Source: Chloroflexota bacterium
Lineage (GTDB): Bacteria; Chloroflexota; UBA11872
NCBI GenBank assembly: GCA_034423235.1
Contig: DAOUIX010000058.1
Location: 10,484 to 74,483, forward strand
Direction: 5' to 3'
DNA: 64,000 bases
The notes beneath the pieces are model-generated. The model had not been told where the DNA came from and did no database searches. It saw nothing but the letters and a program-made list of their open reading frames with translations. Position numbers and translations under genes: made by a program. This document shows, in pieces, positions 1 through 64,000 of the stretch (position 1 is its first letter; the number at the start of each line of letters is the position of its first letter).

Positions 1-798
1 CTCCATCGTATCGATCAGCTCGTTGACCGAGGCCGTGGGTCCGCTCCCGATGTTGAAAGTCTCGCCGATCGGTAGTTCATCGAGCACGCGAACCTGCGCA
101 TCGACCGCATCAGCCACATATGTGAGCTCCCGCGTTTGCTCGCCGTCGCCGTAGATCGTGATCGGTTGGCCGGTGGCGATGGCCCTCAGTCCGATGTGCA
201 CGAGCATGTCGGGCCGCTGCCGGGGCCCGAACAGCGTGTAGTACCGAAGCATGACTACCGGCAGACCAAACAGCCGGTGGTAGGAACTGAGCAAGTGTTC
301 ATCCAGCAACTTGGTCATGGCGTAGAACGAACGCGGCTCAAGTTCGTGGTCCTCGGGCGTCGGCATCCTGGGATTGAAGCCGTAAATCGAAGACGTTGAG
401 GCGAAGCTGAAGAGTTTGACGCCGGCGCGCAACGCGGCGTCCGCCAGCCGCTGCGTCGAGCGGCTGTTGTCCTGCATATATCGCTGAAAGTTTGTCGGTG
501 TCCAGCCCTCGCGGACGCCGGCACGGGCCGCGAGGTGAAACACGTATTCCACACCTTCGACCACCTGGTCCAACTCAAGCTCGGCGTCCAAGAGGTGAGC
601 CTCGACGAACTCGAAATCCTCGTGCTGGCGGAGCGTCTTGAGATTCGCCCGCTTCTGCTCAAGGTCGTAGCTATCGGTCATCCCATCGAGACCGATGACT
701 CGATGGCCTCGCGCAAGCAGCGACTCGCAGAGATGGGACGCAATGAATCCGGATGCCCCTGTGACGAGCGTTACCGGACGGCTGCTTCCCTGTGGCAT
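1..798 (-). CDS. NAD-dependent epimerase/dehydratase (UDP-glucuronate 4-epimerase-like), 3' end runs off the window
   Basis: Own reverse-complement translation from ATG at c(796-798): MPQGSSRPVTLVTGASGFIASHL... (Rossmann GxxGxxG), then LDGMTDSYDLEQKRANL and HLAARAGVREGW, which resemble UDP-GlcA 4-epimerase/GalE-family motifs. No stop in window, so absent from the ORF track. Confidence 0.8.
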   Translation of the reverse strand, partial: MPQGSSRPVTLVTGASGFIASHLCESLLARGHRVIGLDGMTDSYDLEQKRANLKTLRQHEDFEFVEAHLLDAELELDQVVEGVEYVFHLAARAGVREGWTPTNFQRYMQDNSRSTQRLADAALRAGVKLFSFASTSSIYGFNPRMPTPEDHELEPRSFYAMTKLLDEHLLSSYHRLFGLPVVMLRYYTLFGPRQRPDMLVHIGLRAIATGQPITIYGDGEQTRELTYVADAVDAQVRVLDELPIGETFNIGSGPTASVNELIDTME

Positions 799-867
799 CA
801 AATCCCCGCGTGAAGAAAGCGCGCCGGCCGCGCGCTGCGAAAGTATATCGGCGAGCCAATCGCCGCG

Positions 868-2004
868 TTACGCGGCGGCGTCGCGAATGACTGACGCATA
901 GAGGGCGCGCGTTGCGGCACGCATACCCTCCAAGTCGAACACTTCGGTCGCGTGCCGTCGCGCGCCGGAGCCCATTCGCGCCCGGCGCTCCGTATCGAGC
1001 AGGACCGACGTCAATTCAGAAGCCAGCGCTTGCTCGTCTCCCTGGGGAACGAGCAATCCGGTCTTGTTGTGCTCCACGATTTCGGGAACGCCTCCAACGG
1101 CCGTCGCCACAACTGGCCGACTGGCCATTGCGGCTTCCATCACCACGAGTCCCAGGCCTTCCCAGTCCGATGCCAGCACGACAACGTCTGCGGCGGCCAT
1201 CAGGTTGGGGATGTCCGCGCGCACACCCAGCCACCTCACCGCATCGCGCAGGTCCAGATCGACAGCTAGCTGGAGCAACCGCGCCCGGTACGCGGGTCCG
1301 CCCAATTGGGTCTCGCCAGCGCAGAGCAACTGGGCGTTACCGAGCTCTCGGCGGACGCGCGCAAACGCCCGCAGAAGCATGTCGTGGCGCTTCTGTGGAT
1401 CGAGACGCGCAGGGCAGAGAATGACTGGCACGTCCGCCTCAACTCCGAGCCTCTGGCGCGCGACCATGCGACTCAGTCCGGTGAAAGGCGTGGGATCCAG
1501 CCCGTATCGAATGACCTCCAGCCGGTCTCGCGGAACGCCAAGCTGCTGGTTCGCCCAACGAGCGACCGCTTCGGAAATGGCGATCGTGCGCCTCGTGGGA
1601 CGTGTCGCCAGCGCGTGAAGGGCGCGCGCCGACGCCGATTCAAGCCGCGTTTCGATGTTGTGCTTGGTGGACACGATGGCACTGACGCCGGCCACCCGCG
1701 CCGCCAGCGCGCCATACATGTCGGCACGCAGCAGGTGCGTATGCACCAAGACATAGCGATCGCGCTTGATCTGCGCCGCCAGCCGGGGCAGATGGACAGC
1801 GCCGAAGGGACCAGCCATGGGAATGTGCGACATGCCATCAACGCAGGCCTCAAATTCCGAGCGCAGGTCGTGATCGCGAAAGTAGACAAGGTCAATCTCT
1901 GCAAACTCGCGTAGGCCGGGAAGCAATTCCAGCAAGTGCCGCTGGGCGCCACCGACCGCCAGCGATGTCACGACTTGGAGAACGCGTGGTCGGCGTTTCG
2001 TCAC
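868..2004 (-). CDS. glycosyltransferase family 4 (GT-B)
   Basis: 378 aa ORF. N-terminus LQVVTSLAVGGAQRHLLEL is typical of GT4; ATGA overlap with the upstream gene. Confidence 0.8.
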   Translation of the reverse strand: MTKRRPRVLQVVTSLAVGGAQRHLLELLPGLREFAEIDLVYFRDHDLRSEFEACVDGMSHIPMAGPFGAVHLPRLAAQIKRDRYVLVHTHLLRADMYGALAARVAGVSAIVSTKHNIETRLESASARALHALATRPTRRTIAISEAVARWANQQLGVPRDRLEVIRYGLDPTPFTGLSRMVARQRLGVEADVPVILCPARLDPQKRHDMLLRAFARVRRELGNAQLLCAGETQLGGPAYRARLLQLAVDLDLRDAVRWLGVRADIPNLMAAADVVVLASDWEGLGLVVMEAAMASRPVVATAVGGVPEIVEHNKTGLLVPQGDEQALASELTSVLLDTERRARMGSGARRHATEVFDLEGMRAATRALYASVIRDAAA

Positions 2005-3221
2005 GTGCGGCTGGACAACACAGCGTCGTACCGGGCGAGCGTCTGCTCGACCTGCCGTTGGAGTGAAAACGCCGATGCGGCGCGCTGCTGACCCGCCTCG
2101 CCCAGTCGTTGTGCATGCTGTGGATCACTCACGATGAGGTCCAACCGATCGGCTAAGGCCAACGCATCGTTGGGATCAATGGTGTACCCCCAGGCGCCAT
2201 CCGTCACGATCTCTGGACCGGCGCCAAGCGTGGACGCAATGACTGGGCGACTTGCCGCCATCGATTCGATAATCGTCAGATTGAACGGGTCGGGGTAGGT
2301 CGAAGGCGCCAAGGTCACCGTCGCGGCGGCGTAGGCGTCGCGTAGCGCCTCTGGCTCCATCCAGCCCGGCAACAGAAGGCGGTCACCCACGCCTAACTCG
2401 TCAGCCAGCCGCTGCAGCTTGGGCGCATAGCGCGGGTTCTCACCGGCGATCATCAGGCGCAGGTGGGGATGTTGCGAATGCGCCAGTGCGTGCAGCGCCG
2501 CCTCGGCGCCCTTCTCTCGCGAAACGCGCGCGGCCAGCAGCGCCAGCGGCGCCCCATCCAGCCCATGGGCCGAGCGAAACGCCGCGCCATCGCCACCGCC
2601 CCACCAGTCCAGGTCTACCCCGTTGTAGACGACCTCGGCGCCTCCGAAGCCGTTGGCACGCAATGCAGTCTGCAGCGTCCGGCTGATGGCGAAGAGGTGA
2701 CTTACGTGCTTCGCCATGTGGTGGTCAATCACAACGTTGCGAGCCGGGTTCCAGCGGAAGCGCTGGCACTTGGCGCAGTTGAACCAGCGCTGGCGGAAGT
2801 CGACGGGTCCCCCCGTACAAATGAACTTGATGCAGCAAAAGAGTAGGTAGTCGTGGGCCGTGTAAAGCACCGGCACCCCAAGGCGCGCCGCCGCGGACAG
2901 CGTCGCGAATGACAGGTGCTGATGCACATTGTGCGCGTGGACAAGTTCAGGCCTGAAGTCAGCCAGTTCACGACGCACGCCTGGCAGGACCATCGGGTTG
3001 GCCATGGCCACGGTGTTGCGAAACCGCTCCGGATAGCGCGATCGCAGTCGCCGCACGCGCACGCCGTCCTGCTCTTGAATCGATCCTCGCCCCGACGTGG
3101 TGGAAACAACACACACGTCGTGCCCTTCCCGAACAAACGCGCCGGCCAGGCGCTCTACCACCACACCGGCTCCGCCCCGGTTGTCGGGGGGATAGGTATC
3201 GGCCAGTAAGGCGATTCGCAT
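2001..3221 (-). CDS. glycosyltransferase family 4
   Basis: 406 aa. MRIALLADTYPPDNRGGAGVVVERLAGAFVREGHDVCVV is a typical GT4 N-domain. Confidence 0.8.
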   Translation of the reverse strand: MRIALLADTYPPDNRGGAGVVVERLAGAFVREGHDVCVVSTTSGRGSIQEQDGVRVRRLRSRYPERFRNTVAMANPMVLPGVRRELADFRPELVHAHNVHQHLSFATLSAAARLGVPVLYTAHDYLLFCCIKFICTGGPVDFRQRWFNCAKCQRFRWNPARNVVIDHHMAKHVSHLFAISRTLQTALRANGFGGAEVVYNGVDLDWWGGGDGAAFRSAHGLDGAPLALLAARVSREKGAEAALHALAHSQHPHLRLMIAGENPRYAPKLQRLADELGVGDRLLLPGWMEPEALRDAYAAATVTLAPSTYPDPFNLTIIESMAASRPVIASTLGAGPEIVTDGAWGYTIDPNDALALADRLDLIVSDPQHAQRLGEAGQQRAASAFSLQRQVEQTLARYDAVLSSRT

Positions 3222-3253
3222 TTGGCTCGGCCCGAGGGAGGAGTGGCGCGATT

Positions 3254-4324
3254 CTAGGCGGTGTAGGCCGCCAGACAGCGATCTGCCACCGCGGACCAGG
3301 TAAAGCGGCCCACAACATGCTCACGAGCGACCTTGCCCTGCGTCCCCGCCTGGTCGATTGAAGCCGCCAGTGGCGTTAGTGCGCGACGCAGTCCCTCCGG
3401 ATCGCTCGGGGGGACGATGATCCCGCCAACTTGGGGAATGATCTCGGGCATTCCGGCCACGTCCGAAACCACAGCCACGGTCCCGCAGGCCATGGCTTCC
3501 AGCGGCGCCAGCCCCACCAGTTCCGGCAACGGATGATGGCGACCACGGTAATCCTCGTAGACCGATGGCATGACAAATGCGCAGGCCGACTGCATTGCGG
3601 CAATTACCTCCGCATCCGATGCCCCGATGTGTATCCGCACGCGACGCTCCGCCGCCTCTGACCGAATGAACTGGAGATAGTCCGTGTCGTAAGGACGCCC
3701 AAACACGTCGAGCGACGCACCGGACGGCAACCCTCGAATCGCTGTTTCGATGCCCTTGTGCGGCAGCAAGCGACCCACGTATACGACGCTGCCGGGTGTT
3801 TTTTCAGTACCGGGTGCGTACTTGGACGTATCAACGCCTGCGTAAATGACTTCCGTTCGCCGCCCCACATACGGAAGCGTGGCAGCCGCGAACTCGCTCT
3901 GTGCCAACTGACCGTCAATCCAGCGACCAATGCGTAGACGGCGAACCCAGTTCACGCCACCGCCACCGTGGTCGGTAACGAAGACGCGCTTGCCCAGCGG
4001 ACGTCCGAGCAGCGTGGTCAGTGCCGCGAGACCTGATCTGGCCTGGTGGCAATGGACGACATTGGCCCAGGCGAGGGCGCCCAGAAATCCCGGACCGATC
4101 GCGTCGTAGCGGCGTCCACGGAGCCGCCGCCAGGTTCGATGCACCTCAATATCGAATCCATCCACACGGCGGATCCCGGGCTGATCGCCGAACGAGACCA
4201 GGCGCGTCGGTGTGCGTCGGCGCAGGGCGATGGCCAACTCCAGCGGATAGCGCTCACCACCGCCGCGCACCGATTCGTCGCCGAACCAGGTTGGCGACAG
4301 ATGCAGGACGCGGAGGTCGCTCAC
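3254..4324 (-). CDS. glycosyltransferase family 4
   Basis: 356 aa. LRVLHLSPTWFGDESVRGGGERYPLELAIAL and a C-terminal GT-B domain. Confidence 0.75.
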   Translation of the reverse strand: MSDLRVLHLSPTWFGDESVRGGGERYPLELAIALRRRTPTRLVSFGDQPGIRRVDGFDIEVHRTWRRLRGRRYDAIGPGFLGALAWANVVHCHQARSGLAALTTLLGRPLGKRVFVTDHGGGGVNWVRRLRIGRWIDGQLAQSEFAAATLPYVGRRTEVIYAGVDTSKYAPGTEKTPGSVVYVGRLLPHKGIETAIRGLPSGASLDVFGRPYDTDYLQFIRSEAAERRVRIHIGASDAEVIAAMQSACAFVMPSVYEDYRGRHHPLPELVGLAPLEAMACGTVAVVSDVAGMPEIIPQVGGIIVPPSDPEGLRRALTPLAASIDQAGTQGKVAREHVVGRFTWSAVADRCLAAYTA

Positions 4325-5142
4325 AACGACCGCTCGGCCACGATGAGGTATCCCCCGGGATCTTCAACCGGACGCCGGAATGGTCGCCAGAGGAGTGCCG
4401 TCCACAGGGCGACCCAAAGCGTCGGTGGCACGAGTCGCCGACGCTGTAGACCCCGAAACCAGTCGAGCACTCGGCGTCCGCCTACGCGCCGGACCATGAG
4501 CTCATCGAGCCGCCTCCAGGTTCGCTGTGTCGCCGCCGGCAGGTGACCCCGGCTTTCAACCACCGTCAGGCCGACTTCCGCCAAACGCGCCGTCCAGTCC
4601 TCCAGCGACCGATAGTGAAAATGGCCCAGACGAGTGTTCGTGGCCGTCAAGGCTTCGCTGCCCGACTCGGCCTCGATGCGGGCTGCAAATGCAGGCGCCG
4701 GCACCGTAAACACCAGACGCCCGCCGGGATGCAAGATCCTGGCGGCCTCCCTGACCGCGCCCAGGTCATCCGGGATGTGCTCCAGGACGCTGTGGCTGTA
4801 GACGGCGCCGTAGGCGGCCGAAGCTAGTGGAAGGCCTGTGCCGTCCGCTCGCATGACGGTCCGGTAGACCCCGGATGCATGGGCGACTTGAGCTTCAGTT
4901 GAAACGAGTTCCAGCCCATCAATGGGCCAGTGCGACCGCAGCACGTAGCGCGCGACTTCGCCGGTTCCGCAACCCAGGTCAAGCACGGGTGCGGCGAATG
5001 CGACACCCCGAAGCATGGCGAATTCGGTGGCGCGCCAGAGCGCGATGGCTGGCTGGTGCAGGTGCGCGCGCAGGGCCAGCTTCAGAACGTCGGCATCGCT
5101 GCGAGCCACAAGTGCCGTAGGAAATCTAGCGTCACTCATCAA
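4321..5142 (-). CDS. class I SAM-dependent methyltransferase (Methyltransf_11-like)
   Basis: 273 aa. LDLGCGTG SAM motif I, and HSVLEHIPDDL...GGRLVFTVP motifs II/III. Confidence 0.8.
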   Translation of the reverse strand: MMSDARFPTALVARSDADVLKLALRAHLHQPAIALWRATEFAMLRGVAFAAPVLDLGCGTGEVARYVLRSHWPIDGLELVSTEAQVAHASGVYRTVMRADGTGLPLASAAYGAVYSHSVLEHIPDDLGAVREAARILHPGGRLVFTVPAPAFAARIEAESGSEALTATNTRLGHFHYRSLEDWTARLAEVGLTVVESRGHLPAATQRTWRRLDELMVRRVGGRRVLDWFRGLQRRRLVPPTLWVALWTALLWRPFRRPVEDPGGYLIVAERSL

Positions 5143-6181
5143 TGGCGTTTTCGATCAACTGCCGCATCCGAATCTCGTAGGTGTGGTCGCGTTCCACGCG
5201 ACGTTTACCGGCGATCGTGATTGCACGACGTGTCGCCTCGTCATTCAGATGGCGCTCGATGGCTGTCGCCACATCGTCGGCGTCTCTGTAGACGGCAAGC
5301 TCGGTTCCAACCTTGAAGAGATCGTCCATCCGAGCCTTGTAGTCCGTGAGCTGAAAGGCGCCGGCGGCCGGAATCTCAAAGGTCCGCATGTTTGGACCTT
5401 CGCGCATCTGTGCATGGTGGACATTGAGCACGATCTTGGCGCCGCGGTAGGCGCGCCCGACGGCGGCTGCGGGAAGCAGGGTCAGACCTCGATGCGCCTC
5501 GCGAACGCGATAGGGCGCCTCCAACTTCTCCCAGCCTCGGCCCCATACCGCCAGATTCACGCCCGAACGTGCAACGGCCTCCAGAATTTCAACCCTGGAT
5601 CGACTGGACGGGAGATGCCCCATGTTGTGCCGCGCATCGCCGACGAAGATGACGTCGATCGAATCTTCGTCCGCGTCATCACCGGCCCACGCGGCCGGAT
5701 CCACGGCGTGCGGCATAAACCTCGCCTGCACACCGCGCGGTTCCAGATCGTGAGCGTACGTCGGATCGGCCAGATAGAAGCGGTCGTAGAGGTGCGCGGC
5801 CCCGATGATGTTGGGGAACCAACTCGGGTCGTCGCCACACCATTGCGCGACCGGTCCGCCGGTCACGTTCCGCAGGCGACCGATGGTTTCCGGCAGCAAG
5901 ACCTCGCCCTTGAGAATCAGCGTGAACTCGGGCCGCAGTTCGGCCGCCAGCCGGAGCGCATCCAAGTTGTCGGCTTGTGCCGCCTGAAACACCCGCGCAA
6001 TGTGGAATCGGTCGGGCCCGGTCCACCGACGTCGAACTCGTCCCCAGGCTCCAACCGGTCGATCAAGCCGCTCGCTATAGCGGTAGGTCCGAACGTCGTG
6101 ACCAGCGTCGCGCAGCCCCTGACTGCAGTATTCGGTCCAGCGTCCGGTATCCCAATACGGACCGATCAGCAGGACGCGCAT
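5132..6181 (-). CDS. CgeB-family / GT1-like glycosyltransferase
   Basis: 349 aa. C-terminal NMRTFEIPAAGAFQLTDY...AVYRDADD resembles the CgeB/Glyco_trans_1_2 C-domain. Confidence 0.6.
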   Translation of the reverse strand: MRVLLIGPYWDTGRWTEYCSQGLRDAGHDVRTYRYSERLDRPVGAWGRVRRRWTGPDRFHIARVFQAAQADNLDALRLAAELRPEFTLILKGEVLLPETIGRLRNVTGGPVAQWCGDDPSWFPNIIGAAHLYDRFYLADPTYAHDLEPRGVQARFMPHAVDPAAWAGDDADEDSIDVIFVGDARHNMGHLPSSRSRVEILEAVARSGVNLAVWGRGWEKLEAPYRVREAHRGLTLLPAAAVGRAYRGAKIVLNVHHAQMREGPNMRTFEIPAAGAFQLTDYKARMDDLFKVGTELAVYRDADDVATAIERHLNDEATRRAITIAGKRRVERDHTYEIRMRQLIENAIDE

Positions 6182-7323
6182 GCCTGCTCGATCGCGTGCC
6201 AGACACTGCGTCCGGCAGCGTCCCAGGTGAAGCCGGCGGCTCGTTTCAGACCGCGGGCAATCAGGTCTCCGCGCAGATTGGCATCGCTCGTAACCCGAAC
6301 GAGCGCTTCCGCAACCTCGTCGAGGTTGTCGGGATCCACGGGTAGACCGGCGTCACCAACAACCTCAGCCAGGCCCGCATCGTTCGCGACGACGACCGGC
6401 ACTCCCGTTGCCATGGCTTCGAGCGCCGGCATTCCGAAACCCTCGGCTGTAGCCAGGCTCACGAATCCTCGAGCGCCCGCCATCACTAGCGGAAGGTCGC
6501 TGGCGGGCACGCGACCAAGGTAGTGAACCGCATGCGATCCTGCGCTCGCCATTGCCTGTAGTGACTCGTCGGACCGCCAGCCATCTCCACCCGCAACGAT
6601 GAGCAGGTCGGACAGCCCAGCGTCGCGGGCTCGCATCACGGCCTGGACGAGCCGTGGAATGTTCTTTCGCGGCTGAATGGTCCCGACGAACAGGAGGTAG
6701 GGTGAATCCAGACCGTGGCGACTGAGACACGCCGCAATATCCCCTGGGGCATGGTCACTGTGAAAGCGCGTTTGATCACAACCATGTCGGGCAACGATCA
6801 CCTGATCGGGCGATACGCCATAGGTTTGAACGACGTCTTGGGCAACGGTCTCCGAGACAGTGATGATTGACCGGGCCGAGTGGACGTTCAGCGCTGTCCA
6901 GCGGTCCAATTCAGCCAATTCAGGCGCGCCAAAGTTTGATGGAGCGTCGTCATGTGCAAACGCGAGGTCGTGGACGATGGCCACCCGTGTGCGCACGCCA
7001 AACGCGGGCGGCGGCTCGTGCGCGCTCTGCACGTATGCGTCCCACCTGCTCCAGCAGCCCTCCAGACCTAACCGTACGCGATACCACGGATCGCCCCCAG
7101 ACGCGGCTCGTAGCATCCGGTTGCCACCTGGCAACGGCCGCAGCACCCGGAATCGGACTCCCGGTTCGGCGGGCTGCGGGAATCGCGGCGCCGCATCCGC
7201 CAGCAGCTCCAGCGAATGGCCGGGATTCGTTCCGGCCATTCCAGCGATGAGCCCACGCATGCTCTCGCCTGCCCCGTCCGGAATCCCGAGATTTGCGTTT
7301 CGAATGTTAAGAGCTATGCGCAT
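6166..7323 (-). CDS. glycosyltransferase family 4
   Basis: ORF 6166-7365. Probable start at the internal Met (MRIALNIRNANLGIPDGAGESMRGLIAGMAG), which leaves a 7-nt gap after the flippase stop. C-terminal EGFGMPALEAMATGVPVV is the GT4 signature. Confidence 0.75.
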   Translation of the reverse strand: MRIALNIRNANLGIPDGAGESMRGLIAGMAGTNPGHSLELLADAAPRFPQPAEPGVRFRVLRPLPGGNRMLRAASGGDPWYRVRLGLEGCWSRWDAYVQSAHEPPPAFGVRTRVAIVHDLAFAHDDAPSNFGAPELAELDRWTALNVHSARSIITVSETVAQDVVQTYGVSPDQVIVARHGCDQTRFHSDHAPGDIAACLSRHGLDSPYLLFVGTIQPRKNIPRLVQAVMRARDAGLSDLLIVAGGDGWRSDESLQAMASAGSHAVHYLGRVPASDLPLVMAGARGFVSLATAEGFGMPALEAMATGVPVVVANDAGLAEVVGDAGLPVDPDNLDEVAEALVRVTSDANLRGDLIARGLKRAAGFTWDAAGRSVWHAIEQACASC

Positions 7324-7330
7324 TACGCCC

Positions 7331-8800
7331 TTAGGCGGCGGCTGCTCGTTGTCGCCGCAGCGCACCCACTTCAGAGCGTGCGTCGCGGTCTATGAGATAA
7401 AGCAGACCGATGTAGACGAGGACAACCACGACCCCGCCCTGAATGAGCAGCACCGCGTCCGTGAGGAGCGGCAGCAGAACCAGGCGTCCAAATGCGCCAG
7501 CGACGACCGCCGCCAACAGGGGCCGCGCGAGACGATGAATAAGCCGCAGGTCAAACTCGCGACGTGCAATAGCCAGCAGCACCAGTGCCGCCAGGCCCTG
7601 AGACACAGTCAACGCAATTGGAACCGACATGAATCCAACGCCGGCGGCCATCAGAACCACAGCGAACGCCCAGGCGACCACGGCCCACACAATGGCAACG
7701 CCAAGCACGATCTTAGTCTTGCCAATGGCATTGAGGATAGGAGTGATCAGGCCGTTGATTGGAACCAGCGCCGCGTTCACTGATAGTACGTAGAGGGCAG
7801 GGATTGCCGGCAGCCATTGCTCCCCGTAGATCAAGCTGGCGATTTCGGGTCCGAAAGCCAGGACGGCCGCGAACACGGGCAATGTGACGATGGCGTTCCA
7901 CTTAAGGGTGAGTTCCGCGCCGCGTCGAACCTGGTCCGGCGCATCCTGAATCCGCGCAAACGTTGGCAGGCTCACGCGGGCCACCAGTTGCGTCATGACG
8001 AGTGGCTGCGAGGACACTCGGTTTGCCCAGCTCAGCAAGCCGGTTGATGTAGCCCCGAACGCACGCGGAGCAAACAGTGGGATCAGCGAGTCCTTAAGCG
8101 TGAGCGCCAGGCGTCCTCCCTGAAAACGTGCGCCGAAGTTCACATGCGGGGTCAGCACCCCAAGCCTGTGCGTTGGCACTGGCCACCAGGGCCGAGCGGC
8201 GGCGACCGCCAGCGTGGACGCGATACTCGCCGTCACGTGCGCAATCACGAGGCTCCACACCCCGGCGGCGCCGATCGCGAACCCGATACCGACGCTGTAG
8301 TAGACCAGGGTGCCCGCAATGTCGGCGGCGGCCAGTCGGCCGAACCTCAGATGGCGTTCCAGCAACGCGGCGGGAACGATTCGGAATGCTGAAAAGAACA
8401 GCGGAAGACTGAAAACCCGGGTCATCCATGGGTCAATGTCGTCATTGAGCAGACCGTTGACGATGAAGGGTCCGGCCACGAACACCACCGCCGCCCCGAC
8501 CGACACCAAAACGAGTTGTCCGGAAAACACGGCCCGCAGGTCGCGGTGCTCGGGTTCGGGACCACGCTGAATAAGGCTGGGTTGCAGACCGAGATCGGCG
8601 AACTGCTTGACGAGCCCGGCAAGGAAGGCGATCGGCACGATGACCCCAAAGTCCGCTGGCGTCAGCAGGCGATAGAGGGCGATGGTTCCTAGCAGCGCCA
8701 CGATCTTCATGCCGCCTTCGCGAATACCGAGTGAGACGACGCCGCGGATGGCCCGCTCGCTGAGACTGCCGGCGGCTGTCGCCGCCTGGCTTCCTGTCAC
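7331..8800 (-). CDS. Wzx-like oligo/polysaccharide flippase (MOP superfamily, polysacc_synt family)
   Basis: 489 aa, ~12-14 predicted TM segments. N-terminal region ...LIQRGPEPEHRDLRAVFSGQLVL resembles Wzx/RfbX. Confidence 0.7.
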   Translation of the reverse strand: MTGSQAATAAGSLSERAIRGVVSLGIREGGMKIVALLGTIALYRLLTPADFGVIVPIAFLAGLVKQFADLGLQPSLIQRGPEPEHRDLRAVFSGQLVLVSVGAAVVFVAGPFIVNGLLNDDIDPWMTRVFSLPLFFSAFRIVPAALLERHLRFGRLAAADIAGTLVYYSVGIGFAIGAAGVWSLVIAHVTASIASTLAVAAARPWWPVPTHRLGVLTPHVNFGARFQGGRLALTLKDSLIPLFAPRAFGATSTGLLSWANRVSSQPLVMTQLVARVSLPTFARIQDAPDQVRRGAELTLKWNAIVTLPVFAAVLAFGPEIASLIYGEQWLPAIPALYVLSVNAALVPINGLITPILNAIGKTKIVLGVAIVWAVVAWAFAVVLMAAGVGFMSVPIALTVSQGLAALVLLAIARREFDLRLIHRLARPLLAAVVAGAFGRLVLLPLLTDAVLLIQGGVVVVLVYIGLLYLIDRDARSEVGALRRQRAAAA

Positions 8801-9927
8801 TTCGGTGCTTCCAGGCGTTGGCCCAGCGCCCGGGCATACACGTCCAGTAGCCGCTGCGTGGAGCGACGCCAGGTCATTTCGTCAGCACGACGGCGCGCAC
8901 CGGACGCAAGAGCGTTCCACCTACTTGTGTCTGTGAGGATGGTGCGAAGGGCCTCGGTGAGAGCTGGCACGTCATTGGGCGGAACGAGAAAACCGTTCCC
9001 ACCGTGGGCTACTGGCTCTTCGGCTCCAGAGTCGAGAGTGCTTACGACCGGCGTCCCACACGCGTTGGCCTCCAGCAGGACCAGTCCGAACCCATCGAAG
9101 TCCGAACCCGACAGGCGGTAAGGCATGGTGACGACCCTTGCCCGGTGATACCAGTCCACGAGTTCTTCGTGGCTGACGGAACCGGTAAGCGTCACGTGTG
9201 CGCCAAGCCCCAATTCGTCGATTCGGGCGCGCAGACGTGCCACGTATGGCGACCTCGGCTCGCACAGGCCAACAATCACGTAACGGTTCGCGGCGCCTTC
9301 GGCCCTGAGACGGGCAAATGCTTCCAGAGCCAGGTCATAGCCCTTGCGCGGCTTGCTCTCGCCGACCGAGACGATCAGACCCGGCTCACGCCGCGGCGGT
9401 TCGTCACGGTGAAAGTCCTCGGCCCGCACCGCCAGCGGCACGACACTGGCGCGACGCGCCCCCGAGTCGCTCTCCACCCTCTTGCGCGTATACCCGCTAT
9501 TCGCGGGCAATCCGCGCGCCCGACGAAGTGCCCAGCGCAGCGGAACGCGCTCGATTCGGGGCCGGCCCGACGTGATCGCATAGGTGCCGTGTAGCGATAT
9601 GAAGTATGGTCGCCGGCCGGCAGCCGCCGCCGCGGCAGGTGCGTAGGGCTCAATCATGCTGTGGATCACATCGACGCCGCGCAGAGCCCGACGTAGCGGC
9701 GGAAACGTGCGGTAGAAGACGCGCAATGGGTGGCGCCGGCCGTGCTGGAACGACGGGATCTCGTGGTGGTCGGGGTAGTCACGGAGATCGGGAAGCGTTG
9801 CCAGGCCACGGGGACTGATCAGGCGCACATCGACACCGGCTGCGATGAGTTCGCCGGCGAACTCGGCCGCGTAGCGCCCCCACCCGCTGGTTGGATCGAG
9901 CGCATCGCTGACCAGCGCCAGCTTCAC
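8797..9927 (-). CDS. glycosyltransferase family 4
   Basis: 376 aa. MKLALVSDALDPTSGWGRYAAEFAGELIAAGVDVRLI; 4-nt overlaps on both sides. Confidence 0.8.
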   Translation of the reverse strand: MKLALVSDALDPTSGWGRYAAEFAGELIAAGVDVRLISPRGLATLPDLRDYPDHHEIPSFQHGRRHPLRVFYRTFPPLRRALRGVDVIHSMIEPYAPAAAAAAGRRPYFISLHGTYAITSGRPRIERVPLRWALRRARGLPANSGYTRKRVESDSGARRASVVPLAVRAEDFHRDEPPRREPGLIVSVGESKPRKGYDLALEAFARLRAEGAANRYVIVGLCEPRSPYVARLRARIDELGLGAHVTLTGSVSHEELVDWYHRARVVTMPYRLSGSDFDGFGLVLLEANACGTPVVSTLDSGAEEPVAHGGNGFLVPPNDVPALTEALRTILTDTSRWNALASGARRRADEMTWRRSTQRLLDVYARALGQRLEAPK

Positions 9928-12551
9928 CGGCGGTCAGTCCAGAACGCGGCGACGACCAGCATCACGAGCGCACCCAAGGCCGCGAACGAGATTAGGATGC
10001 CGGCGGCAAAGCCCGGCGGCGAATACGTCATCACCACGGTATGGGCGCCGGCGCTGTCGATTGGAACACCGCGCATGAGGGTGTTCACTCTGACAATTTC
10101 GGTTGGTCGCCCGTCAACGGTCGCCTCCCAACCCGGATACATGGCCTCGTTCAAGACAAGCAGCCCCGGTGCACCAAGTTCAACCTGTATAACGACACGG
10201 CCGGCCCGGCGTTTCGGCGGATGCACGACGTCAGGGCCTGAGGACCTGGTCGGACGGATTCCCGGATCACGGTTGACCAGCACCGGGCCCGAAAGGCTGG
10301 CGATTGCGTCCAGGATCTCCTGTGGTTTTGCCTCGGCTACCGTGATCTCCCAGTCCCGGGCGATCCATGCCCGGGGCGCCCAGTTCCGCAACTCATACAC
10401 GTACAGCGTCTGGTCCACCGACGCCCATGCAGGAAGCTCGATAGCGGCTGCCTGGACCTGGCGCAGCTCTGGCGCCTGGATGGGCACGCCGGACGTGACG
10501 AATCGAACGTTGGCGGCCGCCAGGGCCGGGGCACGACGCCGCAGCAACTCAGCGCGTACCGTTGCGTTCAGAGATGCGTCGGATGCGAAGCCCGGGACGG
10601 TGGTGCGCTCGCTCCCGACATAGGCCAGAAAGTCGGCGGTGGCTCGAGGCATCAGGTTCTCATAGCCGTCGATTGATGCCCGACCTCCTGTCATGGGAAG
10701 GTTCGGCGTGAGCGTCTCGTTGAGGAAGACGTACTCCAGCAGATCGCGGCGCGTTGGATCCAACTGAGTTCCGGCAGCGGTGGACAGTTCAAACTTTTGC
10801 GCCAGGCCGCGGTAAGAAAACACGCGCCATTCGCCGCCCGAATCCGCCGGGACAACCGTGCCGACGCCGGGCTCCCGGGCATACCATGCCTCGGGCACCG
10901 TGGGCACGGCGTGACCGGGAGCCAACAGCACGTCAAACGCCAAGACTCCCACCAGGGCCGCATGCGCACTGGCTGGAGCCATCCTGGCGCGCAGAAAGCG
11001 CCAAAGAATCAGGCCGGTGAGGACAGCCGCGAGCAGCGTCCAGCGCGGAGCCCAGTACTCCAGGCTGAATGCGGCCGTCAGGCGTTCGTAGAGCTGATCG
11101 AACGTGCGGTAGTAGCGTTCCGCGGTCAGGAACCGGCCCTCCGACCCAACAATGGCTCGATCAATGTAGTCGTAGCTGTAGGGAACGATCAGGAAAGCGA
11201 AGCCAGTCAACACAATCGTGGCGGCAGCTGTGCCGGCCCCGATCAGTCCCGCGAGCCATACCCAGGTACGCCCGATCCATAGCACCAGCAGGCTTGATCG
11301 TAGGTCGACGCTACGCAGGTGTTCGATGCCAGTGGCCGCGAGATAGGCCAAGGCGAACGAGGCCAGAATCCCAAAACGTGACGGCTGTCGGAAGAACTCG
11401 AAGAGCGGCAGCTTGTGGAGGAGCGGAAACCCAAGACTGAACGAGCCCATGGCCAAGATCCAACTGAGCAGAATCAGACCGACCAGAAACCGCACGAGCC
11501 GTTCACGCCAGCCCACGACAACGGCCACAAGGGCCAGTGCCGGCGTAGCCATGCCGAGATACAGCAAGGCCTCGGCTCGCAGGCTGTCGTTGAGCACGCG
11601 CGGTATCTCGAACGACGGATAGAGGTAGCCGAGAACAAGACTCCAGGGTGGAATGGAACCCTGTGACGCGGTAGCGAATTCGAGCCCGCCGGCGCGCGTG
11701 GACTGGCCGGTGGTTGTAATCGTGGGCAGCAGCCGGACCGCACTCACGGCGAGTCCGGACACGGCGGCAGCGACAATCCAGGCCAGACCTCTGGCGACCT
11801 CCGTCATGCCCAGATCGGTTCGCACCCACCAGAGGCGAGCACAGGCGAAGAGAAGCCAGCTGAAGCCCCACAAGAGCGCGATCTGGGGATGGCCCGCCAG
11901 CGACGTCACCGCGGCGCTGACCGCCAGCAGCGCGGCATAGCGTCGCTGCCCGCGCGCGATTAACTCGATAGCGCCGATCCCAGCTGGCAGCGCAAAAAAG
12001 ATATCGGCGTAATTCAGGAATCGCGACGTGGCGAAAATGAACGCGCCGTAGGTGAAGAGAAAGCTCGCCAGATAGGCACTGGGCCGCGTCAAGCCCCATA
12101 CGCGTCCCAGCCAATACGCCGCGCACGCTGCCAGCGCGAGACCAAGCGCCAACTCAATGAAGTAGGCGCGCAAGGGCTCAAAGACTCGGAGCAGCGCCCA
12201 GGTCAGCGGGTAAAACCAGCCGAATTCGGAGAACGCAACCGGGAAGCCGGCCAGCATCCCGTCGGTCCAGAGTGGGATGCGTCCCTCACGCACACCCTCC
12301 GCCAGCAGTGCGTAGCGGGGCTGGTAACTGAGCAGCAGGTCGAGGTCCAACCAGGGCGCGCCAGAGAAGAGCAGATCTCGGTACAGGAGCAAAAGCGGCG
12401 TCAGGAGACCGATGGCGACGAGCGCGCGGCGCTGCGCGATGGAGGCGTGCTCAACCCCGCGCAGCAGCCGGCCCCACGCCCCGTCAAACCTCTTCAGGAT
12501 GACGGAGCCGATCCGAGAAACTCGCGGATCGCCGCAGCGCGCTGCGTCCAC
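9924..12551 (-). CDS. YfhO-family large polytopic membrane protein (putative extracytoplasmic glycan/teichoic-acid-type glycosyltransferase)
   Basis: 875 aa, >12 TM helices. N-terminal LWTDGMLAGFPVAFSEFGWFYPLTWALL resembles the YfhO motif. The annotated start overlaps the upstream GT4 by 58 nt, so the true start may lie internally. Confidence 0.5.
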   Translation of the reverse strand: MDAARCGDPRVSRIGSVILKRFDGAWGRLLRGVEHASIAQRRALVAIGLLTPLLLLYRDLLFSGAPWLDLDLLLSYQPRYALLAEGVREGRIPLWTDGMLAGFPVAFSEFGWFYPLTWALLRVFEPLRAYFIELALGLALAACAAYWLGRVWGLTRPSAYLASFLFTYGAFIFATSRFLNYADIFFALPAGIGAIELIARGQRRYAALLAVSAAVTSLAGHPQIALLWGFSWLLFACARLWWVRTDLGMTEVARGLAWIVAAAVSGLAVSAVRLLPTITTTGQSTRAGGLEFATASQGSIPPWSLVLGYLYPSFEIPRVLNDSLRAEALLYLGMATPALALVAVVVGWRERLVRFLVGLILLSWILAMGSFSLGFPLLHKLPLFEFFRQPSRFGILASFALAYLAATGIEHLRSVDLRSSLLVLWIGRTWVWLAGLIGAGTAAATIVLTGFAFLIVPYSYDYIDRAIVGSEGRFLTAERYYRTFDQLYERLTAAFSLEYWAPRWTLLAAVLTGLILWRFLRARMAPASAHAALVGVLAFDVLLAPGHAVPTVPEAWYAREPGVGTVVPADSGGEWRVFSYRGLAQKFELSTAAGTQLDPTRRDLLEYVFLNETLTPNLPMTGGRASIDGYENLMPRATADFLAYVGSERTTVPGFASDASLNATVRAELLRRRAPALAAANVRFVTSGVPIQAPELRQVQAAAIELPAWASVDQTLYVYELRNWAPRAWIARDWEITVAEAKPQEILDAIASLSGPVLVNRDPGIRPTRSSGPDVVHPPKRRAGRVVIQVELGAPGLLVLNEAMYPGWEATVDGRPTEIVRVNTLMRGVPIDSAGAHTVVMTYSPPGFAAGILISFAALGALVMLVVAAFWTDRR

Positions 12552-13702
12552 GTGCGACTTTCCGCCTCCAGGCGGGCGGTTCGGGCCAAGCGGGCAGCCA
12601 GCGGCTTGTCGGTCAGCAGACGAGTGACGGCAGTTGCCACCGCGCGTGGCTCGTCCGGCTCGACCAGCAGCGCGTCTCGCCCATCCTCCAAGACCTCGCG
12701 CATTGAGGGTAAGTCACTAGCCACAATTGGACGCTCCGCAGCCATGTACTCGAAGAGCTTCAACGGGGAGGTGTGTTCGCGCGCGATGATCTGCCGCGCG
12801 CTGAACGGAATCACCGCAACGTCCGCCGCCACCAGGTATTTGCGGGCATCGTTGGGTGGTAGGTGACCCGTGACATGAAAATTCGGCAGGTCGGAGGCCG
12901 CTGCCCTGATGCGATCAAGGTCGGGCGGCAGCCCGCCCACAATGATCCACTGTATGTACGACTCGGCGGTGCGCGCCGCCGCAACGAGCGTGTCCACGCC
13001 CTTCCACGGGTAGAGGTGGCCCAAATAGCAGACGACGGACGCCTCATCCGGAATGCCCAACTCTTCCCGGGCGACGCTACGGTCACGACTCGTAAACGCC
13101 TCGATGTCCACGGCGTCAGGCGCCACGTACAGGCGCTGTGGATCGAATCCAGCATCGAGATACCAGCGCCGCAGGCCCTCGGTAATGGCGATTACCGCAT
13201 CCATACGTCGTGCAGCCCACAGATGCAGGGCTACGGACAAATGCGAACGGGGAACGGTGTGCACTTCAAAACAGAAGCGGGCCGGTTGGCCCACCAGCAG
13301 CCGCAGGACCGTCAACGGCAGCAGGTCGCGGCTGTAAACGACGTTGGGACGCCAGCGGCGCACGACGGTCAGGGCAGCGACGGCAAACGACCACAACTGC
13401 AACAGGTGCGCGACCAGCCTGATTGGACCGTGATTGAGCACTGGCCAGTCGATAGTGACACGCTTGATGGCGTCAATGGTCGGCAGCCCGACGAGGGCAA
13501 AGGTCTTGGGCACGCCGGCATAGACAAACGGGTCGCTCACGGCGCGCATGGCCGCCGTGTTCGCGCGGCGGGCATAGGCGAGCAGAACGGTGGCCCCGCC
13601 GGCGGCGAAGCCCGCGGCCATGTGCATGATCTGCAGCGGATGGGCGCGTTCGCTGGGTATCCGCGCGTTCGCAACCATCACCAGGCGCGGCGGTTCCTCC
13701 AC
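12494..13702 (-). CDS. glycosyltransferase family 4
   Basis: 402 aa. LVMVANARIPSERAHPLQIMHMAAGFAAGG and C-terminal PFSARQIIAREHTSPLKLFEYMAAERPIV. Confidence 0.8.
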   Translation of the reverse strand: MEEPPRLVMVANARIPSERAHPLQIMHMAAGFAAGGATVLLAYARRANTAAMRAVSDPFVYAGVPKTFALVGLPTIDAIKRVTIDWPVLNHGPIRLVAHLLQLWSFAVAALTVVRRWRPNVVYSRDLLPLTVLRLLVGQPARFCFEVHTVPRSHLSVALHLWAARRMDAVIAITEGLRRWYLDAGFDPQRLYVAPDAVDIEAFTSRDRSVAREELGIPDEASVVCYLGHLYPWKGVDTLVAAARTAESYIQWIIVGGLPPDLDRIRAAASDLPNFHVTGHLPPNDARKYLVAADVAVIPFSARQIIAREHTSPLKLFEYMAAERPIVASDLPSMREVLEDGRDALLVEPDEPRAVATAVTRLLTDKPLAARLARTARLEAESRTWTQRAAAIREFLGSAPSS

Positions 13703-13704
13703 GG

Positions 13705-15513
13705 CTAAACCCGATATTCAACACGCACGGTCACACCGACCGTCAACGCGCCGAACTCAACGACACCCCGCCCCTGCCGCCACGGTCCATCGACATGGAT
13801 CCGAAGTTTCCGAGCGGCGGCGGGCAGCCAGTAACGAGCCGAGGACAATGGCACCGAGGCCACGAGCCGATCGCGAACAACTACTTCGGCCCCCTGAACC
13901 TTATAGGTGCGTCGAGTTTGCACACCGGCAAGACCGCGACCGTCGACGCGCGCGACGCCGGATTCAACCGTCAGTTCGTCGTCGGTGACTTCAGCGCGAC
14001 TGTCGACGGCGTGGCTTGACAAGAGCCGGCGGCTCGCCAGCCACATGGGCGGACCAAAGCGGCGCCAGAGAAACTTCAACGCGTAGCGCCATCGGCCCGC
14101 GAGCAGGTGCGAGCGCGTGACGTGCAGGAGGAAGCGCGACTCTCGTAGGTCAAGCACCAGTCGCCAAACCGGCGGCGCCAGCCGCTCTGCCTGAGGCATA
14201 ACCTCCCAGGTTCCTTCGGGAACCGCGGGCTCTGATCGAAAACGCAGCCGATTGCGCCAGCCGTTGCCGGCATTGCCAACGTAGACCAGTCCTCCGCCGC
14301 CAACGCGGCCGCCAACCAGCCGGTCGGACGGGCGCTTGTGTGTCCGAACGAGCGCCAGCACTCGAGAGCCCTCGAGTCTTGCCACTCCAGCGTCCCGCGC
14401 GACGGCTGGCGCCCCTCGACCGGCCGCCGGCGGATTGCTCGGCAGATCATCAAGATCCGCAGCGGCGTGCGCTCGAGCCAGCCAGGCCAGGTCGGCCGTG
14501 TGCATCACCCGGCAGACGAACGCCGGCTCACCTTCCGTGGCATCTATGAGCCCGCCATCGCCGAGTGCTGCCGCGCTCTGAGCTGCAACGCGGCCGGCCA
14601 GCGGCAGCAGCGCGTCTCGCCCATCGGTCGCCAGGACGTACGCGCCGTAGGGCGCCGAGCCGACCTCCGCGTCCGCGTCCCAAAACCACCGCTTGCCCTC
14701 AAACCCCAGCGGAATTACACCGTCGGGCCGGAGCACGAAAGCAAGAAAATCGGCCCCGTCGCGCATTCGGTCTTCGAACGACGCTTCCGCCCCGATGTGC
14801 CGCAGCGCGTACCGCGCGAAGGCCACGCAGCGGCTGTGATAGTAGACGGTCAGGTCGGCGATCCCTTCACTCTCGCCCAGTAACGCCGCATCGCGCACGT
14901 AGGCGAACGAGCCGTCCGACCGCATTTCGGCGAGCGATCGCGCCACCGAGTCCTGCACGGCCCGCGCCCACGTCGGCTCGTCCAGCACGGCCGAGGCGGC
15001 CGCCAGACCCATCGCGCCCCAGAGCCGCTGATTCACCACGGGCTTGTCGATGACGTTGGTCAGCAAATAGGTATCGCAGCACAGGCGGATCGCCTGTTCA
15101 ATGGATCCGCGATCTTCCGCAGCCAGGACGTCACCCGCGTGCAACAGAAGCGAGGCCAGCGCGTCCACGCATTCGCCCGCGTCGATAATGTTGGTGGAGT
15201 TGTTGCGAGGATCGTGAAGGCCCGGGAAGAACACCCAGGCTCCACCGGCGCCGGGGTCGGGCGCCAGGCGTGCCACCACGCGACGAGCGGTACCAAGAGC
15301 TCGTGTGAGATAGCGCTCCTGGTTCGTGTAGGCGTGCAGTGCACAGTCAATCACGATGCTGCGGGCCGACTTACCGGTGTGGTCGACGCGATGCTCAGGA
15401 CACCGCGTGTATCCGTGCGCGTCACGAAGACGTTCGAAGGCCTCGGAGGCCGCCGCCAGCACCCAGCCGGCACGCGGAGTCAGCACGGGGCGCTGAAGAG
15501 TCGCCTCTTGCAT
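13705..15513 (-). CDS. heparinase II/III-like (alpha/alpha-toroid polysaccharide lyase/epimerase-like) protein
   Basis: ORF to 15621, but the ATG at c(15511-15513) lies 4 nt after the acetyltransferase stop (MQEATLQRPVL...). Toroid-like region: NQRLWGAMGLAAA, DGSFAYVRD, YYHSRC. Assignment is by resemblance only. Confidence 0.4.
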   Translation of the reverse strand: MQEATLQRPVLTPRAGWVLAAASEAFERLRDAHGYTRCPEHRVDHTGKSARSIVIDCALHAYTNQERYLTRALGTARRVVARLAPDPGAGGAWVFFPGLHDPRNNSTNIIDAGECVDALASLLLHAGDVLAAEDRGSIEQAIRLCCDTYLLTNVIDKPVVNQRLWGAMGLAAASAVLDEPTWARAVQDSVARSLAEMRSDGSFAYVRDAALLGESEGIADLTVYYHSRCVAFARYALRHIGAEASFEDRMRDGADFLAFVLRPDGVIPLGFEGKRWFWDADAEVGSAPYGAYVLATDGRDALLPLAGRVAAQSAAALGDGGLIDATEGEPAFVCRVMHTADLAWLARAHAAADLDDLPSNPPAAGRGAPAVARDAGVARLEGSRVLALVRTHKRPSDRLVGGRVGGGGLVYVGNAGNGWRNRLRFRSEPAVPEGTWEVMPQAERLAPPVWRLVLDLRESRFLLHVTRSHLLAGRWRYALKFLWRRFGPPMWLASRRLLSSHAVDSRAEVTDDELTVESGVARVDGRGLAGVQTRRTYKVQGAEVVVRDRLVASVPLSSARYWLPAAARKLRIHVDGPWRQGRGVVEFGALTVGVTVRVEYRV

Positions 15514-15517
15514 AGTT

Positions 15518-16123
15518 CTATGTCCGCTTGCGAATGACGCGCGCGGGCATTCCGCCCACAATGGCAAAGGGCGGCACATCGTCCGAAACCACGGCGCGCA
15601 CCGCCACCACGGCCCCGTCACCTATCGTCACGCCCGGCAGCACCACGACGTCGCTGTAGAGCATCACGTTGTCGCCGATCGTCACCGGCGCCGTCTCGAT
15701 AGGCGCGTCAAGGGCCGGAATGTCCCGGCGATCCAGCACGTGCCGATGGGTGTAGATCGCCGCGCGGCGACCGATATGGGTGCGCTCTCCCACCGTGATC
15801 GCACCTGTGCAGTCAAGACGGGCTTCGGAAAGAACTTCCGTCCCGGAGCCGATCGCCAACTCGGCGCCCGGCGCGTGACCCGGCTCCCAGCCGGCCCGGA
15901 CGTCACGCTTGATGCGCACGCCGCTGCCCAGCGTCAGCTTCAGCCCGGCCGGAAAGTAGAAGCGACTGTCCACCCGGAGCCCCTCGCCGCACGTCACACC
16001 GTACGCGCGCCGAAGCAGCGCCGCGCGTACGAGCCACAGCAGGCGTTGGTAGGGCGGAAGAACCGGTAGGTCCGGCAACTGACCGACGAGCCGCGCCAGT
16101 TGACGAGAAAGGTCCAGGTTCAT
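15518..16123 (-). CDS. left-handed beta-helix (hexapeptide) O-acetyltransferase, WcaF/NeuD-like
   Basis: 201 aa. Hexapeptide repeats ...ITVGERTHIGRRAAIYT...VTIGDNVMLYSDVVVLPGVTIGDGAVVAVRAVV; ATGA overlap with the next gene. Confidence 0.8.
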   Translation of the reverse strand: MNLDLSRQLARLVGQLPDLPVLPPYQRLLWLVRAALLRRAYGVTCGEGLRVDSRFYFPAGLKLTLGSGVRIKRDVRAGWEPGHAPGAELAIGSGTEVLSEARLDCTGAITVGERTHIGRRAAIYTHRHVLDRRDIPALDAPIETAPVTIGDNVMLYSDVVVLPGVTIGDGAVVAVRAVVSDDVPPFAIVGGMPARVIRKRT

Positions 16124-17259
16124 GATTGCGTCTGAGCCTCGGTGACCGACGGAAACTCCGGTCGCGCGCCCATCCGCAGTGCCTGATAGACGGCCGCCAT
16201 CCGCTCCGCGAGTCCCGCTGCGCCATGCTTTCGGACCACGTTGGCACGCATCCGGTCCACCAGGCCCTGCCGCGAATCCGCGTCCAAGCTCAGCAACCGC
16301 CCCAATCCGGCGGCAAGCTCATCGCTTGAGCTTGCAACCAGGGCATCATTTGAATGCTCGCCGAGCACGCTGCGGTAGGCGCTGTTATTGGTGATCAGCG
16401 GCGTGGCACACGCCAGGGCCTCCAGGCCCGTCTTGTCCAGCGCCGGTTGCGCCCGCCAGTTCACAAAGACATCCAACGATCCATAGAACTCTGCCATGGC
16501 GTCACCGCGTACAGCGCCCACGAACTCCACCGCGTTACGCACGCCTAGCGTATCGGCGAGACGCACCAGTTCGTCTACGTAGGCCCGATCCGAGGAATAG
16601 AAGGGTTCGCCCGCTATGCGCAGTTGGGCCTTCGGAAAGGCCCCTCGGCGCATCTCCGCCAGTGCCCGGATGCCCGGCTCGAACCCCTTGAGCGGTGTCA
16701 GGCGCCCGGCCATCCCGATCACCGGGCCGACGTCGATGCTTCGCTCATCTGGTGGACAGAACCTTGCGGTGTCAATCCCGTGGCCCAGCACGAACGCTCG
16801 CTCGCTGGGGATCGGATAGCTGTCGGGCGAAGCGGTGACCGCGGCGTCAACCAGGCGGTTGGCGCGCCTGAGCATGGGCGTCAAACCGTGACTCGCATAC
16901 CAGAGAACAAGCTTGGTGGACGTGACCCTCGCCAGGGGCCACAGCGCGACGGCGTACGCCGGCACCATATGGGCCAGGATGGCATTGACGCGGCCATCCA
17001 GCATGAGCCGCGCGCCGACCACGCCAAAGGCCAGCGCGGCTGCCCAGCGTGATCTCCCGCGTTCCCGGCCGAGGCCGTGCACATGCACGTTCGACGGCAG
17101 ATCGACGTCGCCGACGCGTGCGGCCAGCACATGCACGGCCTGTGCCTGTCGCGCGCATTCCTCGGCCCAGGTGTGCGCAACGGCGAGATTCGTGCTGGAG
17201 CGATCGAGTTCCTGCGTCACGAACAGCAGGCGCAAATCGCCGCGTGTGCGGTCGCTCAT
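16120..17259 (-). CDS. glycosyltransferase family 4
   Basis: 379 aa. LRLLFVTQELDRSSTNLAVAHTW... Confidence 0.75.
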   Translation of the reverse strand: MSDRTRGDLRLLFVTQELDRSSTNLAVAHTWAEECARQAQAVHVLAARVGDVDLPSNVHVHGLGRERGRSRWAAALAFGVVGARLMLDGRVNAILAHMVPAYAVALWPLARVTSTKLVLWYASHGLTPMLRRANRLVDAAVTASPDSYPIPSERAFVLGHGIDTARFCPPDERSIDVGPVIGMAGRLTPLKGFEPGIRALAEMRRGAFPKAQLRIAGEPFYSSDRAYVDELVRLADTLGVRNAVEFVGAVRGDAMAEFYGSLDVFVNWRAQPALDKTGLEALACATPLITNNSAYRSVLGEHSNDALVASSSDELAAGLGRLLSLDADSRQGLVDRMRANVVRKHGAAGLAERMAAVYQALRMGARPEFPSVTEAQTQS

Positions 17260-18386
17260 GCCGCGTCTCCCTCGGCCAGGCGACGATAGGCGTCGGCATA
17301 CGCACCCAGCACCGCGGTTTTCTCAAATTGCGCGGTAGCAGCCCGCGCTGCGCGTCCGACCGGCTGCAGCCCATCGGAGTCGCCTAGCGCTGCGCTCACC
17401 AGGGCCGCGCCGGCCTCGGCATCCCACGGCAGCAGCCAGCCGTTCGCGCCGGTCTCGATGGTTTCCGGCATTACGCCAACCGGTGTCGCAAAGACGGGCG
17501 TGCCGCAGGCCATGGCCTCCAGGCACACGCGCGGCCCGCCTTCGCTGAGCGACGGCGCGATGAGCGCACGCATCCGCCGATACAGATCAGCCAGATCGGC
17601 CGGACTGTCCAACCAGTCGACAAACGTGACACGGTCCCGGATGCCGGAGCGGGCGAGCCGGCGTCGAACCGCACTGGCTTCCGGCCCCCGGCCGGCAATC
17701 ACGAACGTCGCTTGGGGGTCCTGCGACGCAACGTTGGCGAAAACGCGCGCCACATAACTCAGGTTCTTGTTTGCCACCAGCCGCCCGACGAATCCCAGGG
17801 TGACATCCTTCTCAGCCTCGCCAGGCGTGAAGACATGCCGGTCGATGTAGGCCGAGGGCAACACGAGAATTTGCTTGGCCGGCACGCCCCATCGCGCCAA
17901 CAGGCTGGGAACTTCTCGCCGATTCACTACGCGAATGGCAGCCGCCCGGCGCGCCATGCGCGTGACATAGACGCGATAAAACTGCTGGGCCAGTGGTTCC
18001 CACCACTGCGCACGCTGCGGGTGACCCGGTACGTGGTGAATTTCGCTGACGTACGGCGTCCGGCTGTGGTGGGACAACCACGCAGCCGCTCGCCCATTCG
18101 CGAAGATCCCGTAGTCGTGGCTGACAATCAGGCCATGGGCGTGGCGTCGCAAGAGTTCAGCGCCGCGGCGTCGCAGCCAAGCCGACTGGCGCAGTCGCGA
18201 AACCGGCGCCGGCTCGACGCAAACGTTCGGATACGGCTTGACGGTCCGCGCACCCTCGGCGCGAGGCGCCAACACGTCGACTCGATCGAACGTCGCGGAA
18301 AGCCCCTGAAGGGTCGTGTGAAAGGGCCCGCGTCGCCCCGCGGTAACGTCTCGGTCACCGCTGAACATCAGCAGCTTCGCGCTCAC
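17256..18386 (-). CDS. glycosyltransferase family 4
   Basis: 376 aa. C-terminal SLSEGGPRVCLEAMACGTPVFATPVG is the E-x7-E GT4 motif. Confidence 0.75.
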   Translation of the reverse strand: MSAKLLMFSGDRDVTAGRRGPFHTTLQGLSATFDRVDVLAPRAEGARTVKPYPNVCVEPAPVSRLRQSAWLRRRGAELLRRHAHGLIVSHDYGIFANGRAAAWLSHHSRTPYVSEIHHVPGHPQRAQWWEPLAQQFYRVYVTRMARRAAAIRVVNRREVPSLLARWGVPAKQILVLPSAYIDRHVFTPGEAEKDVTLGFVGRLVANKNLSYVARVFANVASQDPQATFVIAGRGPEASAVRRRLARSGIRDRVTFVDWLDSPADLADLYRRMRALIAPSLSEGGPRVCLEAMACGTPVFATPVGVMPETIETGANGWLLPWDAEAGAALVSAALGDSDGLQPVGRAARAATAQFEKTAVLGAYADAYRRLAEGDAA

Positions 18387-19582
18387 GGACGGAGGGGTGA
18401 CGCAGAGCCAGTGACCTGGGAGAGTATCTCCATCGTTTCGTCCACCAGCCGATCCCAGGCAAAGTGATCAAGACCCTCTGACCCGGCACGAACAAGACGC
18501 GCCGCCAACTCCCGGTCGGTCAGCAGGAGGTTCACGGCTTCCACAAAGGCCTGGTGGTCACCGAGCGGCGTCAGCAGCGCGTTGTGCGTATGCGTCAGGA
18601 TTTCACGGTTTCCACCAATGTCGGTCGTAACGATCGGCGTTCCAACGACGCGCGCCTCCACCAGCGTGTGCGAGAGACCTTCGTACGACGTGTTCAGCAC
18701 AAACACGTCGGCGGAGCGCAGGTACAGGCCCACGTCGCGGTGCGCAATCCGTCCGACAAACCGAACGCGGTCGCCCAGGCCGAGTTCGGCGGCGAATCGT
18801 TCCAAGGCCGGCTGCTCCGGTCCGTCGCCAACGATGGCCAGCACGGCGCCGTTCGCGAATTTGGGCACCATGCGAATCAGGTCGTCAACGCGCTTCCACC
18901 CGTAGAGCCGCGACACGGTGCAAACAACCGGCCCCTGAAAGCCAAGCTGCCGCTTCGCTTCCTCTCGCACAATGTCGATCTCGGGGATCTCAGTCAACGC
19001 GTTGTGGACCACTCGAATCTTCTCCGGGCCGGCCCCCCAGCCGCGCACGAACGCGCCCACATACCCGCTGGGAACAACGATCACGGTGGCCAGGGCCGTG
19101 TACATCCGCTGGATGAGTTGGAACGCCCGTATCAAGAACCCGTGACGAGTTCGCTGAAACTCCTCAATCCCCAGTGACGTCATACCTCGCCGGTGCGCGG
19201 ACTCCCAAGCCCAATCGCCCACGATCTTGAGGACGCGCGGTCGACCAGCCAGCACGGCAGCCAATGTCGACGGCGCCTCGATACCGTTGATGTACACGAT
19301 GTCGGACTGTAGGGCGGCTCGCCATGTATGCCACCAAACCAGGACATAGCGCAGCGGGATGGGAGTATTCCAGGAGACGCGCACGATTGGGAATGGCGGG
19401 CGCACCAGCCCTTCGGGATCGTCGGGGCAGACCACGGCCCGAACCGTGTGTCCACGGTTGTGCAGGGTCAGCGCAAGGTTGTAGATGTGCGTTGCAGGCC
19501 CGCCGACCGTGGGCGGAAAGATGTTTGAAACAAAGGTGATGCGCATCTCTCGGACGCTAGCACCGGTCTCGGCAGGGGACAA
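18383..19582 (-). CDS. glycosyltransferase family 4
   Basis: 399 aa. MRITFVSNIFPPTVGGPATHIYNLALTLHNRGHTV. Confidence 0.8.
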   Translation of the reverse strand: MSPAETGASVREMRITFVSNIFPPTVGGPATHIYNLALTLHNRGHTVRAVVCPDDPEGLVRPPFPIVRVSWNTPIPLRYVLVWWHTWRAALQSDIVYINGIEAPSTLAAVLAGRPRVLKIVGDWAWESAHRRGMTSLGIEEFQRTRHGFLIRAFQLIQRMYTALATVIVVPSGYVGAFVRGWGAGPEKIRVVHNALTEIPEIDIVREEAKRQLGFQGPVVCTVSRLYGWKRVDDLIRMVPKFANGAVLAIVGDGPEQPALERFAAELGLGDRVRFVGRIAHRDVGLYLRSADVFVLNTSYEGLSHTLVEARVVGTPIVTTDIGGNREILTHTHNALLTPLGDHQAFVEAVNLLLTDRELAARLVRAGSEGLDHFAWDRLVDETMEILSQVTGSASPLRP

Positions 19583-19633
19583 CGGCTCTCGCGGCTCGCG
19601 CCAAGCAAAGGCGCCGTGCGCTCCGCCTATCGA

Positions 19634-20755
19634 TCAGTGGTCGGGTGGCTGCGTCCCGTTGGTTGCGTGCGTGCCGTTGGTTCCCGGCTGAAGCACCGGC
19701 AGCGGATCCCCGGTCACCACGCCGCGGGCACCGGTAAAGAGGTTCCAGGATGAACCGCCGTCCTGCCAGATTGCGTCACACCCGCGGCAGAGCTTGTAAT
19801 CGTCCAGCTTGCCGCTGACGTGTGCCTCCCGAATTGCTCGGTACTCCGGGTTGTTCCAGATTTCAAGCAGCGACTCATTGGCCAGGTCGCCCATGATCTG
19901 GTCCTCGCCGAAGTCGGCGCAGCAGGACGGAACCTTGCCGTCCCAGTAAATCGCCATGGACTTCCAGAGCCAGTTGCAGGGGTAGTAGTTGGGACCATGC
20001 GGACGCGCGGTGTAGAAGTCGGACGAGTCCATTTGCCCGGCCCAGCCGTGCGCCCAGAACGTATCCCACTCGTCCACCGGCAGTCCGTCAAATCGCTGGC
20101 GAAAGTGCTCGGGTATGACCGGCGCAGCGCCCTTGGGAAAGCTTGAGTCCCAAAGCTGAATCACCTGCATCACGAAGTACGGCTTCGGACCGGAACGCTG
20201 CTTTCTCGACTCAAGCAGACGTAGCACACGTTCGAGCGTGCGGTCGAACTGCGCGCCCTTGCGCATGACTTCGTACTGTGCGGGTTCGCCCGAGTCAAAG
20301 CTGATCGTCAGCTTGCTCGGCGCCGCGTCCAGCAGCTGCTCGATCTTCTCGTCGCGCAGCAGAGTGGCGTTGGTGTTGATGTGGGCGGCGATTCCGGCGC
20401 GTTCGCAGACCTCAATCATCTCGTAGATGTCTTTGTGCATCAGCGACTCGCCGCGGAAGAACAAATTGGCTTCCCGCACCGACGGCTGCGCCTCGTCGAT
20501 GATCTTCCGGAACAGGCCCATGTCCATGAACGGCTTTTGCTTTTTGAGTTCGTCGGCGAGCACGCTCTGCGGACACATGGGACAGCGCAGGTTGCAGGCG
20601 CTAGTCGGTTCGATATGCAGTTTGATCGGGCCGTACGGCAACTCGGTTGATCCGCGCATCCAGTGGTACGCGAAGCGACCGAGCGAGGGGCGCAAGATCG
20701 CCCGGTGCCGTCGATACTTGACCAGCAGGTCTTTGGCCTGGCTGATCGAGTTCAC
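19634..20755 (-). CDS. radical SAM / SPASM-domain enzyme
   Basis: CNLRCPMCPQS is the CxxxCxxC AdoMet-radical motif. C-terminal Cys cluster YPCNW...KVPSCCADFGED...KLCRGCDAIW looks like a SPASM/twitch domain. GTG start at c(20753-20755) overlaps the Trm112-like TGA (GTGA); the ORF-track N-extension (to 20878) would overlap the upstream gene by 127 nt and is rejected. Confidence 0.8.
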   Translation of the reverse strand: MNSISQAKDLLVKYRRHRAILRPSLGRFAYHWMRGSTELPYGPIKLHIEPTSACNLRCPMCPQSVLADELKKQKPFMDMGLFRKIIDEAQPSVREANLFFRGESLMHKDIYEMIEVCERAGIAAHINTNATLLRDEKIEQLLDAAPSKLTISFDSGEPAQYEVMRKGAQFDRTLERVLRLLESRKQRSGPKPYFVMQVIQLWDSSFPKGAAPVIPEHFRQRFDGLPVDEWDTFWAHGWAGQMDSSDFYTARPHGPNYYPCNWLWKSMAIYWDGKVPSCCADFGEDQIMGDLANESLLEIWNNPEYRAIREAHVSGKLDDYKLCRGCDAIWQDGGSSWNLFTGARGVVTGDPLPVLQPGTNGTHATNGTQPPDH

Positions 20756-20982
20756 GAGCCGGAGGCCTCTCCGGTCTCGGGCGGGATCGCGTCTTCCCAC
20801 AGCATGTTGGGAATGCCGTCCTCCACTCTGTACCGGTAGCCGCAGACCGTACAGACGAGGTGTTCGCCCTGAATGCACAGCACGCCGTCATCGCGCGGAT
20901 GCGCGTCGTTCACGCAGCGCAAGATCGCCAGGAAGTCGTCCGGAATGAGCGGCGGCGCGGACGTCGCGTCCGTATCAGCCAT
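20752..20982 (-). CDS. Trm112/YcaR-like (DUF343) zinc-ribbon small protein
   Basis: 76 aa. LIPDDFLAILRCV...HLVCTVCGYRYRVEDGIPNMLWEDAI matches the Trm112p-like fold (compare E. coli YcaR ...ELICK..AFPLRDGIPVLLE). Confidence 0.7.
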   Translation of the reverse strand: MADTDATSAPPLIPDDFLAILRCVNDAHPRDDGVLCIQGEHLVCTVCGYRYRVEDGIPNMLWEDAIPPETGEASGS

Positions 20983-21011
20983 GAGTGTCGCCTGCTCCCT
21001 TCACTTGGAAG

Positions 21012-23258
21012 CTAGAGCATGAAATGTAGTGTGTCAAAGCTAATCAAGAGCGCGGCGAACGCGCCAATCGCGGCAAAGCGAACCGACCACAACCGGTGAT
21101 CGGACGGCCAGATGCGGCCAGCCAACCCAATCCACGCGCCGAGCGCGGCGAATTGGAGGGCTAACAGCAGACCGATCACCCAGACAACCACCGTGGGATA
21201 GGCGAGGAATCCCTCGATCAGGCTCAACGACCAGAAGTCCAGCCCCAGGCCGTTTTCTGGCCGCGGCGGAATCGCGTCGATCCCAAACCTGGCCCACGGC
21301 GTGCGTCCCAGAGCGTCGGCCAGCCAGTCCGTGCGATCCGGTGTTAGCAGATTGACCGCGTCCGCTCGGAGAAGCCAGGCGTGCGCCAACAAGGGTGAGA
21401 ATTGGTAGGTGTAGAGGACAGCCGCGAAATCGCCCTCGGGCTGAATCGACGACCATGGTTGGTAGTCAGCGCCACCGTAGATGGCGCCCTTAAGAGGAAC
21501 GGCGCCGGCGACTTGCTGCTGAAAGAGATCCAGGTAACCCGCGAAATCCTTCGACACCCCCATGAACTGCACGCCGGAGCTGAGAAGCACTACGCCGGCC
21601 AATGCAGCGCCCGGGAGCCAAGTGCGTGACCGCTCAAGCACTCGCTCGAACAGTGGCGCACCAATAATGATGAGCAGCGGCAGCGACGGCACGAGGTATC
21701 GCGGCCCCCAGGCGTTGCCTCCGTACCACACCTGCTTGCGACTGTAGAGCAAGGCGTAGGCAACGGGAATCGCGATAAACACCAGCGACCGCCAGCCATG
21801 GCGCCGCACGAACCAGGGCAGAACGGGAAGCGTGACCAGCAGAATTGGGTTGTACCAGAGCACGCCCTTGCCCCAGCTTGTAATCAGCCCGCCAAGTCCC
21901 AGCCCAAACGGCAGTTCCAGCCAGCCGCGCTGCAGACCGCCGATCAACTCGCTCACGTACAGCAGGTGGAAGTCAAACAGCAGGGCGGCGACGAGTAGCG
22001 CTGGCGGCACGACGCCGATAAACGGCGCGGAGAATAGAAGCGCCGGCCGGATCGACGCTCGAAGGGCCTCGCCCCAGGTGCGCCCGGACTTTGCGTTGAC
22101 CAGCAGACCAATCAAGAGGATTGGCACGACAATGATGCTGACGTACTTGGTAAGCACAGCGGCGAAGGCCGCCAGGCCAGCCAGCGCCACGTAGCGCAGC
22201 CGCCCCGTGGCGCCGTAGACAAGCAAGAGCCACACCGCCGCTAGAATCAGCGTTGTGACGACCGGTTCGGAGAAGTCGAACTTGGCATACGGCCAGGCCA
22301 TCGTTCCCACGGCGTAAATGAGCGCACCGACGATGGCAACGCGGTCGCCGTACCGCAGCCGGCCGAGAATCCTGTAGACCAGCACCACGCCAACGGCTGT
22401 GATGAGCGCATTAGCGGCAGCGACCCAGATTCGGCGGAAGAACTCGCGATTCTGGCGCTCCGACCAGACACGTCCTACTCCGGGTCCATCAAGCCACGCC
22501 CCGTCCGGCGTTCGAAGCGCCAGGCCGTCGACGTAGAAATTGCCGTCCGGCTGCAAGTAGGTGATGCGAGCCGATGCGAGCTGGCGCGGCGGGTCGAACT
22601 GCCACGTGGCCCCGTAGTAGTACGCGCGCGCGTTGCCAATCTGACGGGCCACGGGAGGGGGTTGCTCATGCTGTATCCGTACGCGCACATCGCCTCGGTC
22701 GTAGGCCCATTCAGCCGTTTCGATGCCAACGCGAATCGGGTGCTGGCTGGTAGCGCCGTCCGCGTCGGTCAGGCGCAACCGCGCGATCTCGGTTCCCTGC
22801 GAGAATCCAGCGCTAAGTCCACTGTGGGAAAGCAAGGCGAGCCGGTCGTAGAGGCCGGGTTCAATACTCAGGTCGATTTCGTCGGATACCCCGGGACCTG
22901 ACGTTCCACCCAACGGAGGGAAATTGACAAGCAGCACATCATGCTCACCGAGCGGTATCCGGTCTCGCTGTGGCGCCGCTTCCGCCAAGGGCTCGGCCAA
23001 CGCAACGAATGGCATGAATGCCGTGGGCAGACCCACACCCCAGCGTGAGAAGTTTCGATTCTGGTCTCGCAGATAGGCGTGACCTGGATCGATCACGACG
23101 CTCTTCGCCATCTCGAACGCGAAGGTGCCGTCGGCGCTGTAGCCACCGCCGTTGCGGGCGGCGCCCATGCTGAGCGCATATAACGCGCACGCGAAGAGAA
23201 ACAGCAGGAACGCGGGACGGGAGTGCCCCCATTGCATGAGGCGCTGCCGGCGCGTCAC
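21012..23258 (-). CDS. GT-C-like (ArnT/PMT GT39/GT83-type) polytopic membrane glycosyltransferase with an inserted ~180 aa extracytoplasmic domain
   Basis: 748 aa. TM1 plus a short acidic loop, a soluble insert (aa ~95-275), then >10 TM helices (VYRILGRLRYGDRVAIVGALIYAVGTMAWPYAKFDFSEPVV...) resembling GT-C cores. Confidence 0.45.
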   Translation of the reverse strand: MTRRQRLMQWGHSRPAFLLFLFACALYALSMGAARNGGGYSADGTFAFEMAKSVVIDPGHAYLRDQNRNFSRWGVGLPTAFMPFVALAEPLAEAAPQRDRIPLGEHDVLLVNFPPLGGTSGPGVSDEIDLSIEPGLYDRLALLSHSGLSAGFSQGTEIARLRLTDADGATSQHPIRVGIETAEWAYDRGDVRVRIQHEQPPPVARQIGNARAYYYGATWQFDPPRQLASARITYLQPDGNFYVDGLALRTPDGAWLDGPGVGRVWSERQNREFFRRIWVAAANALITAVGVVLVYRILGRLRYGDRVAIVGALIYAVGTMAWPYAKFDFSEPVVTTLILAAVWLLLVYGATGRLRYVALAGLAAFAAVLTKYVSIIVVPILLIGLLVNAKSGRTWGEALRASIRPALLFSAPFIGVVPPALLVAALLFDFHLLYVSELIGGLQRGWLELPFGLGLGGLITSWGKGVLWYNPILLVTLPVLPWFVRRHGWRSLVFIAIPVAYALLYSRKQVWYGGNAWGPRYLVPSLPLLIIIGAPLFERVLERSRTWLPGAALAGVVLLSSGVQFMGVSKDFAGYLDLFQQQVAGAVPLKGAIYGGADYQPWSSIQPEGDFAAVLYTYQFSPLLAHAWLLRADAVNLLTPDRTDWLADALGRTPWARFGIDAIPPRPENGLGLDFWSLSLIEGFLAYPTVVVWVIGLLLALQFAALGAWIGLAGRIWPSDHRLWSVRFAAIGAFAALLISFDTLHFML

Positions 23259-23282
23259 GCGAAGAATTGGCCGCGAGCCCGT

Positions 23283-24863
23283 CTACTCACCGACAAGCTC
23301 GCTCACAAGTGCGTGCAGTCGCGTTCGAAAGGCTGATGTATTGAACCGTTCGCTCGACTTCCTGGCTTGCCGTGCCATGTCGGATCGCATATCCAGGTCG
23401 CGTACTAGATCCCAACTCCGCGCTCGAAGCTCGGCGGTTGATGACCAGAGAAAGCCATCGTGTCCGTCCCGAACCAGTTCGGGCAGCCCGCCCTGATTTA
23501 GCACCACCGGGACGGCCTCATTGGCCATTGCCTCGACGACGGAAATGCCGAAGTGCTCAAACTTCACCGGGTTGCGTTGTACTTGTTCACCGTACCCTGC
23601 GGCGTGCCAGTAGATCTGCGCTTCAGCGTAGAAGCGTTGCAAGTCCGCGAACGGCGCATCGATGGCGAATTCAATGGGATGGCCTGCGGCGCGACGCCGC
23701 AGATCGTCGGAATAGGCCAGGTCGATGTCCCGGCGGCTCTGGTGCCCGGCGAGGCGGAGCGTCCACCCGTCCAGGCCATCGCGGCACATCCGTTTGAATT
23801 GCTCGATCATCACTCCGTGCTTCTTCTCGTGCGTGCCGCGAAAGAAGCGCCCAACGCTCAGGATCGTTCGAGTCTTGGCCACCGGAGTGGCCCAGCTCGT
23901 GTCCACCGGTGGATAGAGCAGCGGTCCGCTGCGTCCCCAGTAGACCTCCATCCACGTGCGGCTGTATTCGGAGATCGGGCAAATCAGGTCGTAGGTATCG
24001 AGATGATCGAGCGAGTAGAAGGCTGGCAGCCCTTCCAGTCGCAACCCGAGTTCTCGGAACATTCGGCGAAAGAGCAACTCGTAGAGAAGGTGTCGCGGGT
24101 GACGCACTCGTACGTCGGTGACGGCCAACCCGACTTCACGGTTGTCAGCCTCGGCCACCCGATCGGTGGGATTGAAGGTCGGTGATTCCAGCGTCAACTC
24201 AACCATGCCGTTCCGCACGTATCGGCGGTCCAGATTGATACGCCAGGCCTCAAAAGCGCCTGGACGCGGCGCGAAGGAGCGCTCGGCGATTGGCGTTCCC
24301 TCCGCCAGGCAGCGCACCGGAAGACTCGCGTCCGGACGGAAATTCCCCGCCACAATCTCAATGGGCACAGGACGCCTTCCACCCGGCACGCGCAGCCGGA
24401 TCGACGCTTGGTCGGTGGCGTAGCGAAACCAGCCCCGGCCCAGCTCCTGCACGTCGTAGAAACCGTCGCTCCACTCCGGCAGCAGCAATTCCCGTGTAAG
24501 GAATCGACCGACAGCCTGACGAAGCCTCGCCTGCCAGCTCCGATCGATCGGAGACGGAAAGAGGACAAGCATCAGGCTGTGCGCCGCAGCCGACGGTTGG
24601 TTGGTCATGAACGAGGCGTTGACAAACAGGTCGTACTCGCGCGTGACCTCGGCAAACCTGTTTGGCGGCAGCGCCGGAATCACACGAATGCCGATTCCCT
24701 CCAGGCTCATGTGCAGCGCATCAGCCAGTTCATCGCGCCCGATCGGGCGGTGCGTGATGAGCTCGGTGTCAAACCGCTCGGCCAGAATGCGGGCCGCCAT
24801 GACGGCGTGTCGCTCGCCGCCACCCTTCTGATGCAGCCAGCGGTTGTAGACCGCCGCCTTCAC
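23283..24863 (-). CDS. glycosyltransferase family 4 (long form)
   Basis: GTG start at c(24861-24863) overlaps the GT2 TGA (GTGA), giving (M)KAAVYNRWLHQKGGGERHAVMAARIL. C-terminal EHFGISVVEAMANEAVPVV is the GT4 signature. The 62-aa N-extension in the ORF track is rejected. Confidence 0.75.
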   Translation of the reverse strand: MKAAVYNRWLHQKGGGERHAVMAARILAERFDTELITHRPIGRDELADALHMSLEGIGIRVIPALPPNRFAEVTREYDLFVNASFMTNQPSAAAHSLMLVLFPSPIDRSWQARLRQAVGRFLTRELLLPEWSDGFYDVQELGRGWFRYATDQASIRLRVPGGRRPVPIEIVAGNFRPDASLPVRCLAEGTPIAERSFAPRPGAFEAWRINLDRRYVRNGMVELTLESPTFNPTDRVAEADNREVGLAVTDVRVRHPRHLLYELLFRRMFRELGLRLEGLPAFYSLDHLDTYDLICPISEYSRTWMEVYWGRSGPLLYPPVDTSWATPVAKTRTILSVGRFFRGTHEKKHGVMIEQFKRMCRDGLDGWTLRLAGHQSRRDIDLAYSDDLRRRAAGHPIEFAIDAPFADLQRFYAEAQIYWHAAGYGEQVQRNPVKFEHFGISVVEAMANEAVPVVLNQGGLPELVRDGHDGFLWSSTAELRARSWDLVRDLDMRSDMARQARKSSERFNTSAFRTRLHALVSELVGE

Positions 24864-26221
24864 GACATCTCGATGAACGGACGTAGTTCGCGACCGTCCA
24901 AAGGAGCGAGGCGCGATTCGATGCCACGCAGCTGCCACGTCCCGGGCCACGCACTCGCCGAGCTGCCCAGCGCGCGCAGCCGCGCGAGAACCAGGCGCGC
25001 CGCGTGCGCGTTGCGGCGGTCGACCGCGTGCCGCGCGTCGCCAAATGCAAACTTGCAAGCGGCAGCCGCGTGTCGAGCCACCCAGATCCAGGGCGCGTTT
25101 TTGGCGAGCATTCGCAGCTTGCCGAACTCAACATTGCATACGAACCCTGGCGACCACTCCCGGCTGAGCGCGGCGTGCTCGTGGCGCACAACCGAGTCCG
25201 GCTCGAACCAGAATCGCCAGCCGCGGCGTCGAGCGCGCCAGGCCAGGTCGGCATCCTCGTAGTACATAAATATGCCGTCATCCAGGAATCCGAGGGCCTC
25301 CAGCATTGCGCGACGGTAAAGCACGGCGGCCCCTTTGCAGGCAAAGACCTCGCACGGTTCGCGAAAGGCTGGGCCGTCCCATGCCGACCACGGTACGCCG
25401 CCGAGCAGGTTGGTTCCCCGATCACGCATTGACCCGTCATTCAGCGGTGCAATCCCTGCGCATTCAATCGCGGGTTGCGCCAGCCGGGCAATGAGTTCGG
25501 CGGGCAGGCCAAACCGAAGAGTCGAGCGAGTGCCTGGGGTCCGAGCCTCACCCAGGACGTGGTCGCCGGCCAGGACACGTACCGACGCGTCTGCCCGATC
25601 ATCGCCTGCCTCAATGTCCAGACGCAGCGCTACCGACGTTGAGGCAACCGGCACGGCAAGCTCGGCGCGCGCCTCGGTCCATCGAAATAGCTGGCCGTAC
25701 GCGTCGACCTCCTGGCTAAAGGCGCCACCAGTCACGTCGGCCCTGCCGTGGTTGGCATTGGCGCCGTAGAGGCGAATGCCTAACTGCCGGGTATCAAGTT
25801 CTGAGGGCACAAAGGTCGGGACGGTCAGTGTTACCGGCAATCGGTCATGCTGGTGCAGCAGCTTGGCCCCGACGCCACCGGCCAGCGGGTCGCGTTCGAG
25901 GCGCGCCACCAGCGGCTCCAGCCAGTCTGGCTCAACCTCAGTGTCGGGGTTGAGCAACCCAAGGTACGGCTCGGCCGACGCGCGCAGCGCGCGGTTATTG
26001 CCCCGTGCAAAGCCCAGATTTGCGCCGTTCTCAATCAACTCGACTCCAGGAAACCCCTGCTCAACGCGGGCTGGCGACCCATCGCTCGACGCGTTGTCCA
26101 CGACGGTCACGCGCAAATCGGAATACCGAGTAGCCAGCAACCGTTCAAGGCAGCGTTCGATGCGCCCGGCGCCGTTGTAATTAAGCACGACCACCCGAAC
26201 GGGCGGCAGGCCGGCGGTCAC
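24860..26221 (-). CDS. glycosyltransferase family 2 (GT-A)
   Basis: 453 aa. VRVVVLNYNGAGRIERCLERL...VTVVDNASSDGS...NLGFARGNNRAL matches the GT2 DXD region. Confidence 0.8.
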   Translation of the reverse strand: MTAGLPPVRVVVLNYNGAGRIERCLERLLATRYSDLRVTVVDNASSDGSPARVEQGFPGVELIENGANLGFARGNNRALRASAEPYLGLLNPDTEVEPDWLEPLVARLERDPLAGGVGAKLLHQHDRLPVTLTVPTFVPSELDTRQLGIRLYGANANHGRADVTGGAFSQEVDAYGQLFRWTEARAELAVPVASTSVALRLDIEAGDDRADASVRVLAGDHVLGEARTPGTRSTLRFGLPAELIARLAQPAIECAGIAPLNDGSMRDRGTNLLGGVPWSAWDGPAFREPCEVFACKGAAVLYRRAMLEALGFLDDGIFMYYEDADLAWRARRRGWRFWFEPDSVVRHEHAALSREWSPGFVCNVEFGKLRMLAKNAPWIWVARHAAAACKFAFGDARHAVDRRNAHAARLVLARLRALGSSASAWPGTWQLRGIESRLAPLDGRELRPFIEMS

Positions 26222-27924
26222 TCCACCCGGATCGAGCGCACAGCGATCCCAAGCGGTCGAGTGTCGGTGTCCAGACCCACGGTGGCTGGAACCAATGCGT
26301 CGTCGACTTCAATCACGAGTTCGTGCGTTGTTGGCGAGGTCACTGGGTCCAGCGGGATCACCAGATCCTCAAAGTCCATGCCATGAAGCCGAAACGTCGC
26401 AATATGTCGCCCGTCAACGCGCACCCGGCCCTGGGCCTGCGCGCGGCCATGCAGCGGACGACAGGCGGACAAGACCAGCGCGCCCTGGCCGACATCCTGA
26501 CGCAGGTAGGCCACGGCTCGTTCGCTGGTCCACCGCACGCGCGGCGGCCAGTCTTCCGCCGGAAACCAGCCTTCGCCCAACCACTCGGCGTCGCGCGCGC
26601 CCATGGCCAGATGTTCGGGCGGAGGCGCCCACAACGGGCCAGCCGGTTCGGTGAGCATGTCCGGCTGCGCGATCGGCGAGGACTCGGTGCGCAGTTCCCC
26701 ATCGGGCGGAGCCAAGGCAACTCGCCACTGCGACGGCACCACGGTCACGCCGCGCTGGCTGGCCGCGGCCTTGCCAACGAAAAACGTCATGGCAACCGGC
26801 CACATGTGATACGGGTGCAGTCGATCATCAGACGGCCAGACGCCCAGCGACAGCTGATAGCTGCCCGGCCCGAGGGGCAACGGCCCCAGCGAGCACTCCA
26901 CGCGCGTGCGGCCAGGCTGCACGGCGGTTGGTCCCGGCGTGGCGGCCGTCGACGTCTCGTGCATGAGCAGGCCGTCGCTGCGCCGGACGGCACAGCCGAC
27001 GACGACATCGTCCAGATAGGCGTCGGATTCCAGATCCAGGTGCAGGCGCAGGACACCACCGGGAAGAAAAGCGTAGCTCTCGGCGCCGGTTGCGGCGTCG
27101 GTGGCCGTCGCCGCGCGAATTCGAAGCCTCTCGCCGCCGAGTTCGGGTGTGGGCTCGTCGCGCTCGGCTGCCGTCACGGTCGCCGCGCCACGCATGTACT
27201 GAAGGTATTGCTGGATCACGTCGCGCGGATCGCCAAGCGCCTGAATCTCGCCTCGGTCGATCCAGAGCACGCGGTCGCAGAAGCGGCGCACCTGGATCGG
27301 ATCGTGGGAAACAAACACCAGCGTGCGGCCGCGTGCCTTGATCTCCGCCAGCGCTTCGTAGCACTTGGCCGTGAACCGCGCATCGCCGACCGCCAAGACC
27401 TCGTCGATCAGCAGGATGTCGGGGTCGACGTTGATGGCGATGGAGAAACCCAGACGCATAAACATCCCGGACGAGTAGTGGCGAACCGGCGTGTCGATGA
27501 AACGCTCGAGCTCCGCGAAGGCCACGATGCGGTCGTAAAGCTGCCGCATTTCGTGGCGCTCAATACCGAGGAACGACCCATTCAGAAAGATGTTCTCGCG
27601 GCCCGTCAGGTCCGGGTGCATGCCGGCGCCCAGTTCAAGCAGACCGAAGACCTTGCCGTGCGCAACCACGTCGCCGGACGTCGGCTCGATCGTGCGTGCC
27701 AGCAGTTTGAGGATTGTGGTCTTGCCAGATCCGTTCGGTCCGATGATCCCCAGCGTCTCGCCGGCAGCTACCTCAAGGTCAACCCCGTCAAGCGCCCAGA
27801 ACTCTTCGTGCTCGATCGGTCGGCGGCCGAGCAGAGCCAGCGCCATGCCCTGCCACGTCCGCGCTGCCTCGTGCCGGATCCGAAATCGCTTGCGGACCTG
27901 TCGGAGTTCGATGGCGGCAGGCAT
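26218..27924 (-). CDS. wzt: ABC transporter ATP-binding protein Wzt/TagH-type with ~300 aa C-terminal glycan-binding extension
   Basis: 568 aa. Walker A GPNGSGKTT, signature YSSGMFMRLGFS, Walker B LLIDEVLAVGD, then a long C-terminal beta-rich domain. Confidence 0.85.
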   Translation of the reverse strand: MPAAIELRQVRKRFRIRHEAARTWQGMALALLGRRPIEHEEFWALDGVDLEVAAGETLGIIGPNGSGKTTILKLLARTIEPTSGDVVAHGKVFGLLELGAGMHPDLTGRENIFLNGSFLGIERHEMRQLYDRIVAFAELERFIDTPVRHYSSGMFMRLGFSIAINVDPDILLIDEVLAVGDARFTAKCYEALAEIKARGRTLVFVSHDPIQVRRFCDRVLWIDRGEIQALGDPRDVIQQYLQYMRGAATVTAAERDEPTPELGGERLRIRAATATDAATGAESYAFLPGGVLRLHLDLESDAYLDDVVVGCAVRRSDGLLMHETSTAATPGPTAVQPGRTRVECSLGPLPLGPGSYQLSLGVWPSDDRLHPYHMWPVAMTFFVGKAAASQRGVTVVPSQWRVALAPPDGELRTESSPIAQPDMLTEPAGPLWAPPPEHLAMGARDAEWLGEGWFPAEDWPPRVRWTSERAVAYLRQDVGQGALVLSACRPLHGRAQAQGRVRVDGRHIATFRLHGMDFEDLVIPLDPVTSPTTHELVIEVDDALVPATVGLDTDTRPLGIAVRSIRVE

Positions 27925-28014
27925 TTAGACGCTGGACTCCCTTCGCGGGCCTAGACTGGCCACGCGCCGATAATGATCGGCTTGCGGCCGGCACCTGACC
28001 GAGAGGAACACGCG

Positions 28015-28476
28015 ATGCAACTGAGTTTCGAAACAACGGAGGTGGAGTCCCAGCCGATCCTGGCTATCCGCGCGACGAGCACGATGGACAAGCTCGGAGA
28101 AATCATGGGGTCGCTGTTTGGGGAGGTCTACGAATTCATCCAGGCAAGCGGGCAGGCGCCCGCCGGAATGCCCTTTTCCCGCTACCACTCGATGGACAGC
28201 GGAACCGTCGACCTCGAATGTGGAATGCCCGTGGCGTCGGTGATGGATGGCAAAGACCGGATCCAGGCCGGCGAGTTGCCGGCCGGAATGGTGGCTACGG
28301 TCACGCACATGGGGCCCTACGACAACCTCCCGCAGACATGGTCCGCGCTGACGGCGTGGATAGATTCGCAGGGTCTCCAACCCGCTGGAGCTCCCTGGGA
28401 GGTGTACGTGACCGACCCTGGCGCCGAACCGGACCAGTCGAAGTGGCGGACCGACATTTTCTTTCCCGTTCGCTAG
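28015..28476 (+). CDS. GyrI-like (AraC-effector-binding / SRPBCC-type) small-molecule-binding domain protein, stand-alone
   Basis: Starts at Met MQLSFETTEVESQPILAIR and ends ...PWEVYVTDPGAEPDQSKWRTDIFFPVR, the canonical GyrI-like C-terminus. No DNA-binding domain is present. Confidence 0.65.
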   Translation: MQLSFETTEVESQPILAIRATSTMDKLGEIMGSLFGEVYEFIQASGQAPAGMPFSRYHSMDSGTVDLECGMPVASVMDGKDRIQAGELPAGMVATVTHMGPYDNLPQTWSALTAWIDSQGLQPAGAPWEVYVTDPGAEPDQSKWRTDIFFPVR

Positions 28477-28600
28477 CCAGCGCCCGGCGCCGAGCGCGCG
28501 CTTCGGACTTGCGTGGAAGGCGGCGTGCGGTGCGCGCTGCGTTTCGGCGGGCGGTCTCGGATTCGTCCGAACCATGCTTAGTCGGGCATCCGCATGCGCA

Positions 28601-29461
28601 CTACAGTTCTTCGGCGAAGCGGCTGGCCAGCCGTCGGAACAACCACCACCCAAGGCCCAGCAGTACGAGTGCGGTCACGATCGTCGCCAACGTGTGCCGA
28701 ATTGGCGGGAACCCCCACATGAAGGCATAGCGGTAGTCCGTTACGAGGGTGGCCATGGGATTAAGTATGAAAACCCAGCGGTGAATATCGAGTCCGAACA
28801 CCGTGTTATTTGGAACGATGGACATCGCGTAAAAGATCGGCGTCAGGAAGAACCAGGCCAGGATCCCGACTTCGACGATCTGCTCGGTGTCCCGGAAGAA
28901 CACGTTGACGGCGGCCAGCAGCAGCCCCAGCCCAAGCACGAACACCAGATGCAGGAACATCACCAGCGGAACGGCCAGCATGGTCCGCGTCGCTCCAACG
29001 CCGAAGGGCAGGGCCACGAGCCAGAAGACGACGTAGGCCAGCACGAAGTTGACGAAGCTGGCCAGCACCGCGCTCAGCGGCAGGAGTTCGCGCGGAAAGT
29101 AGACCTTCTTGATCAGCAGAGCGTTCGACGTGACGCTTCGCATGGCCGTAGTCAGCGCGTGCTGCGTAAACAACCAGGGAATCAGGGCACTGAGCAGGAA
29201 AAACGGGTACCGCTCAATCGGATCGGACTTGGCCAGCACCTGGAAGACCAACGTGAAGACCCCCATCATCAGCAGGGGGTTCAACAGAGCCCAGGCAAAC
29301 CCGAGCACCGAACCCCGATAGCGAACCTTCAGGTCGCGCACAACCAGGTTGCGCAGGAGGTCCGCGTATCCCAGCAACTCGCGCGCGGCGCCTGCAACGT
29401 CTCGGGCCGGGGCGAAACGCCCCTTTGCAGCAACAGTGGCCATAAGAAGACCCCTCGACAA
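28601..29461 (-). CDS. wzm: ABC-2 type polysaccharide export permease Wzm
   Basis: 286 aa, 6 TM. LRNLVVRDLKVRYRGSVLGFAWALLNPLL is the ABC-2/Wzm signature. The start could instead be the internal Met at c29443. Confidence 0.85.
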   Translation of the reverse strand: MSRGLLMATVAAKGRFAPARDVAGAARELLGYADLLRNLVVRDLKVRYRGSVLGFAWALLNPLLMMGVFTLVFQVLAKSDPIERYPFFLLSALIPWLFTQHALTTAMRSVTSNALLIKKVYFPRELLPLSAVLASFVNFVLAYVVFWLVALPFGVGATRTMLAVPLVMFLHLVFVLGLGLLLAAVNVFFRDTEQIVEVGILAWFFLTPIFYAMSIVPNNTVFGLDIHRWVFILNPMATLVTDYRYAFMWGFPPIRHTLATIVTALVLLGLGWWLFRRLASRFAEEL

Positions 29462-29551
29462 AGGGGCCAGCTATTCTACCCGCGCGCCCGCCGTGGGCGC
29501 GGCACCGTGCTACGCTGCGGAGTCCGACAGGCGTTGGAGCCTGCGCAGCGC

Positions 29552-30175
29552 ATGGAAATCACGTGGATCGGGGGCAGTTGCTTTCGATTCCGCGGACGCG
29601 ACGGCGCGCTTGTGACCGACCCGCAAACCTCTGGGCGGACGCGCCGATCCACGTTCCCCAAGGCTGACTTGGTCGCTATTACGAACCCTGATATTCCACC
29701 GGGCACGGAGCGCCTCGTCCTCCCCAATCACCAAGGCCACGCTCCCTATGTGGCGGCTGGCCCGGGAGAATACGACGTATCCGGCGTGTATCTGCACGGG
29801 ATCGCGGGTCCGCGGTCCACCGCAGGCCGTCCACGTCCCACCCTCTACGCCATGGACATTGACCGGGTCACCGTGGCGTTGATTCCCAGCCTTGCCGCCG
29901 AGATGACCAACGAGATGCTCGAAGAACTCGGGACGACGCAGGTCCTGGTGGTCAATGCTAACGACGGCGTCGAACCGGTCGTAAACCTTGTCAACCGCCT
30001 CGAACCCAATGTCGTGGTCCCATACGGACAGTCCACGAACGGCCGAATCCCCTGGATAGACGCGGCCAAAGCCCTCAGCGAAACCGAGCCCAACCCTGAG
30101 TCTTCCGTCGGCGTTTCGGTATCCAACCTCCCCGAACCGGTAGCGACGCGGGTGCTTGCGCCGCGCGCCGCCTGA
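29552..30175 (+). CDS. MBL-fold metallo-hydrolase-like protein (degenerate metal motif)
   Basis: MEITWIGGSCFRFRGRDGALVTDP... resembles UPF0173/UlaG-like MBL proteins. The long upstream ORF extension (28574-) is antisense to wzm and is rejected. Confidence 0.5.
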   Translation: MEITWIGGSCFRFRGRDGALVTDPQTSGRTRRSTFPKADLVAITNPDIPPGTERLVLPNHQGHAPYVAAGPGEYDVSGVYLHGIAGPRSTAGRPRPTLYAMDIDRVTVALIPSLAAEMTNEMLEELGTTQVLVVNANDGVEPVVNLVNRLEPNVVVPYGQSTNGRIPWIDAAKALSETEPNPESSVGVSVSNLPEPVATRVLAPRAA

Positions 30176-30224
30176 TGGCCTCTAGCCCCAACGGCCGCCC
30201 GAGTCGCCCAGTCCGCCGCGCGCC

Positions 30225-31889
30225 ATGACCACCGGTACGGCTCGCAAGTTCATCTTCGTAACCGGCGGCGTTCTCAGCGGCGTTGGCAAGGGCGTCAGCG
30301 TCGCCAGCATCGGCCGCCTGCTCAAGAGCCGCTCGCTCAAGGTCTCGGTCATGAAGCTGGACCCGTACATCAACGTCGACCCCGGCACGATGAGTCCTCT
30401 CCAGCACGGTGAAGTCTTCGTGACCGTCGACGGCGCTGAAACCGACCTGGACCTTGGGCACTACGAACGGTTCATCGACGAGAATCTCCGCGCGGTCAGC
30501 AACCTCACAACCGGCGGGGTCTACGACCGGGTAATCAGCCGCGAACGGCGCGGCGACTTCCTGGGCGGAACCATCCAGGTGATCCCGCACATCACCGACG
30601 AGATCAAGGCGCGCATCCACGACGTTGGCAAGACCCACGACGCGGACGTTGTAATCGTCGAGGTCGGCGGCACGGTCGGCGACATCGAAAACATCCCGTT
30701 CGTCGAGGCGCTTCGTCAGATGCGCCGCGAGGTCGGCAGCGAGAACGTACTGTACGTGCATGTGACGCTGGTCCCTCGCATCGGCGCTACCGGCGAGCTG
30801 AAGACCAAACCCACGCAGCACAGCGTCACACAACTGCGCGGACTCGGCATTCATCCCGATGTGGTGATCTGCCGCTCCGACGCGCCACTCCCCCTTGACC
30901 TTCGGGAAAAAATCGCCCTATTTGCCGATATTGATGCGCGCGCGGTGATCTCCAACGTCGATGTCGACACCATCTACGAGGTACCGCTGGCCCTCGAGGC
31001 CGCCGGCCTTGGGTCCTTTATCGCCGAGTGCCTGCAACTACCCGACGTCCGGCCGGACCTTGACGAATGGCGCAGCATCGTTGCCGCCCTGCGCGAGCAT
31101 CGACCGCAGCTTGAAGTCGCCATTGTTGGCAAGTACGTCTCGCTGACCGACTCGTACCTCAGTGTGATCGAAGCCGTTCGGCACTCGGGCATTGCTCTGG
31201 GCATCGACCCGGTGATTCGCTGGGTCGACTCCGAGGACCTCGAAGACCGTGACCCCGCCGACCTGCTCGACGGCACGGCCGCCATCATCGTTCCCGGCGG
31301 GTTCGGACCCCGCGGAATCGAGGGCAAGATTCAGGCCGCGTACTACGCGCGCGTCAACAAGGTCCCGTACCTTGGCCTCTGCCTCGGCATGCAGATCGCT
31401 GTGATCGAGTTCGCGCGCAAGGTTCTCGGCACGGACGACTGCGACAGCATTGAGTTCAACCCGGACACGCGGCATCCGGTCATTCACCCCATGCCCGAGT
31501 ACTACGATGTGTCTGAAATGGGCGGATCGATGCGGCTGGGCCTCTGGCCGTGCGAACTTGTGGAGGGCACGCTGGCACGCGCAGCCTATGGTCAGGCCTC
31601 AATCAAGGAACGCCACCGTCACCGCATGGAGTTCAACAACAAGTACCGACGCCTGCTTCGGGCCGAAGGCATGACATTCAGTGGGCTCTCGCCCGACAGC
31701 CAACTGGTCGAAATCATCGAGTTCGAAGGCCATCCCTGGTTCGTGGGCTCGCAGTTCCACCCCGAATTCACCTCGCGACCCAACCGCCCGCATCCGCTCT
31801 TTACCGGCTTGTTGCGGGCGGCCATCCGTCACGCCGAGGGTCGCCACGTCGTTCCCCGGCTGGAATCCAGATCCGAAACCGTCACCTAA
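30225..31889 (+). CDS. pyrG: CTP synthase
   Basis: 554 aa. KFIFVTGGVLSGVGKGVSVASIGRLLK and a C-terminal GATase domain (GLCLGMQ). Confidence 0.95.
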   Translation: MTTGTARKFIFVTGGVLSGVGKGVSVASIGRLLKSRSLKVSVMKLDPYINVDPGTMSPLQHGEVFVTVDGAETDLDLGHYERFIDENLRAVSNLTTGGVYDRVISRERRGDFLGGTIQVIPHITDEIKARIHDVGKTHDADVVIVEVGGTVGDIENIPFVEALRQMRREVGSENVLYVHVTLVPRIGATGELKTKPTQHSVTQLRGLGIHPDVVICRSDAPLPLDLREKIALFADIDARAVISNVDVDTIYEVPLALEAAGLGSFIAECLQLPDVRPDLDEWRSIVAALREHRPQLEVAIVGKYVSLTDSYLSVIEAVRHSGIALGIDPVIRWVDSEDLEDRDPADLLDGTAAIIVPGGFGPRGIEGKIQAAYYARVNKVPYLGLCLGMQIAVIEFARKVLGTDDCDSIEFNPDTRHPVIHPMPEYYDVSEMGGSMRLGLWPCELVEGTLARAAYGQASIKERHRHRMEFNNKYRRLLRAEGMTFSGLSPDSQLVEIIEFEGHPWFVGSQFHPEFTSRPNRPHPLFTGLLRAAIRHAEGRHVVPRLESRSETVT

Positions 31890-31959
31890 CGGCCCCATAC
31901 CCGGAAATGCAGAAACCCATGCGATACCAAGCTGTCATGCCACCCAGCAGGTGGTTGCC

Positions 31960-33255
31960 ATGAGCACCGTCGCCGTCCTCGGCGCCCAATGGGGCGACGA
32001 AGGCAAGGGCAAAGTCGTCGACCGCTTCGCACAACACGCGGAGATGGTGGTTCGTTTCCAGGGCGGGAACAACGCCGGGCACACCGTCATCAACGACCAG
32101 GGCGCCTTTGCCCTGCACCTGGCGCCCTCCGGGATCTTCAATCCGGACGTCACCAACATTCTGGGGCCCGGCACCGTCATCAATCCGGCGGCTCTTCTGG
32201 AGGAAATGTCGGAAATACGGACGCGGTCCACCGTTTCCTTTGACCGCTTCTGGATCGCCGAGCGGGCACACGTGGTCATGCCGTACCACGTCGCCCTTGA
32301 CGCCGCCGAGGAAGCCCAGCGCGGCGAACTGGCGCAAGGCACCACGCTGCGCGGCATCGGACCCGCCTACGCCGACAAGGCCGCCCGATCCGGTGTGCGT
32401 ATGGGCGACTTGCTCGACGCCGACTACCTGCAGGAGTGGCTGCCCGCGATTCTGGAACCCAAAAACCGGCTGCTGGAATACGGGTACGGCGTGCAACCGC
32501 AGGATCCGCAGGCTCTACTCGACCAAGCCCTCGAATGGGGCGAGTCCCTTGCTCCGCACATCGTGGACACCTTGCCGATTGTCGGCGCCGCGCTGGCAGA
32601 AGACCGCCGCATCCTGCTGGAAGGCCAGTTGGGCGTCATGCGCGACTTGGACTGGGGCCACTACCCCTACGTCACTTCCTCCAGTCCGTCGGCTGGCGGC
32701 GCCTGCGTCGGCGCCGGAATCCCGCCCCGCGAACTCGATCAAGTCTGGGGCGTCGCCAAAGCGTTTAGCTCTTCAGTAGGTGAAGGACCCTTCCCAACCG
32801 AGCTCTTCGACGCCACCGCCGAGCACTTGCGAGAAGTCGCTGGCGGCGAGTATGGCGCCTCCACCGGCCGACCGCGGCGCTGTGGCTGGTTCGACGCCGT
32901 AGCCGTGCGCACCGCAGCCACCCTCAGCGGCATCGACTGCCTGGCCCTCACGAAGGTCGACGCCCTCGATGGCCTTGAGCGAATTCGGGTGGCCGTGGCC
33001 TATGAACTCGACGGCCGGCGCACTGAACTGGCGCCCGACACCCGCAATTTCGACCGCGCCCGCCCGATCTACGAGGAGTTTCCCGGCTGGATGTCCCCGA
33101 CCGAAGGCATCAGCGACTTGGACGACCTGCCGCCCAACGCACGCAGCTACGTCGAGGCCATCAGCCAGATCACCGGCATCCCTCTGGGCCTGATTGGCAC
33201 CGGTCGCCACCGCGACGCCGCTATCATCCTGCGCGATCCTTTCGCGGCTACCTAG
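31960..33255 (+). CDS. purA: adenylosuccinate synthetase
   Basis: Start MSTVAVLGAQWGDEGKGKVVD; GGNNAGHTV motif. The ORF-track N-extension is rejected. Confidence 0.95.
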   Translation: MSTVAVLGAQWGDEGKGKVVDRFAQHAEMVVRFQGGNNAGHTVINDQGAFALHLAPSGIFNPDVTNILGPGTVINPAALLEEMSEIRTRSTVSFDRFWIAERAHVVMPYHVALDAAEEAQRGELAQGTTLRGIGPAYADKAARSGVRMGDLLDADYLQEWLPAILEPKNRLLEYGYGVQPQDPQALLDQALEWGESLAPHIVDTLPIVGAALAEDRRILLEGQLGVMRDLDWGHYPYVTSSSPSAGGACVGAGIPPRELDQVWGVAKAFSSSVGEGPFPTELFDATAEHLREVAGGEYGASTGRPRRCGWFDAVAVRTAATLSGIDCLALTKVDALDGLERIRVAVAYELDGRRTELAPDTRNFDRARPIYEEFPGWMSPTEGISDLDDLPPNARSYVEAISQITGIPLGLIGTGRHRDAAIILRDPFAAT

Positions 33256-33315
33256 GCCAGCCCGGCTCGTTCGGTACGCTGGCGGCCACCATCTCGCCCC
33301 AGCGGAGACGATCCT

Positions 33316-33786
33316 ATGGCCACGGTGTCCGAGGGCGTGCAAGCGCCTGAATTCCACCTGACGTCCACGGAAGACGAGCCTTTCTCACTACTCGCTCGGC
33401 GTGGTCGCACGAATCTTGTTCTCTTGTTCCTCGACAACGCTTCCAGTGGCACCGACACCGAGATCGCAACCTCGTTTCGCGATGCCAGTGACATCTTTCG
33501 GTCGGTACGGGGCACGGTCATCGGGATCGCCAAGGCTGAACTGGGAGAACTTAAGGCATTTCAGGCGGCCAATACTCTGGCCTTTGAGCTCCTGAGCGAC
33601 GACGGAACGGTGGCCTCGGACTATGGCGTTCGTGTGCGGCAAGGCTTCGGTCCCTTCTCACGCGAGCGCTTTCGCCGCAGCACGTTCCTGGTGGACCGCA
33701 CCGGCATCGTCCGCCGCATCTTCCGCGACGTGGATGCCAGGGAGCACGTCAACGAAGTGCTCGCCGCACTCGACGAGGGCCTCTAG
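33316..33786 (+). CDS. Bcp/peroxiredoxin-fold (AhpC/TSA-like) protein lacking any cysteine
   Basis: 156 aa. Aligns to the Bcp pattern (APEFHLTSTEDEPFSL...VLLFLDNASSGTDTEI...LLSDDGTVASDYGV...RSTFLVDRTGIVRRIF), but the peroxidatic T-P-G-C position reads S-S-G-T and the protein has zero Cys. Confidence 0.6.
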   Translation: MATVSEGVQAPEFHLTSTEDEPFSLLARRGRTNLVLLFLDNASSGTDTEIATSFRDASDIFRSVRGTVIGIAKAELGELKAFQAANTLAFELLSDDGTVASDYGVRVRQGFGPFSRERFRRSTFLVDRTGIVRRIFRDVDAREHVNEVLAALDEGL

Positions 33787-33843
33787 GCCGCTCTCCCCTC
33801 TCCGTTGAGGCTTCCAGAGCAAATTCTGTCGGCAGCCATTCGC

Positions 33844-33849
33844 TATAAT
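33844..33849 (+). promoter_or_regulatory. candidate -10 box (TATAAT) of the pyr operon promoter
   Basis: Perfect TATAAT ~10 nt upstream of the PyrR-binding loop. No convincing -35 at 17-bp spacing. Confidence 0.35.
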
Positions 33850-33857
33850 CTCGCCAG

Positions 33858-33890
33858 CCTTTAATCCAGTCCAGCGAGGCGGAAAGGCTG
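33858..33890 (+). promoter_or_regulatory. PyrR-binding loop (anti-antiterminator) of the pyr leader attenuator
   Basis: CCTTTAATCCAGTCCAGCGAGGCGGAAAGGCTG closely matches the B. subtilis consensus UUUAA..CAGUCCAGAGAGGCU...AAGG. Confidence 0.65.
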
Positions 33891-33920
33891 CATTTTGCGG
33901 CGTGCCGCGTCTGGCGGACT

Positions 33921-33948
33921 AAGGGCCTTCCGGGCCCTTTTCTTTTTG
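33921..33948 (+). terminator. intrinsic terminator of the pyr leader attenuator
   Basis: GGGCC-TTCC-GGGCCC hairpin followed by TTTTCTTTTT, 57 nt upstream of the pyrR start. Confidence 0.7.
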
Positions 33949-34004
33949 CCCGGTACGCCATGGGAGGCAGCGTGGCGCTAGACGGTGGCGCTGGACGCTT
34001 GGTC

Positions 34005-34547
34005 ATGTCGGCCGACGACTTGCGTCGGACGTTGACCCGAATCGCCCACGAGATCGTCGAACGCAACCGCGGCGCAACCAATCTGGTGTTCGTGGGCGTC
34101 CCGCGCCCCGGACCCATCCTGGCCCGCCGCCTGGCCGAAGCCGTTGCGTCGTTCGAAGACACACACGTGCCCACGGGCGCGGTTGATATCTCTCTCTACC
34201 GCGACGATCTGGTCAGCCGGGCCACGACACCGCCCATGCACCCAACCGACATCCCAGTGGACGTCACCGCCCGTGACGTAGTGCTCGTCGACGATGTGCT
34301 GCACACGGGACGCTCGGCCCGTGCGGCCCTGGACGCTCTCACGGACTTTGGGCGACCCAGCACGATCCAATTGGCCGTCGTTGTGGACCGCGGGCACCGC
34401 GAACTCCCCATCCGCGCCGACTACGCGGGCAAGAACATTCCCACCGCGCTCTACGAGAGCATTGAAGTTCGGTTGGAGGAACTGGACGGCGAAGACTCGG
34501 TGCGGGTCGTCGCCAAGCCGGAGGTCGCCAATGCCGCTGCATCGTAG
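34005..34547 (+). CDS. pyrR: bifunctional pyr operon regulator / uracil phosphoribosyltransferase PyrR
   Basis: MSADDLRRTLTRIAHEIVERN...VLVDDVLHTGRSARAALDAL (PRPP-binding motif). Confidence 0.9.
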   Translation: MSADDLRRTLTRIAHEIVERNRGATNLVFVGVPRPGPILARRLAEAVASFEDTHVPTGAVDISLYRDDLVSRATTPPMHPTDIPVDVTARDVVLVDDVLHTGRSARAALDALTDFGRPSTIQLAVVVDRGHRELPIRADYAGKNIPTALYESIEVRLEELDGEDSVRVVAKPEVANAAAS

Positions 34548-35469
34548 GCACCTGATTGACGTCGCCGACTTCTCGCGTGACGAATTCGACTCGGTCCTCG
34601 ACACCGCCGTGTCCATGCGGCAGGTGCTGGATCGGCCAATCCGGCGCGTTCCAACACTGCGCGGCAAGTCAATCGTCAACATGTTCTTCGAGCCGAGCAC
34701 CCGCACCCGCGTTTCCTTCGAACTTGCCGGTAAGTCCTTGAGTGCCGATGTCGTCAACGTTGCCGCTTCGGGCAGCAGTGTCGAAAAGGGCGAGTCGCTG
34801 GTCGACACCTTCCACACCATCCAGGCGCTCGGCGCTGACATGGTCATTATTCGCCACGCCTGCGCCGGAGTACCGGATCTGGCCGCCCGTCACCTGAATT
34901 GCGGTGTGGTAAATGCCGGCGACGGCCTGCGCGGCCACCCCAGCCAGGCGCTGCTGGACCTCTTTACCGTCCGCGAGCACGCAGGCGACCTGGAAGGGCT
35001 CAAGCTGGTCATCGTGGGCGACATGCTCCACAGCCGCGTCGCCCGCTCCGACATCTGGGCGTTCGCCCGCATGGGCGCGCACGTCTATCTCAGCGGCCCG
35101 CCCACCGTGCTCCCGCCCGACTTTGGCGACCTGCTGAACGGCGACGGCATGGTGCGGGTGGAATACGACCTGGACAGAGCGATCGAGGGTGCTGACGTGG
35201 TGATGGCCCTGCGCATCCAAAAGGAGCGAATGGCCGGCGGCTTGCTGCCCGACCTGCGCGAATACGCGCGACGTTGGGGCATTTCGCCCGCCCGCCTTCG
35301 TCGCGCCGATCGCCAGGTCTTGCTCATGCATCCCGGGCCCATGAACCAGGGCATCGAGATTTCATCCGACGTCGCCTACGGAGAGCAGTCGGTTATCACC
35401 GAACAGGTCACCAACGGGGTGGCGGTCCGCATGGCCATCCTCTACCTGCTGCTGACGGGAGCGCACTGA
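34531..35469 (+). CDS. pyrB: aspartate carbamoyltransferase catalytic subunit
   Basis: MPLHRRHLIDVADFSRDEF...FFEPSTRTRVSFE...HPSQALLD motifs; 17-nt overlap with pyrR. Confidence 0.95.
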   Translation: MPLHRRHLIDVADFSRDEFDSVLDTAVSMRQVLDRPIRRVPTLRGKSIVNMFFEPSTRTRVSFELAGKSLSADVVNVAASGSSVEKGESLVDTFHTIQALGADMVIIRHACAGVPDLAARHLNCGVVNAGDGLRGHPSQALLDLFTVREHAGDLEGLKLVIVGDMLHSRVARSDIWAFARMGAHVYLSGPPTVLPPDFGDLLNGDGMVRVEYDLDRAIEGADVVMALRIQKERMAGGLLPDLREYARRWGISPARLRRADRQVLLMHPGPMNQGIEISSDVAYGEQSVITEQVTNGVAVRMAILYLLLTGAH

Positions 35470-36086
35470 TGAGTCCCTATTCCGCCGCTCCGCCGCGCGA
35501 GATTCTTCCCGGCGTCTACCAATGGACCGTGGCGTGGCACCGCTTCACGCTGGAGTCCTACCTCGTCGACACGGACGACGGCGTGATTGCCATCGATCCC
35601 CAAGACCTGTCGCCCACCGCCCTCCAGGGAGTTCTCTCGCGTGTCCGTCACGTCATTCTCACGAACCACTACCACGAGCGTGCCGCCGCGATGTGGCGGC
35701 ATCGGTTCGACGCCCCCGTCTGGGCGCCCAGCGGCGACGTCGACGACCTGGAGACACTGACACCTGACCACGTCTACTCGGCCGAGACCGAGTTGCCCGG
35801 CGGTCTGCAGGCCATCGGGCTGGGCGGAATCAGCGCTGGCGAACATGCGCTCTTTACCAGTGAAAATCGCGGCGTGCTCTTCGTCGGCGACGCGCTGGGC
35901 ACCACCAGCTATTGGACGCACGGCGAGGGCGAGATAGGCGCGCATCCGCGCATGCGCCCGCCGACGCGGCTTCGAAAGCTCCTGGACTTGGACTTCACCA
36001 GCATCGCCGTCGGCCACGGCGAGCCGATTTTGGACCAGGCCAAGGTCGCCCTGGCCGCCTACCTGGAGTCTGCTGGTGTCCGCTGA
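35469..36086 (+). CDS. MBL-fold metallo-hydrolase-like ORF inserted between pyrB and pyrC
   Basis: TGATG overlap with the pyrB stop. MSPYSAAPPREILPGVYQW...HVILTNHYHERAAAMW...VGHGEPIL; 11-nt overlap with the pyrC GTG start. Confidence 0.6.
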   Translation: MSPYSAAPPREILPGVYQWTVAWHRFTLESYLVDTDDGVIAIDPQDLSPTALQGVLSRVRHVILTNHYHERAAAMWRHRFDAPVWAPSGDVDDLETLTPDHVYSAETELPGGLQAIGLGGISAGEHALFTSENRGVLFVGDALGTTSYWTHGEGEIGAHPRMRPPTRLRKLLDLDFTSIAVGHGEPILDQAKVALAAYLESAGVR

Positions 36087-37434
36087 CGGAGCTCTGGTCA
36101 TTCGCGGTGGGCGCGTGATCGACCCGTCGCAGCGCCTAGACCGGGTGGCCGATGTGGTGATCGAAAACGGCCAGGTAGCCGCCATCGATCCTCCCGACGG
36201 CCAGCTCCCCCTGGGCGATCCGACCGTGGTCGATGCCCGCGGCCTCGTCGTCACGCCCGGATTTGTCGACATCCACGCCCACCTCCGTGTGCCCGGATTC
36301 GAGTACAAAGAGGACCTTCTCAGCGGAACGCGCGCGGCGGCGGCCGGCGGCTTCACCACCGTCTGCGCCATGCCAAACACCAATCCGGTCATCGACTCGC
36401 GCAGCGTGGTGGAGTACGTCCTTGAACAAGCGGCCGCCGATGCGGTCGTGCGCGTCCACGTCCTGGCCGCCATCAGCCTGGGACAGGCCGGCGAGCAACT
36501 GGTGGAAATGGGCGACCTGAGCGATGCCGGCGCCATTGGCTTCACCGACGACGGCATTCCCGTAGCGAGCTCCAAGCTCATGCGTCACGCCCTGGAATAC
36601 GCCACGCAGCTCGGGCGACCAATCAGCAACCATGCCGAGGACCAGGCGCTCACCGCGGGCACCGCCATGCATGAAGGCTTAACCTCCATGCGCCTGGGCC
36701 TTCCCGGCACCCCACGCCAGGCCGAGGAAATCATGCTGGCGCGCGACTTGCTCCTGGCCGAGCTGACCGGCGGGCGCTACCACTGCATCCACGTCACCTC
36801 GGGCGGCTCGGTCGATTTCATCCGTCGCGCCAAGGATCGTGGCGCCAACGTCACCGCCGAAGTGTCGCCACACCATTTGACGCTCACTGACGACCTGGTG
36901 GCTGGCCGCACCGAGCCCGTCAGCGCCGCGCTGGCTCCCTACGACCCGAACACCAAGGTCGCGCCGCCCCTCCGCGAGCAACGTGACTGCGACGCGCTGC
37001 TTGAGGCGCTGCGCGACGGAACGATCGACTGCATCGCAACCGACCACGCCCCACACGCCCTGCACGACAAGGACCTGGAATTCGCTAACGCCGCCGTGGG
37101 CTTTACCGGTCTGGAGACTGCCTTGGCGCTGGTCCTGACCCTGGTCCACGACGGCCGCCTGGACCTCGGCGAAGCCGTGCGCTGCCTCACCGTCGAACCC
37201 GCTCGGTGCTACGAACTGCCCGGCGGAACTCTCCAACCTGGCCAGCCAGCCGACATCACCGTGTTCGATCCAGACGAGGAATTCGTCGTCGACCCGTCCC
37301 TGTTGTTGTCGAAAGGTAAGAACACGCCGCTGGCCGGCATGCCGATGCACGGCGTGGTGCATCGAACTTTCGTCGACGGCGTTGAAGTCTTCAACCGGGC
37401 GTCGCTGGAGCCGGTAGGCGCGCGTGCCGGCTAG
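36076..37434 (+). CDS. pyrC: dihydroorotase
   Basis: GTG start. LVIRGGRVIDP...VVTPGFVDIHAHLRVPGFEYKEDL...ATDHAPH. Confidence 0.95.
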   Translation: MSADGALVIRGGRVIDPSQRLDRVADVVIENGQVAAIDPPDGQLPLGDPTVVDARGLVVTPGFVDIHAHLRVPGFEYKEDLLSGTRAAAAGGFTTVCAMPNTNPVIDSRSVVEYVLEQAAADAVVRVHVLAAISLGQAGEQLVEMGDLSDAGAIGFTDDGIPVASSKLMRHALEYATQLGRPISNHAEDQALTAGTAMHEGLTSMRLGLPGTPRQAEEIMLARDLLLAELTGGRYHCIHVTSGGSVDFIRRAKDRGANVTAEVSPHHLTLTDDLVAGRTEPVSAALAPYDPNTKVAPPLREQRDCDALLEALRDGTIDCIATDHAPHALHDKDLEFANAAVGFTGLETALALVLTLVHDGRLDLGEAVRCLTVEPARCYELPGGTLQPGQPADITVFDPDEEFVVDPSLLLSKGKNTPLAGMPMHGVVHRTFVDGVEVFNRASLEPVGARAG

Positions 37435-38623
37435 CGACTACGCCGTCCTCGCTCTTGAGACCGGCGACACATTCTTCGGCTTCGCCTTCGGCGCGGAGGC
37501 CCCCGGCGCTGGCGAAGTCGTCTTCAACACCAGCATGACCGGCTACCAGGAGATTTCCACCGACGCCTCGTATCGCGGGCAAATCGTCGTCATGACCTAT
37601 CCGCTCATCGACAACTACGGGGTCAACCCCGACGACGTGGAGTCGCGCCGCCCCTGGATTTCCGGGTTGGCCGTCCGCGAGCTGGCCCCGACCCACAGCA
37701 ACTGGCGCCAGCAAAGCAACATGCACACCTTCCTGGCTCAGCACGGAATCGCGGGCATTCAGGGCATCGACACGCGCGCCCTCACGCGCACGCTACGAAT
37801 CAAGGGCCATAAGCGCGGCGTTATTGGCCGTGCCCCGGCAAACGTCGCCAAGGGGATAGACCGCTATACCTGGATTCGCGGCCAGGCGCCCGCCGCCACG
37901 GCCTGGGCCGCCGAGCAGGTGCAGGCCGCCAAGCGTGTGCTCCCCTACAGCGAGCAGCGCTACGTGGCCGAGGTCACCACCCCCGACCGCCAGGTGGCCG
38001 GCCCCGTGCACTGGGCGCCCTGGCCCAAGCCGCCGCAACGCGACGGCTCGCCACGCATCGCGCTGCTGGACGTCGGCGTCAAGACCAACATCGTGCGCTC
38101 CCTCGTCAGCCGCGGCTGCCACGTGGACGTGCTCCCCTACGGCGCCAGCGTTGATCAAGTCGAGACAACCGACCCTGACGGCGTCCTGGTCTGCAACGGC
38201 CCCGGCGACCCCGAGCAAGCCAATCGAGCCATTGACACAGTTCGAGATCTGATCGGCCGTCGGCCGCTCATGGGCGTTTGCCTGGGGCACCAGATTCTCG
38301 GCCTGGCCATCGGCGCCACCACCAGCCGCCTGCCCTACGGCCACCGCGGCGCCAACCAGCCAATCAAGGACCTGGATACGGGCCGCGCCCACATCACCTC
38401 CCAGAATCACGGGTTCCAGGTGGACGCGGCGTCGATTCCTCCGAGCAGCGGCTTCCGGGTCAGCCACGTCAACCTCAACGACGGATCCGTCGAAGGCCTG
38501 GCGCACGACTCATTGCCGGTCTTCTCGGTCCAGTACCACCCGGAAGCCAGCCCAGGCCCGCAGGACAACCAATACCTCTTCGACCGCTTCCTCGACCTCG
38601 TCGACGACAACCGCCGTCTATGA
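37424..38623 (+). CDS. carA: carbamoyl-phosphate synthase small (glutaminase) subunit
   Basis: GTG start. VVFNTSMTGYQEISTDASYRGQIVVMTYPLIDNYGVN...GVCLGHQ. Confidence 0.95.
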   Translation: MPASDYAVLALETGDTFFGFAFGAEAPGAGEVVFNTSMTGYQEISTDASYRGQIVVMTYPLIDNYGVNPDDVESRRPWISGLAVRELAPTHSNWRQQSNMHTFLAQHGIAGIQGIDTRALTRTLRIKGHKRGVIGRAPANVAKGIDRYTWIRGQAPAATAWAAEQVQAAKRVLPYSEQRYVAEVTTPDRQVAGPVHWAPWPKPPQRDGSPRIALLDVGVKTNIVRSLVSRGCHVDVLPYGASVDQVETTDPDGVLVCNGPGDPEQANRAIDTVRDLIGRRPLMGVCLGHQILGLAIGATTSRLPYGHRGANQPIKDLDTGRAHITSQNHGFQVDAASIPPSSGFRVSHVNLNDGSVEGLAHDSLPVFSVQYHPEASPGPQDNQYLFDRFLDLVDDNRRL

Positions 38624-38650
38624 GTCGGCTCAAACTCTCCGATCCGCACC

Positions 38651-41862
<3,212 letters not shown>

Positions 41863-41866
<4 letters not shown>

Positions 41867-42702
41867 CCCGGCGGATCGAGTCCGCCCGCGTCCTGCGCAA
41901 CACGCGAATCACCGAACGGCTCTGGTGGTGCGAATACGAAGCGCCCCTCATCGCCGCCAGCGCCCTCCCCGGCCAGTTTGCGCACGTCCTTTGTAGCGCG
42001 CCCGATCAGCTCGATCCGTTGCTACGCCGGCCGCTCAGCTTCAGCCGCATCGAACCCGACCTCGGACGGGTCGCCTTCCTCATCGACGCCGTCGGCCGCG
42101 GCACGGCCTGGCTCGTGGATCAGCCGGAGGGGACCGAAATCGACATGCTGGGCCCCCTTGGCGGCAACTTCCTCTTTCAACCAGACCTCACTCGGGCGCT
42201 CATGGTTGGCGGAGGCATCGGCCTGGCGCCCCTCATTGCGCTCGCCGACCTTGCACCGGCCCAGGGCGTGCAAGTGCGCCTGCTCGCTGGCGGACGCGAC
42301 GCCCATCAAACCACCCCGCGAGAGTGGCTCCACTCCACCGTCGAGTACCACGTTGCTACCGATGATGGCGCCCTCGGCCATCACGGCTTCGTCACTGACC
42401 TGGTCCCGGACCACTTCGCCTGGTGCGACCAGGTTTTCGTCTGCGGTCCGACGCCCATGATGCGCGCCATGGCCGAACTCACCGACGAGCTGGCGGCTAC
42501 CTTCGGCCCACGCCCCGCCTTCACCTCGCTCGAGGCCCGCATGGGCTGCGCCATGGGTGTCTGCTATTCCTGCGTGGTCCAAACCACCACCGGCCCCCAG
42601 CGCGTCTGTCTCGACGGACCCGTTTTTCCGCAGTCCACCCTCACCTGGACCTGGGAGCACATCGCCGCCGCGCAGCCCGCGTTCTTCGCTAACTGCGAGT
42701 GA
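41863..42702 (+). CDS. pyrK: dihydroorotate dehydrogenase (class 1B) electron-transfer subunit PyrK
   Basis: ATGA overlap with car[23 protein letters not shown]... and C-terminal 2Fe-2S motif [11 protein letters not shown]...VCLDGPVF. Confidence 0.85.
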
Positions 42703-42743
42703 CCGGGCAGTCCACGTCAGTTATTTCTATTTCTGCGACAGTG

Positions 42744-42822
42744 TGCCAGCGCAGGTTGCATTCGAACCCAACCACACGTATTGAATGGCCTGGCCCATTT
42801 CGAACGAACCCTCGCGCTGCGC
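42744..42822 (-). other. tRNA-like fragment (7-bp acceptor-like stem plus a GGTTCGAAT T-loop-like motif), not a foldable tRNA
   Basis: Minus strand reads CAGCGCG...GGTTGGGTTCGAATGCAACC-TGCGCTG-G-CAC: 73-nt spacing between complementary 7-mers and a T-loop consensus, but the D and anticodon arms do not form and the T-loop is 10 nt. Confidence 0.2.
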
Positions 42823-43251
42823 CTTCAATCCATCTACCGTGCGATACCGACCCGCGTCAATGGTCTTCCTCAGGAGTCTTGACCGTCGCCTAAGTCGCAG
42901 GTCGGGTTTCGGGTCGAAACTCTGAGAAACAACTCGTGACACGTGCTGTGATGGCAAGCCTTCGCCATCCGCTGTGCCATAGACTCACCCATATCGTTGA
43001 GAGTTGCACCGTTGTCACCAGCGCGTCGCCATCCGGACACCTATTCCGCAATTCGGGAGATTTCAGCTTGAATTGACGAGCTTGGACGCGTTGGCCTTCC
43101 ACACGCGACGATCGAAGTCTCACCTTTGTTCACAGGATTCGACCTTGAAAGCCACTACGACGAAACGTGAAGACCCAGTTGCACTTCACATAGTGATGTA
43201 GCAGACTTACGTCGTGTTCGAGCTTTCGCATCGTCGCTAGGAGGACGGTTG

Positions 43252-43515
43252 ATGAAGCTTAAGGAAGTCGTGTCGGGTAGCGAATGGGCAAGTCGCCCGC
43301 AACGCATGCGGCGGGTGAGCCCGGAAATCAGGGAAATCGTTCGCGCTGCCGGGCGCAGCAAGGCGGGCGAATGGACGGTCGTCAGCCTGACCGATGACGA
43401 AAAGAAGCGGCAGCCGACACTCCGCGGTCGGATTCAGGCGGCCGCCGTCCAGGCTGGGTTCAAGGTGAAGTTTGAAATGCGCAACGGCGACTTGGGAGTC
43501 CAGAAGGAAGGCTAG
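43252..43515 (+). CDS. hypothetical small basic protein (87 aa), orphan
   Basis: AGGAGG SD 8 nt upstream of the ATG; MKLKEVVSGSEWASRPQRMRRVSPEIREIVRAAG...FKVKFEMRNGDLGVQKEG; followed by a hairpin terminator. No family recognised. Confidence 0.5.
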   Translation: MKLKEVVSGSEWASRPQRMRRVSPEIREIVRAAGRSKAGEWTVVSLTDDEKKRQPTLRGRIQAAAVQAGFKVKFEMRNGDLGVQKEG

Positions 43516-43533
43516 TCGCCCGTGCTTAGCGAA

Positions 43534-43565
43534 GGGCCGCGCCGCGTGCGCGGCCTTTCGCTTTA
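43534..43565. terminator. bidirectional intrinsic terminator between convergent genes
   Basis: GCCGCGC-cgcgt-GCGCGGC stem-loop followed by CTTTCGCTTT; A-rich on the opposite side. Confidence 0.55.
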
Positions 43566-43589
43566 GGCGCGAGTTATCGAGGACACGCT

Positions 43590-44036
43590 TCAGGCATCCC
43601 GCCAGAGTTTTCCCATCGCCTGCACGCGTGCAAGCCGCGACTCGTCGAACGCTGGCAGCTCAAAGCCAAGAGGCTGCGGCGGGCCGTCAATGCCTAGAGA
43701 GGCCTGCACGTCAGGCCTCGTGTAGTACGCGTTGTAAGTTTGCTTCACAAGCTCGGTAAACGCCTCCGGATCCTCGCCCTCTACCCGTCGAAGTATGCCC
43801 ACCCGACCCCCGGAGTCGATCTCAGCGAACGGTGTCTCGCCGGCGGCGGCTTCGACGGCACGCAGCGCAGTCAGCACGGGACGCCGCAACCATGGTCGCT
43901 CGGTAAGGTAGCCGTCAACCGTCAGCGCCCCACCTAGCGTTCCGGCCCCCGGCAGGTCGCCGTATGCCGGCACCAGTTCATCCTGGACCAGCGTGAGCAA
44001 CGCAAGTTCCTCTGGCGTAAGGATGTGCGCCGTCAT
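43590..44036 (-). CDS. GMC oxidoreductase small subunit (gluconate 2-dehydrogenase subunit 3-like)
   Basis: Start MTAHILTPEELALLTLVQDELVPAYGDLPGAG at c(44034-44036), in ATGA overlap with the GMC large subunit. The ORF-track N-extension is rejected. No Tat signal. Confidence 0.6.
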   Translation of the reverse strand: MTAHILTPEELALLTLVQDELVPAYGDLPGAGTLGGALTVDGYLTERPWLRRPVLTALRAVEAAAGETPFAEIDSGGRVGILRRVEGEDPEAFTELVKQTYNAYYTRPDVQASLGIDGPPQPLGFELPAFDESRLARVQAMGKLWRDA

Positions 44037-45670
44037 GCCGCCACGGCTCGGTAATTTTTGCCCAGCCAGTCGGCGCATCGCAATGCCACAGCTTGAATTG
44101 TGCTGGTTGGATTCACGGCGGCGGACGTAGTGAACGTACTGCCGTCGATAACGAACAGGTTCGGGCACTCGTGCGCCTGGCCCCAACCATTGATAACCGA
44201 ACGTTCGGGATCGTCGCCCATGCGGCACGTTCCCATCAGATGCCAGCCGGACTCCTGCACGAGCGGGTCCACCAGAATCTCCACGGCACCCGCGGCTTCG
44301 AAGAGTTCGCGGGCACGCGCGATGCTGAATTCGAGCATGCGTTGAGTGTTCTCTCCAACGCGATACTCGACCCGCGGGGCCGGAATACCGTGCGCGTCGG
44401 TCAACCCAGGATCGAGCGTGACCCGATTCTCCGGTTCCGGTAGGTCTTCCAGCATTACGGAAGTCGTCATCGTGTGTGCGTAGCGCGATCGTAATGCCTC
44501 GTGGTGCTCACTGCCCCACGGGACGGGATGCCCAAGGATGCCCCCGTTGGCAACCGAGAGCGGCCCCACGTTTCGACTGAGCTGGAGTTCAAAACCTCGC
44601 ACGAACCCCCGCGCTAGGTCGGTTTCGTAAAACTCCTGGCAGTTCATCAGGCCACCAATCGGGCCACGCTGCCCGTTTACGAATTCCTCAAATACACCGC
44701 TCACAAGTGCAACGGGATGAAACATCAAATAAGCGCCGACAACGCCGGAATTGTTCGCCAGGCCGTTCGAGAAGCGTGCCGACGTCGAGTTGAGCAGAAG
44801 ACGTGGCGTTCCCACGCCGTTCGCGGCCATCACAACCACGCCGGCGGTGTGGCTTCGGCGCACGCCCTCGTCGTCGTAATAGAGGGCGCCGGTAGCTCGT
44901 CCGGCCCGGTCAACCGTGATCTGCTCCACCCGCGCGTGCGTGATCAGCTGTACACCTTGGGCCAGCGCTTTTGGCCAGTACGTCACGTGCGCGCTGGACA
45001 TGGCGCCGATGGGGCACCCGATGTCACACGGCCCACAGCAGTTACAGGGCGACCGGTTCTCACCGAACGGCTCGGATATCAGCGCGTTGTCGCACGGCCA
45101 CCAGTGCCAGCCCAGCTTCTCCAGTCCGCGCAGATACGCTTCGCACCCGGCATCGAATGCCAGCGGCGGCGTTTGCCGGGGGCTACGCGGTGGGTTGCCG
45201 GGATCGCCGGCCAGACCTGACACGCCAATCATTGAGTCGTTCAGGTCATAGAAGGGCTCAAGATCCCAGTAGGTAAACGGCCAGTCGTCGGCCACGCCAT
45301 CCAGCGTTCGCACGCGGAAGTCGGACGGGCGCATCCGCGGAAAATGCCCGCTCCAATGCACCGTACTACCGCCCACCGCGTTGACCATCAGCGGAAAAAT
45401 GGGGGTCCCGCTGTTGTTGATGGGGTAGTCCTCGGCCCACCTGCGCACATTCGGGTCCTTGGCGAACGACGTCTGCCGGGCGAGTTCGTAGTCAGGTCGA
45501 CTGTGCGCGTACTCCGAGGGCTCGACCCATCGGCCTTGTTCCAGGCAGGTAACCCGTAGTCCCCGGCGCGAGAGCGACCAAGCCGCTGCGGCGCCCGAGG
45601 CGCCGGAACCAACGATCAGGACATCGGAATCAAATTCCGGCGCAGCCATCGCATCATCACCCGGACTCAA
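44033..45670 (-). CDS. GMC-family FAD-dependent oxidoreductase (large subunit)
   Basis: 545 aa. DVLIVGSGASGAAAAWSLSRRGLRVTCLEQG (FAD-binding GxGxxG) and a C-terminal GMC_oxred_C region (GTCRMG). Confidence 0.85.
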   Translation of the reverse strand: MSPGDDAMAAPEFDSDVLIVGSGASGAAAAWSLSRRGLRVTCLEQGRWVEPSEYAHSRPDYELARQTSFAKDPNVRRWAEDYPINNSGTPIFPLMVNAVGGSTVHWSGHFPRMRPSDFRVRTLDGVADDWPFTYWDLEPFYDLNDSMIGVSGLAGDPGNPPRSPRQTPPLAFDAGCEAYLRGLEKLGWHWWPCDNALISEPFGENRSPCNCCGPCDIGCPIGAMSSAHVTYWPKALAQGVQLITHARVEQITVDRAGRATGALYYDDEGVRRSHTAGVVVMAANGVGTPRLLLNSTSARFSNGLANNSGVVGAYLMFHPVALVSGVFEEFVNGQRGPIGGLMNCQEFYETDLARGFVRGFELQLSRNVGPLSVANGGILGHPVPWGSEHHEALRSRYAHTMTTSVMLEDLPEPENRVTLDPGLTDAHGIPAPRVEYRVGENTQRMLEFSIARARELFEAAGAVEILVDPLVQESGWHLMGTCRMGDDPERSVINGWGQAHECPNLFVIDGSTFTTSAAVNPTSTIQAVALRCADWLGKNYRAVAA

Positions 45671-45703
45671 TCGCCTGAAGCATACGAGCCGCGCGTCGGC
45701 GCG

Positions 45704-46378
45704 TCAGTCCTTGATCGTCAGCCCGCCGAACAGGACAGTGCCTCGGATGCTGACCGTCGCCTCGTCCTCGGCGCCCGAATCCGCGCGTTTGTCGTCAACG
45801 CCCCCAAACAGGGCCACAACGTCGTTGTGGACGGTCCAGTCCTCCGGTACGCGCAGTTCTACGCCGCCGAACATGCAGGTCACGTCAATGACCGCCGGCG
45901 GCCGCTCCACGCGGGCCCGTCGCAGGTCGTATTCCGCTCCGCCGAAGAGCGTCGTGGTTTGCAATCCGGTGAACGGTCCGTCCACGTCGTCATTCACGCT
46001 GTTGAACACGGCCACATGATTCAACCCGCCGCCGGACCCGCGGGTCGACCCGCCTCCACCGCGAGACGCCCGTGTGGCGATAAGTAGCACGCCCGCGACG
46101 ATGATGAGCACCGGCCAAATGGCCCCTCGAACGACGTCCGGCACTCCGTCGAGGACTGAAAGCTGAACGGCGATCCCCAGGGCAATCAGAATCCAGGGAC
46201 CGAATGACCCGCGCAATCCACTACGAGCCAAAGCCCAGAGACCCAGGACGATGAGAAGCGATGGCGCGTATTCCCAGGGGCTGAAGTCGCCGAGCCCCAG
46301 GTTGCCCAGGAGCAGCAGCACCCCGACCGCCACCACAATCAGGCCGACGAGAACCCGACTCGAACCGCCGATGCTCAT
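45704..46378 (-). CDS. LiaF-like / toastrack-domain membrane protein (cell-envelope stress module-like)
   Basis: 224 aa. Two N-terminal TM helices, a Gly-rich linker, and a C-terminal domain with repeated LFGG motifs (TLFGGAEYDL, CMFGGVELRVPEDW, ALFGGVDD, VLFGGLTI). Confidence 0.6.
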   Translation of the reverse strand: MSIGGSSRVLVGLIVVAVGVLLLLGNLGLGDFSPWEYAPSLLIVLGLWALARSGLRGSFGPWILIALGIAVQLSVLDGVPDVVRGAIWPVLIIVAGVLLIATRASRGGGGSTRGSGGGLNHVAVFNSVNDDVDGPFTGLQTTTLFGGAEYDLRRARVERPPAVIDVTCMFGGVELRVPEDWTVHNDVVALFGGVDDKRADSGAEDEATVSIRGTVLFGGLTIKD

Positions 46379-46454
46379 CGGCTCCTCCGCCAGCGCTCAG
46401 TTTCGCCCGGCCGCAATGCCCGCCATCTGGATGAAAACAAGTATGCGGTCGAAT

Positions 46455-47426
46455 TCAGTTCCAACGGTGCGTCTCCGGATCGATGGACGACGACGGGACC
46501 GACTCCAGTTCTTCCCAGAGTTCGTCGGGAATCTCGAACGCGGCCAACACCAGCGTCTTCTCAATGCGGTCGGGCCGGCTGGCACCCACGATCGTCGAGA
46601 TGATGCGCGGATCCTTTAGCGAAAACTGCAGGGCGGCGGCGGCCAGCGGGATTCCGTACCGGTCGCAGATGGACTGCAGGCGCCGCGCGCGTTCCACCAT
46701 CTCGGGCGGCGCGGCCTGGTAGGCGTAGCGGGGATACGACTCCGGTCCGCGCGACAGGATGCCGCTGCCGTAGGGCGCCGCGTTGAGGACGGCGACGTTG
46801 CGCATGGCGGCGATTTCCAGCAGCGGGGCGGCCGAGCGGTTCAGCAGCGTGTAGCGGTTGTGTGTGACCACGACTTCAAAGCAGCCGGTCTCGATGTATC
46901 GGATTTCCTGATCGACCGGTCCACCTGCAACGCCCAGATGTTCGATCAACCCCTCCGCCTTCAAGTCCAACAGCACCTCCAGCGGGCCGCCGGGCGCGGT
47001 GATGGCGTCGAAGGTCGTGTGCTCGGGATCGTGCAGATGCAGGAGCTGAAGGCGATCCAGTCCCAACAGATCGAGGCTGCGCTCAACCGAACGCCGCATC
47101 TGCGGACCGCTGAACTCGCCGGTCGTCATGTCCCGGTCGGCCTTGGTGCCTACCACGTAGCCCTCAGGAATGCCGCCGCGTTCCCGCAAGACCATCCCGA
47201 TGCGCCGCTCGCTCTCACCGTCGCCGTAGGACGCTGCCGTGTCGATGAAGTTGATCGCGCTGTCCAGCGTTTCCCGCACGGCCGCCAGCGCGTCGTCCTC
47301 CGCCACCGAGTAGGCAAAGGTCTCCGGCATGTTCCCGAGCGCCGCCGTGCCAATGCACAGGGGCGTGACCCTCAGTCCAGTCGTACCCAGCGTGCGTAGC
47401 GAGAAGTAGTCACCCGGCTCGGGCAT
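46455..47426 (-). CDS. aldo/keto reductase
   Basis: 323 aa. LGTTGLRVTPLCIGTAALG...FIDTAASYGDGESERRIG is the AKR signature. Confidence 0.85.
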   Translation of the reverse strand: MPEPGDYFSLRTLGTTGLRVTPLCIGTAALGNMPETFAYSVAEDDALAAVRETLDSAINFIDTAASYGDGESERRIGMVLRERGGIPEGYVVGTKADRDMTTGEFSGPQMRRSVERSLDLLGLDRLQLLHLHDPEHTTFDAITAPGGPLEVLLDLKAEGLIEHLGVAGGPVDQEIRYIETGCFEVVVTHNRYTLLNRSAAPLLEIAAMRNVAVLNAAPYGSGILSRGPESYPRYAYQAAPPEMVERARRLQSICDRYGIPLAAAALQFSLKDPRIISTIVGASRPDRIEKTLVLAAFEIPDELWEELESVPSSSIDPETHRWN

Positions 47427-47680
47427 TAGGGCGGCCCCGGGATCGTCGAGTGAGAAGCGTGGCCAGCTTGACTGCGCTCACGCCCGGGCGTCGTCCGCCG
47501 ACCCTCGATAACTTCCATCGCGATCAACACGGTCGTATAGGCCTCACGAGGCACCTGACCGTCGTCGCTGGCAAACGACGACGGTAAACGCGAGTAATCG
47601 CCGGCGGCCATCTGATCGACGCGCCGACGCAGCCAGCTTCGCAGACGTTCCCAGGACTCGCCAGCATCAGCGGTGGACAT
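47426..47680 (-). CDS. possible small overlapping ORF (84 aa) between cca and the AKR gene
   Basis: MSTADAGESWERLRSWLRRRVDQMAAGDYSRL... The ATG lies inside the last codons of cca and the TAA overlaps the AKR ATG (TAATG). GC3 is lower than neighbouring genes, so it may be non-coding. Confidence 0.25.
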   Translation of the reverse strand: MSTADAGESWERLRSWLRRRVDQMAAGDYSRLPSSFASDDGQVPREAYTTVLIAMEVIEGRRTTPGRERSQAGHASHSTIPGPP

Positions 47681-49064
47681 GGTGCGCTCCCGACTCAACC
47701 GCGTCAGCGGCCTCGGTATGACGCCGGACAAAGGTCTTGGCAAGAATCTGGGCGCCCTCCACGTCGTTCGGTTCGAGTTCCCCGTCCAGCACCAAGTCCA
47801 GCAGGTATTGCTTGATTGGCTTGATCCAGACGCCTGGCGGGCGGTCGAACAGTTCCATGAGCGCGTGCCCGTCCAGCGGCGAGTCCAGCGCCGCCACATC
47901 GCGCTCGGCCTGCAAGTGCTCGCAGCGCGCCTGCAGTTCGGCTACCCGTGCCAGCCCTGCTTCAATGCGCCGCGGCCGATAGCTGGTGATGTCGGCGCGC
48001 GACAGCGCGATCAACGCCTCCAGGTCCTCACCGGCCTCCAGAATGAACCGGCGCACGGCCCCATCCGTCCACCCAGGCTCGTAGGCATTTGCGCGCATGT
48101 GCAGCCGGACGATGTGTGTCACGCGGTCGGTGAGCCGTCCGTCGAACTTGAGCCGTCGCATGATCCGCCGTGCCATGCGCGCACCTACCTCCTCATGTCC
48201 AAAGAAGCGTATGCGCCGGTTGCGAATGGACTTCGTTCGCGGCTTGCCCACATCGTGCAGCAGCGCGGCCCAGCGGATTTCGGGCTCCGGCCGCGTCGTG
48301 GAAAGCACACGCATGGTGTGGGCAAAGACATCCTTGTGCTGCCGCCGCTCTTCCTGCTCCGTCTGCTGCAAGGGAATCAGCTCCGGCATCACCAAGCTCA
48401 GGATCCCAGTCTCCAGTAGCGTGACTAAAGCTCGGCCTGGTTCCGGTGATAGCAGCGTCAGGTTGAGTTCGGCGCCGATGCGCTCCGCGCTGACGTGACC
48501 AAGCTCGCCCGCGGTGCGACGCGCGGCGGCCAAGGTGCCAGCGTCGATGTCGAACCCGAGCTGTGCGGCAAAGCGCACGCAGCGCAGAACTCGCAACGGG
48601 TCTTCTGTGAACCGGTCGTCGGCAACTCCCACCGCACGAATACGCCCGGCAACCAGGTCGGCCAGCCCGCCGTGGGGATCGATGATGCGCCCGCTCAGGA
48701 CGTCCTGCGCCATGGCGTTGATTGTGAAGTCACGCCTGCTGAGATCCGCCTCCAGCGAGTCGCCAAACTCAACGTCCGGCTTGCGCGAGCCCGGGCGGTA
48801 GGACTCGGCGCGGAACGTGGTGATCTCCACCGGGCCGCTGTCGAAGACCGCGCCAATCGTCCCGAATCGCTCGCCGACCGTGTAGATGTTCGTGGCGCCC
48901 GCCCGACGTGCCAGCACCTTTACCCGGTCGGGACGGGCGCCGGTCGTGAAGTCCAGGTCGCTCGAGGGTCGTCCCAGGATGCGGTCGCGAACCGGTCCGC
49001 CGACGAGAAAGAGGTCGAAGCCGGCCTGTCGAAAGATGCGCGCGAGGCGCCCGGTGGGGTTCAT
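47667..49064 (-). CDS. cca: CCA tRNA nucleotidyltransferase / poly(A) polymerase family with HD domain
   Basis: 465 aa. LFLVGGPVRDRILGRPSSDLDFTT (Pol-beta NT motif) and a C-terminal HD domain (LHDVGKP). Confidence 0.85.
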   Translation of the reverse strand: MNPTGRLARIFRQAGFDLFLVGGPVRDRILGRPSSDLDFTTGARPDRVKVLARRAGATNIYTVGERFGTIGAVFDSGPVEITTFRAESYRPGSRKPDVEFGDSLEADLSRRDFTINAMAQDVLSGRIIDPHGGLADLVAGRIRAVGVADDRFTEDPLRVLRCVRFAAQLGFDIDAGTLAAARRTAGELGHVSAERIGAELNLTLLSPEPGRALVTLLETGILSLVMPELIPLQQTEQEERRQHKDVFAHTMRVLSTTRPEPEIRWAALLHDVGKPRTKSIRNRRIRFFGHEEVGARMARRIMRRLKFDGRLTDRVTHIVRLHMRANAYEPGWTDGAVRRFILEAGEDLEALIALSRADITSYRPRRIEAGLARVAELQARCEHLQAERDVAALDSPLDGHALMELFDRPPGVWIKPIKQYLLDLVLDGELEPNDVEGAQILAKTFVRRHTEAADAVESGAHHVHR

Positions 49065-49085
49065 CGAATTGAGCTGTCGCCAGGT

Positions 49086-51728
49086 CTAAGCGGTGCGCGA
49101 AACTGGCCACTTCAGGCGCCGCAGCGCGCCTGGCGCCGCACGGAGCGATCTTACACGCTGGTCCATACGATCCCGTATCTCTCCTGGACGACCGGTCAAG
49201 CGCCGCACGCCAACATCGGCAACGAAGGCCAGCAGGGCAATCGTCAGAAGCTGAGCCCAGCCAAGTTGCGCGGCGCCGTCACCACGCAGTGCCAGCGAGG
49301 CCAGGTCGCCGCTCGACTCAATCGTCACGCCGCCGGTTAGGTCGGCGACGCGCCGCAGCGCGCGGTGATCCGGTGCGATGTGCCCGATTTCTCCGGCTGG
49401 CGCAATCACCAGCCCCGAGTTCGCCTCGCCGACGAAACCCGTGTCGTCGCGCTGGGTCACCTGAATCTCATACACCCCCGGGGACAGACCCTCCAAACGG
49501 CCCTGATAGCGACCGGGACCCACCTGTTCCGCTTGCAGCGTCCGCCGAGCTCCGTCCGGTCCAACCACGGTCAGGTTGGTCGCCAGTCCATTCAGAAAGC
49601 GACCCGCCGCGTCGATCGCGTCGACCTCGATCACCCCTATTCCGTCAACGTGTGCGGCCGAGGCTCGCAACCTGTCGCCCACGCCCCCGGGCAGCGGGCT
49701 GACCCACTGAACCGCCTGGCGCAGGAAGTGCGCAAAGCCGTCCCAGGCCAGCCATACCTCGGCCCAGTCGGCGCCGGCGTCGGACGTCCAGGCGATGGCG
49801 CGACCGCGCCCGTATTGCCATTGGGCCAGAATCGGATCGTTGTTGTCGGAACTCAGCACCACCTCGGCCGTGGGTTTGGCGCGGGTTCGCACGTAACCCC
49901 GCAGGTCTGGAAACTCCTGGCCCGACAGCCCTCCGGCGAAGATCGGACTCGGCGCATCCATCCGAGGCTGAAACTCGCGTTCGACCACGGCGAACTCGCC
50001 GGCCGTCAGGGTTTCCTCGGTCAGCACCCGCGGGATGGAGAGCGGATCGGGAACGTAGTAATAGCGGCCGTTGCCGATCCGGGCGATTCGCTCCAGCAAC
50101 TCCTGGTCCGATTGCTCGCCGACGGCAATCGACGACACCGTGATGTCCCGCCGGCGCAGCGAGCGCGTCAGTCCATCAAAGTCGCCGTAGTGGGCGCGGC
50201 CGTCGGTCAGCAGCACGACATGCTTGATCGAGGCGCTCACCTGGTCCAGGCGAGACCTCGCGAAGAACATCGCCCGTGCCAGGTCGGTGGATGTCCCCAT
50301 CTGAATCCCGCGGATACGGTTGATTGCCGCCCCCACATCCGCTGCCGATGTCAGTTCGCGTGGCGGCACCACCCACTGCGAATCGATGTCGAATGTCATC
50401 ACGCCCAGGATGTCGCCTTCTTCAAGCAAATCCACGGCGTCCACAGCCGCCTCGATCGCCATGTCGATCTTGGCGGCCCCTTCGCTCGCCCCCTCGGCCA
50501 TGCTGGACGAGCGGTCGATAACCAGCACCAGCGCCAGGCGGGGCTCGGGCGTCTCCTCGGTGGGGTCCGACCAGACCGGCAGCGCGTCGTCCATCGCCGT
50601 GCCCTGGTAGCCGCCGGCGGCAAAGCTGTTGGGGCCGCCCAGCGCAACCAGTCCGCGTCCTCCGGCCACATGTGCGCGCAGAGCCTCCAAATCGGCCGGC
50701 TCGAACGCTTCGGCCGGCACGTTCGAAACCACCACGGCATCGAACTGATCCAGATCGATGCCGGCCAGTGCGCCTGGAGCGACGTCCCTGACCTCGAACT
50801 CCGCCGCCCGCAGCGCTGCCCGAACCTGGGACGTGTCGCCGATGGTGAGCACCCGTCCCGGCTCGGCCACGCGCACGAACGTCTCGGCCACGTTGTTCGC
50901 TAGGCGCGGATCGGCGTCCTCCAGCAGCTCGGCCCGTAGGCGGTGAAACCCGGGGCCAAGTCCCGTCAACTCCACGCCGTAGGTGCGTGTACCCGTGGCA
51001 ACCGCAATCGGCCCGTCGCTGATCAGACGTTCGCCGTCCCAGAGCCGCAACCGAGCCGTCGTACGCCGCTGCGAGGCGATTCGGACGCGCGCCTGAAGGG
51101 CCGCGCCGCTGTGCGCCGTTTCGGGAACTTCGACGGCTCGCACCACCAGGTCGGCCCCGCGACTCGCGGCGGCGGGCGCCACCGAGATCGGCACACCGCG
51201 AGCGGCTGCCGTCTGGGTGGCCGACTCCAGACCCGGCCCGGCGCCCGCGCCGTCGGACAGCAGCACGAGTTGCCCGCCGGCCTCTGGATCGAGCAGACCC
51301 AGCGCCGCCAGGATTCCCGCCTCGTAGTTGCTGTCGTGGTCGGGCAGATCGGAACGCAGCGGTGGCGCCTCGTCCAGGCGCTGAGGCGCCGCCAGCACCG
51401 CCGCGCCGGCGCCGAATTGGACGACGCCCACTGGCGTGTCAGCCCCAAACGCGCTCACGTAGGCATCCATCACCGCGTGAGCGTTCGCGCGCTCGGCCAG
51501 GAGCACGCTATCCGACGTATCGACGACGAAGACGGTGGCTGGCCGGGTGTCCCGCCCGATCGCGAAACCGGCCAGGGCCAGCACGATTGCTGTAAGGCTG
51601 ACCAGGCGAAGCAGCGTGGCCAGCCATAGCCGAATCCGCGAGAGACGAGCGACGCTGGCGTAGGACAGCCAGATGGCGGCGGGCAGTGCCGCGAGCAGGA
51701 CGAGGAGCCAGGGTCGATCCAAGGCCAT
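49086..51728 (-). CDS. VWA-domain membrane protein (BatB-like) with large C-terminal extension
   Basis: 880 aa. N-terminal TMs, then VFVVDTSDSV... (VWA MIDAS DxSxS), a second VWA-like segment LVIDRSSSMAEGA, and a class I glutamine-amidotransferase-like fold region. Confidence 0.65.
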   Translation of the reverse strand: MALDRPWLLVLLAALPAAIWLSYASVARLSRIRLWLATLLRLVSLTAIVLALAGFAIGRDTRPATVFVVDTSDSVLLAERANAHAVMDAYVSAFGADTPVGVVQFGAGAAVLAAPQRLDEAPPLRSDLPDHDSNYEAGILAALGLLDPEAGGQLVLLSDGAGAGPGLESATQTAAARGVPISVAPAAASRGADLVVRAVEVPETAHSGAALQARVRIASQRRTTARLRLWDGERLISDGPIAVATGTRTYGVELTGLGPGFHRLRAELLEDADPRLANNVAETFVRVAEPGRVLTIGDTSQVRAALRAAEFEVRDVAPGALAGIDLDQFDAVVVSNVPAEAFEPADLEALRAHVAGGRGLVALGGPNSFAAGGYQGTAMDDALPVWSDPTEETPEPRLALVLVIDRSSSMAEGASEGAAKIDMAIEAAVDAVDLLEEGDILGVMTFDIDSQWVVPPRELTSAADVGAAINRIRGIQMGTSTDLARAMFFARSRLDQVSASIKHVVLLTDGRAHYGDFDGLTRSLRRRDITVSSIAVGEQSDQELLERIARIGNGRYYYVPDPLSIPRVLTEETLTAGEFAVVEREFQPRMDAPSPIFAGGLSGQEFPDLRGYVRTRAKPTAEVVLSSDNNDPILAQWQYGRGRAIAWTSDAGADWAEVWLAWDGFAHFLRQAVQWVSPLPGGVGDRLRASAAHVDGIGVIEVDAIDAAGRFLNGLATNLTVVGPDGARRTLQAEQVGPGRYQGRLEGLSPGVYEIQVTQRDDTGFVGEANSGLVIAPAGEIGHIAPDHRALRRVADLTGGVTIESSGDLASLALRGDGAAQLGWAQLLTIALLAFVADVGVRRLTGRPGEIRDRMDQRVRSLRAAPGALRRLKWPVSRTA

Positions 51729-51731
51729 CGG

Positions 51732-53570
51732 TTAGCGGACGCCCCGTACCCGGTGAAAGATCCACCACTCCACCACGAGCAGCGCCAGCGCCAGCACGGC
51801 GACCCAGGGCCATACCTCAGTCTGCTGCTGGATTCTGGGTGTCGACTCCGGCCTGGAATCCGATCCGACCGGAACGCCAACCCGCCCGGTGGGGGCGGCC
51901 ACGCCAGGGGCGAAGTCGATTGATGTCTGCGCGACTAACTCCTGGCCCACAAACTGGCGCACCGTGTAAGCCCCGGGCGCCTGAACGTCGAGAACCGCGG
52001 GCTGCGGCGTCGAGAACTCAGTGGTGTCGCCAGTTGGACTCGAAACGGTAATTCGATCTGCGCGCGGATGCGGGATCAGGCGCGCTGGTCGGCCGGGTTC
52101 CAACTCCACGCCTTCGGGTAGAGGAGCGAACGGATCCGCCCAGCGCACGACATTGGACCAGAACACCGGAAACCACGGGGCTTGACTGACCCTCGGACCG
52201 GCCACGTCGAATCCGACCACGGCAATGCGGCGACCGTCAATGACCCCGTGCGCCAGCAAGGCCCGGTCGCCGACGCTCAGGTCCACCAGCGCCCAGGGCG
52301 GCGGCGCATAGGTCACGTCAGCGCCTGAGAGCAGGTCGCCCACGTCCACCGAGCGCAAGAGTGGGCTGTCCGCCAGGGCCAGCGGACGCACGTCGCCCGT
52401 GATCGGCGCGTCGAGCTCCAAGGCCGGCATTGCGGGGGGCTGGACGAGGACGAACGAGGCGGGCGGCAGAGTCTCCGGCGCGAATCCCTGGAACACATAC
52501 AGGTCCGCGGCGCCGGCGTCTTGGTCGAATGCGTCGACGCTGATGGCCTGCGCCGTCACGGCGGGCGCCGCCTGCAATGCCCGAACAATCGGCCACGGCT
52601 CGTTGCCCACAACCATGACCGACAGCCCGGACGGTTCGGCCAGTGATGCAAACGCCAGGTTGTCGGTCGACAGACCATCACCAGGCGCGCGAACCTCGGC
52701 TTGGTATCCCGGCGCTACCGGCAGGTCGTCAAATACGAGAATCTGACGATCGCCGGCGGGCAGGTCGAGTGATCGGCTCAGCGTCGTCCCGCGGCCGGCC
52801 GTCACGGCAATCGCCGCCGTCGCGGCCGTGGAACCGTCGTTGCGGGCGGCGACAACTCCCTGCACCACGTCCGGCGTGTCCAGCCGGCGCCGAACCTGAA
52901 ACGACACCAGCGCGACATTCGGCGCCGGTTCACCAACAACCACCGTGCGCACGCCGGCAAATGCCGGCTGCGAACCGCCAGTCGACGCCTTGTCGGTAAA
53001 GAGCGCCACGATGCCGCCCGCCGCCGGATCGGCCAGCGAGCGCGCCATGTCCAGCGCCGCGTCGATACGGCCGTGTGAGGCTTCGGGCTCGATCCCACCG
53101 AGCGAGCGCGAGACTGCGGCGCGATCGGTGGTCTGCGCGACCAGTGTTCGCGGCACCGCGCCCGCGGTGATCACCGATATCCGCCGGTCATCGCCGACCG
53201 CATGCACAAGCGCCGCGGCCTCGTCGCGGGCGAGCTGAATACGAGGGACCCCGTCGCGATCGGCTATGGCCATCGAGGCTGAAACGTCAACGACCAACGC
53301 CACCGGCGAGCCAAGCTCGACCATCGCCAGGCGCTCCGGCCGCGCCAGCGCCAGCGCAAACACGACCACAGCCAGCAACTGGAGCAACAGCAGGGCGTGC
53401 CGTCGCAGCCAGGCCAGCCAGGTGTCCTCGGCCCGCGCGTGAATCGTCCGTCGCCAGATCAGCAAGGAAGCCACGACGACACGTTGCCGGCGAGGGCGAA
53501 GCAAAAAGAACGCCAGCACTGCCACCGTCAGGCCTGCCCACGCGAAGGCGAGCGGCGCTGCCCAGCTCAC
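51732..53570 (-). CDS. VWA-domain membrane protein (BatA-like)
   Basis: 612 aa. ALVVDVSASMAIADRDGVPRIQLARDEAAALV is a VWA MIDAS motif following two TMs. Confidence 0.7.
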   Translation of the reverse strand: MSWAAPLAFAWAGLTVAVLAFFLLRPRRQRVVVASLLIWRRTIHARAEDTWLAWLRRHALLLLQLLAVVVFALALARPERLAMVELGSPVALVVDVSASMAIADRDGVPRIQLARDEAAALVHAVGDDRRISVITAGAVPRTLVAQTTDRAAVSRSLGGIEPEASHGRIDAALDMARSLADPAAGGIVALFTDKASTGGSQPAFAGVRTVVVGEPAPNVALVSFQVRRRLDTPDVVQGVVAARNDGSTAATAAIAVTAGRGTTLSRSLDLPAGDRQILVFDDLPVAPGYQAEVRAPGDGLSTDNLAFASLAEPSGLSVMVVGNEPWPIVRALQAAPAVTAQAISVDAFDQDAGAADLYVFQGFAPETLPPASFVLVQPPAMPALELDAPITGDVRPLALADSPLLRSVDVGDLLSGADVTYAPPPWALVDLSVGDRALLAHGVIDGRRIAVVGFDVAGPRVSQAPWFPVFWSNVVRWADPFAPLPEGVELEPGRPARLIPHPRADRITVSSPTGDTTEFSTPQPAVLDVQAPGAYTVRQFVGQELVAQTSIDFAPGVAAPTGRVGVPVGSDSRPESTPRIQQQTEVWPWVAVLALALLVVEWWIFHRVRGVR

Positions 53571-54472
53571 GCCAGCGTTCCGTGCTCGCGCAGGCGCCGC
53601 AGCACGATGTCCTCCACCGCCCAGTTCGACCGGATCGGCACATAACGCACGTGCCGCCGGTGACAGAATCGTTGCAAGTCACGTGTCCAGTCGCCAATCG
53701 CCTGTCGGTAGGCGCGCAGCAGGTCCACGTCCCCAAGAACCTCCAGTGAGCTGCCGCCTTCGGCGTCAATCAGCTCGACTTCGTCGGCGAACGCCGGGTT
53801 GGCGAATTCGTCGTCGAGCACGTGGAGCACCGTCAACTCATGCCCGCGTTGGGCCAGGGCGCCGATGGCGCGCGGTGCGTCCTCGGCGAGCAAGTCCGAG
53901 ACGAGGACGGACACGCCGTGCGGGAGCGCGCGGGCGTTGTAGGCGGCAACGGCGCGTGACAGCCCGGTTGCCCCGGCCGGCTGCTGGCGCTGCAGGAATT
54001 CCAGGAAGCGACCGAAGTAGCCCTCGCCCTGCCGCGGCGCAAAGGCTTCACCGAGGCCGGCGCCCAGCGCGGCCCCGGCAACCACGTCGCGGCTGGCAAG
54101 CGCCGTCCAGCCGATCGCGGCCTGCACGGCGCGAGCCGTCTCGAACTTCGCGGGCGCGCCGGACGCCATCGAGCCGCTGACATCCAGCAGCAAATGCACG
54201 ACCAGCGTTTCCTCGGATTCGCGGACCTTTACGAACAGCTCGTCGGTCCGCGCGTAGATGTTCCAATCGATCTGCCGATAGTCGTCGCCCGGGCTGTAGG
54301 ACCGGTGGTCGGCGAATTCAAGCGACGATCCGGTCGCCCGGCTGCGCCGGCCGCCGGTGTGCAGATGTCCGTGCGGGCGCTGGGAAACCAGCGAGAGGTT
54401 GGCCAGCTTGGCGCGGAAAGCGGCGTCCGGCGCGAAGGCCGGCAAGACAGGCCGAGCGGTTCGGTCAATCAC
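53567..54472 (-). CDS. DUF58-family protein (VWA-like; MoxR partner)
   Basis: GTG start at c(54470-54472), 8 nt overlap with the moxR stop. GSSLEFADHRSYSPGDDYRQIDWNIYARTDELFVKVRESEE...LLLDVSGSM is the DUF58 signature. The 170-aa N-extension in the ORF track (antisense to moxR) is rejected. Confidence 0.8.
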   Translation of the reverse strand: MIDRTARPVLPAFAPDAAFRAKLANLSLVSQRPHGHLHTGGRRSRATGSSLEFADHRSYSPGDDYRQIDWNIYARTDELFVKVRESEETLVVHLLLDVSGSMASGAPAKFETARAVQAAIGWTALASRDVVAGAALGAGLGEAFAPRQGEGYFGRFLEFLQRQQPAGATGLSRAVAAYNARALPHGVSVLVSDLLAEDAPRAIGALAQRGHELTVLHVLDDEFANPAFADEVELIDAEGGSSLEVLGDVDLLRAYRQAIGDWTRDLQRFCHRRHVRYVPIRSNWAVEDIVLRRLREHGTLA

Positions 54473-55478
54473 CTGCCCGTCGGGTCGACATGAGAATGGC
54501 GTCCAGGATCTGTTCGGCCGCCACACCGTCGGCCTCGGCCTCGAAATTGAGCAGCAGTCGGTGGCGCATCGAGGGTCGGGCCGCGGCTCGGATGTCGTCG
54601 AAGCCCACGTTGTAGCGCCCGTCCAGCATGGCGTACACCTTGGCGGCCAGCACCATTGACTGGGCCGCCCGTGGCGAACAGCCATAGCGCACGTACTGGC
54701 GGGTGAGTTCGTGCGCGACCGGATCCTGCGGATGCGTGGCTTTGACGAGATCCACCACGTAGCTCCCGACGTGTGGAGCGATGGCCACGCGCCGGGCAAA
54801 GGCGCCCATCGCCAGCAGGTCGTCGCCAGTCGCCACGCGTGCCACCTCGGGTTGGGCCGCCCCCGTCGTCCGATCCAGGATTTCGCTGAGCTCTTCCGAC
54901 GTGGGGTAATCCACGACCAGCTTGAACATGAAGCGGTCGACCTGAGCCTCTGGCAGCGGATAGGTGCCTTCCATCTCAATCGGGTTCTGCGTGGCCATCA
55001 CAAAGAACGGCGGGTCAAGCACGTGCACGTCGCGGGCTACGGTGACCTGGCGCTCCTGCATCGCTTCCAGTAGCGCCGCCTGAGTCTTTGGCGTGGCTCG
55101 GTTGATCTCATCGGCCAGGACCAGGTTGGCAAACACCGGACCCGGCTCGAACCGAAACGTCCGCTGCCCGTCCGTCCCGTCCATCACCACGTTCGTTCCC
55201 GTGATGTCGGCCGGCATCAGGTCGGGCGTGAATTGAATTCGACTGAAGCGCAGATCGATGGCCCGGCCGAGCGTGCGCACCAATTCGGTCTTGCCCAGCC
55301 CCGGCACACCCTCGATCAGCACGTTGCCGCCGGCGATCAGGCAGACCACCGTGTCTCGCACGATTTCGCGCTGCCCGACGATGAACTTGCCCACCTCGCT
55401 GACCACGGCGGAGGCCCGGTCGCGAAAGTCCTGGGCCTGTCGCTCGGTGGTTTCCGACCCGTCCACGGCGAGCGTCAT
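54465..55478 (-). CDS. MoxR-family AAA+ ATPase
   Basis: 337 aa. VLIEGVPGLGKTELVRTLGRAIDLRFSRIQFTPDLMPADITG is the MoxR signature. Confidence 0.9.
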   Translation of the reverse strand: MTLAVDGSETTERQAQDFRDRASAVVSEVGKFIVGQREIVRDTVVCLIAGGNVLIEGVPGLGKTELVRTLGRAIDLRFSRIQFTPDLMPADITGTNVVMDGTDGQRTFRFEPGPVFANLVLADEINRATPKTQAALLEAMQERQVTVARDVHVLDPPFFVMATQNPIEMEGTYPLPEAQVDRFMFKLVVDYPTSEELSEILDRTTGAAQPEVARVATGDDLLAMGAFARRVAIAPHVGSYVVDLVKATHPQDPVAHELTRQYVRYGCSPRAAQSMVLAAKVYAMLDGRYNVGFDDIRAAARPSMRHRLLLNFEAEADGVAAEQILDAILMSTRRAGD

Positions 55479-56992
55479 GGCGCGGAGAAGTAACGATCCA
55501 TCATTGGCAGCATATCCAGTGGAACATTGCGGGCAACGTCCGGCCGCCCCACCGCGAACCCGCGGTCGCCGGCCGACGCCACGAATCCAGCAGATCCGCT
55601 GGGTCCAAGTTCGAGTATCGGCCGCTCGACCAATTCGGCGCCCTCTTCGGTCGGCTTGACTTCGACGATCTCGAGTTCGCCTTCGACATTAAGTCGCTGC
55701 TCGGGGGCCAGGGTCTCCAGCGTGCCCTCCAGCGCGCGTCCACTGGCCGCCGAGTCGCCGCCGCCAGTCATGGCAGCGCCCCCCTCGGGACCGGCGCCGG
55801 CCTGACCCGCGGCCTCTCCTGTTCCTGCGGCCGCGTCGCCAGGCGAGTCCCCGTCCGCGCCGGGCATGGCGCCCTGGGCCGCACCCTCGGCCTCGGCAAG
55901 CTGGCGGGCGAGTTGATCGAGTTGTGCTTCAAGCCCGCGGTCGGCCTGGACCGTTGTGCCCACCGTCCCGATTTCCTCGGCCAGGCTCTCCAAAGCGCTG
56001 CGGGCATCGGCCAACTGCCCCCGCTCCAACGCCTCGGCGGCTTCCCTGAGCTGATCGGAAAGACCTGGGTCGAAGCCCGCGGCGCGCTCGGATGCCTGGC
56101 GCAGTCCTTGCGCCAGGTCGTCCATTCGCGTGCTGTTCATCTCCGCAAGCTGTCCCGCCAGTTCACGCGCTTCGGCTGCGGCGGCCTGAAAGTCGCCGCT
56201 ATCCAGGGCGCGTCCGAGGCGGCGGGCTTCTGACGTCCGCCGCAGCGCCTCGCCGGCGGCCTCGGCGGCCAACGCGGCGGTCGCGGCGTCGGGATCGCGC
56301 TGGCGTTCAAGTTCGGCCATGGCGGCTCGAATCTGGTCGATCTGCGCCAGCACCTCGGGATCAACCAGCGCGGGCGCCGGGCCATCGACGGCGGTGCCCA
56401 GGCTCTCAGCCAGCTCTGACGTTGGCTGACCGCCTCCAACCCGGGGCAGCACGTCGGCGGTCGCTGCCAAGAGGCCTGCAAGCAGGGCCGCCGCGGCAAG
56501 CGCCAGGATGCCCAGGTCGCTGCGGGGCACTCGATACGGAAACGCCAGGGTCGCATTGATCCCGTCCAGGGCCCGCAGGGCGTCGCTCCGCTGCAGGTCG
56601 CGCACGTGCCCGTCCGCCCGAGATCCAGCAATTGCCGTGGACAAGCGCTCGAACAGTGCCAGCCGCCGGTCGTAGGCCAGGGCCGCGGCCAGCGGAGGCG
56701 GCGCAACCAACGCCCGCGCGGCGAGAACGAATGCCGGACCCGCCGCCACAACCAGCGCGATCGCGGCCATCGGACGGGAAGCCCCCAGCGCCGCGCCAAC
56801 AAGCACCAGGAACAGCGCAGTGCCAAAGCCGGTCGTCAGCACGCGAGGTGCGCCCTGCAGTGTCCGGTGGCGCTGCCAACGCCGGGCCAGGGGAATCAGT
56901 CGCTGCTCGAGGGCATCCGCCCCGTACGACGCCCAGCGGAACGCCGGCCAAACAGCGCCGTGAATGGGGAGTGTCGGACGTGCAACGCGCAT
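55475..56992 (-). CDS. hypothetical membrane protein with long Ala/Glu/Leu-rich coiled-coil (first gene of the MoxR/VWA operon)
   Basis: 505 aa. Two to three TM helices in the first 200 aa, then a ~250 aa low-complexity A/E/L/Q-rich coiled-coil. 4-nt overlap with moxR. Confidence 0.5.
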   Translation of the reverse strand: MRVARPTLPIHGAVWPAFRWASYGADALEQRLIPLARRWQRHRTLQGAPRVLTTGFGTALFLVLVGAALGASRPMAAIALVVAAGPAFVLAARALVAPPPLAAALAYDRRLALFERLSTAIAGSRADGHVRDLQRSDALRALDGINATLAFPYRVPRSDLGILALAAAALLAGLLAATADVLPRVGGGQPTSELAESLGTAVDGPAPALVDPEVLAQIDQIRAAMAELERQRDPDAATAALAAEAAGEALRRTSEARRLGRALDSGDFQAAAAEARELAGQLAEMNSTRMDDLAQGLRQASERAAGFDPGLSDQLREAAEALERGQLADARSALESLAEEIGTVGTTVQADRGLEAQLDQLARQLAEAEGAAQGAMPGADGDSPGDAAAGTGEAAGQAGAGPEGGAAMTGGGDSAASGRALEGTLETLAPEQRLNVEGELEIVEVKPTEEGAELVERPILELGPSGSAGFVASAGDRGFAVGRPDVARNVPLDMLPMMDRYFSAP

Positions 56993-57153
56993 GGTGAAAG
57001 TTCTGCGGCCCTAAACGGCGCCCATACGCTTCTGAAAAACCGCCGACCAACTCCGGGCAATCCCCTTCCCAGGGGACGGTAACGAGACCATATCCTGCTG
57101 CGAACCTGCAACGCACCCGCCAGGCCCGGCAGCTTGCACCGTCTCTCGCCCGT

Positions 57154-58869
57154 TCATGCGTCGTGTTTCCACGTCTGGGCTGCGGCCATCAGGTCGCGAG
57201 CCAGGCGCCGACCGGCGGTGGTGGATGCTCCGCTCATCGCGGCGATCTCCTCCACTACGCGATCCCCATCCACCCGTGAAACATCGGTTCGTGTCTCTCC
57301 CAGCGCGTCCGACTTCGCCACCACAAAGTGCGTATCGCCGAATGCCGCGACCGGGGCCAGGTGGGTAATGCAGAGCACCTGGCGCCACGCCGCGAGCGCC
57401 GCCAGCTTCTGTCCCACGATGTCGCCTGCCCTCGGTCCTACGCCGACGTCGATCTCGTCAAAGACCAGCGTAGGCGTTGGGTCGACCTTCGCCAGCACGA
57501 CTTTCAGGCCCAGCAGGATCCGCGAACGCTCGCCCTCGGACGCCACGTCGGCCAACGGCCGCGGCGGCTGTCCAACATTCACGCTCAGCAGAAACTCGAC
57601 CTGATCGATGCCGGACTCATCGAACCGGACCGACTCAGCTTCCCCCGCGACTGGCAGGCCACCCGGATCAGCCTGGCAGCGAAGCCTGACTTCGAACGTG
57701 GCGGAGGGCATATTCAGATCGTCCAACTGATCGGCGACGGCGTCCGCCAGGTCCCCGGCCGCGCGCCGGCGCTTTGCCGAGAGCATCTCGACGGAGGGAA
57801 TCAGGCGCTCGCGCAGGCCGGCGGCGTGCTCGCGCAGCGCCTCGATACGGGAATCCCCGCGATCCAGCTCATCCAGCCGTGTCTGTGCCTCCTCGCCATA
57901 CGCGATCACCTGCGCGGGCGTCTCGCCGTACTTTCGAATCAGCGCTTCGATCTGGTTAAGACGATCGTCGATCTGCTGCAGTCTCGCCGGATCCGCCTCC
58001 ACCTGTTCGGCGTACGACTGCAACGCAAGCGCCAGGTCGGCTGCCAACTCCTGCAATTGAGCGGCCTGCTGAGCCACGGGACGCATGCTGGGATCCAGCG
58101 CGGCCATCTCCTCCGCCGCGTGCAGGGTCGAGCCGATGATGTCCGGCGCTGGATCCAGCGTGTCACCGTGCAGACGGGCCGCTGCCTGCCCGGCCAGGTC
58201 GCGCAACCGCTCCGCATTGGCCAGCACTACTCGATCCGCTCGCAGCCGCTCGTCCTCCCCGGCCGACAGTTCCGCGGCGGATATTTCATTAACCTGAAAT
58301 GTCAGCAGGTCGATCTCGCGCGCCGTTTCCCTCGCATTCCGCTGAAGTTCGTTCGCTTCGCGATCCGTAGCTCGAAGTTCGCGCGCAAGCGCAGCCACCG
58401 TCTCGCGCTCTGGCATGAGTCCGGCAAATCGGTCCAGGTACTCAAGCTGTTGTGACGGCCGAAATAGCGACTGGTGCTCGCTCGGACCGTGCACGTCAAC
58501 CAGCGTGCGCCCCAGTTCCGCAAGAGCCCGCACGGGCACCCCCCGCCCATTGATTCGGGCGGTCGAACGGCCGGCGCCGCGAACTTCCCGCGACAGGATC
58601 AAAGACTCGTCCGTCTCCACGCCGTACGAATCCATCACCCTGGCGGCCTCATCCGACGTCGTGTCGAACACGGCCTCCACAAAGGCTCGCGACGTGCCGG
58701 CCCTGACGTCGGCGGGATGTGCCCGGCGCCCCAGCACCAGCGCCAGCGCGTCGATCAGGATCGACTTGCCGGCGCCCGTTTCCCCCGTCAGCACATTCAT
58801 CCCGGGCTCCAGCGAAACGTCCACGGCATCGATCAGCGCAAAGTCGCGGACGCTGACGTGCCTGAGCAC
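57154..58869 (-). CDS. recN: DNA repair protein RecN
   Basis: 571 aa. MLRHVSVRDFALIDAVDVSLEPGMNVLTGETGAGKSILIDAL is the SMC-like Walker A head. Confidence 0.95.
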   Translation of the reverse strand: MLRHVSVRDFALIDAVDVSLEPGMNVLTGETGAGKSILIDALALVLGRRAHPADVRAGTSRAFVEAVFDTTSDEAARVMDSYGVETDESLILSREVRGAGRSTARINGRGVPVRALAELGRTLVDVHGPSEHQSLFRPSQQLEYLDRFAGLMPERETVAALARELRATDREANELQRNARETAREIDLLTFQVNEISAAELSAGEDERLRADRVVLANAERLRDLAGQAAARLHGDTLDPAPDIIGSTLHAAEEMAALDPSMRPVAQQAAQLQELAADLALALQSYAEQVEADPARLQQIDDRLNQIEALIRKYGETPAQVIAYGEEAQTRLDELDRGDSRIEALREHAAGLRERLIPSVEMLSAKRRRAAGDLADAVADQLDDLNMPSATFEVRLRCQADPGGLPVAGEAESVRFDESGIDQVEFLLSVNVGQPPRPLADVASEGERSRILLGLKVVLAKVDPTPTLVFDEIDVGVGPRAGDIVGQKLAALAAWRQVLCITHLAPVAAFGDTHFVVAKSDALGETRTDVSRVDGDRVVEEIAAMSGASTTAGRRLARDLMAAAQTWKHDA

Positions 58870-58875
58870 GCGCGC

Positions 58876-59742
58876 CTAACCCGACCCGTGAATCGGGCGC
58901 GGCATCTCCCGCGGCACGCGCCAGCGCATCTTCTCGGCCAGCGTGGCGTAGAAGTAGTCGCTCTCGCGAAACCTCGCGAAGCGCGCCAGGTGTTCGGACG
59001 CCTTGCAGACCACACGGTCGCCCGATGTCAGCAACTGATCCGTTTGCCCGTCGATCGAAAGCGTCGCTTCGTGCGTGGTGGACGTGGTCAGCTCAACCCG
59101 CTCGTCATGACCGACCACGATTGAGTTCGCGGGCGTGAGAAACGGAACCAGCGGCGTCATCACCAGGTCGCGAACTTCCGGATGCAACACCGGTCCGCCG
59201 GCTGCCTGCACGTATCCCGTCGTTCCCGTCGGAGTAGCCACGATCACGCCGTCGGCGGTGTACGTCGTCAGCACGACGCCGTTGATGCGCACTTCTACCT
59301 CAACGACACGCGCCATCCGCCCGCGGCCCACCACCACGTCACCTGCGGCCAGTCCTGAGGCCACCACGCCGCGTGCGTTGTGGTGCGTCCAGTCGATGAG
59401 TACGCGCTCTTCGATCCAGTAACCACCGTCAAGGACTTCGTCCAGGCGTGAGTCAAACTCATCCGGCGTGAATTCGGTCAGAAATCCAAGTCGTCCGTAG
59501 TTGACGCCGATGCAGGTCGCCATGTGAGGCGCCGCCGCGCGCGCGGCCCGCAGCAGGGTGCCGTCGCCCCCAAAGGTGACGACCAGATTGGCGCCCGCCA
59601 GATCTTCTGGCTGCTCGGTGATTTCCCACGACGACACGCACCAGGCATCCAGACCGCGAGTTGTGAGTCGTTGCTGGGTGCGTTGCGCGTGCGCCACGGA
59701 TGCGGCAATGCGCGGCTGAAACAGCAGGGCAACCCGCATCAA
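58876..59742 (-). CDS. nadK: NAD(+) kinase
   Basis: 288 aa. LVVTFGGDGTLLRAAR (GGDGT motif) and NYGRLGFL. Confidence 0.9.
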   Translation of the reverse strand: MMRVALLFQPRIAASVAHAQRTQQRLTTRGLDAWCVSSWEITEQPEDLAGANLVVTFGGDGTLLRAARAAAPHMATCIGVNYGRLGFLTEFTPDEFDSRLDEVLDGGYWIEERVLIDWTHHNARGVVASGLAAGDVVVGRGRMARVVEVEVRINGVVLTTYTADGVIVATPTGTTGYVQAAGGPVLHPEVRDLVMTPLVPFLTPANSIVVGHDERVELTTSTTHEATLSIDGQTDQLLTSGDRVVCKASEHLARFARFRESDYFYATLAEKMRWRVPREMPRPIHGSG

Positions 59743-59789
59743 CCACTCACGTCATCGCCGTCGCATCCATCATAGTCGCTGCCTGTGCC

Positions 59790-60548
59790 TTACAGACTCG
59801 GCCACGGTGGCCGCAGGAGCGCGAACGTCTCCTGATTGCCATCGCCGCCGGACAGCGCACTGGCCGCGGTTGCGGTTACGCACAGACCATTCCCACTGGA
59901 CCAGACCAGAAAGTCAAAGAGCGCGGCATTGCGGATTGCCGGGTCCTTGACCACGCCGTCCCTCGGTACGCAACGACCCGGCAGCTCGAACTGCGGCTTC
60001 AGCAGAACCAGCGCCCACCGAGCGCTCGGCGTCGCCCGCAGCACAGACGGCAGCACATCCCGAAGGCGGATGAACGAGACGTCGATAACGACGACATCGG
60101 GCGACGGATCGAGCGGCGGCAAGTCACGAGCATCCATGCGCTCCAGTACGCGGACTCTGGCATCGGTTCGCAGACTCTCAGCCAGCTGCCCGCGACCTAC
60201 ATCAACAGCCGTAACCTGCGCCGCGCCTGCCCGCAGCAGGCAGTCCGTGAACCCGCCCGTCGAGGCGCCCACGTCTACGGCGACCAACCCTTCGACGCTT
60301 AGCCCAAAGTGCTTCAGCGCCGCGGCAAGCTTCCGTCCGCCCCGGCTGACGTATTGGACCGGCCGGCCGCGAATCTCCAGTGGCGCATCGTCGGCAACGC
60401 GCCGCGCCGGGCGCGTCTCAACGTGTCCGTCCACGTACACCGCGCCGTCCTTCACCAGCTGACGCGCCGCGCTGCGGCTGCGAGCCAGGCCGCGGGCCAC
60501 CAGGACGTGGTCGAGCCGCAGCCGGCGACCGCCTGGCGTGTCGCCCAC
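59790..60548 (-). CDS. tlyA: TlyA-family rRNA 2'-O-methyltransferase (hemolysin A-like)
   Basis: GTG start at c(60546-60548), 1 nt after the hisB stop. ...RLDHVLVARGLARSRSAARQLVKDGAV (S4 domain) and VDVGASTGGFTDCLL (FtsJ-like). The ORF-track N-extension is antisense to hisB and is rejected. Confidence 0.8.
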   Translation of the reverse strand: MGDTPGGRRLRLDHVLVARGLARSRSAARQLVKDGAVYVDGHVETRPARRVADDAPLEIRGRPVQYVSRGGRKLAAALKHFGLSVEGLVAVDVGASTGGFTDCLLRAGAAQVTAVDVGRGQLAESLRTDARVRVLERMDARDLPPLDPSPDVVVIDVSFIRLRDVLPSVLRATPSARWALVLLKPQFELPGRCVPRDGVVKDPAIRNAALFDFLVWSSGNGLCVTATAASALSGGDGNQETFALLRPPWPSL

Positions 60549-60549
60549 G

Positions 60550-61149
60550 TCAGTCGGTAAGCGTGCCCTTGGTGCTGGGCACCGCGCCGGCGCGCCGCGG
60601 ATCCAGGCTCGTCGCCTGGTCCAGGGCTCGCGCCAGGGCCTTGAATATGGCTTCGGCCTTGTGGTGGTCGTCGTCGCCGGCCAGCACGCGCACGTGAATG
60701 GCCGCGCCCATGTGCCGCGCCAGCGACCCGACAATGTGCGGCAGCAGGCTGGTCTCCAGGTCCCCAATGCGATCCTGCTTGAACTCGCCGTCGAAAGCGG
60801 CGTAATCGCGTCCGGCCAGGTCGACCGCCACGTGCGCCAGCGCCTCGTCCATCGGCACCGTGGCATCGCCCATGCGCTGAATGCCCTGCCGGTCGCCCAG
60901 CGCGTCGCTGAACGCACGGCCAAGCACGATCGCCACGTCCTCGGCGGTGTGGTGCGCGTCGATATGCAGGTCGCCCACCGCGTTCACCTCGATGTCGAAC
61001 AGGCCGTGGCGAGCCAGCTGCGCCAGCATGTGATCCAGGAATCCAACACCGGTCGCGCCGCCAAAGTCGCCGTTGCCGTCAATAGCGACCGTGGCGTCCA
61101 CCTTCGTCTCGGATGTGGTACGCGCAACGCTGGCGCGCCGTTCAGCCAT
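60550..61149 (-). CDS. hisB: imidazoleglycerol-phosphate dehydratase
   Basis: 199 aa. RTTSETKVDATVAIDGNGDF...LDHMLAQLARHG...HHTAEDVAI. Confidence 0.93.
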   Translation of the reverse strand: MAERRASVARTTSETKVDATVAIDGNGDFGGATGVGFLDHMLAQLARHGLFDIEVNAVGDLHIDAHHTAEDVAIVLGRAFSDALGDRQGIQRMGDATVPMDEALAHVAVDLAGRDYAAFDGEFKQDRIGDLETSLLPHIVGSLARHMGAAIHVRVLAGDDDHHKAEAIFKALARALDQATSLDPRRAGAVPSTKGTLTD

Positions 61150-61185
61150 GGGATTCTCGCCTGGGCAGGTACGTCGGCATTGTAG

Positions 61186-62535
61186 TCAGGCTCCAGCCCG
61201 GCGTTCCGCGGCCCGCGCGTGGCCTTCCAACCCCTCGGCCCGAGCCAGCCGCGCCGCCGCGGGCGCCAACGCCGCTGCCCGATCTGCCGACAAACGCACG
61301 ACCGACACCGTCTTCAGGAACGAACGCACGCCAACCGGCGAGGCAAAGCGGGCCGTTCCGCCCGTGGGCATGATGTGGCTCGGCCCCGCCACGTAGTCGC
61401 CCAGCACCTCGGGCGAGGCGCTGCCCAGGAATACCCCGCCGGCGTGCCGCACCAGCGGCAGCAGCGCCTCCGGATCCTCCACCAGCAGGCACAGGTGCTC
61501 CGGCCCGTACGCGTTGGATAGTTCAACTGCCTGGGCCAGATCGTCCACGACCCCAACCCCGCCGCGCCGCTCGAAGCTGTCCCAGGCCACTGCCGCCCGG
61601 GGCAGCGTGGCGAGTTGTATTTCCACCTCGTGCGCCACCTCGGCCGCAACGCGTGGGTTAGTCGTCAGAGCAATTGGACTGGCCGGCCCTCCGTGCTCCG
61701 CCTGCGCAATCAGGTCGGCGGCCACCTCGGCGGCGTCCGCCGCAGCATCGGCAATCACCAGCGTCTCGGTCGGACCCGGCAACAGGTCAACGCCCACCAC
61801 CCCATACAGCGCCCGCGTCGCCAACATCACCCACGCATTGCCTGGAGCCACGATCACATCGCAACGCGGCACGCTCGCCGTACCCAGCGCCAGGGCCGCG
61901 ACTGCTTGGGCGCCGCCTAGTCCGAAAACCCGGTCCACGCCGGCCGCCTCCGCCGCCGCCGCCAGCGCCGGGGCAATGCCCTCCGCCCGCACCGGCGTCG
62001 TGACCACGGTCTCGCCCACCCCCGCCACGCGGGCGGGCACGGCGGCCATCAGCAGGCTTGAAACCAGCGGTGCCGCCTGTCCCGGCACGTGCAGACCCGC
62101 GCGGTCCACCGGAATCCACTGCTGGCCGACCCCCAACCCTGGAAGGTCGAACCCGGCTGGCAGCTCGCGCTCGTGGTAGTCGCGAATCCGCTCCGCCGCC
62201 AGCTCGATGTCCGCACGCAGCTCCGGATCGATCCGGCGGCTCGCGTCGGCAAGCTCCGCTGGCCCGATCTCGAAGGTCGTCCCGACGTGGTCGCCCAGCG
62301 CCGCGGCAATCCGCCGCACGGCGTCATCGCCCTCGTCCCGAACCTCGCGAATGACGCGCTCCACGAACGCCGTCGGCGTGAGCGTCTCGCCGAACACGCT
62401 CGACGCCGCCGCCACCGCCGACTCGTCGATTGTCACCAGTTCGGGCGACCGCGCCAGCAGCGTCCGCCGCACCTGCTCGGCCCCATGCACGATCCGCACG
62501 CCGGGCCCGCTCGATTGGACCGCTGAGCCGGACAT
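61186..62535 (-). CDS. hisD: histidinol dehydrogenase
   Basis: 449 aa. ...GPGNAWV..., ADLIAQAEHG and AGPSHIMPTGG motifs. Confidence 0.93.
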   Translation of the reverse strand: MSGSAVQSSGPGVRIVHGAEQVRRTLLARSPELVTIDESAVAAASSVFGETLTPTAFVERVIREVRDEGDDAVRRIAAALGDHVGTTFEIGPAELADASRRIDPELRADIELAAERIRDYHERELPAGFDLPGLGVGQQWIPVDRAGLHVPGQAAPLVSSLLMAAVPARVAGVGETVVTTPVRAEGIAPALAAAAEAAGVDRVFGLGGAQAVAALALGTASVPRCDVIVAPGNAWVMLATRALYGVVGVDLLPGPTETLVIADAAADAAEVAADLIAQAEHGGPASPIALTTNPRVAAEVAHEVEIQLATLPRAAVAWDSFERRGGVGVVDDLAQAVELSNAYGPEHLCLLVEDPEALLPLVRHAGGVFLGSASPEVLGDYVAGPSHIMPTGGTARFASPVGVRSFLKTVSVVRLSADRAAALAPAAARLARAEGLEGHARAAERRAGA

Positions 62536-62544
62536 CGACAGGGT

Positions 62545-63012
62545 CTACGCCTGCCGACGCGGCGTGCGTCGGTCGCGGCTGTCGATGATGATCGTCACCG
62601 GCCCGTCGTTCACCAGCGCCACCTCCATCTCGGCCTGGAACACGCCGCTGCGAACCGGTACGCCGCGAGCCGTCAGTGCATCGCCCAGGTCATCGATCAG
62701 CTTGGCGGCCCGCTCCGGCGCCTCCGCGCCGATAAAGCTCGGACGCCGCCCTTTCCGTGTGTCGGCGATCAATGTGAACTGCGACACCAGCAATACCTCG
62801 CCGCCGGTGTCCAGCACCGACCGGTTCATCCGCCCCGCATCGTCGGCCAGCACGCGCAGGTTCGCGACTTTATCGGCCAGATAGGTCACGTCCGCGTCCT
62901 CGTCGCCGCGAGCTACCCCCGCCAACACCACGAGTCCGGGACCGATCGAGGCGTGTTCGCGACCGCCAATCTCAACCGAAGCTTTCGTGACGCGCTGGAC
63001 GACCGCTCGCAT
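62545..63012 (-). CDS. dtd: D-aminoacyl-tRNA deacylase
   Basis: 155 aa. MRAVVQRVTKASVEIGG...GLVVLAGV...LLVSQFTL...SGVFQAEMEVALVNDGPVTIIID. Confidence 0.9.
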   Translation of the reverse strand: MRAVVQRVTKASVEIGGREHASIGPGLVVLAGVARGDEDADVTYLADKVANLRVLADDAGRMNRSVLDTGGEVLLVSQFTLIADTRKGRRPSFIGAEAPERAAKLIDDLGDALTARGVPVRSGVFQAEMEVALVNDGPVTIIIDSRDRRTPRRQA

Positions 63013-63045
63013 ATCCGAACCTCCAGATTGCGACCGGAGGACCGG

Positions 63046-63399
63046 CTACTTGGAACTGTCGCCGGAGCCTGAGGCCTTGTCAGACCCGCCCGCCGACGCC
63101 CCGGCCTTGGCCCCGCCGTCGGTCGCGCTCCCGTTGCTCTTGGCCCCGTCGGTCTTCACCGGCTTGGAGTCCGACTTCTCCGGCGGCTTCCCGTCGTCCT
63201 TGAACTTCTTCCGCTCAGACGCCGATCGGCTATCCGTCGCGTACCAGCCGCTGCCCTTGAAAATGATGCCGGCTGGGTGAAACACCTTCTTCAGCTTGCC
63301 GCCGCACGCCGCGCAACTCGTCAGCGGAGCGTCGCTGAAGCTCTGAAAAACCTCAACCCGATTGCCACAGTCCGAACACTCGTATTCGTAAGTCGGCAC
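63046..63399 (-). CDS. FmdB-family zinc-ribbon protein with Ser/Gly/Lys/Asp-rich low-complexity tail
   Basis: GTG start gives (M)PTYEYECSDCGNRVEVFQSFSDAPLTSCAACGGKLKKVF (CxxC...CxxC). The ORF-track N-extension is rejected. Confidence 0.7.
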   Translation of the reverse strand: MPTYEYECSDCGNRVEVFQSFSDAPLTSCAACGGKLKKVFHPAGIIFKGSGWYATDSRSASERKKFKDDGKPPEKSDSKPVKTDGAKSNGSATDGGAKAGASAGGSDKASGSGDSSK

Positions 63400-63690
63400 G
63401 AGTCGACTTCTCCCGGCGATAAGGGATCGGCGCAACTGAATCGCTGGGCGCCAGACTTGAGTATACGGAGACGTACGCCGCCCTAGTGGCTCACCCTGCG
63501 TTCCAACAACCCGTCCGCCGCGTAGCCAAATCAATCACCGTAGTCCTCGCCTGCCCCGACCACGCGTCCGATGCCATCCATGGCCCTCCGGCCTTCAGTC
63601 AATCGGTCGTGATGCCCAACTTTGTCAGGACGCTCTTGGCACCGTAGGTTCTTGTGTACCTAGGGCACGAGCGCGCTGAGAGGGGTGGCC

Positions 63691-63981
63691 ATGGATCTCG
63701 GCAGCCCGGCGGAACACGAGAAGTACGTTGACCAGGCGGCGATGGACGCCATTCGGCGCGAGATGGCCGCGTACGACGAAATGCGGGCGCAGCTCGAGAC
63801 AGAGCATCTGGGCAAGTGGGTGATCGTGCGCAACCGCGAGCTGGTGGACATCTACGAGACCTTTGAGGCCGCAGCCGAGGCCGCGATCGCCAGGTTTGGC
63901 CGCGGGCCCTATCACATTCGAGAGGTGGGGGATGAGCGCGTTCGCCAGTTGCCGCCCGCGCTGGCGTTCGGGTTGCTCTAG
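63691..63981 (+). CDS. hypothetical small protein (96 aa)
   Basis: GAGAGGGG SD-like 8 nt upstream of the ATG. MDLGSPAEHEKYVDQAAMDAIRREMAAYDEMRAQLE...GKWVIVRNRELVDIYETFEAAAEAAIARFGRGPYHIREVG. No family confidently recognised. Confidence 0.45.
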   Translation: MDLGSPAEHEKYVDQAAMDAIRREMAAYDEMRAQLETEHLGKWVIVRNRELVDIYETFEAAAEAAIARFGRGPYHIREVGDERVRQLPPALAFGLL

Positions 63982-64000
63982 TGGCGTCTGTTGAGTGCGG

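Follow-up and report, generated by a model that had tools for sequence, protein, structure and literature searches.

A cell-envelope glycan locus with two export systems in a sponge-associated Chloroflexota bacterium is best read as three separable modules

We analysed a cell-envelope glycan locus of about 32 kb in an uncultured, sponge-associated Chloroflexota bacterium which, judging from its phylum, is most likely a monoderm without LPS. The best reading is that the locus consists of three separable modules, A (ABC export), B (Wzx/YfhO) and C (priming), and is not one indivisible operon. Within the window (the whole stretch of 64,000 nucleotides analysed, to which all coordinates refer; features lie on its minus strand unless stated otherwise), an unbroken minus-strand run of 22 genes leads, as the original prediction had it, from wzt (26218-27924) to an epimerase gene truncated by the left window edge (1-798). 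All but one of these genes (21 of 22) have a Pfam match. They encode ten GT4, one GT2 and one CgeB-like transferase, a Wzx-family flippase, Wzt with a carbohydrate-binding domain, two GT-C enzymes (PMT_2 type and YfhO type), a radical-SAM/Trm112 pair, an acetyltransferase, a methyltransferase and a lyase-fold protein. Eleven GT4 genes had been counted in the window; the eleventh lies beyond the left edge, where the locus continues with this gene and a WcaJ/WbaP-type priming enzyme. The earlier gene list was otherwise largely right, but lacked two conserved genes, a 76-aa Trm112-like ORF (20752-20982) and that of a 602-aa protein (13705-15513). Family searches gave no match to Wzy, Wzz, LCP or WaaL in any locus protein, and family and transmembrane predictions revealed no unassigned polytopic membrane protein among them.

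The junctions within the run are short: ATGA/GTGA overlaps of 4 nt occur at 10 of 21, three others overlap by different lengths (-8, -16 and -58), and the rest are gaps of 2-87 nt. The 4-nt overlaps are therefore not near-universal, as had been stated, but most junctions (19 of 21) do overlap or have gaps below 35 nt. The proposal of one giant polycistronic unit nevertheless finds no support in the sequence, in which wzm is cut off by an opposite-strand gene, the boundaries carry motifs and the modules are separable.

The largest gap of the chain (87 nt), between the radical SAM gene and GT4a, holds the -35/-10-like motif TTGnnn-N17-TAGCGT-N7-ATG, which is invariant in 32 of 32 relatives. In the window this promoter-like element at the start of module B (TTGTCC-N17-TAGCGT, 19554-19582) ends 7 nt before the ATG of GT4a, and its sequence, GGTGCTAGCGTCC, is unique in the 64 kb. 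Each relative contains the element once, at the same position, including three loci with differing upstream DNA (L025, L028 and L033); several relatives have a stop codon after the in-frame TTG at 19582, which shows the element to be non-coding. At the start of module C, a -10-like hexamer, TAGAAT (3251-3256), overlaps the stop codon of GT4g and lies 30 nt upstream of the GT4h ATG. It is kept before GT4h in L040, L068 and L069, in the last of which module C is detached and inverted. Another TAGAAT (29473-29478) is found 30 nt upstream of the wzm ATG; the hexamer has only three copies in the window, and the wzm and GT4h copies share their spacing to the ATG. Conserved elements, promoter-like by geometry and conservation only, sit exactly on the module boundaries. 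Generic promoter and terminator scans performed at chance level. Transcription probably reads through from one module into the next, since the boundary gaps measure no more than 87 and 32 nt and hold no convincing terminator.

Related loci were found by a genome scan with GT4b as the query. The gene order from wzt to wzx is kept in about 30 related Chloroflexota MAG species, and the proposed check of whether homologous loci retain wzx together with wzt had a positive outcome: both genes lie in one collinear block in 23 species-level MAG loci (those long enough to show both ends), at 45-94% amino acid identity. The A-B junction, with a gap of 52-91 nt, recurs in 27 of 32 relatives spanning the same range of identity. 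In other lineages the modules are found apart, inverted or interrupted: (i) B and C occur without A in L066/67, L070 and L025/L072, (ii) an ABC exporter accompanies orf602 and YfhO, without Wzx, in L064/65, (iii) genome OZ244789.1 has module C in inverted orientation at a distance of about 5 kb, with GT4g as the last gene before it, and (iv) an MmeI-type gene of opposite strand is inserted at the radical SAM/GT4a junction in L033. As B and C can stand alone in other lineages, the acceptor of the YfhO-type enzyme need not be the module A polymer. Taken together, comparative genomics and sequence motifs point to separate wzt- and wzx-associated gene sets, a division which the original prediction had itself named as evidence against a single unit.

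Module A includes wzm (28601-29443), encoding an ABC-2 permease with about six transmembrane segments (PF01061, 48.6 bits), and wzt, encoding an ABC ATPase with a carbohydrate-binding domain (ABC_tran and Wzt_C). Both parts of the predicted exporter are present, but wzm is not just upstream of wzt: between them lies a plus-strand gene for a GyrI-like small-molecule-binding protein (27973-28476; PF06445, E 2.9e-20), also called by the source annotation. This gene, found in 18 of 19 near-clade loci and absent from the mid and far clades, is a clade-specific insertion separating wzm from wzt; in more distant relatives (L022-24, L026-32) wzm is directly upstream of wzt on the same strand. A minus-strand ORF in this interval (27925-28575) gave no family match. 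The best PDB match of Wzt is the Aquifex Wzt with its carbohydrate-binding domain (8dku/7k2t; residues 31-400, E 1e-69), and its C-terminal 168 aa have no Pfam match and are not a repeat of the binding domain. The GT2 transferase (24860-26221; 453 aa; PF00535, 79.7 bits), predicted as the only one and supported as such by its family, is soluble (no transmembrane segment); its top NCBIfam matches are MftF and PgaC, and the ArnC- and GtrB-type families are not among the matches listed. It is followed by a long GT4 transferase (23283-24863; 526 aa; Glycos_transf_1), whose start at 24863 (GTGA overlap) agrees with the source gene call, and by the PMT_2-type GT-C enzyme (21012-23258; PF13231, 32 bits against a cut-off of 26.1), which has at least ten transmembrane segments and weakly matches the LA_3751/3752 family. 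With the GT2 enzyme soluble and not ArnC/GtrB-like, there is no evident donor for this PMT_2-type enzyme, and none of the module A genes encodes a priming enzyme. The Trm112-like zinc-ribbon protein (20752-20982; PF03966, 22.3 bits against a cut-off of 22; NCBIfam Trm112_arch, E 1.8e-7) is kept in all relatives. Its neighbour, a radical SAM/SPASM enzyme (19634-20755; PF04055 and PF13186), has BtrN and BlsE as closest solved structures and is the most conserved protein of the locus, with a median identity of 94% in the near clade.

Module B carries seven GT4 genes, all assigned by Pfam: GT4a (18383-19546; ATG start backed by the alignment of relatives), GT4b (17256-18386), GT4c (16120-17259), GT4d (12494-13702), GT4e (8797-9927), GT4f (6166-7323; variable across relatives and missing in L040, L066 and L070) and, as the final gene, GT4g (3254-4324). 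Beside them are genes for a hexapeptide-repeat O-acetyltransferase of WcaF/WbbJ type (15518-16123; PF00132; NCBIfam WcaF/WbbJ about 64 bits), absent from the far clade, a SAM-dependent methyltransferase (4321-5139; Methyltransf_23/11) and the predicted CgeB-like transferase (5132-6181; Glyco_trans_1_2, PF13524, 114.7 bits), likewise family-supported. The soluble 602-aa product of orf602 (13705-15513) has no Pfam family above threshold; its AlphaFold2 model (pLDDT 92.5) indicates a polysaccharide-lyase/GAG-epimerase-like fold, the best Foldseek matches being GAG lyases, PL17, heparinase III, PL33 and DS-epimerase 1 (E ~1e-9). It is conserved in relatives and always adjoins the YfhO-type gene in the loci compared, with just 208 representatives among 1.84 billion proteins. 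The YfhO-type membrane protein (9924-12551) matches the Pfam YfhO model (PF09586, 48 bits) in its C-terminal part only (the last 60 residues), and the top PDB matches of its AlphaFold2 model (pLDDT 86), down to E ~0.35, are all GT-C enzymes (AftD, ArnT, AftA, EmbB, STT3, PMT); its D71 is invariant. The predicted Wzx-type flippase (7331-8800) was confirmed as a MOP-family protein with about 12-14 transmembrane segments (PF13440, Polysacc_synt_3, 182.8 bits, and PF01943). Its top NCBIfam matches, an O-glycosylation flippase and WzxC-type proteins, are all below cut-off. We rejected identity with MurJ, given the Polysacc_synt_3 match and no MurJ/MVIN match.

Within the window, module C comprises GT4h (2001-3221) and GT4i (868-2004), both Pfam-assigned, and the NAD-dependent sugar epimerase/dehydratase (1-798; PF01370, 185 bits), which is complete, with 324 aa, in L005 and L068. 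The unit had been taken to end here, but an identical short contig and relatives of 79-84% identity continue with GT4j (395 aa) and a phosphoglycosyl transferase (CoA_binding_3 and Bac_transf; 471 aa), followed by convergent genes. The phosphoglycosyl transferase, which in L068 passes TIGR03025 (446 bits against a cut-off of 295.6), is the sole priming enzyme in the locus.

From these gene families, folds and synteny we infer, as follows, what the substrates and the acceptor may be, how the steps succeed one another and whether the two products are linked. [quoted passage not shown] Modules C and B would form a Wzx-dependent pathway without a polymerase: the off-window phosphoglycosyl transferase would prime polyprenyl phosphate, and up to eleven GT-B transferases (nine GT4 of the window, the off-window GT4 and the CgeB-like enzyme) would extend one large oligosaccharide. 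This would be O-acetylated and methylated, possibly also modified by the orf602 product, flipped over the membrane by Wzx and transferred on its outer side by the YfhO-type enzyme. Module A, joined upstream of B in this lineage, would serve an ABC-transporter pathway, in which GT2 and the long GT4 extend a primer, produced by enzymes encoded elsewhere in the genome, into a polymer. The binding domain of Wzt would recognise the polymer terminus, Wzm/Wzt would export the polymer, and the PMT_2-type enzyme would act in extracytoplasmic transfer; the radical-SAM/Trm112 pair probably modifies a sugar.

Alternatively, A and B+C may make two independent glycans, an ABC-exported polymer and a Wzx-flipped oligosaccharide, each with its own GT-C enzyme and different acceptors (protein, lipid or wall). 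We regard this as possible, though unlikely. It would explain adjacency by the clustering and co-regulation of envelope genes, and it is consistent with the loci having B+C without A nearby, with the ABC-YfhO-orf602 set without Wzx, with a promoter-like element for each module, and with the pairing of one GT-C with each exporter. On the other hand, the A-B junction is steadier than expected of unrelated neighbours, and the only priming enzyme of the locus belongs to module C. Co-regulation of two separate glycans could by itself account for the adjacency of the modules.

Two further explanations seem improbable. One operon might encode an ABC-exported backbone decorated with single sugars or small units by a GacIJKL-type system, GT2 making a polyprenyl-P-sugar that Wzx flips and a GT-C enzyme adds. 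Every gene class of such a system is present, all genes from wzt on share one orientation and are closely spaced, and S. pyogenes provides a precedent. However, GT2 has neither a transmembrane segment nor an ArnC-, GtrB- or GacI-type match nor a GacJ-like partner, and its gene, part of module A, is separated from wzx by 17 kb. The position of Wzx among eleven GT-B genes, with a diphosphate-forming priming enzyme, fits a large oligosaccharide better than a monosaccharide, and boundary motifs and module separability speak against a single obligatory transcript. Equally doubtful is general O-glycosylation of proteins (e.g. of an S-layer), with the GT-C enzymes as oligosaccharyl-transferases for the Wzx-flipped oligosaccharide and possibly also for the ABC-exported glycan. 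The locus has no polymerase or LCP ligase, "O-glycosylation flippase" is the top NCBIfam match of Wzx and streptococcal PgfM1/M2 are weak matches of the YfhO-type protein (all far below cut-off), STT3 and PMT are among the fold matches of the YfhO-type model, and some sponge Chloroflexota (SAR202) lack peptidoglycan genes (PMC6306507). All these family matches are weak, however, and the locus encodes no candidate acceptor protein.

The two export routes are normally alternatives, as originally stated, in classical O-antigen loci, but not in Gram-positive cell-wall polysaccharides, from which the pairing of ABC and Wzx is already known. The suggested hybrid route, an ABC-exported backbone with a Wzx-family flippase and a GT-C enzyme (PMT_2 or YfhO type), is documented for GacK/GacL of Streptococcus pyogenes and WpsG/WpsJ of Lactococcus lactis (PMC9574508, PMC8035078). 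As in ABC-dependent O-antigen export with a Wzt that reads a terminal cap (Aquifex aeolicus WzmWzt; E. coli O9a type), Wzt has a C-terminal carbohydrate-binding domain (residues 31-400 aligned) and the locus includes a methyltransferase. Unlike there, Wzt bears an extra C-terminal region of 170 aa, no WbdD-like terminator was recognised in the locus, the methyltransferase lies in module B and not beside wzt, and the host most likely has no LPS. Teichoic acid glycosylation by YfhO/CsbB/GtcA (Bacillus, Listeria, Staphylococcus) also uses a YfhO-family GT-C outside the membrane with a lipid-linked sugar donor; our locus differs in having no CsbB-type membrane GT2 or GtrA/GtcA flippase, in the constant pairing of the YfhO-type gene with a lyase-fold protein and a Wzx or ABC exporter, and in the restriction of its Pfam YfhO match to the last 60 residues.

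The gacA-L cluster of S. pyogenes (Group A carbohydrate) similarly combines, in one orientation, an ABC exporter (GacD/E), a Wzx-type flippase (GacK) and a PMT_2-type GT-C (GacL) (PMC8035078, PMC9574508). GacK, however, flips a monosaccharide carrier made by GacI/J, whereas the GT2 described here does not resemble GacI and wzx is surrounded by eleven GT-B genes; our locus is also three times larger and has two GT-C enzymes. The cwps locus of L. lactis (dual-chain assembly of rhamnan and polysaccharide pellicle) belongs to a Firmicutes host, and the Chloroflexota locus, compared with it, lacks rml genes, rhamnosyltransferases, an LCP gene and a polymerase pair like WpsI/WpsH. Its Wzx branch is primed by a WcaJ/WbaP-type enzyme (diphosphate) instead of the GacI/GacJ-type WpsA/B (monophosphate), and it adds the YfhO-type GT-C, the lyase-fold partner and the radical-SAM/Trm112 pair. 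[quoted passage not shown]

The glycan locus on the minus strand at the left end of the window consists, as gene order in related genomes shows, of three separable modules. Module A runs from wzm to the radical-SAM gene, B from GT4a to GT4g, and C from GT4h as far as the phosphoglycosyl transferase (PGT). The gene chain was established from six-frame ORFs, start-codon analysis, Pfam and NCBIfam scans and the source gene calls, and every gene from wzm to the epimerase has orthologs in relatives. Module A encodes the ABC-2 permease Wzm (28601-29443), Wzt with its ABC_tran and Wzt_C domains (26218-27924), a soluble GT2 (24860-26221), a long GT4 of 526 aa (23283-24863), a PMT_2-type GT-C enzyme with at least 10 TM segments (21012-23258), a Trm112-like protein (20752-20982) and a radical SAM/SPASM enzyme (19634-20755). 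Module B comprises GT4a (18383-19546), GT4b (17256-18386), GT4c (16120-17259), a hexapeptide acetyltransferase (15518-16123), the 602-aa protein orf602, which lacks a Pfam family (13705-15513), GT4d (12494-13702), a YfhO-type GT-C enzyme (9924-12551), GT4e (8797-9927), wzx (7331-8800), GT4f (6166-7323), a CgeB-like gene (5132-6181), a methyltransferase (4321-5139) and GT4g (3254-4324). It is followed by the window's part of module C: GT4h (2001-3221), GT4i (868-2004) and an epimerase truncated at the window edge (1-798). All of these genes lie on the minus strand, in a window of 62-70% G+C.

The ORF and family scans bore out the 22 genes that the original prediction had counted from wzt to the epimerase. 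It had also held that most junctions are overlaps or gaps below 35 nt, which is true of 19 of the 21. Its wording of “near-universal” 4-nt overlaps was too strong, as these account for 10 of the 21 junctions; three more are overlaps of other lengths, and the remaining gaps range from 2 to 87 nt. It gave eleven GT4 genes; ten were counted within the window, and an eleventh lies beyond the edge. An identical short contig completes the epimerase (324 aa) and shows another GT4 behind it. In the 79% and 84% relatives (loci L040 and L068) the epimerase is followed by a GT4 (395 aa), a PGT with CoA_binding_3 and Bac_transf domains, and then convergent genes. Since the locus extends beyond the window edge, the complete unit from wzt comprises 24 genes, about 31 kb and eleven GT4s. 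An initiator, a polyprenyl-phosphate hexose-1-phosphate transferase of the WbaP/WcaJ type, is thereby present outside the window: this is the PGT, with which the locus closes in L040 and L068; it passes the NCBIfam model TIGR03025 (446 bits, cut-off 295.6) and falls just under the WcaJ cut-off. Just beyond the PGT, L068 (14869-19666) and L069 (14743-18211) share a methyltransferase, a class-III aminotransferase and a LanC-like/GH127-like protein. These neighbours, kept in one close (L068) and one distant (L069) relative, might be further sugar-modification genes of the system.

A genome scan with GT4b as query, limited to one genome per species, yielded 32 related loci, all in Chloroflexota MAGs (GT4b identity 58-80%). 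JGI and Logan metagenome contigs carry exact copies of the window proteins, as does one 75 kb NCBI contig, and a metagenome scan with GT4i returned a single close relative, L040 (LXNI01...), which stems from a metagenome study of Mediterranean sponge (PMC5099237). The MAG names of several relatives look like sponge-host codes. Sponge SAR202 reportedly lack peptidoglycan genes, which Anaerolineae and Caldilineae possess (PMC6306507). When all window proteins were compared with the 32 loci by tblastn, a strictly collinear block emerged (wzt, GT2, GT4, GT-C, Trm112, radical SAM, GT4a-c, the acetyltransferase in part of the loci, orf602, GT4d, YfhO, GT4e and wzx), with identities of 45-94%. The co-occurrence of wzx and wzt, for which the original prediction had proposed a comparative test, was confirmed in 23 of the 23 loci long enough to show both. 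GT4f is absent from L040 and from the more distant L066 and L070, and the acetyltransferase was found in none of the eight far-clade loci; the glycan therefore differs across the lineage despite the kept gene order. Few parts of a genome are usually as variable as surface-glycan loci. The unusual stability of this 32 kb locus, collinear across about 30 species, leads us to infer that it specifies a core envelope structure and not a variable antigen.

The original prediction regarded the whole chain as one giant polycistronic unit. A single operon should be free of internal promoters and opposite-strand genes, and its genes should be inseparable across relatives; the locus probably departs from this picture, as it contains an opposite-strand gene and promoter-like motifs at both module boundaries, and in some relatives a module is inverted, interrupted or split off from the others. 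The opposite-strand gene lies between wzm and wzt (27973-28476, plus strand), its start codon 48 nt from that of wzt, and encodes a GyrI-like, stand-alone small-molecule-binding protein (E 2.9e-20). It was found in 18 of 19 close relatives and is absent from more distant ones, where wzm adjoins wzt on the same strand. Being confined to the clade nearest the window, it is a clade-specific insertion separating wzm from the remainder. A minus-strand ORF at the same place (27925-28575/28653) has no family match and was rejected as a gene; its apparent conservation of 50-60% only mirrors the GyrI-like gene opposite.

Both module boundaries are disrupted in relatives. Between the radical-SAM gene and GT4a (the A/B boundary), L033 carries a 3.6 kb insertion with an opposite-strand MmeI-type (type IIL) restriction-modification gene (L033 5560-8244) and L028 one of 0.9 kb, while in L025 unrelated opposite-strand genes lie upstream of GT4a and module A is found on neither side. 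At the B/C boundary (GT4g/GT4h), genome OZ244789.1 has module C inverted, about 5 kb away and convergent with the rest.

The A/B spacer, at 87 nt the largest gap of the chain, is variable in an alignment of 29 relatives without insertion, except for the element TTG(T/A)nn-N17-(G)GTGCTAGCGT-N7-ATG. A motif search found this element once per locus in 32 of 32 loci, always directly before GT4a, and it is kept in L025, L028 and L033 despite their different upstream DNA; GGTGCTAGCGTCC is unique in the window. In a whole-locus motif search of L064-L069 the element was not found. Its geometry is promoter-like (-35/-10), and a GT4a mRNA started from it would have no leader or almost none. We considered the TTG at 19582 as a GT4a start and rejected it, as the next in-frame codon is a stop (TGA) in L022-24, L027, L029 and L031; the stretch is invariant at the nucleotide and not at the protein level, and the stop codon marks the element as non-coding. 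The hexamer TAGAAT has only three copies in the 64 kb, and the two on the minus strand each precede an ATG by exactly 30 nt, in one case that of wzm and in the other that of GT4h. L040 and L068 keep the copy before GT4h, and so does L069, where module C is detached. These motifs give indications of internal promoters at positions where synteny independently sets the boundaries. Scans of 1-31000 for sigma-70 promoters and intrinsic terminators gave counts at or below shuffled expectation; the generic promoter scan missed the A/B motif because its -10 hexamer fits only 3 of 6 consensus bases. The RNA of the A/B spacer folds no better than shuffles (z = 0.46), and in relatives this spacer contains a GC-rich hairpin. 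As neither the terminator scan nor spacer folding yielded a convincing terminator, read-through across modules is likely. An Rfam search of the whole window at gathering thresholds found nothing.

The proteins of module A point to ABC-dependent export. Wzm matches PF01061 and Wzt is of the NCBIfam TagH/Wzt type (180-201 bits; PDB WzmWzt, E 1e-69), so that an ABC-2 permease is paired with a Wzt/TagH-type ATPase. Wzt carries the carbohydrate-binding domain PF14524 (38.4 bits, cut-off 30.4), and its residues 31-400, this domain included, align to the solved Aquifex Wzt (8dku). Such a C-terminal domain implies a capped chain terminus. The last 170 or so residues (26218-26724, minus strand) lie past the binding domain and are conserved in relatives, have no Pfam or PDB match, and were rejected as a duplicate of that domain, of which they are no repeat. 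The GT2 lacks a TM segment, its listed NCBIfam matches include none of the ArnC, GtrB or DPM type, and no small membrane protein of a GacI/GacJ-type set was found beside it. The PMT_2-type enzyme is a probable GT-C, with PF13231 above the cut-off. The Trm112-like zinc-ribbon ORF (76 aa) overlaps the radical-SAM gene by 4 nt (the pair spans 19634-20982, minus strand). No protein of the locus is more conserved than the radical-SAM enzyme (near-clade median 94% identity), for which BtrN and BlsE, both sugar-modifying, are the closest solved relatives.

In module B, the flippase was assigned to Wzx by its Polysacc_synt/Polysacc_synt_3 domains (PF13440, 182.8 bits; PF01943, 56 bits) and 12-14 hydrophobic segments, about 12 or more TM helices being expected. 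MurJ was rejected, since there is no MVIN match; the protein belongs to the Wzx family of the MOP superfamily. The YfhO-type protein matches its Pfam model at the C-terminus only. Its AlphaFold2 model (pLDDT 86) has as top PDB matches, up to E ~0.35, AftD, ArnT, AftA, EmbB, STT3 and PMT, all GT-C enzymes, and D71 is invariant in 34 sequences; the predicted polytopic GT-C fold would thus carry the conserved Asp of the first extracytoplasmic loop. PDB sequence searches with the PMT_2-type and YfhO-type enzymes, orf602 and Wzx returned nothing. No signal peptide or TM segment was detected in orf602, whose model (pLDDT 92.5) combines an alpha/alpha toroid with a beta-sandwich. Foldseek relates it (probability 1.0, TM ~0.5) to GAG and alginate lyases, PL17, heparinase III, PL33 and dermatan-sulfate epimerase 1 (DS-epi1), and the model predicts the overall two-domain fold of polysaccharide lyases and GAG C5-epimerases. 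Residues H41, R82, H338, D341 and R467 are invariant and C38, C115, C334 and Y149 nearly so, which suggests a putative active or metal site; the conserved Cys/His set of the family (C38, H41, H45, C115, C334, H338) looks like a candidate metal site. A profile search found only 208 representatives among 1.84 billion proteins. Five independent contexts were examined, and in every one no more than one gene stands between orf602 and the YfhO-type gene. A literature search found no report of heparinase-like proteins in flippase-containing clusters.

Loci of the Wzx/Wzy-dependent pathway contain a Wzy polymerase and usually the chain-length regulator Wzz. Pfam scans of the locus proteins gave no match to Wzy_C, O-ag_pol_Wzy, Wzz, LCP or WaaL, and Wzm, Wzx and the two GT-C enzymes account for all its polytopic proteins, leaving no unassigned one; of this pathway the locus has the WbaP/WcaJ-type initiator (L040, L068) and lacks the polymerase. 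No PF03816 match, diagnostic of LCP (LytR-CpsA-Psr) ligases, was found in the locus or the other scanned window ORFs. The locus genes encode no RmlA-D-type protein; the sole SDR, a GalE-like epimerase, stays under the NCBIfam cut-off. We conclude that there are two export-and-transfer pathways, in each of which an exporter is paired with a GT-C enzyme. In modules C and B, the PGT would prime synthesis, up to eleven GT-B enzymes would extend the glycan, and acetylation and methylation would precede flipping by Wzx and a YfhO-type transfer without a polymerase. In module A, GT2 and the long GT4 may polymerise a chain on a primer made elsewhere, whose terminus would be recognised by the Wzt binding domain before export and a PMT_2-type GT-C step.

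A composite product of both pathways is most likely, in view of the long-lived fusion of A and B in the window's lineage. A serious rival is that module A and modules B+C make two independent glycans. Distant homolog contexts, found through orf602 and YfhO (35-56% identity), show the modules apart: in L066/67 and L070, modules B+C are collinear with the window and are preceded by peptidase genes instead of module A; in L064/65, orf602 and YfhO are grouped with an ABC exporter that has Wzt_C, with methyltransferases and with a long GT4, Wzx being absent within 10 kb. Going beyond the composite product, one could propose that the YfhO-type GT-C and orf602 as its obligatory partner form a new two-protein machine, which ligates Wzx- or ABC-delivered polyprenyl-diphosphate-linked glycans en bloc and builds a lineage-defining composite envelope glycoconjugate without Wzy, WaaL or LCP in sponge-symbiotic Chloroflexota; we consider this full proposal improbable.

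The distant B+C versions also encode extra polytopic membrane proteins absent from the window (L066 5720-7024 and 16710-17894; L070 2545-3948). Those of 434-467 aa have no Pfam match and that of 394 aa is weakly DUF2079-like; a possible reading is that they are components of polymerase or ligase type which the window's lineage has lost.

Directly upstream of the locus lies a nucleotide-biosynthesis stretch (30225-41866, plus strand), with Pfam support for pyrG, purA, pyrB, a dihydroorotase-like gene and carA; its AhpC/redoxin and PRTase/pyrR-like genes are taken from the source annotation only, and 38624-41866 (plus strand) is assumed from size and position to be carB. Farther away, a BatA/VWA/DUF58 cluster (49086-54997, minus strand), one of whose proteins (880 aa) combines VWA and GATase1-like domains, resembles an aerotolerance (Bat/MoxR-type) operon.

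To our knowledge, experiments have revealed almost nothing about the cell envelope in uncultured Chloroflexota, the abundant sponge symbionts among them. The locus offers candidates for biochemistry, namely the YfhO-type enzyme with orf602 and the radical-SAM/Trm112 pair. It also calls for caution in annotation, since a long co-oriented run, even one rich in 4-nt overlaps, can be put together from separable units. In outline, it is similar to the streptococcal and lactococcal wall-polysaccharide systems. It differs from the Rha-CWPS loci, which carry rmlABCD and the rhamnosyltransferases RgpA/B/F, in having no rml genes, from the four-component GacIJKL and WpsAB-G-J systems in having no GT-A maker of polyprenyl-monophosphate sugar with a small membrane activator, and from the pathway for peptidoglycan-anchored wall polymers in having no LCP protein within the locus. 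Where the streptococcal and lactococcal systems have rml genes, a GacI/J-type initiator and an LCP ligase, the window locus has none of these and has a WcaJ/WbaP-type PGT instead. The combination of ABC exporter, Wzx flippase and GT-C enzymes known from streptococci and lactococci thus has a counterpart here, put together independently in a phylum remote from theirs.

Follow-up and report, generated by a model that had tools for sequence, protein, structure and literature searches.

A conserved gene pair encoding a twitch-type radical SAM enzyme and a Trm112-like protein in a glycan operon of a Chloroflexota bacterium

Gene Content of the Glycan Operon

The analyzed window, a 64,000-nt stretch of a Chloroflexota contig, contains a long glycan operon in the middle of which a radical SAM gene is preceded by a small ORF for a Trm112-like protein.

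868..28653, minus strand: unbroken one-strand glycan operon of ~28 kb with the pair in mid-operon (Pfam scans; synteny with loci L001-L005 and L085-L088), in the order Wzm, Wzt (with Wzt_C), GT2, GT4, GT-C, the pair, three GT4, hexapeptide acyltransferase, a 638-aa protein of unknown type, GT4, YfhO, GT4, Wzx-like flippase, GT4 genes, class I methyltransferase, GT4 genes
21012..23258, minus strand: GT-C-type (PMT_2-like) membrane glycosyltransferase, 748 aa, directly 5' of the pair with a 29-nt gap (PMT_2, 32 bits; Pfam)
20752..20982, minus strand: Trm112/UPF0434-family protein with putative zinc knuckles, 76 aa (Pfam, NCBIfam, profile against PDB, Foldseek, dN/dS)
20766..20772, minus strand: GGAGAGG Shine-Dalgarno-like motif within the Trm112-like ORF, 10 nt 5' of the radical SAM start (sequence reading)
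20752..20755, minus strand: 4-nt GTGA overlap between the radical SAM GTG start and the Trm112-like TGA stop (sequence reading; predicted translational coupling)
19634..20755, minus strand: radical SAM enzyme gene, 373 aa, with a C-terminal twitch domain (Pfam, AF2 model, Foldseek, PDB sequence matches)
18383..19582, minus strand: GT4 glycosyltransferase directly 3' of the radical SAM gene with a 51-nt gap (Glycos_transf_1, 127 bits; Pfam)
4321..5142: class I methyltransferase in the same operon (Pfam)

The operon holds 14 glycosyltransferase-like genes, of which 11 are GT4-type, one is GT2 and two are GT-C-like (Pfam). The pair had been described in an earlier note as lying between two GT4 genes; this holds for the downstream gene, while the upstream neighbor is the PMT_2-like GT-C. 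Neither Rfam models nor a tRNA search matched anything in the window, and a scan of its sequence for promoter- and terminator-like sites found no excess of them around the pair.

The mechanically delimited ORF of the radical SAM gene (19634..20878, minus strand) is longer than the real gene. The true start, by sequence reading, is the GTG codon at 20755..20753, which overlaps the TGA stop codon of the upstream ORF at 20754..20752; all radical SAM homologs begin at the same 'MN...' position, and in several clades the start codon is ATG. The ORF coordinates, the GTGA overlap and the identity of the two genes given in the earlier note were confirmed from the sequence and by Pfam. Co-transcription and translational coupling of the Trm112-like ORF with the radical SAM gene are supported by the gene arrangement.

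Domain Architecture of the Radical SAM Enzyme

The 373-aa protein matches the Pfam model Radical_SAM (PF04055) at 61.1 bits against a cut-off of 29.5 and the SPASM model at 60.5 bits against 21.5, and three of its regions are relevant to function.

20690..20755, minus strand: N-terminal extension, residues ~1-22, MNSISQAKDLLVKYRRHRAILR, basic, helical and clade-specific (family HMM, AF2 model)
20573..20596, minus strand: radical SAM cluster motif C54-x3-C58-x2-C61 (CNLRCPMC), invariant in 86 aligned homologs
19778..19978, minus strand: predicted twitch auxiliary-cluster ligands C260-x12-G273-x4-C278 ... C323-x2-C326 (Cys conservation, BtrN alignment)

Besides the CxxxCxxC motif, the only invariant cysteines in the 86 aligned sequences are C260, C278, C323, and C326. 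The enzyme has the twitch pattern, that is, CX9-15GX4C and a distal CxxC in a beta-hairpin/helix domain after the radical SAM core; the CX2CX5CX3C motif, which is part of the seven-cysteine SPASM pattern CX9-15GX4C...CX2CX5CX3C...C, is absent from it. These conserved positions identify the auxiliary domain as a twitch domain of the BtrN type, with a single predicted [4Fe-4S] cluster, rather than a two-cluster SPASM domain. The C-terminal SPASM/twitch cysteine cluster reported earlier is therefore retained in its twitch part, with four invariant cysteines, and dropped as a full seven-cysteine SPASM. A Cys-donor epimerase of the NeoN/HygY/EpeE type was also considered and is less likely because no non-ligand cysteine is invariant; some members carry Gly, Ser, Thr, or Pro in place of C279.

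The AF2 model of the enzyme (pLDDT 89.7) has BtrN (4m7t) as its top structural match (E 2e-13, TM(target) 0.74; Foldseek). The Foldseek matches listed are radical SAM enzymes, with BlsE and DesII among the top ones; SuiB and anSME score almost as high as these sugar enzymes, and SkfB and PqqE are also present. PDB sequence matches include BtrN and BlsE (E 6e-9 for the latter). BtrN, the 2-deoxy-scyllo-inosamine dehydrogenase of butirosin formation (4M7T/4M7S), is the founding twitch enzyme with a radical SAM core and one auxiliary [4Fe-4S] cluster; it acts on a carbohydrate-like substrate and is the best PDB match of the window enzyme both by sequence and by structure. A gap-free alignment pairs C278, C323, and C326 with BtrN C187, C232, and C235, and C260 lies 18 residues before C278, as C169 does before C187 in BtrN; these four BtrN cysteines are its auxiliary-cluster ligands. 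However, the two proteins share only ~16% identity, and the window enzyme is ~120 residues longer owing to its basic N-terminal extension and an insertion around residues 200-255. Moreover, BtrN belongs to an aminoglycoside cluster, whereas the window enzyme is encoded in an envelope-glycan operon together with a dedicated Trm112-like partner. BlsE (cytosylglucuronate decarboxylase, 7VOB) and DesII (8HZY) act on nucleoside- or nucleotide-linked sugars, and their place among the top PDB matches indicates a superfamily branch that handles sugars; they differ from the window enzyme in chemistry and auxiliary-cluster content, lack a Trm112 partner and are enzymes of secondary metabolism.

SuiB, PqqE, SkfB, and anSMEcpe belong to the same superfamily branch, with a Pfam SPASM match and comparable Foldseek E-values, but they carry two auxiliary clusters (seven cysteines), in most cases have an RRE or a domain for peptide binding, and are encoded near a precursor or sulfatase gene, all features that the window enzyme lacks. 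Its modeled N-terminus consists of two short helices (residues 4-12 and 23-34) with no RRE domain, and the sole adjacent small ORF is the Trm112-like one, with neither a leader-recognition domain nor a precursor gene of the kind that accompanies RiPP maturases. Pfam scanning of ~37 window ORFs of at least 150 aa found no sulfatase, protease, or peptide exporter; the single auxiliary cluster and the lack of a sulfatase among these ORFs likewise set the enzyme apart from anSME. No NCBIfam model comes near its cut-off, the best being W_rSAM_matur (97 bits vs. 380). The original framing as a classic peptide maturase does not fit, because there is only one auxiliary cluster and no RRE.

The Trm112-Like Protein

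The 76-aa ORF is, on sequence grounds, a real gene: its dN/dS is 0.27-0.30 against two orthologs, and 46 homolog clusters are 59-89% identical to it across the whole alignment. Its Pfam match to Trm112p (PF03966) is marginal (22.3 bits, cut-off 22), and the NCBIfam model Trm112_arch gives E 1.8e-7, under that model's cut-off. Its profile matches the Streptomyces Trm112 homolog 2KPI in the PDB (E 5e-5) along with Trm112/UPF0434 chains, jackhmmer links it to canonical Trm112 sequences and unites the partners of all paired clades, and the partners in the other paired clades have solid PF03966 matches. The top Foldseek matches of its AF2 model are all UPF0434/Trm112 (E 0.09-0.8, non-significant), and the fold search is only indicative since the model is of low confidence (pLDDT 59).

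The family zinc-knuckle signature is [C/D]PX[C/D]...CX2C (PMC5372719). The window protein has a variant first knuckle, C23-V-N-D26...H28, without proline (CVNDAH against the CPxC of Trm112), and a second knuckle C44-T-V-C47-G. C23, H28, C44, and C47 are invariant in its own clade; the cysteine count of the Trm112-like proteins differs among paired clades (four, two, or one), with about two in L006-L008 and one in L009-L011. The C-terminal tail is variable, and the conserved residues are those of the Trm112 fold.

The nearest sequence and fold relatives of the protein are UPF0434/YcaR (2KPI, 2JS4, 2PK7, and the LpxK-annotated 2HF1), from which the window clade is divergent, with only 22 bits on the Pfam model. 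These relatives are often encoded beside envelope-glycolipid genes, as in Escherichia coli, where the order is lpxK-ycaR-kdsB; none is reported to adjoin a radical SAM enzyme. In the known Trm112 holoenzymes (Trm9/Trm11/Mtq2/Bud23-Trm112, Haloferax Hvo_0019-Trm112 (6F5Z) and the predicted mycobacterial ML1347-MtrP), the client, which Trm112 binds through a beta-zipper and activates in a heterodimer, is a Rossmann-fold class I methyltransferase, whereas the adjacent candidate client in the window is a radical SAM partial TIM barrel. The resemblance, an analogy, is that the gene of a SAM-using enzyme is accompanied by that of a small member of this zinc-knuckle family, which the enzyme presumably needs. 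In mycobacteria, Rv1684/ML1347 is predicted to activate the class I methyltransferase MtrP in envelope biogenesis, a context that also resembles that of the window, and a class I methyltransferase is the sole client proposed so far for a bacterial Trm112 protein (10.64898/2026.07.15.738315). The function of bacterial Trm112/UPF0434 proteins was described as largely unknown and obscure in a 2017 review (PMC5372719). In other genomes, generic Trm112p genes were found in coupling with LarC and a GT2 (LarC-Trm112p-GT2). The earlier view of the fold as normally an activator of class I methyltransferases is too narrow for the bacterial members in light of the review and these couplings.

Conservation of the Pair

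The Trm112-like ORF adjoins the radical SAM gene in 26 of the 27 loci of the ortholog clade, across four gene arrangements, and in none of the 64 remote radical SAM homologs. The same pair emerges when the search is started from the Trm112-like protein. The Trm112-like gene has the radical SAM gene, never a methyltransferase gene, as its immediate neighbor in each of the 26 paired loci, and besides the window locus, 20 of the other 26 loci in the clade share the 4-nt overlap. The position of the partner varies: it is 5' with this overlap in most loci, 5' with a gap in L012 and 3' of the radical SAM gene in L009-L011 and L081. The ortholog in L037, from a Thermoflexus hugenholtzii MAG, lacks a Trm112-like ORF next to it. 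The partner in L089 seemed to be lacking because the public gene call had missed the ORF, which a stop-to-stop HMM scan located with the usual 4-nt overlap. On genome comparison, the two ORFs are shown to constitute a conserved two-gene module.

The order Wzm-Wzt-GT2-GT4-GT-C-pair(-GT4...) is kept down to 49% identity, and three of the four arrangements have a glycan context. An ortholog of the GT-C gene immediately precedes the pair in L001-L008 and L083-L088; an ortholog of the 18383..19582 GT4 follows the radical SAM gene in L001-L005, L012-L015, and L037, and a GT4 gene also comes after it in L085-L090. The pair closes the operon in L083 and L084. In L009-L011 and L081, it is found away from glycan genes, its neighbors being ruvCAB, a gene for a CPBP protease, and others unrelated to these, with no methyltransferase among the annotated neighbors at this site. 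The complete genomes OZ244145, OZ242272, and OZ253463 carry a pair of this orphan kind. Since one clade carries the pair outside any glycan cluster, the pair and not its glycan context is the invariant unit. The pair is conserved and elsewhere, too, accompanies glycan genes; therefore, neither of the outcomes that the earlier note had named against itself (a housekeeping enzyme without a conserved glycan neighborhood, or a small ORF that is non-coding or not a conserved partner) was observed.

The family HMM alignment starts at position 1-2 in 27 of 27 members of the paired clade and no earlier than position 8, typically at ~23, in the 64 remote homologs that have no Trm112 neighbor. This correlation between the N-terminal extension and pairing may stem from a single evolutionary origin. 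No natural Trm112::radical SAM fusion was found among the homologs of either protein. An apparent radical SAM-GT4 fusion (P0085 in L082) proved to be an artefact in which the GT4 is split into two genes and the radical SAM gene is truncated; the in-frame read-through of the Trm112-like domain, seen in that contig only, is likewise an artefact, and close relatives of the L082 Trm112 protein are all standalone (51-109 aa).

Glycan Contexts of the Wider Radical SAM Family

Many remote radical SAM homologs adjoin genes for GT2, GT4, or GT9 glycosyltransferases, NDP-sugar epimerases/dehydratases, and methyltransferases. Two are fused to glycosyltransferase domains, each a single representative at ~33-35% identity: a PMT_2::radical SAM protein, MDP2921174.1, with a K/R-rich juxtamembrane linker, encoded in a DegT/GT2/Wzy_C cluster, and a GT4::radical SAM protein in a Wza/Wzx cluster. 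Homologs in Aminicenantes adjoin ksgA-like genes, and an Aminicenantes copy lies in a GT9-GT2 operon. These neighborhoods and the GT-C and GT4 fusions show, as genomic associations, that the family is tied to glycan assembly. Genes of the radical SAM/SPASM family are, by their genomic distribution, not rare in glycan loci, contrary to the initial statement that they are atypical there. The further statement that the pair corresponds to no characterized system agrees with our searches: no NCBIfam equivalog reaches its cut-off, no curated family describes such a pair, and literature searches returned no description of a radical SAM enzyme with a Trm112 partner and no system combining a twitch domain with polysaccharide or with a sugar epimerase.

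Proposed Function and Alternative Explanations

We tentatively propose, at somewhat less than an even chance, that the pair encodes a membrane-peripheral, BtrN-like sugar-modifying enzyme and its dedicated Trm112-like subunit, which supply the glycan machinery. Through translational coupling, the small protein would be made stoichiometrically with the radical SAM enzyme, which would act at the cytoplasmic face of the membrane. There, the substrate would be a sugar linked to a nucleotide or to polyprenyl phosphate, or else the lipid-linked glycan; a 5'-deoxyadenosyl radical would take a hydrogen from one of its sugar carbons, and oxidation of the BtrN type would give a keto sugar, possibly followed by epimerization, dehydration, or deoxygenation. 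The modified unit would pass to neighboring glycosyltransferases, notably the GT-C encoded immediately upstream. By analogy with Trm112-methyltransferase holoenzymes, the Trm112-like protein could serve as a stabilizing or activating subunit, for which the basic N-terminal extension specific to the clade may be the docking site. A more specific version appears unlikely as a whole: the Trm112-family protein would be an obligate subunit, and the holoenzyme, working at the cytoplasmic face, would make the donor for the adjacent GT-C by radical chemistry on a polyprenyl-phosphate-linked sugar (keto-sugar formation, epimerization, or deoxygenation).

The Trm112-like protein might instead activate a methyltransferase, either the class I enzyme of the operon or many enzymes as a genome-wide hub, and be merely co-expressed with a radical SAM enzyme that works alone on a sugar. 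Such activation is the canonical role of Trm112 in archaea and eukaryotes and is that predicted for Rv1684/ML1347 with MtrP (10.64898/2026.07.15.738315); the clusters with the pair also include class I methyltransferases (4321..5142 in the window, and two genes 5' of the pair in L090 and, as a 410-aa enzyme, in L083), and the type-C Trm112 sequences closely resemble the generic Trm112 proteins of bacteria. We nevertheless regard it as unlikely, given that all paired loci have the radical SAM gene as the immediate neighbor, usually with the 4-nt overlap, that this adjacency outlasts both inversion of gene order and the move out of the glycan cluster to a site where no methyltransferase neighbor is annotated, and that the generic Trm112p genes are coupled to LarC and GT2, which are not methyltransferases.

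Another explanation would assign the pair a non-glycan housekeeping role in cofactor, lipid, or RNA/protein modification and treat its place in the glycan operon as a lineage-specific accident. The relocated pair near ruvCAB, the terminal position in L083 and L084, and the ksgA-like neighbors in Aminicenantes are compatible with it, but it is made improbable by the glycan context of three of the four arrangements down to 49% identity, by the GT-C and GT4 fusions within glycan clusters, by the absence of a match to any housekeeping NCBIfam equivalog, and by the GT9-GT2 operon around even an Aminicenantes copy.

Radical SAM enzymes require a one-electron donor, and the small protein could be imagined as a rubredoxin-like metal protein that reduces the radical SAM cluster, as its second knuckle, CTVCGYRYRVEDGIPN, resembles the N-terminal knuckle of rubredoxins, its profile matches rubredoxins (E ~4e-3), and C23, H28, C44, and C47 are invariant in the window clade. 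This seems highly improbable, however: the cysteine ligands are not kept across the paired clades, and Trm112/UPF0434 proteins match it best in both sequence and fold. Least credible of all is a RiPP- or anSME-like peptide or protein maturase with the 76-aa protein or another peptide as its substrate, for which the SPASM Pfam match, the structural matches to SuiB, anSME, SkfB, and PqqE, and the variable tail of the small protein are outweighed by the single auxiliary cluster with no RRE or leader-binding domain, scores that approach no NCBIfam cut-off for peptide maturases, conserved residues that fit the Trm112 fold and not a core peptide, and the lack of a sulfatase, protease, or peptide exporter among the scanned ORFs.

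Implications for Trm112 Proteins and Envelope Glycan Assembly

We know of no twitch or SPASM radical SAM enzyme characterized in envelope glycan assembly that depends on Wzx or an ABC transporter, yet homologs of the window enzyme are widespread in such loci, and fusions to GT-C and GT4 domains even occur among them. The coupled and conserved pairing with a radical SAM enzyme provides a testable alternative client for bacterial Trm112 proteins besides class I methyltransferases. Should the more specific version with an obligate Trm112 subunit hold, the Trm112 fold would gain its first demonstrated client outside the methyltransferases, a bacterial Trm112 clade would for the first time be given a function, and lipid-linked sugars would be tailored by a radical route in envelope glycan assembly. 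The reaction of the proposed sugar-modifying enzyme could reveal both a new sugar modification and a new kind of lipid-linked sugar tailoring in phyla that have received little study, among them Chloroflexota, Omnitrophota, and Aminicenantes.

Coupled Gene Pair Within a Glycan Operon

Two genes on the minus strand of the window overlap by GTGA, the TGA stop of the first sharing bases with the GTG start of the second:

20752..20982, minus strand: 76-aa ORF of the Trm112/UPF0434 family (Pfam Trm112p, 22.3 bits; cut-off 22)
19634..20755, minus strand: 373-aa radical SAM (rSAM) enzyme (Pfam Radical_SAM, 61 bits; SPASM, 60 bits)

A mechanical ORF list runs the rSAM ORF out to 20878; we adopted the start at 20755, because this GTG has a GGAGAGG motif 10 nt ahead of it, all homologues start at an equivalent "MN", and the codon at this position is ATG in several clades. 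The ORF coordinates, the overlap and the Pfam matches confirm the earlier note's description of a radical SAM enzyme coupled via GTGA to a Trm112-like protein in mid-operon. That note also placed the pair between GT4 glycosyltransferase genes, which holds on the downstream side; the upstream neighbor, however, encodes a PMT_2-like GT-C membrane protein.

The pair is located inside an unbroken minus-strand gene run (868 to 28653), with flanking intergenic gaps of 29 and 51 nt; a scan for promoter- or terminator-like sites around the pair gave no excess. According to Pfam scans, the run encodes, in transcription order, a Wzm-like protein, Wzt with Wzt_C, GT2, GT4, the GT-C protein and the pair, followed by three GT4, a hexapeptide acyltransferase, a 638-aa protein, GT4, YfhO, GT4 and a Wzx-like flippase; the remainder of the run consists of additional GT4 genes plus one for a class I methyltransferase. 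Its main features besides the pair are:

27925..28653, minus strand: Wzm-like ABC-transporter component
26218..27924, minus strand: Wzt with Wzt_C
21012..23258, minus strand: PMT_2-like GT-C membrane protein, 748 aa
13705..15621, minus strand: 638-aa protein, no Pfam match
9924..12551, minus strand: YfhO, GT-C-type membrane protein
7331..8800, minus strand: Wzx-like flippase

This single operon-like run combines an ABC export route (Wzm/Wzt) with a Wzx-like flippase and two GT-C-type proteins (PMT_2-like and YfhO), which suggests that a polymer made by one route is decorated outside the membrane by another. Counterparts of the 638-aa protein (about 600 aa) keep its position in syntenic loci of other genomes, two of which (L087 and L088) have copies with only a weak alginate-lyase-like match. 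Outside the run, the window contains housekeeping genes (CTP synthase, purA, pyrimidine genes, recN, tlyA, hisD), including a BatA/VWA/DUF58 'aerotolerance'-type operon at 49086-54979 on the minus strand.

Family Assignment of the Small Protein

By sequence, the 76-aa protein is a genuine, divergent member of the Trm112p/UPF0434 family. A homologue search returned 46 clusters (59-89% identity over the whole alignment, 46-93 aa), and dN/dS of the ORF against two orthologues is 0.27-0.30. The clade profile matches the Streptomyces Trm112 homologue 2KPI (E 5e-5), followed by Trm112 structures from eukaryotes and archaea and by further UPF0434 structures. Moreover, jackhmmer links the protein to canonical "LLEILVCP...YPI.DGIPVML" sequences beside orthologous enzymes of other clades, and these canonical-type partners have solid PF03966 annotations. 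The AF2 model is of low confidence (pLDDT 59), and its top Foldseek matches are all UPF0434/Trm112, with E-values that are not significant. The first of its two knuckles has an unusual sequence (C23-V-N-D26), and H28 does not vary in this clade.

Twitch Architecture of the Radical SAM Enzyme

Two alignments, with 16 and 86 homologues, leave only C54, C58 and C61 of the SAM-cluster motif and C260, C278, C323 and C326 as invariant cysteines. The latter four form the pattern C260-x12-G273-x4-C278 ... C323-x2-C326, namely the first half of the SPASM motif and a distal CxxC. It lacks the CX2CX5CX3C segment, which provides the ligands of a second auxiliary cluster. The enzyme, described earlier as radical SAM/SPASM, fails the seven-Cys SPASM test, and we assign it with high confidence to the twitch subclass of the radical SAM superfamily, which has a single auxiliary cluster. 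Residues 273-329 align gap-free with BtrN, the founding twitch enzyme (HMMER), and C278, C323 and C326 correspond to BtrN C187, C232 and C235. BtrN is also the best PDB match of the AF2 model (pLDDT 89.7; E 2e-13, TM 0.74 on target), followed by SuiB, BlsE, DesII and anSME. No NCBIfam equivalog is close to cut-off. A thiol-donor epimerase mechanism of the NeoN, HygY and EpeE type is disfavored, since every non-ligand Cys varies among the homologues.

The N-terminal ~22 residues (MNxxxxAxxLxxxxRRHRAxL) are found in all 27 members of the ortholog clade and in 0/64 remote homologues. This segment is a candidate docking element, and a single origin may account for its restriction to the paired clade.

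Conservation of the Pair

A one-genome-per-species scan yielded 80 loci, more were added by protein look-ups, and HMMs of both proteins were run over all locus sources. The Trm112-like ORF adjoins the enzyme in 26 of the 27 ortholog-clade loci (48-95% identity) and in none of the 64 remote homologues. Nearly all members of the clade are labelled Chloroflexota, and one MAG is labelled Actinobacteria. In the window and 20 further loci, the small ORF immediately precedes the enzyme gene and overlaps it by 4 nt. It also precedes the enzyme in L012, with 116 nt in between; L009-L011 and L081 have it on the downstream side, about 40-100 nt away. L082 again has it upstream, on a contig with frame problems; the stop-free common frame at 9247-10719 was rejected as a true Trm112::rSAM fusion, since on this contig the rSAM is truncated and the GT4 split, and most likely reflects a frameshift-prone assembly. 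The sole clade locus lacking an adjacent Trm112-like ORF is L037 (Thermoflexus hugenholtzii JAD2 MAG, 3537-3713), where the enzyme retains the N-terminal extension and the partner gene may have been lost or may lie at another site. In L089 (7627-8004), the public gene call overlooked the Trm112-like ORF and gave a 64-aa ORF from a different frame; such small partners are easily missed by annotation.

Gene arrangements around the pair in other genomes
A (L001-L005, L085-L088): window type, full synteny
B (L006-L008, L083/84): Wzm-Wzt-GT2-GT4-methyltransferase-GT-C-pair, the enzyme ending the operon
C (L012-L015, L089, L090): housekeeping or unrelated gene, pair, then orthologous GT4 genes
D (L009-L011, L081): pair alone next to ruvCAB and a CPBP protease; the 10-kb flanks examined contain no glycan genes

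Judged from these gene orders, the conserved unit is the pair itself.

Glycan Context of the Wider Enzyme Family

An exhaustive HMMER search returned 486 clusters (50% identity) at E <= 1e-30, among which the paired clade accounts for about one representative. Neighborhoods and two gene fusions tie this wider family to predicted glycan assembly. Remote homologues have mixed neighbors, including GT2, GT4, NDP-sugar epimerases/dehydratases, DegT aminotransferase, methyltransferases, other radical SAM genes and, in Aminicenantes, a ksgA-like gene. In L091 (GT9-GT2-RrnaAD-rSAM, 5275-8978) and nine of L016-L080, a gene for a KsgA-like RrnaAD methyltransferase comes before that of the Aminicenantes-type enzyme (about 37% identity); these loci have no Trm112-like ORF.

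The first fusion, P0357 (MDP2921174.1, Candidatus Omnitrophota; 746 aa, 33% identity), joins a PMT_2 GT-C membrane domain via a K/R-rich linker to rSAM-twitch, implying a cytoplasmic, membrane-tethered radical SAM domain. It occurs in two assemblies (L097, 3136-5376; L098, 2956-5196) in the cluster DegT, fusion, methyltransferase, GT2, methyltransferase, Wzy_C, and its domain order mirrors the window gene order GT-C, Trm112-like, rSAM. The second, P0345, is a 731-aa GT4::rSAM-twitch protein in a Wza/Wzx cluster (L099, 571-2766); its neighbors are a GH10 gene, a Wza-like exporter, a PP-binding protein and a Wzx-like flippase. An apparent rSAM and GT4 fusion, P0085, from the L082 contig described above, is an assembly artefact.

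Proposed Function and Alternatives

In the window, a radical SAM enzyme with a predicted SAM cluster and one predicted auxiliary cluster is co-produced with a Trm112-family protein encoded in the same glycan operon. A glycan-related role of the enzyme is probable. We tentatively propose, by analogy, a radical sugar modification that feeds adjacent glycosyltransferases, with a Trm112-like helper subunit. Working at the inner face of the membrane, the enzyme would remove hydrogen from a carbon of a sugar that is linked to a nucleotide or to polyprenyl phosphate. The auxiliary cluster would serve as electron sink, as in BtrN, and the product would be a keto sugar or derivative for the adjacent glycosyltransferases, GT-C above all. 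That the substrate is lipid-linked is rather doubtful. In the role that Trm112 has towards methyltransferases, the small protein would stabilize or activate the radical SAM enzyme, and the chances that it is this enzyme's own subunit are about even.

Activation of a class I methyltransferase by the small protein is unlikely: it is the canonical Trm112 function, methyltransferase genes occur in pair-bearing clusters, and the mycobacterial Rv1684-MtrP case of a 2026 preprint (10.64898/2026.07.15.738315) favors it, but the small ORF always adjoins the radical SAM gene, even in arrangement D. The latter arrangement favors a non-glycan housekeeping role of the pair, which we regard as improbable. 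The second knuckle of the small protein, CTVCGYRYRVEDGIPN (residues 44-59; window 20800-20853, minus strand), resembles the N-terminal knuckle of clostridial rubredoxins, which the clade profile matches at E about 4e-3; however, the ligands vary among paired clades (4, 2 or 1 Cys), which makes a conserved metal or redox role unlikely and a rubredoxin-like electron donor highly improbable. Least probable is that the enzyme is a peptide maturase acting on the small protein, given the single auxiliary cluster, an N-terminus modelled as two short helices only and thus lacking an RRE domain, and a conservation of the small protein that is not core-peptide-like.

Both proteins belong to known families by their sequence matches, and the apparent novelty is the pairing of a Trm112/UPF0434 member with a radical SAM enzyme. 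The function of bacterial Trm112 orthologues is unknown according to a 2017 review (PMC5372719), and no paper in the literature library searched connects Trm112 to a radical SAM enzyme. A radical SAM gene within a glycan locus is mentioned in passing, for instance for a Brachyspira plasmid block (PMC4267127); no biochemical characterization of such an enzyme was found in the literature searched. The pairing itself is firmly supported, and the lead can be put to the test. In other lineages (L092-L096, around 3800-5950), generic Trm112p genes (57-58 aa) overlap the 3' end of LarC-type (Ni_insertion) genes by 4 nt, with a 245-aa GT2 next. Given this translational coupling to LarC ahead of a GT2, non-methyltransferase partners may be common for the Trm112 fold.
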